IMG/VR virus record: IMGVR_UViG_3300034759_000219
Source of the DNA: an uncultured virus (IMG/VR IMGVR_UViG_3300034759_000219)
Taxonomy: Duplodnaviria; Heunggongvirae; Uroviricota; Caudoviricetes
DNA: 20,000 nt
Direction: 5' to 3' (one strand)
Shown here: positions 1 through 20,000 of the stretch, in pieces
How the letters are laid out: each line of letters opens with the position of its first letter
Position numbering within the stretch: the first letter of the stretch is position 1
Made by a program: the position numbers and the translations under genes
The notes under the pieces: model-generated
Told to the model about the DNA's origin: nothing
Seen by the model: only the letters and a program-made list of their open reading frames with translations
The model's database searches: none

Positions 1-3000
1 TTTAAGCCAAACATGTTAGCCACAGCATAGACACGATATGCGGTGTTACACAGGAAATTGAAACAATCGTACGATACAAAAACCGTTGAAGCTGTGGTTT
101 CACAATTAGAAAAAAGAGACTAGATAGATAGAATCGCAATGTAGGCTGTAGTAGCTGTAGAACTCGGGTGTTGTAGAACTACGCCTGCAGATTTGCACGC
201 TCTCTCAGATGGTGATATTACAGCCTAGTCGTTTTCTGCATAGGTATAGCACATGTATTCAATTCGAGACTAGATTGGCACTTCAACATTTGACGGAATA
301 TTTTCGTATACATTGAGGTCTGACTTATAGCAAATAGTACGTGACCTAGCCGTCCAATCTCGAGATGAACTAACAAGTAGAGAAAACGATTCTACAATAC
401 TTGGCGGCGTCGGCTAGATAATAAGGCGGTCTACAGACAGCTCGTCGCTATTGAAATATATAAAAGACAAGATGGTCATCTATCATAGTATTTCTCAGGA
501 CCAACTCAATATAGGTCTCAATATAGGTGGCGCTCCAGGTGGCAGTCGCACATCTTCAGATATGCCATCACAGCAAAATTTGTATCACTAGTAGTACTGC
601 TGTTACTCGAAACTTGTCGATTAGGTCTAGTCTGATGTTTAGAATTAGTACTATGTCACCGTACTTATGGTAGATGATGTAGACTCATTGCAGACATTAC
701 CAAAGTTATCCAGATTTGGCAGGTGGCTAGATGGTTAGGTTCACTTCATTTCGTGTCTCATAGAGATGCTACTGCAATTCTCTACGGATGAAATCCAGTA
801 GCTATTGCAGAGTGTAGGCATAGATGTTAAATAGTACAGTACTATACCATTTTAGTTGGACTACAGCTTAAGTGATATATTCACAGTTGCACATCCAGAC
901 AGGTTCACTTGGATATATGACCTAATCGAAAAATAGCTAAATATGCATAATACAGTCAAGCAGGCTATACGTACCAGCTTCCCAGGTAAGATAGATGAGA
1001 TATTAAGTCAAACTAGAGAGCTTAGAAGCGCAAAAGCACTATAGCTCATGGACTTTGAACAAGGTGGCAGTATAATAAACGAAGTTATACAACAAAAGTA
1101 CTTGAATGAGCCTGTTGCGACAGATATAGACACAGTTGCAAATGTACCTGTAGATGTCGACTTGGAAAAATTCAACAATTGGCTTGAGACGGTAAAAGGC
1201 TATGACTTTGATACATAGCAAAATAAGCTTGGTATCCAACCTGTCCTAAATGAGCTCAACCAATCACTGGCAATTGGTAGTTCAGCAATGATGTTCAAAA
1301 ACGTCCTTGCAATAAACTCCGCAGATTATTCAAGTTCGATATTATTCGAGTAGATGTACAACCTGTTGACAACTTCGTATGATATAGACTATCTGACACC
1401 AAACGCTCAGGTCTTGTTCATATACAGGCATGATATATAGCCAATATTCTATCCGCAATCGACTTAGGTAATCACATACAATTCTATATAGCAACTTAGC
1501 ATAGTCAAGCAAAAAGACAATCCTGTACATGTCGCAGATTTACTGCTTACAAACATGACTGGTGTAATAGACCCAGCTAATATATAGCTTGCTGTGTACG
1601 GAAAGACAGATTAGGTACCAAATTCAATTTAGAGGCTGTTCATAACAACTGGTGTCGAAATAGCTATACGACTTGGCTATGGCAGAAATATATCTCGCAT
1701 GCCAATTGTATTCCAAGGCTTTATCTAGGCAGTGCAATAGACAAACAATGCGGTGCATATAATTGCAGAAGGATATGGCGCATTATTAACAAGGTAGATC
1801 TTTGAAAAGCGAAAGCGAATTGGTGGCTTGGCATCTAACCCAATTGAGCTTGTATACTAGGCACTTAATAAGACTCAAGCTACACAATTCGGGCTAAAGG
1901 GCTTAATTGAGAACGTTGTAGCGAATGTCATGCAATTGAAATTAGACGATATGCTAGCTACGTCTTATGTAAATAAGCGCCTCCTACCGTTATTAAGAAC
2001 GACAGATTAGGTTGTGAACATATACTAGCCTACCGAGTACTATAATGGATATGGCAAGAGCTCGTACGGTGTATTCAAGAACTTTGAGACTTACTTTTGC
2101 GAATACAATGCGAAACCTGGTGATTCATAGTGGAAGCTTATACAAGACTAGGTAGACATGATGCCAGGTTATATAACTGGCTTTGTAGACTATGGTATAG
2201 GCCAGCAACGTGTGTTCTTTGGCAGACCGTTTGACCCTGCTAAGTTCACACCTACACCATTTACAGAACAGCAATTAAGCCAGCTTCAGAAGTCTGTCGA
2301 GTCAGTGTCTTAGCTTGAATTGCAAGACATAAAAGAGACAATTAAGCGTATACTTACAGAATGCAAAGAACTGCCTTTATTACCTGGTACACGCGAATAT
2401 TCAGAACAAGAAAAGCTTGAGATTGCACATTGGTTTGAGGACTAGCTAACTCGCATGAAAAACGAGTACAATTTCGCATCCCAAATCTTGGCTCAGTTTA
2501 AGAACAGTGAACTTGAGTCTGTCTTAGAGCAGTTAAACCCCAAAAACATACCGTTTTTCAGTTGGGATGTGAATGAACCAAGTAAGTTACGGATCATAGA
2601 CATGCTCAGAGAGTCTGCATAGGATTACACAAAGTAGTACCTATTCTAGGAGTATGTATATTAGCTTAGGAAGATACAAGAATTTGCAGATTGCTACAAA
2701 GATAAGCTATTAGCCTCAACACGAGCATAGCAGATAATAGAAAATACCACAATCTAGATAGACCAAACAGCTAGGTCGGCTACTGAGTATGCACTATTCA
2801 CACGACTTTCCAAGTCTGCACAGTATAGGGATATATACAATCGAGCTATAATTTTAGGTACAAAACCGTATTAGAGTATAGTACCTGTATCTAGCGAAAT
2901 AAATCTTATAGACAACTCCATAACTTTAACTACACGCGATATCGCAAATGAAGTAATTTTGTATTCGCCACCGTTCTTCCAAGATTGGTTCTTCTTAATT

Positions 3001-3876
3001 AGATTTGGATAGTGGATAGCAAATGCGCTGTCTGGATTCCAGGGTATAACAAAATACAATGGCAAGAACTACACTGTGACTACGATTACAGTAGATGACG
3101 ATATACCAGATGAATACAAAATTCAAAAGGTGGAAATTGTAGACTACGCAGAAGTGCTACAACAAAAAGTACTGGTTGGGACATCTAAACTCATGAAGCA
3201 CCTACAAACCATGTACGATGGCAATTTGACAATGCTTGGGTACCAGCTTTTGAAACCGCACGATAGGATTGTGCTAAATGACTCTGTAAATAACATGTAG
3301 GGCTGGTAGGTTGTTAGAGATGTCATACACAGGTACGATTAGCAAGTTGGATTTATAACACAGTTCAGTATAGAACCTGAGATTGAAGTGCGAGATTTGC
3401 ATGTGTCATCTCTGAAATAGCTTCTAACACGTACAATAATGGTTGCTACTGGCTTGTTACCTGTCATAGTCTGGGTATTCAGTGCGCCAATTGGGTAGGT
3501 TGTAACTGCATTTTAGCTTTCAATGAGCTTACAGCCGTTATTCAGTTCGTTACTTTAGAAGTACGTGCCAATTAGTCCATCGTTCAAAGCTGTAGATTCC
3601 GAATCGTCTTCATAGCAGATTTCACTTTCGCGAGTTGTAAATCCTATCTTTGTAAAGCCTATAGTGAAGTCGGGCATAATATACAGTGCTGGGCTGGAAG
3701 GTTCAAAATTTAACGAATAGGCAATTGGAGTATCTGGCTTGATAAACGATGCAAGAACAGGTATCAAGTACTTTACAGAAGGGCTCAAATAGTTCGGCTA
3801 GTAGTTCCAAGAAGGGCTTGCTATCTTAGAAGGTTAGATAGACATCGCACTCAAAGACCTGGAGAGTGGTATGTGA
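1..3876 (+). CDS. Large virion protein with baseplate-hub (gp27/gpD-like) motifs, 5'-truncated, >1290 aa, TAG read-through
   Basis: Frame +1 is interrupted only by TAG until TGA 3874-3876. Motifs LSIVKQKDNPVHVADLLLTN, IAIRLGYG..MPIVFQGFI..V..IIAEGYG and MYDGNLTMLG..LKPHDRIVLND..M*G..VRDVIH..GFIT resemble myophage hub proteins. It lies upstream of the gp25-like and J genes. Confidence 0.7.
505..528 (+). repeat. 12-bp perfect tandem duplication (CTCAATATAGGT x2), in-frame LNIG-LNIG
   Basis: Directly visible at 505-516 and 517-528. Confidence 0.85.
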
Positions 3877-4109
3877 TGTTTGTTAAATCGTACGATGTTA
3901 TGTCACTTGATATGCGCAGAGGTGTGGTAGAGATACAAGTTGAAAACGGTGAAGTTATCGAATATCCGTTTCAGTTTATTGGCATCAAAAACACAAAAAT
4001 AAGCTAGAGTGATGTCTCGGCTATGGTAATTGGCGAAGACAGGGTAAATGCAGTTGCAATCTTGTTCCCCAAGCATAAGCTTGTGACAAAACAGATTGAG
4101 CAGGGGTGA
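3876..4109 (+). CDS. Hypothetical baseplate-region protein, 77 aa (possible OB-fold like a spike N-terminus)
   Basis: TGATG overlap with the upstream gene. Begins MFVKSYDVMSLDMRRGVVEIQVENGEVIEYP, has 1 in-frame TAG, ends at TGA 4107-4109. Confidence 0.6.
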
Positions 4110-4113
4110 GCAT

Positions 4114-4467
4114 GTGGAGAATATCCTAAAACAGGTAGTTTAGTCTCTTGAGGAGTCTTAGCTGAAAAAGACATTCGAATCTGTTGTAATAGACACCATG
4201 AAAGGTGACAATTAGTTTATAAGGATACTTGGCAGTCAAATAGACATACATGGCACAAATGAAAACCATATCCGACTCGATGGCGAGACACAAGTTAGAG
4301 GCTAGCTCAGGTTTTTAGGTAGCCCAGATTAGTTAAAATTTGGTGCATTACACCAGATGTCGGGTTAGACTTTGTCCTTTGTACCGTCTACTGGTATATC
4401 GCCATTGCCAGTATTATAGCCACACAATCCAATTTAGCCAATTGTTTAGCTTATAAATGGTTTGTGA
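4114..4467 (+). CDS. Hypothetical baseplate-region protein, 117 aa
   Basis: GTG start after GGGGTGA. Open apart from TAG until TGA 4465-4467. Beta-rich middle segment FIRILGSQIDIHGTNENHIRLDG. Confidence 0.6.
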
Positions 4468-4476
4468 GGTGCAAAT

Positions 4477-4893
4477 ATGCGCGATATAAAGATTTCAAAT
4501 GGTGACATAGTCTTCAATGAAGCGGATTTTGCAAGTGCAGATAACTATTAGTAGGTTTAGAATGTAGTGCGAAATATAATTTTCACACGGCGTGGATCTA
4601 TGAAACAAAACACTACATTTGGCTCAGATTTATTACATAACAAAGCGATTTCTGAGCTGTAGGTGCGCTCTATTGATGACATTGCGTCTTATATAAAAGA
4701 AGACATGATGTACTCAATTTGGCTCACTAATCCAGGCTTGTATAAATTACTAAAGTGTGAGTATACCATAGACGAGGAAAACAAGACCATATACTGGCAG
4801 TTTTATATACAAGACAGCAGTGTCTTTGTACCATTGATGCTAGATGTCGGTACTGTACAGACGCAAATCGGTATAAAGTTAGTCTTCAAATGA
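4477..4893 (+). CDS. gp25/GPW-like baseplate wedge protein, 138 aa
   Basis: SD GAGGTG then ATG 4477. MRDIKISNGDIVFNEADFAS..V*NVVRNIIFTRRGSMKQNTTFGSDL matches the gp25-family T..G....FGS.L pattern. Directly upstream of baseplate J. Confidence 0.75.
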
Positions 4894-4902
4894 GGTGTTT
4901 TT

Positions 4903-6045
4903 ATGTTTGAATCTAAATCACTAAGCAGGATGATAAGCGATGTCGTAACAAGTATAGTATCAAAAACAAACATAGAGTCTGTAGAACCTGGTACAGTGCT
5001 TAGGTAGCTTATAGACTAGCAGGCATTGCAGGTATACGAATTACAAAGGTTTGTGTAGCTTTTGGCTTCATCTACCTTTTTAACAGAATAGTCAGGTCCA
5101 TTTTTGGATACGATTGCGACAATTTTTGGCTTAGCACGTCAGCCTTAGACAGTCGTCTAGTCTGTTGGTGGGATAAGGTTCTATACAGAAACTGGGGATT
5201 AGATTTGTAACTACATTAGTGATAGCTTCTTCAGTGAAAACCAGGTTATTGTGTATGACAAGTATGGCGGGTAGTATAACGTAGAACGCACCTAGATACC
5301 ATAGTACAAGATGTCACACCAATATGTCACATTAAACTAGACACCGATAGAAATAGCGAGAGAATCTATTTCGGCTGGCGAGATAAATTAGTACACACCT
5401 ACAATACCAGGTGTGTTGGTTACTAATACATCAAACCTACAACTTGTACAAAGCGCAGAAACAGATTCATAGCTTAGATACAGAATATAGTAGCATCTAA
5501 ATAGCTATAGAATGGCTACGTCTTAGTAGCTTAGGCTATAGTAGATGTCCGTACCTGGTGTCTAGGATTAGCGTGTTATTGAATTCCCACGTGGTATTGG
5601 ATCTGTGGACGTGTACATACTTGGGCTTGACATAAATACGGATGAATAGCTAATTCAACCTGTCTTGGAGTAGGTCAAGCCGTATGTTTAGGCTGGCATA
5701 GACCTAGATGTGAAGACATTTATAAAGACATACGTCATACTCGGCGGTATTGTAAGATAGGTTTAGAATGCCAATCAATAGAACGTATTAGACCAAATAG
5801 AGTCAGTTTAGCGGTCTGCGATAGACATAATCCAGCCTGGTGGTACAATGAACAAATTCGACTTATTGAGCCAAATAATTCGCAGTTGCGATCTTATCAA
5901 GACCATAGACGATTTTGCGGTTTATATAAAGTAGCCATCGAAATTTTAGGTGCCTAATAAGTTGTATTAGGACACCTATTATTGCTCTGAAAAGGAAAAG
6001 TTACTCTTAGCGCCCACAGACTGGCAGGTGTTTAAGATATTATGA
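4903..6045 (+). CDS. Baseplate J/gp47-like protein, 380 aa (31 in-frame TAG by manual count)
   Basis: SD GAGGTG. Motifs PGTVLR*LID*, FLTE*SGPFLDTIATIFGLARQP*T, AETDS*LRYRI, SVPGV*D*RVIEFPRGIGSVDVYI and V*AGI. Ends at TGA 6043-6045. Confidence 0.9.
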
Positions 6046-8099
6046 GACCAATCTTTGTCAAATATGACGGCCAGACACTGTCGTGGTTACATACCGCGCC
6101 ATAGCCGTACACTGTATATGTACGCAAATTTAAAGAGACTGCGTACAAGGTATTTGCTCAGACAGATCAAAATTCAATACCATTTAGCGATCTAGATGTC
6201 TAGATACAAATTAGACCAGTTGGCACATAGCCAAACTTTGAACAAGGCGATGATTACTACATATTTTCACAAGACAGAATACATACATCTCCAAACCTGT
6301 CGCTTTCCTTTCTAATGGACATATTCAGAAACTAGCTACCTGAATAGATTACAAAGCGGTTTTCAGATGTATCAAATGTCACACAACTTGCAGATTAGCT
6401 GTCCTAGCCTGGCGATTTTATAGCATTATCACTTCAGCGTGTATTTGCCGAGCGAAGTAAACTTGCCAGGATAGAGTTTAAACCTGCTAATAATTAGTAC
6501 ATAAAGTATGCTGGCAAATTTGATAACATATTCGCATTTGAGTATTCGCATTTGTTCAACACTGTAAGAGCTGTCAGACTTGTGTATAATCAAGCTCCAA
6601 CATTTCCTGATTCATACGTACCTGTGGTTGTTACAGACCTAAACATAGCGGATATATTCAGCACGAACGTGGTACATGAGCAAATAGAACGTGGCATAAT
6701 CTTTGAAGACAACTCAAAATGTTCCGTCCAATTTGATATGAACGCTTGCAAGCTGAACGTCATCTCACAGCTTACAGGTAGTGTTATATAGGACATGTCG
6801 TTTCCAGATGTACGCGAGCCTGGTGGATTTGAATTCGATTGGCACTATATATATATCTTGGACAACCATCTTAAGGTCATGCCGTAGCTTTACGATTACT
6901 AGGAGCTAGACTATGCGTATTTCGATTATTCTGGTCCATTTAAGCGCTTATTTATCTACCACATGCCAGAATACCAGACTTAGTACATGACACCAGTTGC
7001 AGAAATAAGAGTTGATGTACCACCAGAATGGAATATCGTGTAGATAAAGATGTTCAGTGGATAGATGCTATAGCTACTTGAAGATGGCAGAGTTTAGATA
7101 CTGTAGCCAAAATACTATTCATACTACAGTGCTGGCAGCAGTATAACAATCAATGACACGTTTTAGCAGGTATAGTTTTATAACAGCCAAACCAACAATT
7201 CAGTTATGTAGAGACTGAGAAAATTCAAAAAGTTACCAACAACCCTTGATGACTTGTTATACCTGTACGGTATGCACAGGTCTGAAGCTGAAGAGCCAGC
7301 TCGGTAGCTGTACAGGTTGTTTGTGGATATGCGCAACAACTAGCATGTGAACCAAACAATGATTAACCAAATCCTGCCAAATTAGTACTACCAAGTTACA
7401 AGCTTGAATGAGTTAGAATTAGAATATGGCAGTGACCTTATAGACCAGCTTGTCCAGATAGGCCAGCTACGTACATAGCCTACATTCAGTACATAGCAAT
7501 TTGATACATCTGACATAGCAACCAAACCTGCATTATAGCTTAAGAAGACGCGATATGATACTGGAGTATATGAAAACGCAGTTACTTCTATAGTCGACGC
7601 GATCCAGCGGCCTGTCATTATAAACAATGCCAACCCGATATAGGCTCTCAACTGTGAGTATATGTTTGTGAACGAGACTAGATAGTAGCTACAGGTTAAC
7701 AGTACAGATTGGCACGTGTTTAAACCTGGCAAGGTATGTATACAAGTATAGCCTTCTTAGTTGCAAAGTATAATACACCTTACCGAGCTTGATGCCTAGC
7801 TCGTATCGTCTAGCTTGTATGGAAAGAAGATTGTGCTATAGAGGTATCCATACGAACGAATACAAGTAGGCGACAAATACTTCAACGGCATAGGCCTAAT
7901 AAATGGCATGTACTAGTATTAGGTAGACAATACCGAGCTTGCCAAACCGCAAGTGTACTTTTATGGCGTTTGTGGGAATGAGCAATATCCACTAACTGCG
8001 TTTTCTGTAGACCAAGTTGCATATTAGTACATCTATGAAACAATTTAGCTTTCAATGCCATTAGAACAGTTTTATCTAGTCAAGGTGGTGGGTTCGTGA
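6042..8099 (+). CDS. Large baseplate/tail structural protein, 685 aa
   Basis: ATGA overlap with J. Frame +3 is open apart from TAG until TGA 8097-8099. LDDLLYLYGMHRSEAE resembles the LD..G..R..E motif of wedge (gpI-like) proteins. Confidence 0.65.
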
Positions 8100-8827
8100 A
8101 AGATATAGACCTGTTAAAGTAGAACAGGACTGTAACGTACATAACATAGTAGCACGTAGCTAACTATGTAACTGGCTTTGAGATCACGTACAATGTGTAC
8201 AAGCAGTTTCTAAAACGGCTTGTTGTGTTCGATGTCAGGACAAAGTACCATGAAAATGATAACTTTCAGCCATATCGCGCTAAAGTTGCATTTTGCGCAG
8301 GCGAGTTAGGTAACTACGACCCGGCAAAATTCGACCTTGCAAAGTTTTCATTTGACAGGTTCTAGAGTGAAATGTACCAATCTAGTACAGGATGGAATAT
8401 GTCATATTGGAACATCTTCGATACGCATATAGATTTTCGAGATTATGTGACTTAGCCGTGTATAGATTAGACATTATACGAGATTAATACGGCTGGCACA
8501 TTGCCATCTTTAGATGCAGATAACCCAAATGTGATAGTTGTGTCCTACAGACATGGCATACTTGTACCGAATATACAGCTTGTAAACGGCAAGTTTCAAT
8601 TTAGCTTCTCATATCCTGTCGATGACTATGAGCCACTTATTTGGTTTTACAACAGCAAGTTGACCTTATTCGTCCAAACGACAAACCTTGTACATATAGA
8701 TGGCGAAGTAGACGAGATGAGTGTTAGCTAGTATTGTAGTGTGCCATTAGATATCACACTAGATGAACTTGGTTATATGTAGATAGACCAGCATAATTAC
8801 AAAAAGGTTGTTGATATTTCACTCTGA
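8096..8827 (+). CDS. Hypothetical structural protein, 243 aa
   Basis: GTGA overlap with SD AGGTGG. Includes track ORF 8501-8731. Ends at TGA 8825-8827. Confidence 0.65.
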
Positions 8828-8864
8828 AAGGAGGACGTGCTGATACTTTACAGCACGAACAAAT

Positions 8865-9746
8865 ATGGTAACACTGCCATTTAAGATGTATCCGCCATAT
8901 TAGAAAATAATCAAGTCTGGACATGAAAGCAACAACGCTATACTATTGGCTATATAGGAAGCTGTAGACAAGACAGCAGATAAGTTGTTTTATATCCAAG
9001 CTCAGGGTAGACATCCAACTTATACAGTGACATACACAGACCAGCAGTTACCAGGTTATATATACACAAACGTTGTTCATCCTAAAACTGGTCTGCCATT
9101 GTTTTATATGCAAGAACTGCCATATTTTTCATTCAAGACGCAAGCTGAGCTAAATCAGTAGATTAAGCTTGTCTCGTCTTCCGACGAATAGGTCTCAGAT
9201 AAGTTGTATCATATAACTACAGACGATGGTATAAAGATCTGGACGAATATCAAGTCAAGTGACAGCGAAGTATTCTATATCCAGCTTGCGCCATATCCAA
9301 ATTCTGCGATTGGAGTCCAAAAGAAGATACTTTTAGATACGCGCATTACACAAGACTCATTTCAAAAGCCTAGTGAGTTCTAGTGGTAGTTAGATATCGG
9401 ATACAAAGAACGTTATGTACCAGAATAGCTAACCATAGACAACTAGATCCCACTTTTAGAGTTCACTCAAGACAAGTATACAGGCATATCAAGGCAGTAT
9501 GCATTGAAAATTGGCGAAGGTTTGTACAAGGTTCAGCCGTTGATGTACACTGAAGTATTTTGCAAATACAAAGTCACGTCTTATTCAAGCCATGGCTATA
9601 TGATGATAGACTCTGTCGAGCCTGTAGTTGAGGTATTGTGTGTATTCGAGTAGTTTGGTACACCGATATATACAGATATAAGGCAGGATTCATATTAGGC
9701 GTATGTCGCGCCATACCTTGGTGGTGAGTACCTTGAGCTCATATGA
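8865..9746 (+). CDS. Hypothetical structural protein, ~293 aa (start uncertain)
   Basis: Frame +3 is open apart from TAG from ATG 8865 to TGA 9744-9746. The strong upstream SD serves a different frame (see findings). Confidence 0.6.
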
Positions 9747-10167
9747 CACATCTGTGTTTGATGGCATCTACTAGGTTGGCTAGCCATAGATATAGGTATT
9801 GGTAAAATAGCAGGATTTATACAGTATATACCAGTACCTGAATGATACGTCTGTATTCAACCACATAAAATAGGCAGGCTCGTTCATACTGTTCCTAGAC
9901 AGTGACACATTGGTACCACTGTCTAACACTGTACAAAACTTCTTTCAAGATAGTTTGTCTGTTAATTTAAACGCGCATTAGTCTACTGACTCTGAAAATG
10001 CAAGCTTGTATATAAGTCTAGTAAGTCAATAGTCTGGTACGAGTACATAGTCTCAGCAAGCTTCCGAGTATGTACAAGTTACAAATGAACTCGAACCACC
10101 TTTTGTGTTTGGCAAGTCTGTGTTTTCGTCTGATAACTTCATTATGTCGTAGTTTTGCAAATCCTAA
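9733..10167 (+). CDS. Hypothetical protein, ~144 aa
   Basis: TTG 9733 after GGTGGTGA (GTG 9721 or 9724 are alternatives). Open apart from TAG until TAA 10165-10167. Confidence 0.55.
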
Positions 10168-10181
10168 TGTTAGTCACTACT

Positions 10182-10188
10182 GGAGGTG
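10182..10188 (+). promoter_or_regulatory. Shine-Dalgarno GGAGGTG for the tail-fibre gene, whose second codon is TAG
   Basis: GGAGGTG lies 5 nt upstream of ATG 10194, which is followed by TAG 10197-10199. Confidence 0.8.
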
Positions 10189-10193
10189 TGTGT

Positions 10194-10958
10194 ATGTAGT
10201 ACACTCCCGAGACAATCTACGTAGGCAAGATCATAGCTGCAGAATGGGGCCAAAAAATAGAACAGATGTTTCAACGCATGGGCAACTATATGGGTGTAGT
10301 AGACTCGGTATCATAGTTGCCCAATGTATCTGAAGCTGCCGAGTCAGATTGGTACATAGTTAGACAAGAGAGATAGATATATTAGAAGATAAATAACCAA
10401 TGGGAAAACATTGGCGGAGTCTCATATGACCAGCTGATAGGTACCGTGCCAAGGTCATAGCTATCTGGTACGTACGATATAGATATCACTGGTACATAGG
10501 CGCAATAGACAAAGCTATAGACGTAGCATACGATAAATGGCGTAGGTTTCGATGGCACACAGAACATAACAGTTACATAGACTACACCCAATAAGGTGAC
10601 ATTCAACTCATCTGGTGGATAGCAACCTGGCACTACATTCAACGGCTTGGCTTAGATTACAGTCTCATATGAAACAGTTGGAGCATAGTAGGCATCTCAT
10701 ACACATACAAATTACCTAAGCCGAGATGGCGGCACAATGAATACAACCACACTTGTGACTAATTTAAACGCAGACATGGTAGATGGATATCACTAGTCCA
10801 GCTTTTCACTGTCTTCGCATACGCATGATTCAACTTACCTCAACAAAGCAGGCGATACGATGACTGGCAATTTAAATTGTAATTAGGTGGTAAATTGCAA
10901 TTAGAATGCAAATAGCAGACTTGTATTACCGGTCGGGACAAATAAATATGCAACATGA
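10194..10958 (+). CDS. Phage tail fibre protein, 254 aa
   Basis: N-terminus M*YTPETIYVGKIIAAEWGQKIE. Fibre motifs T*AQ*TKL*T*HTINGVGFDGTQNITV, SYETVGA**ASHTH, NLNADMVDGYH*SSF, SHTHDSTYLNKAGDTMTGNL. C-terminus RLVLPVGTNKYAT, then TGA 10956-10958. Confidence 0.9.
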
Positions 10959-10968
10959 GGTGGTATGA

Positions 10969-11439
10969 ATGCCTGTAGCTGGATCTGTGTGGATAGAAGG
11001 GTGCAGTTTAAAATTCATAAACCAATATGGTGTATAGCGTGCCTTGACTGGTACATCACTAGGCTCGACAAGTGCTAAACCTGGGTCTGTATGGGTAAGT
11101 GGCGCTTACATATACTATGTGTGTCAGAATGCGCATATACACATGTGCAATTATAGATATACAAATATAGGCCCCATTCAGGGCAAGCCGGGCTCTGTTT
11201 GGATATCATCACAAGACTTATATTATGTAGATCAAGACGGAGTTATAAGGGAAGCATGTACTGGGTGTGAATAGTACTGCACGTGCGATATGTGTGCTGG
11301 ATGCGATGCGTATTGTTGCGGGGCATGTGATACGACATGCGATGGTTGTGACACATACTCGTTTTGTGGAACATGCGTTGAATGCGACGGGTGTGATGCA
11401 TATTCATGCTAGTGTATGGTATGCGATATAGGTGTCTAA
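10969..11439 (+). CDS. 156-aa protein with three GSVW repeats and a C-terminal Cys-rich CxxC[DE] repeat domain; putative radical SAM substrate or fibre-associated protein
   Basis: SD GAGGTGG. Repeats AGSVWIEG, PGSVWVSG and PGSVWISS. Last 60 aa are CTGCE*YCTCDMCAGCDAYCCGACDTTCDGCDTYSFCGTCVECDGCDAYSC*CMVCDIGV (18 Cys). Ends at TAA 11437-11439. Confidence 0.85.
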
Positions 11440-11473
11440 CAATTGAGTGACTTTAGCTAAAGGAGGCCTGCTG

Positions 11474-12613
11474 TTGCGACACGTCACGCCACACGAGTTG
11501 GTAGGGGCAGTTAGAAATATTGTTGTTGACAATTAGCTTACTTTAAACATCAATTCTGGTGCAGATTAGTGCCAATTATAGTGCGTATACTGCTCGGTAC
11601 GGCCGTTTAACACGCATGACTTTCGAGAAATGACCAAGCCTGAGTTAAGAATATAGCTCGAATTTGCTGGCAGTGTACTTGGTGATAAGCTAAAGCATAT
11701 ACATTTCTTTGGGCGGGAACCATTAATGTCACCGACAATAATTGAAGAAGCGCGTAGGCTTATGCCCAATGTCACCATAACGATAACAACAAACGGTGTT
11801 GCACTCTAGCAGGATAAGCAGTTGTAGAAAATGCTAAAGCGAATCAACGCAGTTGTAACTATACTATCGATTGACGGACCATACCACAATTCACATAGGC
11901 CTACAAGAACTGGAGAAAATTCACTAGATCTAGCAATACAAGCCTGGGAACAACTTGATGATTATAAATTTACGCGCACATCCGTCAGGTCGACATACCT
12001 ACCAGGCGAGAGCCTTGTCGACTATTTCAAATTCTAGCAAGATGTTTTACATGGCTAGAGAATTACGCCAATGCCAGATATACACACAAGTATGTTCGAT
12101 AGCAAAGACGTCGAGGAGAAGGTTCGCGAGCTAGCAGATTATTTTGGCAACCAGGATCCACCATCTGAGTCGTACAAGGGATACCTGTATGAACTTGAAG
12201 GCAAGAGGCGAAAGAGACGTGCGTTTTGTATTGTAGGCATGTTTGCGATTGGACCAGGGCTGGATGTATATACCTGTCATCATTAGCCGGATGATGTCAA
12301 AATAGCCAATATAGCGCAAGGAATTGTGTACGACGAAAACATAAAATTTGTACTAAATGCGCGCAGCATGTCTGTTGACACAGTTGAAAAATGTCTAACA
12401 TGTCACAACAGACAATTTTGCCCAACCATAGGGACGTGCTCAATGTAGTTTCTTAAGGCTGGTAACATTATGGAACCAAATGACAGCTTCTGCGAGTTTT
12501 CCAAGGGATTCTAGCATGGATGTTTCTACTGGTTATCGCTACGCACGAGAAGTAAACTGCTTGACGCTTTGAACAAGATAGGAGGAGATGCATATGAAAA
12601 TACAGTTTCTTGA
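11474..12613 (+). CDS. Radical SAM enzyme with C-terminal SPASM domain, ~379 aa
   Basis: SD AAGGAGG 11460-11466 and TTG start. CxxxCxxC is CQL*CVYC (11570-11593). Also FFGREPL, ITTNG and LSIDG..HNSHR. SPASM cysteines in C..FAIGPGLDVYTCH, CLTCHNRQFCPTIGTC and FC. Joins three track fragments via TAG. Confidence 0.92.
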
Positions 12614-12884
12614 TGAAAATAATAGCGTTTTGTACGAGACGGATGGGGTATATGCAGCCAAAAGGCTTGTGTATGATCACGAGGAATTTGCATGGGTTGA
12701 ACATATCTAGATCAGATGCTAGGTTGATTACGACCAATTAAAAAACCTCATACAGCCAGTAAAGAAAGTAAAGATCATAAGCAGCACGGGCAGCATTGAG
12801 TACGACATCACTGTGAGTACCAAGGCAACAATCGCAAGGAGTGCTTCAGATAGTACAAAAACCATGATTGTGATCCAGCAATAA
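12594..12884 (+). CDS. Small hypothetical protein, 96 aa (probable paralog of the next gene)
   Basis: SD AGGAGGAG. Begins MKIQFLDENNSVLYETDGVYAAKRLV, has 2 TAG, ends at TAA 12882-12884. Confidence 0.75.
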
Positions 12885-12900
12885 TGTTAGGAGGGATCCA

Positions 12901-13203
12901 ATGCTGAAGATCATACTTACCGATGCAAACGGTACGCAAGTTGGAGAATTTGAAGTACTAAGGTAGAAAAGGGTTATAACCAAGGGCTAGGCAAACTATG
13001 TAGACCAGCTTATCTGCCAGTTGCGATAGTCATTTGAACAAGTTGCTTAGTGTATACCGATTGCACGAGGCGCCTAGATATACGCAGATGATGTCGCACT
13101 ACTTGAAACGTCCATGTCGACAGAAAAAGGCGTTGGTGTTTCGGAAGATATTACCACACAAGGTACAGTGACACTAGACATAGTCATGGATGTTATCAGT
13201 TAA
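12901..13203 (+). CDS. Small hypothetical protein, 100 aa (probable paralog of the previous gene)
   Basis: SD AGGAGGG. Begins MLKIILTDANGTQVGEFEVLR*KRVI, ends at TAA 13201-13203. Confidence 0.75.
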
Positions 13204-13258
13204 TTGTTAAGTTTCACTTGTAACCTTTTGTGTGGCACAGCTAAGGAGCTGAAAGATA

Positions 13259-13489
13259 ATGTATTAGTTAGCCAACGGTAGTAGTACGGTATACAATGTA
13301 ACCGCCTGTTCAGATGACTTATCACAACTGCACGTGAAAGACCTGGCATCTTCATACAAACAGTTGATAGGAAAATGTCTAAGCTTATATTCAGAAGACG
13401 GTGTGCTTGCCTGCACGGTTGATCTGAAAAATATTGAGATACTTATGGATATAGGCTCACAAGACGGCATAATCATAATAAACAGGTGA
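13259..13489 (+). CDS. Small hypothetical protein, 76 aa
   Basis: SD AAGGAG. Begins MY*LANGSSTVYNV, ends at TGA 13487-13489. Confidence 0.6.
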
Positions 13490-13493
13490 ATTA

Positions 13494-15413
13494 ATGCCAT
13501 TACCGTATTGGATTGAGCATGACCAAAATGACAATGCAACTGGATACGTCTATGTAAAAGTGCCATCTATACCAGCTAACTAGCAAACTGCTATAACAGC
13601 TAGTTTAGATGCATCGTGCCAACCTGATGGCTCTAACACGTTTGTACTATTTGACGACTTTTTGTAGACTATCAATACTAATGTATATGACGTGTTTACT
13701 GGTCCGAATGCTCAATAGACAATAGAAAATGGCAAGTTAAAGCTCGTATGTAATAACTCAGTGCATACAGGCGCAACACTGATATCAAAGCAGTAGTTTC
13801 CAGACCAATAGTACATCCTAGAGTTTCTAGGTTGCGTTGTAAGTTAGTACAATGGTGGTGCCCCAACACTAAACATTGGCTTTACAAACAAGTCTCAGTA
13901 TGACAGCTCATACTATTTCAGATATGCGCCAATCGCAGCATAGGAAATATACGAGTATACATCCTATAATAGAGTTATGGTATCTGTATTCAATGACCAA
14001 TGGGAGTCTGGCTCATTGTCCCAGTATGAAACGATCATAAACAAATGGGCCCGAGTTGTATAGTCTATATCGTTTACACAGAAAAAGACTATAGGTACAT
14101 TCAAATGGGGCAACTCATTAGCTACGGTAACATCCCCTGTCGGACAGTAGCTAGACGGGTCGAAGTATTTTCAAATCAACTTTGGAGAGTATCAGAGCAA
14201 CAAAATAGCCTATCTTGATTGGTTCGCTTTGAGAAAATACGCAGATGTAGAGCCAACTGTGTCTGTACAACAGGTCGGGCAGATGTATGTCATAACTATT
14301 ACAAATCCAAACTAGTACTAGCTCAGTGACTACCAAATTAAGATACCAATCTCGTAGTTGTCTGTTACATCACCATCCACAGGAATTAGGTTTGACACAA
14401 ACCTAAGGCAAATAACTATTCAGACGGTTAGAAAGCTGGTATAGCAGAATGGCTACACAGCATCTACACGTAGAGTGTAGACTGGATTGATATCACAACC
14501 AGTGCCTCTTTCAACTAAGGTCGTCGGCCTAAACAGTGCAAGTATTGTGAATATGGCTATACCAGCATCTACATAGATCAAATACTCAGGCAACACATCG
14601 CAGTCTGGATTTTCAGTATCTACAATCATAGGTAGCGAAGTCATTGGCGTACCGCCTGCTGTACAACCGTACTTGTACTATCCACTCACGAGCGACTTTT
14701 TAAACTACGGTACATAGGGTTCAGCGTGGGATCCAAACTAGGTGTTTAATGTCAGTATATCCGCTACAGGCTATTCTTCTATACAAACATAGTAGAATTT
14801 TAATGGTACCAACTCGAGGATAAGAGTACGTACATACGAGTCTTTGGATACGATATACAAAAATAGAAGCTGGTCAATTTCACTTTGGCTTTCCTAGCGC
14901 CAACTGGCTGGTACAGTGTACAACTATGGCTATGGTGGTTCATCAGTCAGCTCGACAAGCGAAGCTACAGGCCATACACTTAGGATAATCAACTACAACA
15001 ACACTCCAATTCTTTAGATTGTAGCTTTTTAGGCAGGACAAACAAACGAGACATCCACGTATTTTGACGGCTTTAAGTATATAAGCAAGAGTGGGTATGT
15101 AAGGATATACGGTGTAGTTATAAACGCGAATGTACTAAACCATGTGGTTCTAACCTATAACAACAGTACGAAAAGGCTTTGTATGTATCTGAACTCGAAC
15201 CTTGTACATGACAACGTCGAGTTCACAAACCCGATGTACTGGAACCAGTATGACAAAGAGCCGTTCACTATAGGATAGCACACATACGACGATGGAGGCT
15301 CTGAAGGTCCGCCAAGCAACTTCTTCGATGGGTTCATATAGCACTTTATGTACTATACAGATACCGTATTAACACAGGACAATGTTAACTTCTTGTACAA
15401 TATGCGCACTTAA
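13494..15413 (+). CDS. DUF2341-like plus LamG/ConA-like domain protein, 639 aa (putative receptor- or glycan-binding tail appendage)
   Basis: DUF2341-type motifs MPLPYWIE..YVKVPSIPAN..DGSNTFVLFDDF, YLDWFALRKYADVEPTVS and ITITNPN*Y*LSDYQIKI..GIRF. LamG motifs YYPL, **NFNGTNSRI, WSISLW, NHVVLTYN, MYLNS, FTIG*, FFDGFI and LTQDNVNFLYN. Ends at TAA 15411-15413. Confidence 0.85.
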
Positions 15414-15457
15414 TTTAAGCTTTTGCGTCTTGAGTATTATACACACGAGGTGATGTT

Positions 15458-16198
15458 ATGGCAAAGGTACCAAGTGTTGTTATAGCTACTCCAGCATATG
15501 GAAACATGGTACATGTGAATTATCTGCACACAATCTTTTCACTTCAACAGCGCCGTGATATCAGGATAACACTGCTTACAATTGGAAATGAGTCGCTAAT
15601 TACAAGAGCACGAAATAACCTTTTAAGCATGTACTACCACCATTTTTAGGATTGGGATTATTTGTTGTTCTTAGATGCAGATATTGGTGTAGATGCGTCT
15701 GGAATAGTTACAATGGCAAATCGCAGGTTAGATATGTGTTGTGCACCTTATAGGCTTAAAAACCCAGCTGTTGTACAACTTGCTGTGACTAAGGTTATAG
15801 ACGACTCGACCTTCCCACTTGTAGAAGTTGAACATGCCGCAACTGGTGTCATGATGCTCAGCAGAAAACTAGTTGAAGATGTTGTTAGTTATGCCAAGAA
15901 GAACAATTTGTACTATCCAGATCCAATGTAGTATACAGAAAACAATGTAGATACAAACGTAAGACGGGACATATATGACGTGTTTCAAGTCGGGATAGAC
16001 AAGGACATAAATACATATCTGTCTGAAGATTACTGGTTTTGTAGGCTTGTAAGACAACTTGGATACAACGTGTACGTAGACATGTCAGTTGCAACAGTAC
16101 ATTCAGGCACACTTGCACTACCGTACAATATTTCCATGGCTGTCAGGCCTACGGCGCAGGAGGATGAAAGCAATGAAGACACAACTGAATCTAAGTGA
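15458..16198 (+). CDS. GT-A fold glycosyltransferase-like protein, 246 aa
   Basis: SD GAGGTGA. Motifs VVIATPAYG, ESLITRARN, DYLLFLDADI (DxD), ATGVMMLSR, YLSEDYWFCR and VHSG. Three same-frame track ORFs are joined by 2 TAG. Confidence 0.85.
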
Positions 16199-16703
16199 TA
16201 ATGTATGTGTAGCTTAGCCTACACAGTCGAATGACTCAGTCCGTATAGTAGGGCATGTATGTGTATATTAGCAAGACAAACACGGCAATGTCAGAGTCGT
16301 TGCTGAAAGCGACAACACAATTACACAAGCAGGTAAGCAGATGATATACCAATTTTTACAATCAACATCAAGCCAATAGGTGGCATAGAACATAAACTAC
16401 ATAGCAGTTGGTACAGATAATACACAACCGTCTTAGTCTAATACCAAGCTATACAACGAAATAGGCAGGAAACAGATTCTGTCCAGGTACATAGGCGATA
16501 CAGTCGCAAAGTTTTCAGTCTAGTTTGAAATGAATGAATAGAACCCACCTGCAGGTCAGGCTATTACGGAAGCTGGGCTGTTTTAGAACGGTACAGCTCA
16601 ACCTGATACTGGTACATTATTTGCCAGGGTCCTGTTTTAGCCTGCAATATTGAAACAAGAAGACGAGATGCTTGTTGTAGTCTGGACGGTATCTATCACT
16701 TGA
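16173..16703 (+). CDS. Tail-collar/baseplate fibre-attachment-like protein, 176 aa
   Basis: SD AGGAGG. Motifs NTITQAG, YIAVGTDNTQPS*SNTKLYNEIGRK, FEMNE*N, ITEAGLF, GTLFARVLF and K...LVVVWTVSI. Ends at TGA 16701-16703. Confidence 0.8.
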
Positions 16704-16866
16704 CAAATTTAGATGTTACATTTGCCCCGCAGTATACGCCAAATAGAGCTATGACTGCGTGGGCAAAATTGTCATTGTCTATGCAATTGAGCACACGCAG
16801 TACAAACATGCCTGCGATCAGTATCTAAGCTAATATGAACTTTCTGCTTTTGAATTTTTCCTCCAT
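16696..16866 (-). CDS. Putative holin, 56 aa, 2 TM segments
   Basis: SD GAGGTGA. MEEKFKSRKFILA*ILIAGMFVLRVLNCIDNDNFAHAVIALFGVYCGANVTSKFVK has the SRKF...Y.G.N pattern of small phage holins. Confidence 0.75.
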
Positions 16867-16871
16867 ACAAC

Positions 16872-17243
16872 TCACCTCGTGACAAACAAAAGTACAACTC
16901 CGCCAATTGCTATAGCTGCTACTACAGCAAATGCGGTCTATGAGTTTTGCTATGTTTGAAGTTTCTTTTCCAACTCTGTCACTTTTGACTCGTATGCGGA
17001 TAGTGCACTCTTATAGTTTTCAATTTGCTGTTTGAGGTTCTATGTGAGTTGTTCAAGCGTCTGAATTTGCATCTTGTAGTTTTGGTTTAGCTATTCGATT
17101 TTAGCTATATATTCAGCAAGCTGTATGACAGCTTGTTCTTCCAAATAATACCTGCCATCTTCGCTTTTGGTAATTATCTTGTACTCTTGTGTAAAAGCAC
17201 ATATTGCGCATAAGATTAGCAGGATTGTCAATATCTTTTTCAA
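16872..17243 (-). CDS. Signal peptide, coiled coil and C-terminal TM protein, 123 aa (spanin-like)
   Basis: SD GAGGTGG and TTG start. MKKILTILLILCAICAFTQE, then a heptad-rich middle, then AFAVVAAIAIGGVVLLFVTR. Adjacent to the holin. Confidence 0.65.
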
Positions 17244-17253
17244 GCCAGCCACC

Positions 17254-17514
17254 TCACTTTTTAAAGAGCTTGTTTATATAATCTGCTGCATCTTGCTAAT
17301 TATCGAATTTCTTTTGAGACTGAATTTGCTGTTCTTGCTTCTTAAGTTCTTGAAGTTTTTGCTCAAGTTCGGCTTGTTCTTGTTCAAGTTGCTTGTTCTA
17401 GTCTAAGCTCGGCTTTGGCTTGTGTGATTTAAGTGTGGTACCTAATACAAACGCAGCAATCGCCAAAATTAGCCACCAAAACTTTTTGAGAAACTCTACA
17501 ATCTTTTTCCACAT
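17254..17514 (-). CDS. N-terminal TM plus coiled-coil protein, 86 aa (i-spanin-like)
   Basis: MWKKIVEFLKKFWWLILAIAAFVLGTT followed by QLEQEQAELEQKLQELKKQEQQ. Has 2 TAG and a TGA stop. Confidence 0.65.
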
Positions 17515-17516
17515 AG

Positions 17517-18749
17517 TTATCGCCTCTTTGATAGTATTATCCTTACATCTGCTAGACTAACGTTGTGTATGGAACTAGCTGCATATTCCACGTACGGCAG
17601 TACGGTCTTCTTTTGTGAGTCTACGTCCCACATGTACATAAACCTGTCAGGTTCTCTGGTAAATGGTTTACCTGTAAGCATGAATAATGGCACGATGATC
17701 CTATCAGATGGGCATATATACCACAAAAACATTACAAGCTAATCTACGCAAGATGCACGTAAATTGCCATATTCTGTATACTGAAGTGGTATCGTACCTT
17801 CACCATACTGGACATTGCCAGCTTGACCTAAGAATGTAGAATCGAGGTATTTTATGATATCTGTTAGTTTTTGCTTTGTATCGGACGCCTATACCTGTTT
17901 CATAGTGTCTGTATCCGTTGAAGACAGCTAAGCAACTAGGTAGTCATACTAGGTCTATCGACTTATACCTAAGTCTTTTTCAATCCCGCCATACACGCCA
18001 CCTATTGTATCGTTTAGAGATAGAAAGCCACACTAGTTAAATTGGTAATTGTAGCTTTGTGTTAACTACGCAAATCTATCCAAGTCTTTGCACTTGATGT
18101 ATATATTTCCTTTTGTCATTGGCTAAATACTGTAACATATAGCAAGCCAGCTTGGCGTACCTGTACTGTCTAACTAATATGGATATCTTGTGACTTGTAG
18201 CATGCGCGTATATACCGCATGCTAATATTCAAATGCTGGCTTGAATGTAATACTTGGATTCTGCACTAGTACAAGCTAAAGGCTGAACTATTCCTAGTTG
18301 ATGTTATACCCTTCCAACATATTGAAAAGTTCAATCTAATAGTACAGTTCTTCTGTTGTTAAAGCTTGTTTCCACTAAGCATCTGCAAGCTTGTCATTTA
18401 CTACAGTCTAGCCTGTATTGCTGAGTGGAATATACGTAATCCCGTCTAATGCGATCTAATCATCTGCATGCTTCTTGTTTGTAAATGTCCCGTACATGAA
18501 CGAGTCGTACTAGCCGGTTTTCTTAAATGCGAAGTAATCATCACAGACTTCACATGGTTTCTTCTTTTGTTCTAAGATCTGTGCAAGTGAGCTTGAATTG
18601 TCATACTGCCTTGAATTTATATAGTCATCTCGCTATTTGACATACTCATCGTACTATGGCAGTCTTGAGTATGACTATACAAACTTCTATGTGAACATGA
18701 CATACAAGCTTAATGGCATTGAATTTTGAGCTGTCTTTATAAGCTACAT
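17517..18749 (-). CDS. Hypothetical protein, 410 aa (probably structural)
   Basis: TAATG overlap with the upstream gene. Begins M*LIKTAQ, is open apart from TAG until TAA 17517-17519, and includes track ORF 17517-17732. Confidence 0.7.
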
Positions 18750-19135
18750 TAGACCTAACCCCAGTCACCACTAAGTGATGGTATTATAACTAAGCTCAGC
18801 TTCTCACCTGTAAAAGACACGCCAGTTGGAGGTTGTACCTTTAAGTAGAAGTCGACAGATTCGCCTTCCTATAAGCCTTCGCAAATTTGTATATAGCTCT
18901 TATGTCCACATACTCTTGTAAAGGTTACATTGTCTAAGCTCATATAGACCATCGAAGTGTCAGATGAGCCGTCTTCAAATAAATCCCCACCAAATGGGAT
19001 CGATTTGAGATACATGGAACTGTCAAAGCATGTAGCTACAGTTCGGCCTATGTCTGTATTCTACGTTACAGTGATCTTAAACAATGTATCACTAAGTCTT
19101 GTAGCCTGTACGTTTACTAGCTAGAGCTCGGTCAT
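18749..19135 (-). CDS. Hypothetical beta-rich protein, 128 aa, similar to the C-terminal domain of the upstream gene
   Basis: SD GAGGTGGTG and TAATG overlap. MTEL*LVNVQATRL...GL*EGESVDFYLKVQPP. Confidence 0.7.
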
Positions 19136-20000
19136 TACACCACCTCAAAGTCTATGTATAGTGGTATACCTGTAATAGGTAATATATCGGCTGGCTAGTT
19201 TACTTTTATGTATATGTCGACACTACTGCCGTTATTGAGCGTATCTTGCTTGACTGTAACGTACTGCTCACCTACAATCTTGAACAGTGTATCAAATGAT
19301 GTACCAACTTCAATTCGTGCAGTGTCTTGCGATATAGCCTGGTTGGATATTCCAAACATGCGCCTTGCTAAGTTATGTTCGCTGTCGTATGGATCGTTTT
19401 CAAACCCTAACCTGATGTTCATGATATCAGACCCAGTACTGTTTACCAATGAAAGTTTGTACAGCTTTGACTCTTGCGGGAACAGTGCAATTGTGTCAAG
19501 TTGGCTTTCAAATCCATCTTGTAATAGCCTTATGAACCCTATGTACTTTATGTCCAGTAGCTCCGTATATATAGGCTATAATGCCCATATGTCCCTTACC
19601 ACTTGCAAATTAAGCTAGTTATATAATCCAACTCGTCGTATAGCCTGTGCCTGAACGTATCTGTACTAGTACGTTGTTCTTACAGATTGGCTTGTACTGG
19701 TATGCGATTTGGTTATGCTACGTACAAGTTGTAAAATTGGGAATCCGCCATCTTGTACAACCCTCTGTGTCTGAAACAGTTCTTGTACAAAGCCATAGTA
19801 GTCTCTTAATGTTTGAGACACGTAGCTTGCTAGTATTACAGTGCTCCTACTAGTTTGTAAACTCAATTCATCTGGCAAAATAGGCTTTCTGGATGTCTAT
19901 GTTATATATTCGATTAGAGATATCAACTCACGAGTAGTTTGTAAACTCAATTCATATTCAATTAGATATATCAACTCACGAGTAGTTTGGACAAGGCGTG
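19135..20000 (-). CDS. Repeat-containing (QTxR, ~14-16 aa period) fibre-like protein, 5'-truncated
   Basis: One frame joins track ORFs 19666-19878 and 19195-19449 via TAG and is open to the window edge. Ends PLYIDFEVV, then TAA 19135-19137. Confidence 0.7.
19906..19989. repeat. 48-bp-period imperfect tandem repeat (coding; QTTRELI[YS]LIEY), with a partial third copy at 19851-19871
   Basis: TATCAACTCACGAGTAGTTTG occurs at 19921 and 19969. TAGTTTGTAAACTCAATTCAT occurs at 19851 and 19935. Confidence 0.85.

Follow-up and report, generated by a model that had tools for sequence, protein, structure and literature searches.

In the 20,000-nt stretch of tailed-phage DNA analysed here (the window), TAG is an ordinary and frequent sense codon, and the residues and codons with which it aligns suggest that its meaning in this phage lineage has very probably changed completely, from stop to alanine. 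It is also likely, though held a little less firmly, that a whole environmental lineage of tailed phages, with at least three branches that are 54-59% identical in baseplate J, uses a code with UAG as alanine that is undescribed in any virus or cell; this would imply that a tRNA-Ala(CUA) exists in nature and that the host has no active release factor 1, and the host may possibly read TAG as alanine itself. A full-text literature search found no report of TAG or UAG read as alanine in a phage or bacterium, which agrees with the claim of an undescribed code made in an earlier note on this DNA. If the reading is true, TAG has become the principal alanine codon rich in A+T, accounting for about half of all alanine, and the Gln that virus gene callers now put at these codons is a silent mistranslation of such phages.

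Under translation table 11 the genes of the window are broken: 35 ORFs of at least 60 aa are found, the longest of 136 aa, and the longest stop-to-stop frame in the standard code is 139 codons. As in stop-codon-recoded phages, they become whole when TAG is read as sense, and the five longest frames then reach 1291, 687, 643, 415 and 388 codons. Control treatments had no such effect; with TGA as sense the longest frame was at most 148 codons and with TAA at most 217, while in 200 base-shuffled versions, again with TAG as sense, the longest frame was 175 codons on average and 277 at maximum. The earlier note had described 24 abutting genes produced by read-through, all closed by TGA or TAA, and this was borne out: the genes (18 on the plus strand, 6 on the minus) occupy 98.7% of the window, 16 ending in TGA and 8 in TAA. 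TAG closes none of the 24, again as in recoded phages, nor any of the 14 genes of L001, a relative described below. In-frame TAGs, 283 altogether and 4.3% of codons, are present in every gene, and the base that follows them is distributed like that after other NAG codons (p=0.21).

The region is the virion and lysis part of a tailed phage genome of roughly 62-76 kb. The plus strand begins with a large virion protein (1..3876; 1291 codons within the window, 5' end open; 60 TAG and 64 GCN codons; stop TGA), residues 1047-1134 of which match phrog_20474 and phrog_8809; its ortholog in a second relative, L002, has about 200 extra N-terminal residues. Three genes ending in TGA follow, encoding proteins of 78 aa (3873..4109; 1 TAG), 123 aa (4096..4467; 9 TAG versus 1 GCN), both with orthologs in L001, and 138 aa (4477..4893; 4 TAG). 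The baseplate J-like protein (4903..6045; 380 aa; 31 TAG, 13 GCN), which matches Pfam Baseplate_J and phrog_6, was the gene on which the meaning of TAG was chiefly tested. Beyond it lie a 685-aa protein of no known family (6042..8099; 37 TAG; stop TGA), 39% identical to its L001 ortholog, and proteins of 243 aa (8096..8827; 8 TAG; stop TGA), 293 aa (8865..9746; 10 TAG; stop TGA) and 154 aa (9703..10167; 10 TAG; stop TAA). The 254-aa tail fibre protein (10194..10958; 17 TAG), matched by PHROG tail-fibre families, has TAG as its second codon and a GGAGGTG ribosome-binding site before its start. The next gene encodes a cysteine-rich repeat protein of 156 aa (10969..11439; 3 TAG) that is hypervariable among strains; writing X for TAG, its repeats read CTGCEXY, CAGCDAY and CDGCDAY.

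A radical SAM enzyme of 388 aa (11447..12613; 11 TAG; Pfam PF04055 and phrog_1802), with the radical SAM domain of ChlB as its closest relative of solved structure, is followed by two paralogs of 98 aa (12588..12884; 2 TAG) and 100 aa (12901..13203; 5 TAG), by a 76-aa protein with a single TAG at its third codon (13259..13489) and by a 639-aa protein that contains DUF2341 together with a Laminin_G_3 domain (13494..15413; 24 TAG). The glycosyltransferase-like protein (15458..16198; 246 aa; phrog_1574) is poor in TAG, with 2 TAG versus 17 GCN codons, and its L001 ortholog has 0 versus 15. The label "collar protein", attached earlier to the 176-aa product of 16173..16703 (9 TAG), found no support, as this gene matches only phrog_5417, of unknown function. 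The minus strand carries a 59-aa membrane protein, holin-like by build (16696..16875; 1 TAG, within a hydrophobic helix), for which comparison with curated models gave no family match; a 126-aa coiled-coil protein whose ends are hydrophobic (16872..17252; 4 TAG); an 86-aa coiled-coil protein with a single hydrophobic helix (17254..17514; 2 TAG); a 410-aa protein of no known family (17517..18749; 23 TAG, one as second codon), 29% identical to its L001 ortholog; and proteins of 128 aa (18749..19135; 4 TAG) and 279 aa (19135..19974; 5 TAG). All the strings in which TAG had been said to occupy alanine-like places were recovered: GTXAQXTKLXTXHTINGVGFDG, GAXXASHTH, DGYHXSSF and SVSXLP in the tail fibre, TEXSG, RQPXT, TSXXLRLXXMSVPGVXDXRV and VXAGI in baseplate J, XXNFNG and IGX in the LamG protein and FILAXILIAG in the 59-aa membrane protein. 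The two internal controls were likewise confirmed, CTGCEXY lying beside CAGCDAY and CDGCDAY, and XKR of the 100-aa protein standing opposite AKR of its 98-aa paralog.

The residues opposite TAG were tallied, a check proposed in the earlier note, and alanine was favoured in both families used. Among 146 standard-code homologs of baseplate J (mean Ala 8.3%, Gln 3.2%), alanine was the commonest residue in 12 of the 31 TAG columns, and three columns were strongly conserved for it (128, 110 and 105 of the 146); it was not the commonest in the other 19, column 223 being mostly Val (88/146). Pooled, the TAG columns held 1050 alanines among 4283 residues (24.5%, against a background of 8.5%), and the log-likelihoods for TAG were +14.0 nats for Ala, -3.5 for Ser and -18.2 for Gln. 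The same profile test recovered 24 of 33 control codons, its misses going to similar residues by no more than 5.1 nats. For the tail fibre, 55 homologs provided 13 usable TAG columns, of which seven had alanine on top; alanine made up 155 of the 414 residues opposite TAG (37% versus 12% background) and scored +5.2 nats, with Gly next at -5.5, and all 15 control codons were recovered. In these comparisons TAG occupies positions at which standard-code homologs carry alanine.

Curated models were scored with TAG replaced by 8 to 11 residues only. Pfam Baseplate_J (PF04865) gave 37.8 bits with A, 23.8 with Q and 19.1 with X, so that the gene passes the gathering cut-off of 21.1 bits with A or Q and fails it with X. 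The same gene scored 81.4 bits with A against phrog_6 (S 67.5, Q 64.8), and phrog_6722 gave 38.9 bits with A and 30.6 with E, the next residue. Five models did not discriminate, and alanine was not on top in any of them: phrog_1802 (T 79.2, Q 78.9, A 76.6 bits), phrog_5417 (Q 77.7, A 76.6), phrog_20474 (S 48.6, A 48.4), Laminin_G_3 (R 33.8, A 32.1, Q 30.7) and DUF2341 (Q 44.2, A 42.1).

L001 and L002 are syntenic with the window, 54-59% identical to it, and have the TAG recoding in common; as they are 98% identical to each other, they were counted as one relative. Between 79 and 97 aligned positions carry TAG in both the window and this relative. Beside 79 TAG-TAG pairs there were 126 in which TAG was paired with another codon; the partner was alanine (GCN) 37 times, Ser 19, Gln 11 and Thr 11, and alanine was the best explanation of the codon exchanges, 38 nats ahead of Ser and 47 ahead of Gln. 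When one codon at a time was left out, TAG joined alanine by 31.5 nats, as did GCA, GCC, GCG and GCT. Between relatives of the same recoding, TAG and GCN codons replace one another; found at conserved alanine positions and interchangeable with GCN, TAG behaves as a UAG = Ala code would have it. The strong alanine signal comes from two protein families and one pair of related lineages. Composition points to the same residue. GCN alanine alone amounts to 4.4% of residues in the window versus 8.3% in homologs, a shortfall that TAG as alanine fills, TAG and GCN together forming 8.8% of codons in the window and 9.6% in L001. The share of alanine codons contributed by TAG is 48% in this genome (40% G+C) and 36% in a relative with 48.5% G+C. 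Homolog columns, curated models, codon exchanges and composition thus all lend support to the alanine reading advanced in the earlier note.

That the TAGs are artefacts of sequencing, assembly or record editing, or that the genes are dead, is a negligible prospect, raised only as a check and with no positive support. At least half of the sampled words were found in 16 runs, from anaerobic digester, mixed-culture and subsurface habitats. The artefact check was run on contigs of three further studies, which carry the sequence at 99.4% identity and a depth of 11-44; its presence in these other studies argues that the TAGs are not artefactual, and none of the 38 changed codons observed in these contigs touches a window TAG. 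An artefact would also have to account for the TAG positions common to a relative only about 55% identical, and dead genes for frames open across nearly the whole window.

Three other meanings of the codon were weighed. Glutamine, the meaning of TAG in code 15 as used by crAss-like and Lak phages, is very unlikely here. According to the available text of the Borges preprint it is the one reassignment of TAG on record in phages that differ from their host in code, and public proteins have Q for all 17 TAGs of P0152 and all 24 of P0208, both from the same strain, and for 23 of 31 in a relative (P0001); these residues, however, are the assumption of a gene caller and no evidence. Glutamine was favoured in one tail-fibre column of the 13 (19 Gln versus 9 Ala) and lay 1-2 bits above alanine for phrog_1802, phrog_5417 and DUF2341, but in baseplate J it was top in none of the 31 columns, was not enriched at them (2.9% versus 3.2% background) and fell 32 nats under alanine, besides the 47 nats of the relative comparison. 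It costs Baseplate_J 14 bits and phrog_6 17 bits, and would have to reach 8.5% of residues versus 3.2% in homologs. That TAG stands for some other small residue (serine most likely, otherwise threonine or glycine) is improbable. Serine was the runner-up in the baseplate J test and the second commonest TAG partner in the relative, it comes within 2 bits of alanine in the non-discriminating model families, and the profile test does mix up similar residues in some controls. The largest such misassignment, at 5.1 nats, is nevertheless far from the 17.5 nats (baseplate J) and 38 nats (relative) by which serine falls below alanine; it also trails by 13.9 bits for phrog_6 and 8.9 bits for phrog_6722, and the gap in GCN alanine is the one that TAG as alanine fills.

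Pyrrolysine or some other non-standard residue, in an archaeal host that reads all TAG in this way, is highly unlikely. Archaea reading all TAG as pyrrolysine do exist (10.1101/2024.09.30.615893, in the part available), and digester, subsurface and oil field habitats would suit methanogens. In those archaea, as that part of the source describes them, TAG replaces varied codons with no consensus residue, whereas the consensus here is clearly alanine; TAG was exchanged with Lys in only 1 of 106 TAG-other pairs, and it seems implausible that 4.3% of positions, some of them Ala in up to 88% of homologs, should be occupied by a bulky derivative of lysine.

If TAG is alanine, its decoder would be a CUA-anticodon tRNA with the alanine identity pair G3:U70, probably a tRNA-Ala. 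In the portions available, G3:U70 is described as a conserved alanine identity mark of tRNA (PMC12574857) and the anticodon as not read by alanyl-tRNA synthetase (PMC11028032); a host enzyme blind to the anticodon could thus charge such a tRNA because G3:U70 is present. No tRNA was detected in the window, L001 or L002 (ARAGORN and Rfam, 41 kb in total), nor was a release factor or synthetase gene found in these three sequences. Release factor 1 would presumably be absent, altered or blocked while the genes are expressed, since in a gene with as many as 60 TAGs a slight tendency to terminate at each one would be enough to abolish the product. Mutation pressure towards A+T plausibly spreads TAG, as it would be the sole A+T-rich alanine codon.

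To our knowledge, a code with UAG as alanine is known only from some green-algal mitochondria. Work by Hayashi-Ishimaru in 1996 reportedly found that algal mitochondrial UAG stands for Ala in certain species and for Leu in others. A UAG stop-to-sense change in mitochondria of Scenedesminia/Sphaeropleales green algae is described in the available part of PMC12574857, so that UAG is a sense codon there as it is here; the algal case concerns an organelle genome served by a release factor of its own, whereas TAG is used far more in ours, the phage of a prokaryote. The same part of that source proposes that AGR passed to Ala in pedinophyte-derived plastids and mitochondria via a G3:U70 change in a tRNA, a tRNA that gains this pair being charged by alanyl-tRNA synthetase with any anticodon (PMC12574857). 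The route through G3:U70 resembles the mechanism suggested above, but that change is sense-to-sense, while the phage change is stop-to-sense. With archaeal code 34, as far as the available text goes (10.1101/2024.09.30.615893), the phage shares a dedicated sense role for TAG and overlapping habitats; it differs in the alanine consensus at its TAG columns, code 34 having none.

The closest parallels in gene organisation are seen in the code 15 phages (crAss-like, Lak and other gut clades). In the accessible parts of the Borges preprint, the Cook preprint and PMC9523058, these are likewise tailed, with TAG-rich virion and lysis genes that end in TGA or TAA and that gene callers restore by TAG read-through, and 35-52% of TAG-recoded phages carry a suppressor tRNA. 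Code 15 phages come from guts and have TAG opposite Gln in homologs, whereas this phage was found in samples of digesters, the subsurface and mixed cultures, has TAG opposite Ala, and uses it in all 24 genes for about half of the codons of one amino acid.

Translated by the standard bacterial code, the window contained 35 ORFs of at least 60 aa, the longest of 136 aa, and the longest stop-to-stop frame was 139 codons. With TAG as a sense codon, window frames of 1291, 687, 643, 415 and 388 codons were obtained, as compared with at most 148 codons when TGA was read through and at most 217 codons when TAA was read through; in shuffled sequences with TAG as sense (n = 200), the longest frame never exceeded 277 codons. 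The TAG-sense frames gave 24 abutting genes (18 on the plus and 6 on the minus strand) that make up 98.7% of the window and contain 283 in-frame TAGs; 16 of them end at TGA, eight at TAA and none at TAG, and a GGAGGTG-like ribosome-binding site precedes most gene starts. This confirms the claim of the earlier note that read-through of TAG turns fragments into abutting genes that all stop at TGA or TAA. Every string cited there was also found in the window; its label of a "collar protein" was without support. TAG is thus a frequent, ordinary sense codon in this phage.

Family matches mark the window as the virion and lysis region of a tailed phage. They were obtained for a baseplate J protein (PF04865 and phrog_6; 4903..6045, plus strand), a tail fibre (10194..10958, plus strand), a radical SAM enzyme (11447..12613, plus strand), a DUF2341 and Laminin_G_3 protein (13494..15413, plus strand), a glycosyltransferase-like protein (phrog_1574), a phrog_5417 protein (16173..16703, plus strand) and three small membrane or coiled-coil proteins. 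Among solved structures, the closest relative of the radical SAM enzyme is annotated "ChlB radical SAM domain" (E 6e-8). The gene directly preceding this enzyme, which adjoins the tail fibre (window 10969-12613 for the pair), encodes a cysteine-rich repeat protein in which three GSVW repeats precede many CxGCDxY units; this protein may belong to the virion and be cross-linked by the radical SAM enzyme. Two adjacent genes of 98 and 100 aa (window 12588-13203) form a paralogous pair without a match to any known family.

The window is listed by a sequence index for 20 sequencing runs, none of them an RNA run, and 16 runs from four studies contained at least half of the sampled words. Contigs were compared from one run of each of three studies besides the possible source study, and from one additional run with a small share. 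Those of the three runs (contigs of 37.6 and 24.6 kb) spanned 1-11344 and 11382-19941 at a depth of 11 to 44 and differed from the window in 112 letters (99.4% identity); four contigs on record, of up to 75.8 kb, carry a 34-residue fragment of the window's baseplate J. The concern of the earlier note that the TAGs could be artefacts was settled by these matches from three further studies, and the sequence is real. Among the differences listed (40 of 123), which altered 38 codons, none hit a TAG of the window.

The strains also differed in other respects. At window 8409 a single-base change turns TGG (Trp) into a new in-gene TAG in another strain, and among about 109 differences per run the prevailing classes were G>A (25) and C>A (16-17). 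With nine of the 38 listed codons (window 1-11146) altered synonymously, the pattern between these strains is near-neutral or diversifying. The differences cluster at window 10283-11411; one 336-base contig carried 19 altered letters and a 6-base deletion. The contigs of all three well-covered runs break off at 11344-11411, within the repeats of the cysteine-rich protein. The variability of 10283-11411 agrees with a fast-evolving host-recognition region.

An exhaustive search with the baseplate J protein, in which its 31 TAGs were entered as X, returned 497 hits. From the best 150 of these, three hits shorter than 250 aa were left out, as was P0001, the baseplate J protein of a relative (58% identical, 10.5% Gln), which likely shares the recoding. 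In the final set of 146 proteins drawn from the best 150 of 497 (mean Ala 8.3%, Gln 3.2%), Ala was the commonest residue in 12 of the 31 TAG columns and Gln in none, and three of the columns showed strong conservation of Ala (128/146, 110/146 and 105/146). Pooled over the TAG columns, Ala made up 1050 of 4283 residues (24.5% vs a background of 8.5%), whereas Gln was not enriched (2.9% vs 3.2%). A Codetta-like sum of log-odds over the 30 well-occupied columns gave Ala +14.0, Ser -3.5, Thr -16.6, Lys -18.1 and Gln -18.2 nats. When this sum was applied as a control to the 33 sense codons seen at least five times, it returned the standard meaning for 24; the nine misses went to other, mostly chemically similar residues by at most 5.1 nats, as compared with a margin of 17.5 nats for TAG.

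Similar results were obtained for the tail fibre (17 TAGs), for which a profile search found 56 proteins, or 55 once the same strain's own copy (P0152) was left out. Among the 13 TAG columns with at least six aligned homologs, Ala ranked first in seven and Gln in one (Gln 19 vs Ala 9). Opposite TAG, 155 of 414 residues were Ala (37% vs a 12% background), and the log-odds were +5.2 for Ala, with Gly next at -5.5; control codons were recovered in 15 of 15 cases. The tally of TAG columns proposed in the earlier note therefore placed Ala first in both proteins. For the radical SAM protein, no homologs were found by word search and none in the PDB by sequence, and PDB profile matches were weak; a search with the DUF2341/LamG protein returned the same strain's copy only. 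By tblastn, six distant phage matches were found for the radical SAM protein and four for the phrog_5417 protein. At the level of aligned sequences, the columns show that TAG stands at positions where alanine is expected.

Genes were also translated in eight versions, each with a different residue for TAG, and these were scored against PHROGs and Pfam. Three models clearly favoured Ala: phrog_6 (A 81.4, S 67.5, Q 64.8, T 60.2, L 59.0, E 55.7, K 55.3 and G 51.5 bits), Pfam Baseplate_J (A 37.8, Q 23.8 and X 19.1 bits, with a cut-off of 21.1) and the tail fibre model phrog_6722 (A 38.9, next E 30.6 and Q 29.2 bits); ten tail-fibre families passed E 1e-4 with Ala and six with Gln. Five models were flat, without Ala on top, and spoke neither for nor against it: phrog_1802 (A 76.6, T 79.2, Q 78.9 bits), phrog_5417 (A 76.6, Q 77.7 bits), phrog_20474 (A 48.4, S 48.6 bits), DUF2341 (A 42.1, Q 44.2 bits) and Laminin_G_3 as the domain alone (A 32.1, R 33.8, Q 30.7 bits). 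From these five it follows that Ala carries no general scoring advantage. The Laminin_G_3 match, seen with Gln only in the full-length protein, was considered as a Gln signal and rejected on the scores of Ala and Gln for the domain alone.

A scan of metagenome contigs identified two relatives, L001 (13.8 kb from a contig of 44 kb) and L002 (7.3 kb), which are 98% identical and were therefore counted as one. Both are syntenic with the window, at gene-by-gene identities of 29-61%, and likewise require read-through of TAG (142 TAGs in 14 genes, all stopping at TGA or TAA). Among GenBank phages, neither a DNA search nor tblastn queries with the tail fibre and baseplate J found a relative; nor was one found in IMG/VR by protein, alignment or a degenerate pattern containing the conserved TAG, or in two scans of species genomes. 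Codon pairs between window and relative were counted only with at least three identities among eight flanking positions, and TAG faced TAG in 79 of them and another codon in 126. The partner was Ala in 37 of the latter, Ser in 19, Gln and Thr in 11 each, Glu in 8, Met and Pro in 6 each and Leu in 5; the others were scattered. Ala was the best fit to the substitution pattern of the same alignments, ahead of Ser by 38 nats and of Gln by 47 nats, and remained best without the flank filter (56 nats) and under a strict one (11 nats). The Ala partners were distributed over GCA, GCT, GCG and GCC, GCA being commonest as in overall use; this spread over all GCN codons indicates that the exchange mirrors meaning and not a mutational shortcut. 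In a leave-one-codon test, the four GCN codons grouped with Ala, and so did TAG, by 31.5 nats. Families of at least three codons were placed correctly in 39 of 39 cases; the 17 sense codons that failed all belong to one- or two-codon families, in which TGT was the sole recovery, and since same-codon pairs are omitted and the diagonal is lost, the test is valid only for the larger families. A second reassignment suggested by the profile test, of ACA to Ser, was rejected, as the comparison with the relative gives Thr by 90 nats.

GCN codons alone supply 4.4% Ala, as compared with 8.3% in homologs, and TAG contributes another 4.3%. TAG and GCN together account for 8.8% of codons in the window and 9.6% in L001, and the share of TAG among alanine codons rises as G+C falls, from 36% at 48.5% G+C (L001) to 48% at 39.8% G+C (window); this composition agrees with TAG as an A+T-rich synonym of GCN. 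The internal comparisons pointed out in the earlier note agree but are few: cysteine-rich repeats with X vs A, T and A, and paralogs with XKR vs AKR.

Several features of codon use were also observed. The glycosyltransferase-like gene is TAG-poor in the window (15458-16198, 2 TAG and 17 GCN) and in L001 (10983-11720, 0 TAG and 15 GCN), and about half of the alanines in neighbouring genes are encoded by TAG; the gene could have been acquired recently from a standard-code source or be expressed early. TAG is the codon directly after ATG in the tail fibre genes of the window (10194) and L001 (7829) and in a 410-aa gene at 17517-18749 (minus strand); alanine is a common second residue of bacterial proteins. 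Ile is mainly ATA in the window (ATA 283, ATT 111, ATC 85), Thr mainly ACA (247/454), and Tyr is high (5.5%).

Other meanings of TAG were also weighed. Glutamine is what public proteins carry at these positions (17/17 and 24/24 in this strain, 23/31 in the relative). We infer that virus gene callers wrote this Gln by default, as an assumption that is no evidence for Gln; such callers offer tables 15 and 4 only, according to the portion of the Cook preprint consulted. With TAG as Gln, the Gln content would be 8.5%. Pyrrolysine is unlikely: such a reading leaves no consensus at TAG columns, as described in part of a preprint (10.1101/2024.09.30.615893). The reading of TAG as alanine, put forward in the earlier note, is well supported by sequence comparison, namely by the homolog columns of two protein families, the curated models, the codon exchanges with one related lineage and the composition.

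As to decoding, the base that follows TAG did not differ in distribution from that following other NAG codons (p = 0.21), and a special 3' base context weakening termination was dropped on this result. No tRNA or other Rfam family and no release factor or synthetase gene was found in the window, L001 and L002 (41 kb). Alanine would probably be inserted by a CUA-anticodon tRNA with G3:U70, charged by the alanyl-tRNA synthetase of the host. G3:U70 is described, in the section of PMC12574857 consulted, as a major, universally conserved alanine identity mark, and the abstract of PMC11028032 lists the Ala, Leu, Ser and Pyl synthetases as not reading the anticodon; as alanyl-tRNA synthetase ignores it, a change of TAG to Ala should be easy. 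Because 60 TAGs lie within one gene, release factor 1 would have to be absent or disabled, and how it is neutralised is a question that an alanine reading raises.

No report of TAG read as Ala in a phage or bacterium was found in full-text searches of the literature. To our knowledge, UAG as Ala occurs only in some green-algal mitochondria. A stop-to-sense change of UAG in green-algal mitochondria is mentioned, the residue not being stated, in the part of PMC12574857 consulted. If true, the alanine reading would constitute a new natural genetic code and provide a naturally occurring amber-to-alanine system, evidently of very high efficiency, with 60 sites in one gene. It would also expose a systematic annotation error, as public collections hold this phage's proteins with Gln for TAG. 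In the sections of the Borges preprint consulted, phages with a code unlike that of their host show TAG to Gln and TGA to Trp only, TGA to Gly is found where the host does likewise, and the limited forms are explained by which host synthetases tolerate an altered anticodon; an alanine code would extend this explanation. TAG-recoded phages are the closest kind to the present one, with which they share the features of read-through, but TAG is Gln in those phages, and it is this feature that fails here.

What the first reader, a model, noticed from the sequence alone, without database searches (positions are those of the whole stretch)
4903..6045. TAG is the majority Ala codon in baseplate J although it is at least two substitutions from any GCN
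Manual count in baseplate J: 31 TAG against 13 GCN. Without TAG, Ala would be about 3% of the protein; with TAG it is about 12%. CAG->TAG (Gln) needs one change, but GCN->TAG needs two or more, for example via TCG Ser or GAG Glu. Such heavy use implies an old, selected or AT-driven reassignment rather than leaky suppression. Tandem TAGTAG pairs (three within 5488-5544) would be nearly untranslatable if RF1 competed, so RF1 inhibition or a recoded host is predicted.
Basis: partly seen in the sequence, partly recalled or inferred. Interest (0 to 1): 0.75.

Follow-up and report, generated by a model that had tools for sequence, protein, structure and literature searches.

The report
Phage that reads TAG as alanine
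This uncultured tailed phage uses the stop codon TAG as an ordinary codon, and comparison with relatives shows it most likely means alanine rather than the glutamine assumed for all such phages, so public databases mistranslate its proteins.

Summary
ORF 4903-6045 has 31 in-frame TAG against 13 GCN, with three TAGTAG pairs at 5488, 5524 and 5539. The whole window is recoded: 281 in-frame TAG in 20 ORFs, all ending in TGA or TAA.

TAG = Ala is well supported:
- A profile of 147 standard-code homologues gives Ala +14.2 nats at 30 TAG columns, against Ser +2.6 and Gln -6.3. In four columns 83-123 of 138-147 homologues have Ala.
- Curated profiles agree. PHROG 6 scores A 81.4, S 67.5 and Q 64.8 bits. 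Pfam Baseplate_J scores A 37.8 and Q 23.8.
- A second gene, the tail fibre, prefers Ala in 9 of 11 PHROG families.
- Five other genes or domains do not discriminate, and a few weak hits prefer Gln or Lys.

In the papers I could search, phage recoding is TAG to Gln or TGA to Trp only. UAG = Ala is established only in some green-algal mitochondria. Public protein collections hold this gene translated with Gln.

The mechanism is inferred, not shown: an alanine-type tRNA(CUA), with release factor 1 neutralised or absent. The window has no tRNA, and no further DNA of this phage could be fetched.

Verdict: a new variant of a known kind.

The parts
4903..6045 (+). Baseplate J / gp6-like wedge gene of 380 codons, with 31 in-frame TAG and 13 GCN, ending in TGA
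   Evidence: Searches give the counts. PHROG 6 scores E 1.1e-22 with TAG=A. Pfam PF04865 scores 37.8 bits with TAG=A, above its 21.1 cut-off. The fold matches baseplate wedge proteins.
5488..5544 (+). Three tandem TAGTAG pairs (5488-5493, 5524-5529, 5539-5544), inside the motif ...RIXXHLNSYRMATSXXLRLXXMSVPGVXDX
   Evidence: The majority consensus of 66 homologues at this place is ANxxAIRxAALSVPGVADV. The homologue P0005 has NSAAVRLAALAVPGVADV.
10155..10958 (+). Tail-fibre gene with 17 in-frame TAG; the second gene in which Ala is the best reading
   Evidence: Ala scores best in 9 of 11 PHROG tail-fibre families, for example phrog_6722 (A 38.8 against next 30.4) and phrog_8378 (A 38.0 against next 31.5).
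4477..4893 (+). Baseplate wedge (gp25/W-like) gene just upstream, with 4 TAG
   Evidence: phrog_261 scores A 24.6 bits against Q 21.0.
13..3876 (+). Very large tail protein of 1287 codons with 60 in-frame TAG
   Evidence: phrog_20474 and phrog_8809 match parts of it. These matches do not discriminate between residues.
1..20000 (.). The whole window: a TAG-recoded virion and tail module with 20 ORFs on both strands, 281 sense TAG, and TGA or TAA as the only stops

Best explanation
The window is the tail and baseplate module of an uncultured tailed phage with a contractile-tail type baseplate. Contigs of 37.6 to 75.8 kb exist for it in public assemblies.

In this phage UAG is a sense codon for alanine. 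TAG supplies about half of all alanine codons in the window and 70% in the baseplate J gene. It sits at positions where standard-code homologues carry conserved Ala. Termination uses only TGA and TAA.

The way it works is inferred. A tRNA with anticodon CUA and alanine identity is the most likely decoder. It is probably phage-encoded and lies outside this window. The host alanyl-tRNA synthetase recognises the acceptor stem (the G3:U70 pair) and not the anticodon, so no new synthetase would be needed. Release factor 1 must be outcompeted, inactivated or absent. Release factor 2 can serve both TGA and TAA.

Because no gene in the window can be translated without this decoding, the code also gates virion gene expression, as proposed for Gln-recoded phages.
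For: SHOWN: TAG is sense.
- 31 in-frame TAG lie in a gene whose homology and fold run across them.
- TAG occurs in all 20 ORFs, with the first TAG at or before codon 30 in 17 of 20.
- Coding coverage is 10.7% under table 11 and 94.4% with TAG as sense.

SHOWN: TAG is Ala, in baseplate J.
- The phmmer search listed 150 hits. I kept 147 for the profile. P0002 and P0003 were dropped as Gln-translated recoded relatives, and P0030 and P0105 as fragments.
- 30 of the 31 TAG positions fall in match columns. Ala is the commonest residue in 13 of the 30. Examples are position 63 (A in 123 of 138), 209 (111 of 147), 213 (106 of 147) and 263 (83 of 147).
- Log-odds are A +14.2 nats, S +2.6, T -1.8 and Q -6.3, giving a posterior of 0.99999 for A. 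The same method recovers the true residue for 17 of 19 sense classes; it fails for Cys (n=3) and His (n=2).
- The bootstrap over columns gives A minus Q of 29.6 bits (95% interval 10.5 to 50.1) and A minus S of 16.7 bits (3.6 to 30.1).
- Curated profiles agree. PHROG 6 scores A 81.4, S 67.5, Q 64.8, T 60.2, L 59.0, X 56.0, E 55.7, K 55.3, G 51.5, Y 48.7 and W 31.6. Pfam PF04865 scores A 37.8, T 28.3, Q 23.8, K 23.7, S 22.1 and X 19.1.

SHOWN: support from other genes and measures.
- In the tail fibre, Ala is best in 9 of 11 PHROG families. In phrog_261, A scores 24.6 against Q 21.0.
- Summing by hand the top family of each of six genes or domains gives A 352.1, S 330.0 and Q 324.5 bits. Without baseplate J the sums are A 270.7, S 262.5 and Q 259.7.
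- A fragment from a 50%-identical relative, P0030, has A, S, A, Q at four TAG positions.
- In the 58%-identical relative P0003, the eight TAG positions that changed hold S, S, T, T, V, E, A, D.
- Composition fits. Window GCN is only 4.6%, and GCN plus TAG is 9.0%. The baseplate J family has median Ala 8.3% and Gln 3.2%, whereas reading TAG as Gln would give this protein 11.8% Gln.
- Identity to the 66 homologues is never lower with A than with Q.
- The AlphaFold model is slightly more confident with A (mean pLDDT 93.2) than with Q (91.6) on the same alignment.

INFERRED: the tRNA(CUA) of Ala type and the handling of RF1.
- This rests on the anticodon-independent recognition by AlaRS, which I recall and did not test.
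- It also rests on the precedent of an Ala-type tRNA(CUA) in Hydrodictyaceae mitochondria (PMC6821328, passages).
- Tandem TAG pairs are not avoided: 10 observed against 12.3 expected.
Against: No tRNA is in the window by ARAGORN or Rfam. No CUA anticodon-like stem-loop lies outside ORFs. The decoder is therefore unseen.

Several genes do not discriminate, and Ala is not the top residue in them:
- Radical SAM, phrog_1802: T 79.2, Y 79.2, Q 78.9, A 76.6.
- Radical SAM, phrog_13987: K 30.6, A 25.6.
- Radical SAM, Pfam PF04055: A 62.8 equal to K 62.8.
- phrog_5417: Q 76.8, T 76.7, A 75.8.
- phrog_4176 on the same ORF: K 34.7, Q 33.4, A 28.7.
- DUF2341: G 44.3, Q 44.2, A 42.1.
- Laminin_G_3, isolated domain: R 33.5, D 32.1, A 31.9.
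- ORF1 region, phrog_20474: E 36.1, A 34.9.

Weak coiled-coil hits appear only with Gln. These are the Rz-like spanin families (22.4 bits, E 2e-4) and phrog_4725 (21.3 bits).

Within baseplate J, Ala beats Gln in only 17 of the 30 columns. The result rests on about a dozen strongly Ala columns.

The strong evidence comes from two genes of one 20-kb window. There is no proteomic evidence.
Confidence: 0.85

Rival explanations
1. TAG is read as glutamine, the usual phage code 15. The Ala signal in baseplate J would then be lineage-specific Ala-to-Gln replacement.
For: Gln is the only TAG meaning reported for phages that differ in code from their host (Borges preprint, passages). CAG to TAG is one transition. 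A few weak profile hits appear only with Gln, namely the spanin-like families and phrog_4725. Gln scores 1-2 bits above Ala in phrog_1802 and phrog_5417.
Against: Gln log-odds are -6.3 nats against +14.2 for Ala. PHROG 6 scores Q 16.6 bits below A, and Pfam scores Q 14.0 bits below A. Homologues have only 2.8% Gln at the TAG columns. Reading TAG as Gln would make the protein 11.8% Gln against a family median of 3.2%. The tail fibre prefers Ala. None of the 40 listed strain differences is a TAG/CAG exchange, although 90 more differences were not shown.
Confidence: 0.03
2. TAG is read as serine, or another small residue such as threonine. SerRS, like AlaRS, ignores the anticodon, and TCG to TAG is a single change.
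For: Ser is the second-best residue in my profile (+2.6 nats) and in PHROG 6 (67.5 bits). It is marginally best in the ORF1 C-terminal hits, where phrog_20474 scores S 47.9 against A 47.6 and phrog_8809 scores S 43.4 against A 42.1.
Against: Ala minus Ser is 16.7 bits, and only 0.5% of bootstrap samples reach zero or less. Pfam Baseplate_J scores S 22.1 against A 37.8. In the tail-fibre families S lies 3-11 bits below A. Serine already makes up 7.5% of codons, so adding TAG would give about 11.9%, whereas GCN Ala is depleted.
Confidence: 0.05
3. TAG is decoded ambiguously or by context, for example by two suppressor tRNAs, or as Ala in some genes and another residue in others. A non-canonical amino acid such as pyrrolysine is another possibility, since the phage occurs in digesters and the subsurface.
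For: Five genes or domains give no preference for Ala, and some secondary hits favour Lys or Gln. The runs that hold the phage come from anaerobic digester, mixed-culture, subsurface, oil-field and sludge metagenomes. An archaeal code with all TAG read as Pyl has been proposed (10.1101/2024.09.30.615893, search listing and two passages).
Against: The non-discriminating genes have few TAG in conserved columns, and their scores span only 1-3 bits, so they do not argue for a different residue. Lys-like residues score far below Ala where the columns are informative: K 55.3 against A 81.4 in PHROG 6, and K -8.3 nats. Conserved small buried Ala positions would not accept pyrrolysine.
Confidence: 0.05

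Closest known systems
TAG-recoded 'code 15' phages (crAss-like, Lak, Agate, Garnet/Topaz and others) with suppressor tRNA(CUA)
   Same: In both, in-frame TAG is dense in virion genes, TGA and TAA are kept as stops, and coding density collapses under table 11. Both show lineage-level conservation of the recoding. A phage-borne suppressor tRNA and gating of late genes are likely here too.
   Different: The codon means alanine here, not glutamine. The Borges et al. preprint states that only TAG to Gln and TGA to Trp were seen in phages whose code differs from the host's (passages). Cook et al. consider only tables 15 and 4 (PMC11210395, passages). TAG use is also heavier here, at 4.4% of codons and in every ORF of the window. 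The decoding tRNA has not been seen.
UAG = Ala in mitochondria of Hydrodictyaceae and Neochloris green algae (PMC6821328)
   Same: The codon has the same new meaning, inferred in the same way from conserved positions. There the decoder is a tRNA(CUA) that groups with tRNA-Ala(UGC) (passages). That is the mechanism I infer here.
   Different: That case is an organellar genome of a eukaryote with a handful of genes and its own release factor. There UAG is thought to have disappeared before it was reassigned. Here the carrier is a virus of a prokaryote that must work inside a host translation system.
Engineered amber suppressor tRNA-Ala(CUA) and the G3:U70 identity rule of alanyl-tRNA synthetase
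   Same: It shows in principle that a CUA anticodon on an alanine acceptor stem is charged with Ala by the normal enzyme.
   Different: That is a laboratory construct. No natural phage example is known to me or appeared in my searches.
Other reassignments to alanine: CGG to Ala in some gut bacteria (preprint 10.64898/2026.04.02.715157, passages), and CUG to Ala in the yeast Pachysolen (recalled)
   Same: A codon is captured by a tRNA that carries G3:U70, which exploits the anticodon-blind AlaRS.
   Different: Those are sense-to-sense changes in cellular genomes, not a stop codon in a virus.

Membership tests
Stop-codon-recoded phages (TAG read as sense) | Many in-frame TAG inside genes whose homology continues across them | tested here: met
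   31 TAG lie in baseplate J, with PHROG 6 matching residues 3-326 and a gp6-like fold. The window has 281 TAG in 20 ORFs.
Stop-codon-recoded phages (TAG read as sense) | Coding density is low under table 11 and normal when TAG is read as sense, with the other two stops ending the genes | tested here: met
   Coverage is 10.7% against 94.4%. Stops are TGA 12 and TAA 8.
Stop-codon-recoded phages (TAG read as sense) | A suppressor tRNA with anticodon CUA in the genome | not testable with these tools
   The window has no tRNA. No whole genome is held. No DNA of this phage or close relatives is in viral, metagenome or genome collections.
NCBI translation table 15 (TAG = Gln) | TAG positions align with Gln in standard-code homologues | tested here: not met
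   Gln is 2.8% at the TAG columns, with log-odds of -6.3 nats against +14.2 for Ala. Gln scores 14-17 bits below Ala in the curated profiles.
UAG = Ala codes (so far only Hydrodictyaceae and Neochloris mitochondria) | TAG positions align with conserved Ala | tested here: met
   Ala is the commonest residue in 13 of 30 columns, and 83-123 of 138-147 homologues have Ala in four of them. A second gene agrees.
UAG = Ala codes (so far only Hydrodictyaceae and Neochloris mitochondria) | A cognate tRNA(CUA) of alanine type | not testable with these tools
   No tRNA could be reached.
Baseplate J / T4 gp6-like wedge protein (Pfam PF04865, PHROG 6) | Profile match above the curated threshold | tested here: met
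   PF04865 scores 37.8 bits with TAG=A against a cut-off of 21.1. It scores only 19.1 with X and 23.8 with Q. PHROG 6 gives E 1.1e-22.
Baseplate J / T4 gp6-like wedge protein (Pfam PF04865, PHROG 6) | The fold of baseplate wedge subunits of contractile tails | tested here: met
   The model has pLDDT 93.2. Foldseek finds 49 PDB chains at E<=1e-3, all baseplate or contractile-injection-system entries among those listed, including phiCD508, phi812, Mu, pyocin R2 and T4 gp6. TM-scores are modest at 0.3-0.5, as expected for a multi-domain protein.

The most novel reading that the evidence does not exclude
The phage may not be overriding its host's code. Its host, an uncultured anaerobe of digesters, enrichment cultures and the subsurface, may itself read UAG as alanine and lack release factor 1. 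That would be the first cellular prokaryote with a UAG-to-Ala code. The evidence fits this: TAG is used in every gene of the window from the first codons on, tandem TAG pairs are not avoided, and no code-switch genes are seen. The evidence fits a phage-private code equally well.
Probability: 0.12. Interest if true: 0.95.

Novelty: new variant of a known kind. Interest (0 to 1): 0.78.

Why it matters
1. It adds a third amino-acid meaning to stop-codon recoding in phages. This breaks the working rule that phage TAG means glutamine, which is built into gene callers and annotation pipelines.

2. The practical cost is already visible. Public protein collections hold this gene with Gln at all 31 sites (P0002). 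With Gln or X the Pfam match sits at or below threshold (23.8 and 19.1 bits against a cut-off of 21.1). With Ala it is clear, at 37.8 bits.

3. It bears on how codes evolve. Alanine is one of the few amino acids whose synthetase ignores the anticodon. A stop-to-Ala change therefore needs only a tRNA anticodon change, even though no single mutation links GCN and TAG. Heavy TAG use at anciently conserved Ala sites means hundreds of two-step codon replacements became fixed.

4. If the tRNA is found, it would be a natural, efficient alanine amber suppressor. The way this phage deals with release factor 1 would then become directly testable.

Tried and rejected
DNA of the rest of the genome or of relatives.
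- No whole genome is held.
- There is no match in 'phages' by blastn or by tblastn with baseplate J or the tail fibre.
- Viral contigs gave nothing.
- Metagenome contigs gave nothing.
- Genome contigs gave nothing.
- L001, found with the standard-code homologue P0005, has no tblastn match to any of the 20 window ORFs.
- Earlier notes of this scan hold nothing on this genome or its look-alikes.

Further homologues.
- A word-index search with the radical SAM protein found nothing at E<=1e-5. I set that limit too strictly.
- The 'shorter' search gave only the 34-aa fragment that ends at the first TAG.
- PDB sequence searches gave nothing useful.

Strain variation.
- Of about 130 differences in run X5, 40 were listed. 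One creates a TAG (TGG to TAG at 8409) and none touches an existing TAG codon. This is too few to read a substitution pattern.
- No RNA holder was listed.

Context of TAG.
- C follows TAG twice as often as it follows GCN (32% against 16%).
- Other NNG codons show nearly the same bias (C 24%, G 16%), and GCG shows C 31%. I do not read this as an anti-termination signal.

Composition across genes.
- The correlation of TAG with GCN use is -0.26 (p 0.26).
- The fall in dispersion when TAG is added is not specific to Ala.

Apparent counter-signals that dissolved.
- Laminin_G_3 appeared only with Q, E, K or L in the full-length scan. On the isolated domain all residues score 25-33.5 bits, with Ala third.
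- phrog_20474 scored Q 40.2 against A 33.5 on a 999-aa piece. On the isolated region all residues lie within 1.2 bits of Ala or below it.

Other.
- Secondary structure: 15 of 31 TAG sites lie in helices against about 34% of all residues, by my count. This is suggestive only.
- The protein-atlas search does not take recoded readings.

Literature.
- No report of phage TAG = Ala turned up in three searches.
- The listed phage-recoding papers show 0 occurrences of 'alanine' (search listing).
- Subscription-only papers, such as the 2014 Science paper on stop-codon reassignments in the wild, could not be searched.

Full report
WHAT IS THERE.
Under table 11 the window holds only 8 ORFs of 80 aa or more, covering 10.7% of the bases. 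With TAG read through it holds 20 long ORFs on both strands, covering 94.4%. In these ORFs I count 281 in-frame TAG among 6381 codons (4.4%). Every ORF has at least two TAG, and all end in TGA (12) or TAA (8). The first TAG lies at or before codon 30 in 17 of the 20 ORFs.

ORF 4903-6045 has 31 TAG and 13 GCN, with three TAGTAG pairs at 5488, 5524 and 5539.

The gene is a baseplate J / T4 gp6-like wedge protein.
- PHROG 6 matches residues 3-326.
- A phmmer search finds 497 relatives at E<=1e-3.
- A confident model (pLDDT 93.2) matches baseplate wedge subunits of phiCD508, phi812, Mu, pyocin R2 and T4 gp6, among others. 49 PDB chains match at E<=1e-3.

The neighbours fit a contractile-tail module: a gp25/W-like wedge protein, tail-fibre proteins and a 1287-codon tail protein.

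WHICH RESIDUE: THE MAIN TEST.
The two close relatives in the public protein collection cannot be used, because they are translations of recoded genomes with TAG read as Gln.
- P0002 has Q at all 31 TAG positions. It appears to be the product of the strain seen in run X5, because its one other difference from the window protein (codon 66, Pro to Gln) matches the change that X5 shows at 5099. In that strain this gene has only two listed DNA differences, at 5099 and 5820.
- P0002 and P0003 are the only proteins of the 153 held at that point with more than 7.5% Gln.

I built a profile from 147 of the 150 listed phmmer hits. I dropped P0002 and P0003 for the reason above, and P0030 and P0105 as fragments. 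I then aligned the window protein to it with X at the TAG positions.
- 30 of the 31 TAG positions fall in match columns.
- There the homologues have Ala 24.7%, Ser 11.8%, Thr 8.8%, Val 8.0% and Gln 2.8%.
- Ala is the commonest residue in 13 columns. It is nearly fixed in several: position 63 (123 of 138), 209 (111 of 147), 213 (106 of 147) and 263 (83 of 147).
- Summed log-odds from the profile are Ala +14.2 nats, Ser +2.6, Thr -1.8 and Gln -6.3.
- As a control, the same sum over the columns of each ordinary amino acid recovers the right residue for 17 of 19 classes. The failures are Cys (3 columns) and His (2 columns).
- Resampling the columns gives Ala minus Gln of 29.6 bits (95% interval 10.5 to 50.1) and Ala minus Ser of 16.7 bits (3.6 to 30.1). 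The sign is positive in only 17 of 30 columns, so the weight lies in the dozen or so conserved-Ala columns.

INDEPENDENT PROFILES AND OTHER GENES.
I translated ORFs with TAG as each of 10 to 17 residues and scored them against curated libraries.

Discriminating results:
- Baseplate J, PHROG 6: A 81.4, S 67.5, Q 64.8, T 60.2, L 59.0, X 56.0, E 55.7, K 55.3, G 51.5, Y 48.7, W 31.6.
- Baseplate J, Pfam PF04865: A 37.8, T 28.3, Q 23.8, K 23.7, S 22.1, E 21.3, Y 21.0, X 19.1, L 16.4, W 13.3, G none.
- Tail fibre 10155-10958 (17 TAG): Ala is best in 9 of 11 families that score with several residues. Examples are phrog_6722 (38.8 against next 30.4), phrog_8378 (38.0 against 31.5) and phrog_454 (29.4, with only Gly otherwise, at 17.5). 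The other two families are near ties.
- Wedge protein 4477-4893: A 24.6, Q 21.0.

Results that do not discriminate, or that lean the other way:
- Radical SAM protein, phrog_1802: T and Y 79.2, Q 78.9, A 76.6.
- Radical SAM protein, phrog_13987: K 30.6, A 25.6.
- Radical SAM protein, phrog_14086: appears only with Ala, at 32.4 bits.
- Radical SAM protein, Pfam PF04055: A equal to K at 62.8.
- ORF 16059-16703, phrog_5417: Q 76.8, A 75.8.
- ORF 16059-16703, phrog_4176: K 34.7, A 28.7.
- DUF2341, Laminin_G_3 and two parts of ORF1.
- Weak coiled-coil hits that appear only with Gln in the two small minus-strand ORFs.

Two apparent counter-signals vanished when the domain was scored alone (against 75, and 76 against 77).

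Adding by hand the top family of each of six genes or domains gives A 352.1, S 330.0 and Q 324.5 bits. Leaving out baseplate J gives A 270.7, S 262.5 and Q 259.7.

CLOSER RELATIVES.
- P0003 is 58% identical and keeps 'Q', that is TAG, at 23 of the 31 positions. The other eight hold S, S, T, T, V, E, A, D. Where P0003 has Q and the window has neither TAG nor Gln, the window has T, T, T, T, A, A, R, R, S, P, V. These are the exchanges expected of alanine, not of glutamine.
- The 85-aa fragment P0030 is 50% identical and spans four TAG positions without interruption. It has A, S, A, Q there.

COMPOSITION.
- GCN alanine is only 4.6% of window codons. With TAG it becomes 9.0%.
- Reading TAG as Gln would double Gln to 8.8%.
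- ORF 4096-4467 has a single GCN in 123 codons but nine TAG.
- TAG is 49% of alanine codons overall. Its share ranges from 11% in the glycosyltransferase-like ORF to 90% in ORF 4096-4467.

HOW IT MOST LIKELY WORKS.
Shown: TAG is translated, and the residue is alanine with high probability.

Inferred: the decoder is a tRNA with anticodon CUA on an alanine body.
- Alanyl-tRNA synthetase recognises the G3:U70 pair and not the anticodon. This is established knowledge that I recall and did not test here.
- The one natural UAG = Ala system known uses exactly such a tRNA (PMC6821328, passages).
The reassignment does not need a mutational path from GCN to TAG. It needs a tRNA.
- Once UAG means Ala, TAG can arise by single changes from TCG, GAG, CAG, AAG, TTG, TGG or TAY wherever Ala is tolerated. 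Conserved GCG sites can move through TCG or GAG. Ser is the second commonest residue in the TAG columns.
- One such step, TGG to TAG, is polymorphic between strains.

Release factor 1 must be ineffective.
- TAG occurs early in every ORF, and tandem pairs are as frequent as chance predicts: 10 against 12.3.
- I could not test whether RF1 is outcompeted, inactivated or absent from the host.
- The TGA and TAA stops are both readable by release factor 2 alone.

I found no context signal specific to TAG.

WHERE IT LIVES.
Near-identical sequence is held by 16 runs at half or more of the sampled words. 20 runs of 8 studies are listed in all. They are labelled soil or subsurface (the possible source), anaerobic digester and mixed culture. 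Small shares occur in activated sludge and oil-field runs. Laid contigs confirm pieces at 99% or more in three further studies.

COMPARISON WITH WHAT IS KNOWN.
- In the papers I could search, phages reassign TAG to Gln and TGA to Trp. TGA to Gly occurs where the host does the same.
- The Borges preprint says so explicitly (passages). Cook et al. treat only tables 15 and 4, and call the Lak residue unknown (passages).
- Phrase searches for a stop-to-alanine reassignment in phages found nothing.
- UAG = Ala is established only for mitochondria of one green-algal clade.
- Earlier unchecked notes of this scan report Leu-type and Glu-type amber tRNAs in other phages. If those hold, this would be one more departure from the Gln rule. 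They are not evidence for it.

VERDICT.
The reading TAG = Ala is supported at about 0.85 to 0.9. The mechanism is plausible but unseen. This is a new variant of a known kind of system, with a direct consequence for annotation.

Noticed in passing
10969-12613 (+): A small ORF (10969-11439) has three 'PGSVW...'-type repeats and a C-terminal tail very rich in Cys (CxxC and CD motifs). It is directly followed by a radical SAM enzyme (11447-12613; Pfam PF04055, E 7e-16) whose best phage-collection matches look like SCIFF-type peptide maturases (CNLAC... motif, L002-L004). This looks like a peptide-plus-maturase pair inside a tail-fibre module.
   Followed up: partly
11015-11432: Strain differences cluster in the Cys-rich ORF. 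There are ten substitutions within 132 bases, a 6-base deletion at 11163 and a 7-base insertion after 11432. The assembly of run X5 breaks here, at 11344-11411, with short extra contigs. This may be a variable or repeated region.
   Followed up: no
19851-19989: Direct repeats of 36 nt (94% alike, 48 apart) and 21 nt (identical, 84 apart) lie at the 5' end of minus-strand ORF 19135-19974. The X5 contig leaves the window at 19941 and resumes with the sequence that follows the second copy, which suggests copy-number variation of the repeat.
   Followed up: partly
4903-6045 and public protein collections: The public collection holds this protein and a 58%-identical relative translated with Gln at every TAG (P0002, P0003), along with a 34-aa fragment that stops at the first TAG (P0105). 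About 8% of the residues of this protein are therefore probably wrong in the database.
   Followed up: yes
15458-16198 (+): The glycosyltransferase-like ORF (phrog_1574, E 1e-20) uses TAG for only 2 of its 19 alanine codons, far less than its neighbours. It may be a recent acquisition or a gene expressed before the code switch.
   Followed up: no
16872-17631 (-): Two small ORFs each have one membrane-span-like segment and a Gln/Glu/Lys-rich coiled coil. Weak Rz-like spanin matches appear only when TAG is read as Gln. This may be a lysis pair.
   Followed up: partly
13506-13561: Contigs from two activated-sludge runs (X17, X19) match only 13506-13561 and run on into unrelated sequence on both sides, with the same loose ends in both runs. 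This is a short shared segment at the start of the DUF2341/Laminin_G_3 gene, possibly a mosaic junction.
   Followed up: no
8409: In strain X5, G>A turns TGG (Trp) into TAG in ORF 8096-8827. This is a living example of a single-step origin of a TAG codon.
   Followed up: no

Follow-up and report, generated by a model that had tools for sequence, protein, structure and literature searches.

A cysteine-tailed protein and a radical SAM enzyme encoded behind a phage tail fibre gene: a candidate crosslinking pair

Introduction

Directly behind the tail fibre gene of an uncultured phage lies a gene whose product ends in a tail packed with cysteines, and directly behind that gene lies one for a radical SAM enzyme. 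What could an enzyme of the peptide-maturase type be doing in a tail module? Radical SAM thioether and cyclophane crosslinks are features of small secreted peptides and of one bacterial enzyme subunit, and we know of no such crosslinking in virus particles; our literature search turned up no report of phage fibre proteins being modified by radical SAM enzymes. The DNA analyzed here is a stretch of 20,000 nucleotides (the window). Judging from sequence comparisons, we consider it probable (roughly 0.6) that the adjacent radical SAM enzyme crosslinks the Cys tail of a fibre-tip protein. A preliminary description of the window had proposed as much, and we report below which of its observations stood.

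Reading frames and the genetic code

Under table 11 the window holds only short open reading frames (ORFs), the longest of 136 aa, and a contiguous tail module appears once TAG is read as a residue. TAG is a sense codon and not a stop in the window ORFs, as in amber-recoded phages: 283 in-frame TAG codons are spread across 21 ORFs, and the listed ORFs end in TGA (13) or TAA (8) and never in TAG. The preliminary description had implied that the codon stands for alanine, and alanine rather than glutamine may indeed be its meaning in this phage. Profile scores favor alanine for both baseplate J (81.4 versus 64.8 bits) and the fibre (38.8 versus 29.0 bits), and the aligned residue at 40 orthologue positions is glutamine in 0 of 40; four other profiles, however, slightly prefer glutamine. 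GC dinucleotides are not depleted in the window (observed/expected 1.22), and a link between alanine at TAG and avoidance of this dinucleotide therefore fails here. No tRNA genes were found within the 20,000 nucleotides. As had been noted earlier, the Cys tail is mostly invisible under the standard code: the ORF at 11044-11274 ends at the TAG at 11272, so the tail past residue 101 is hidden.

The tail fibre and the Cys-tail protein

The features of the locus are collected in Table 1. The earlier placement of the Cys-rich gene directly behind a tail fibre gene is borne out, as the upstream product matches eight PHROG families, six of which are annotated as tail fibre protein. The last 12 residues of this fibre are identical at 10 of 12 positions to a segment of a fused protein (L020), in which that segment stands directly before the same triple-repeat domain that opens the Cys-tail protein, and the corresponding fibre of a related locus (L089, see below) has the C-terminal end ...RVVLPVGTDKWAT. 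No terminator-like sites were detected on the plus strand between the fibre, Cys-tail, and radical SAM genes.

Table 1. Coordinates of the features discussed in the text
Feature	Position	Strand	Details
Tail fibre gene	10155..10958	+	267 aa; 17 in-frame TAG; end ...SRLVLPVGTNKYAT
N-terminal triple beta-repeat domain of the Cys-tail protein	10969..11253	+	residues 1-95; three GSVW[IV]-type repeats
Cys/Asp/Glu-rich tail of the Cys-tail protein	11254..11436	+	residues 96-156; 18 Cys; seven CxxC[D/E] units; TAG codons 102, 148; end ...CDIGV
Radical SAM enzyme, SPASM-like cysteine set	11474..12613	+	379 aa from TTG 11474; 11 in-frame TAG
CxxxCxxC radical SAM cluster motif	11570..11593	+	CQL[TAG]CVYC; C33, C37, C40 (TTG numbering)
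Seven C-terminal Cys, SPASM-like	12227..12493	+	C252, C268, C307, C310, C316, C322, C340

The domain is fused behind a tail-fibre-type N-terminal part not only in L020 but also in L009 and L017, and the window fibre gene terminates in the junction motif of the fused form. Both observations agree with the proposal that the partner of the enzyme is a fibre-type protein and not a small secreted peptide. The Cys-tail protein is nonetheless translated separately, from a ribosome-binding site of its own, which would suit a product that never joins the virion, for example a large RiPP-like effector or bacteriocin set free by lysis, or an anti-defence protein that acts inside the cell and whose gene happens to lie in the late operon. 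We deem this very unlikely, given the three fusions and the position directly behind a fibre gene ending in the junction motif, a position kept in both the window and L089.

The ORF at 10969-11439 starts with ATG, 5 nt behind a Shine-Dalgarno sequence (GAGGTGG), and the residues at positions 23, 102, and 148 of its 156-aa product are TAG-encoded. In an AF2 model of the protein, residues 1-100 are all beta, with a pLDDT of about 78-98 per ten-residue block, and in the tail the pLDDT falls below 50. The best fold matches of the domain are weak and fall among the beta-prism II lectins, led by an MMBL-lectin bacteriocin at Z 4.4 (VIA-align); such a score gives a weak lead and assigns no fold, and a Foldseek search of the tail-protein model against the PDB returned no match at E<=1e-3.

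Of the 21 cysteines in the protein, 18 lie within residues 97-152. Against a background of 0.99% in the other ORFs, the binomial probability of at least 18 cysteines in 61 residues is 7.6e-22. The translation contains the 18 cysteines and all seven motifs listed in the preliminary description (CTGCE, CAGCD, CGACD, CDGCD, CVECD, CDGCD, and CMVCD). A tandem repeat at the DNA level was ruled out as the form of the tail, none being present in the tail DNA. The protein is not a short leader-plus-core precursor of the ranthipeptide kind, for a 95-aa folded domain precedes the tail.

Relatives with the same type of tail include two metagenomic phage loci that use the standard code (L097 and L089). 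The window tail can be aligned to that of L097, and the Cys-tail proteins are 35% identical (E 8e-24). Asp/Glu or Gln/Asn follows immediately after Cys in 9/18, 6/9, 23/25, 10/16, 12/15, and 20/23 cases in the six tails. The CX3[D/E] register that the preliminary description emphasized is present in all seven window motifs and recurs in L097, but it is lost in L089, L033, P0009, and P0060, where cysteines are spaced by 4 with an acid at +1/+5. As far as these sequences go, what is conserved across the Cys tails is only a Cys followed by D/E/Q, and not the register. CxxC arrays are classic ligands of Zn or Fe-S clusters as well, and the seven CxxC units, as well as the unfolded state of the tail in a ligand-free AF2 model, would also suit a metal-binding (Zn, Fe, Fe-S) or disulfide-bonded structural tip, with the radical SAM enzyme acting elsewhere; we return to this reading once the neighboring genes have been described.

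The radical SAM enzyme

The TTG start of the enzyme gene, preceded by AAAGGAGG at 11459-11466, lies 34 nt past the stop of the Cys-tail gene; an alternative GTG start at 11447 would give 388 aa. The enzyme has both hallmarks of the radical SAM superfamily, namely the CxxxCxxC motif, which is invariant across alignment A5, and a match to Pfam Radical_SAM (PF04055) at 3.6e-16 and 60.2 bits, above the gathering cut-off of 29.5. That motif begins at residue 33, which upholds the earlier remark that there is no room for an N-terminal RRE.

The description of the gene as a SPASM radical SAM gene 34 nt downstream holds for its radical SAM part and its spacing, and with some qualification for the SPASM label. 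In a three-way alignment of the window, L097, and L089 enzymes, seven C-terminal cysteines are kept (an eighth, C350, is not), following the pattern C..G(x4-5)C, gap, Cx2Cx5Cx5C, gap, C. The canonical SPASM motif has a final spacing of x3, in place of the x5 of these three enzymes. A Pfam scan at E up to 10 gave no match of the window enzyme to SPASM models, PF04055 being the sole return, but the PapB profile and the structure 5WGG both align across the C-terminal Cys region, and the label rests on this alignment and on the Cys pattern.

A kinship with thioether maturases, as proposed earlier, is visible in all three enzymes. PapB (NF047865) is the top NCBIfam match of the window (69.3 bits), L097 (139.7 bits), and L089 (121.7 bits) enzymes, with the SCIFF maturase (66.4 bits for the window enzyme) and QhpD next or close after it, and all three of these families are annotated as thioether-forming. 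A profile built from the two orthologues (L097 and L089) has 5WGG/5WHY as its best PDB match, at 5e-29 over chain residues 105-429, the first 100 residues or so being skipped. A phmmer search of PDB sequences with the window enzyme itself gave no match, and a homologous-protein search found no relative of the window enzyme and, for the Cys-tail protein, only the window's own entry. The AF2 model of the L097 enzyme, built on an alignment of eight rows, has a mean pLDDT of 51 and is therefore too poor for a fold search.

The NCBIfam scores of the three enzymes (69-140 bits) are far under the curated cut-offs (340-453), and the chemistry is thus extrapolated from distant relatives. Could the enzyme modify the tail in another way, by forming sactionines (S to C-alpha), by using other acceptors, or by converting Cys to a formylglycine-type residue? 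The matches do include the sactipeptide maturase RumMC (48.2 bits) and the anaerobic sulfatase maturase 4K36-39 (E 1e-9), every family score is far under its cut-off, and the donor-acceptor register varies between tails. Yet the three best named families of the L097 enzyme (PapB, SCIFF maturase, and QhpD) are all thioether formers (for L089 a nif11-like maturase ranks second), and acidic or amide residues accompany the cysteines in 6/6 tails. Hence we regard other chemistries as unlikely.

Conservation of the gene pair

The pairing of the two genes recurs outside the window, in line with the synteny to be expected of an enzyme and its substrate. In L089 the order on one strand is fibre, Cys-tail protein, and orthologous radical SAM enzyme. 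L097 likewise has the Cys-tail protein followed by the radical SAM gene, on a contig that breaks off before a fibre gene could come into view; its enzyme is an orthologue of the window enzyme (31% identity, E 2e-46, 151 bits). The enzyme is thereby present in 3/3 Cys-tail loci with downstream DNA, the window included; L033, whose contig ends 77 nt after the gene, is outside this count. When IMG/VR was scanned with either protein of the window pair, or with P0009 or P0060, there were no matches.

A sister form with a His-x-Asp tail

The triple beta-repeat domain is far more widespread than the Cys tail, with 173 database proteins at E<=1e-3 (phmmer), and it aligns with proteins of the Thermus phages phiMa (phiMa_29, tblastn E 7e-13) and Cumys (Cumys_13; alignment A1). 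In most of the relatives, a long tail of His-x-Asp repeats takes the place of the Cys tail. To survey the family, loci were collected with a degenerate DNA pattern (51 non-redundant loci), and a downstream enzyme was scored as an ORF with CxxxCx[YFWH]C within 1 kb, the count being confined to loci whose downstream DNA spans at least 250 nt. Such an ORF follows in 21 of 24 non-redundant His-x-Asp-tail loci. As for the other three, the radical SAM gene of L015 is split by an intein and lies at a distance of about 0.9 kb, the downstream DNA of L023 is only 267 nt long, and in L066 a DUF483/methyltransferase gene stands where the radical SAM gene would be expected. In the IMG/VR subset, PF04055 was found in 12/13 downstream ORFs, the remaining one being interrupted by an intein. 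Two clear family members that are tail-less (L007 and L029) have no radical SAM ORF downstream, nor is there a radical SAM motif ORF within 1 kb in two identical Vicinamibacteria loci (genome contigs).

The enzymes that accompany the two tails are of different kinds. The His-x-Asp-type enzymes tested (Cumys, L011, and L012) have their best matches among the AmcB/YhhB/DynA cyclophane synthases, and the window enzyme scores only 27.7 bits against the Cumys enzyme versus 151 bits against that of L097. By these comparisons, enzyme clade tracks tail chemistry, i.e., the thioether clade goes with Cys and the cyclophane clade with His-x-Asp; this covariation rests on small numbers, as there are only three Cys-tail loci with genomic context.

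In Cumys and phiMa, the domain gene is the first gene of a published 'rSAM module' (bioRxiv 10.1101/2024.08.14.607894); baseplate and collar-fibre genes precede it, and a radical SAM gene follows directly. The window has the same triple-repeat domain and a downstream radical SAM gene as well, although of another clade. The tail of the Cumys/phiMa protein consists of about 250 aa of His-x-Asp repeats without Cys, whereas the window tail has no His-x-Asp units, and the Cumys/phiMa enzyme, which is of the cyclophane/anSME-like clade, is followed by a DUF483 gene. No DUF483 or methyltransferase match was found among the window ORFs (Pfam), and on inspection the listed ORFs of L097 and L089 likewise show no apparent candidate.

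In the available part of their text, the authors propose DNA modification as the role of the module (bioRxiv 10.1101/2024.08.14.607894), and what is available there on the module does not contain the word 'histidine'. That proposal would favor a metal-binding or disulfide-bonded Cys array with an enzyme that acts elsewhere. Several observations point the other way: a peptide-maturase-type enzyme is adjacent in 3/3 Cys-tail and 21/24 His-x-Asp loci and missing from the tail-less members, its clade switches with tail chemistry, and neither Pfam nor PHROG places nucleotide-modification genes beside the pair in the window. We consequently hold the metal or disulfide reading to be improbable.

Proposed mechanism and significance

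In the crosslinking model that we prefer, the 156-aa protein would be a distal component of the tail fibre, made of a folded triple beta-repeat domain and a flexible Cys/Asp/Glu tail. The RRE-less radical SAM enzyme would recognize this tail directly and use SAM-derived radical chemistry to install several intramolecular thioethers, each probably joining a Cys sulfur to a side-chain carbon of Asp or Glu. These crosslinks may be placed before or during fibre assembly, and the outcome would be a compact, covalently stapled fibre tip in the virion. The pair could then be seen as one of two versions of a module that is widespread in phages. Both versions share the domain; in the Cys version it ends in a Cys/acid tail and is accompanied by a thioether-clade enzyme, and in the other a His-x-Asp tail goes together with a cyclophane-clade enzyme and a DUF483/methyltransferase partner.

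A broader proposal is that of a modular platform for fibre-tip maturation, where a small beta-prism-like adaptor, fused to the fibre or encoded right after it, bears swappable tails (Cys plus acid, or His-x-Asp), each co-inherited with its own radical SAM clade, RiPP-type staples are built into the host-recognition structures of the virion, and TAG means alanine in this phage. This is more tentative, and we rate its chances as somewhat short of even.

Enzymatic stapling of fibre tips, if it occurs, would account for a widespread but unannotated gene set in tail modules, and host recognition and virion robustness would gain a further layer that acts after translation. Another benefit would be a source of RRE-less enzymes that act on tails of folded proteins, with possible use in protein stapling. 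With one domain, two tail chemistries, and two enzyme clades, the family offers a natural swap for comparative experiments, and the standard-code orthologues of L097 and L089 need no recoding for expression.

Comparison with known systems

Among named families, the PapB/PapA (freyrasin) system comes closest, the three enzymes aligning with PapB over nearly the whole 330-position profile. The substrate motifs of PapB pair Cys with Asp (CX3D). As in the window enzyme, there is no RRE-sized N-terminal domain in PapB, since its profile begins near CxxxCxxC. The scores of all three enzymes are under the family cut-off of 340, however, and they are not members. Moreover, PapA-type substrates are short leader-core peptides, in contrast to the 156-aa protein with its folded domain in a phage tail module, and the window tail departs from CX3D in that every unit contains an additional Cys (CxxC[D/E]).

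QhpD is a radical SAM enzyme whose Cys-to-Asp/Glu crosslinks lie within a protein subunit rather than a secreted peptide. QhpD/QhpC (TIGR03906) ranks third for the L097 and L089 enzymes (118 bits versus a cut-off of 453), and its genomic context is unrelated, the quinohemoprotein amine dehydrogenase genes being absent from the window. For the sister form, the radical SAM/SPASM systems that make triceptides (three-residue cyclophanes) are by analogy a likely model, as they share an aromatic-x-X repeat grammar with the His-x-Asp tails and YhhB/AmcB/DynA are the best matches of the enzymes. Their chemistry is not that of the window, whose tail lacks His-x-Asp units.

The closest solved structure, 5WGG/5WHY (TIGR03974 type), is one that we take to be CteB, a SCIFF thioether maturase. 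The alignment takes in both the core domain and the region of the C-terminal cysteine clusters and starts at chain residue 105 of 5WGG, the part before it being absent from the phage enzymes. With 66.4 bits versus a cut-off of 425, the window enzyme falls outside TIGR03974. SCIFF peptides are about 45 aa long with six Cys, as opposed to the 156-aa folded-domain protein here. One example is found in L001, the locus inspected among four 'phage' tblastn matches of the enzyme that we set aside as uninformative about phages. It looks bacterial, being an ordinary SCIFF locus that adjoins a gene for a large multi-pass membrane protein, SecDF-type-looking from its translation.

A recoded tail module

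The window carries the tail/baseplate module of a phage that reads TAG as a sense codon. Under translation table 11 its longest open reading frame (ORF) reaches 136 aa, and a contiguous gene set appears once TAG is read as a residue, with 283 in-frame TAG codons across 21 ORFs that stop solely at TGA (13) or TAA (8). No tRNA genes were found in the window. Between the fibre, Cys-tail protein, and enzyme genes no terminator-like sites were found on the plus strand, and the count of promoter-like sites (12) matches chance expectation (12.1).

Features of the window discussed in the text
Feature	Coordinates	Remarks
Baseplate J/wedge protein	4903-6045	Pfam/PHROG match
Tail fibre gene	10155-10958	Matches 8 PHROG families, 6 annotated tail fibre
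Cys-tail protein gene	10969-11439 (+)	156 aa; starts 10 nt after the fibre gene; own Shine-Dalgarno sequence
Radical SAM gene	11474-12613 (+)	TTG start at 11474, preceded by AAAGGAGG; PF04055 match
DUF2341 protein	13494-15413	Two genes downstream of the pair; Laminin_G_3 (concanavalin-like) match weak and under the Pfam cut-off
Glycosyltransferase-like protein	15458-16198	PF13506 borderline; phrog_1574 at 9e-21
Further fibre-like protein	16251-16703	phrog_5417; next after the glycosyltransferase-like gene

TAG may stand for alanine and not, as assumed for recoded phages, for glutamine. The baseplate J and fibre profiles, the residues opposite TAG, and composition speak for this provisional reading. 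The baseplate J profile gives 81.4 bits when TAG is read as Ala, 67.5 as Ser, 64.8 as Gln, and 56.0 as X; in controls on this protein, true Gln codons (CAA) score equally as Gln or Ala (56.0 versus 56.1), and reading true Ala codons (GCN) as Gln costs 16 bits. The fibre reaches 38.8/38.0 bits with Ala versus 29.0/31.3 with Gln (phrog_6722/phrog_8378). Among 40 orthologue residues facing TAG we find E (6), A (6), S (5), L (5), G (5), T (4), and others, with Q at 0/40, and TAG as Gln would give 8.8% Gln and 4.6% Ala. Against alanine, the enzyme, phrog_5417, DUF2341, and Laminin_G_3 profiles are neutral or slightly in favour of Gln. In the public protein collection, the entry for the 156-aa protein has Gln at TAG, and a suppressor tRNA is absent from the window.

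The Cys-tail protein and its proposed place on the fibre

The preliminary description had noticed a Cys-tail protein beside a radical SAM gene, which is confirmed in every detail, including all seven CxxC[D/E] strings. The 156-aa protein holds 21 Cys, 18 of them within residues 97-152 (P = 7.6e-22, against 0.99% Cys in the other window ORFs). AlphaFold2, with a 60-row alignment, confidently models residues 1-98 as three beta-repeat units (block pLDDT 78-98), and the Cys tail stays below 50. Fold searches with this model return no more than a weak likeness to beta-prism II lectins (Z 4.4, 86 residues); BFVD yields one clear match, a 342-aa unnamed viral protein. It is possible that such a tail is a metal-binding site.

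In a tblastn search of GenBank phages, only residues 1-91 aligned, and the sole subjects were two hypothetical proteins of the Thermus phages phiMa and Cumys. Queried with residues 1-95, a full HMMER search yielded 173 proteins at E<=1e-3. Among the 149 matches listed (the window's own entry left out), 48 family proteins carry at least six H-x-[D/N] motifs, only two (P0009 and P0060) have Cys-repeat tails, and others have a globular C-terminal domain, the repeat domain at the C-terminus, or the domain alone.

In three relatives (L009, L017, and L020), a fibre-type N-terminal part ending ...R[LVF]VLP[VI]G[AT]DK[YW] precedes the triple-repeat domain within a single protein. The window fibre gene ends ...SRLVLPVGTNKYAT, identical to the L020 segment at 10 of 12 positions. 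Since this junction motif closes both the window fibre and the fused fibre parts, one polypeptide in some phages corresponds to two adjacent genes here, an arrangement that, as judged from sequence, puts the product of the second gene, the 156-aa protein, at the fibre's distal end.

The radical SAM enzyme

Counted from the TTG start, the enzyme gene is separated from the Cys-tail gene by 34 nt, and its CxxxCxxC motif begins at residue 33. As to its earlier label as a SPASM enzyme, seven C-terminal Cys follow a SPASM-like pattern, and a Pfam scan (E up to 10) gave PF04055 only and no SPASM model. The best NCBIfam matches are PapB (69.3 bits) and the SCIFF maturase (66.4), followed by CbpB, RumMC, and QhpD, all far under the family cut-offs. 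By these scores the enzyme lies outside the PapB, SCIFF-maturase, and QhpD families, yet resembles them most. No close relatives were found in the word-indexed protein collection, GenBank phages, or PDB sequences.

Cys and His-x-Asp forms of the module

The phiMa and Cumys proteins share the N-terminal triple repeat, after which come His-x-Asp repeats over about 250 residues that include no Cys. Their genes lie in the order baseplate and collar-fibre genes, His-x-Asp protein, 'rSAM protein', and DUF483 protein. This 'rSAM module' was noted in diverse phages and suggested to act in DNA modification (bioRxiv 10.1101/2024.08.14.607894); the word "histidine" does not occur in the portion of that paper's text on the module. 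The window pair is a Cys version of it, minus the DUF483 partner.

We collected relatives' loci with a degenerate DNA pattern that spans two successive repeats; it retrieved 18 IMG/VR loci, 80 readable metagenome loci, and 25 genome loci. True family members make up 16 of the 18 IMG/VR loci, 15 of them with His-x-Asp tails. At each of the 13 of these His-x-Asp loci where DNA follows the gene, the next stretch holds an ORF bearing CxxxCxxC close to the N-terminus; 12 of the 13 ORFs match PF04055, and an intein splits the remaining one. The sole tail-less IMG/VR member (L007) has a lysozyme-like gene in place of the radical SAM gene. Removal of near-identical loci left 51 clusters. The motif lies within 1 kb in 21 of the 24 non-redundant His-x-Asp loci that are followed by 250 nt or more; the others are L015 (intein-split enzyme gene at a greater distance), L023 (just 267 nt of downstream sequence), and L066 (DUF483/methyltransferase gene first). 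Genome contigs carry it at 4 of 6 His-x-Asp loci (4 of 5 counting an identical pair once), no motif being found at these two Vicinamibacteria loci. In third position the His-x-Asp module carries DUF483, alone or together with a methyltransferase. Domain and enzyme genes co-occur at most of these His-x-Asp loci, and for the Cys form they do so in L089 and L097.

These two loci and L033, which ends 77 nt past its Cys-tail gene, are the further Cys-tail members in the metagenome set. L089 uses the standard code and encodes a 343-aa fibre protein that ends, in the same manner as the window fibre, ...RVVLPVGTDKWAT; next come a 195-aa protein, its tail holding 25 Cys, and a 364-aa radical SAM enzyme. 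In L097, also in standard code, a 131-aa protein whose tail (CTACESACQSYSCGTCESTCQAYCGACDAACQGGIG) can be aligned with that of the window is followed by the enzyme, which shares 31% identity over 350 residues with the window enzyme (151 bits, E 2e-46); the Cumys enzyme reaches only 27.7 bits. PapB is the top match of the L097 (139.7 bits) and L089 (121.7 bits) enzymes, with the SCIFF maturase and QhpD close behind. Their joint profile finds 5WGG/5WHY in the PDB at 5e-29 (chain residues 105-429), the entry of the SCIFF thioether synthase CteB. For enzymes of the His-x-Asp type (Cumys, L011, and L012), the matches are instead the anaerobic sulfatase maturase and three cyclophane synthases, AmcB, YhhB, and DynA. 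Enzyme clade and tail chemistry thus appear to covary, in 3/3 Cys-tail and 3/3 His-x-Asp enzymes tested.

The Cx3[D/E] register noted earlier is not conserved across the Cys tails. The window and L097 have CxxC[D/E], with the acid at +4 of the first Cys, but L089, L033, P0009, and P0060 have Cys at every fourth residue and the acid at +1 and +5. The sole rule common to the Cys tails is D/E (or Q/N) immediately after Cys.

Proposed function and novelty

We consider it somewhat probable (roughly 0.6) that the enzyme, which lacks an RRE, acts on the tail of the fibre-tip protein and installs several thioether links. It would act directly on this flexible tail and link Cys to the side chains of Asp/Glu, the reaction carried out by the nearest named relatives. 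Metal binding by the tail, or a different radical SAM chemistry, is also possible. Unlike in ranthipeptide RiPPs, the substrate would be a folded, fibre-associated protein. In the literature listings searched, no paper came up that describes radical SAM enzymes modifying phage fibre proteins. What we regard as new is the shared adaptor domain tying the Cys and His-x-Asp forms together, plus the apparent tail–enzyme covariation.

Further observations

A short conserved hydrophobic cap, possibly a recognition or capping element, closes the repeat tails (window 11425-11436; L097, L089, L033, P0009; His-x-Asp proteins). Cys tails end in ...IGV, ...GGIG, ...VEEVGW, or ...DIWAY, and many His-x-Asp tails in ...P-x-[YF]VGP or ...QPVRV. 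The radical SAM enzymes of L008, L011, L012, L016, L017, and L021, as well as Cumys_12 (L004:6026-7276), end in a short HGD-x-x-HGD-x-HGDHTD-like tail and thus bear a few copies of the presumed substrate motif; this could act as a pseudo-substrate, be modified by the enzyme itself, or be a metal site.

The intein of L015 (IMG/VR) has a LAGLIDADG endonuclease domain and interrupts the radical SAM gene, which lies about 0.9 kb past the His-x-Asp gene. The His-x-Asp form and a radical SAM gene also occur on genome contigs assigned to archaea (L130, L138, and L146: a Nanohaloarchaea MAG, a Micrarchaeota MAG, and Halorubellus litoreus), so the module spans bacterial and archaeal viruses or proviruses. 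L001 (MT835472.1, GenBank), a 91-kb record labelled 'Bacteriophage sp.', holds a typical bacterial SCIFF peptide and maturase locus adjoining a large multi-pass membrane-protein gene, a SecDF-type export protein by the look of its translation; this DNA looks bacterial, at least at the SCIFF locus. In the window, the three genes downstream of the pair listed in the table possibly have additional receptor-binding or decorating functions.
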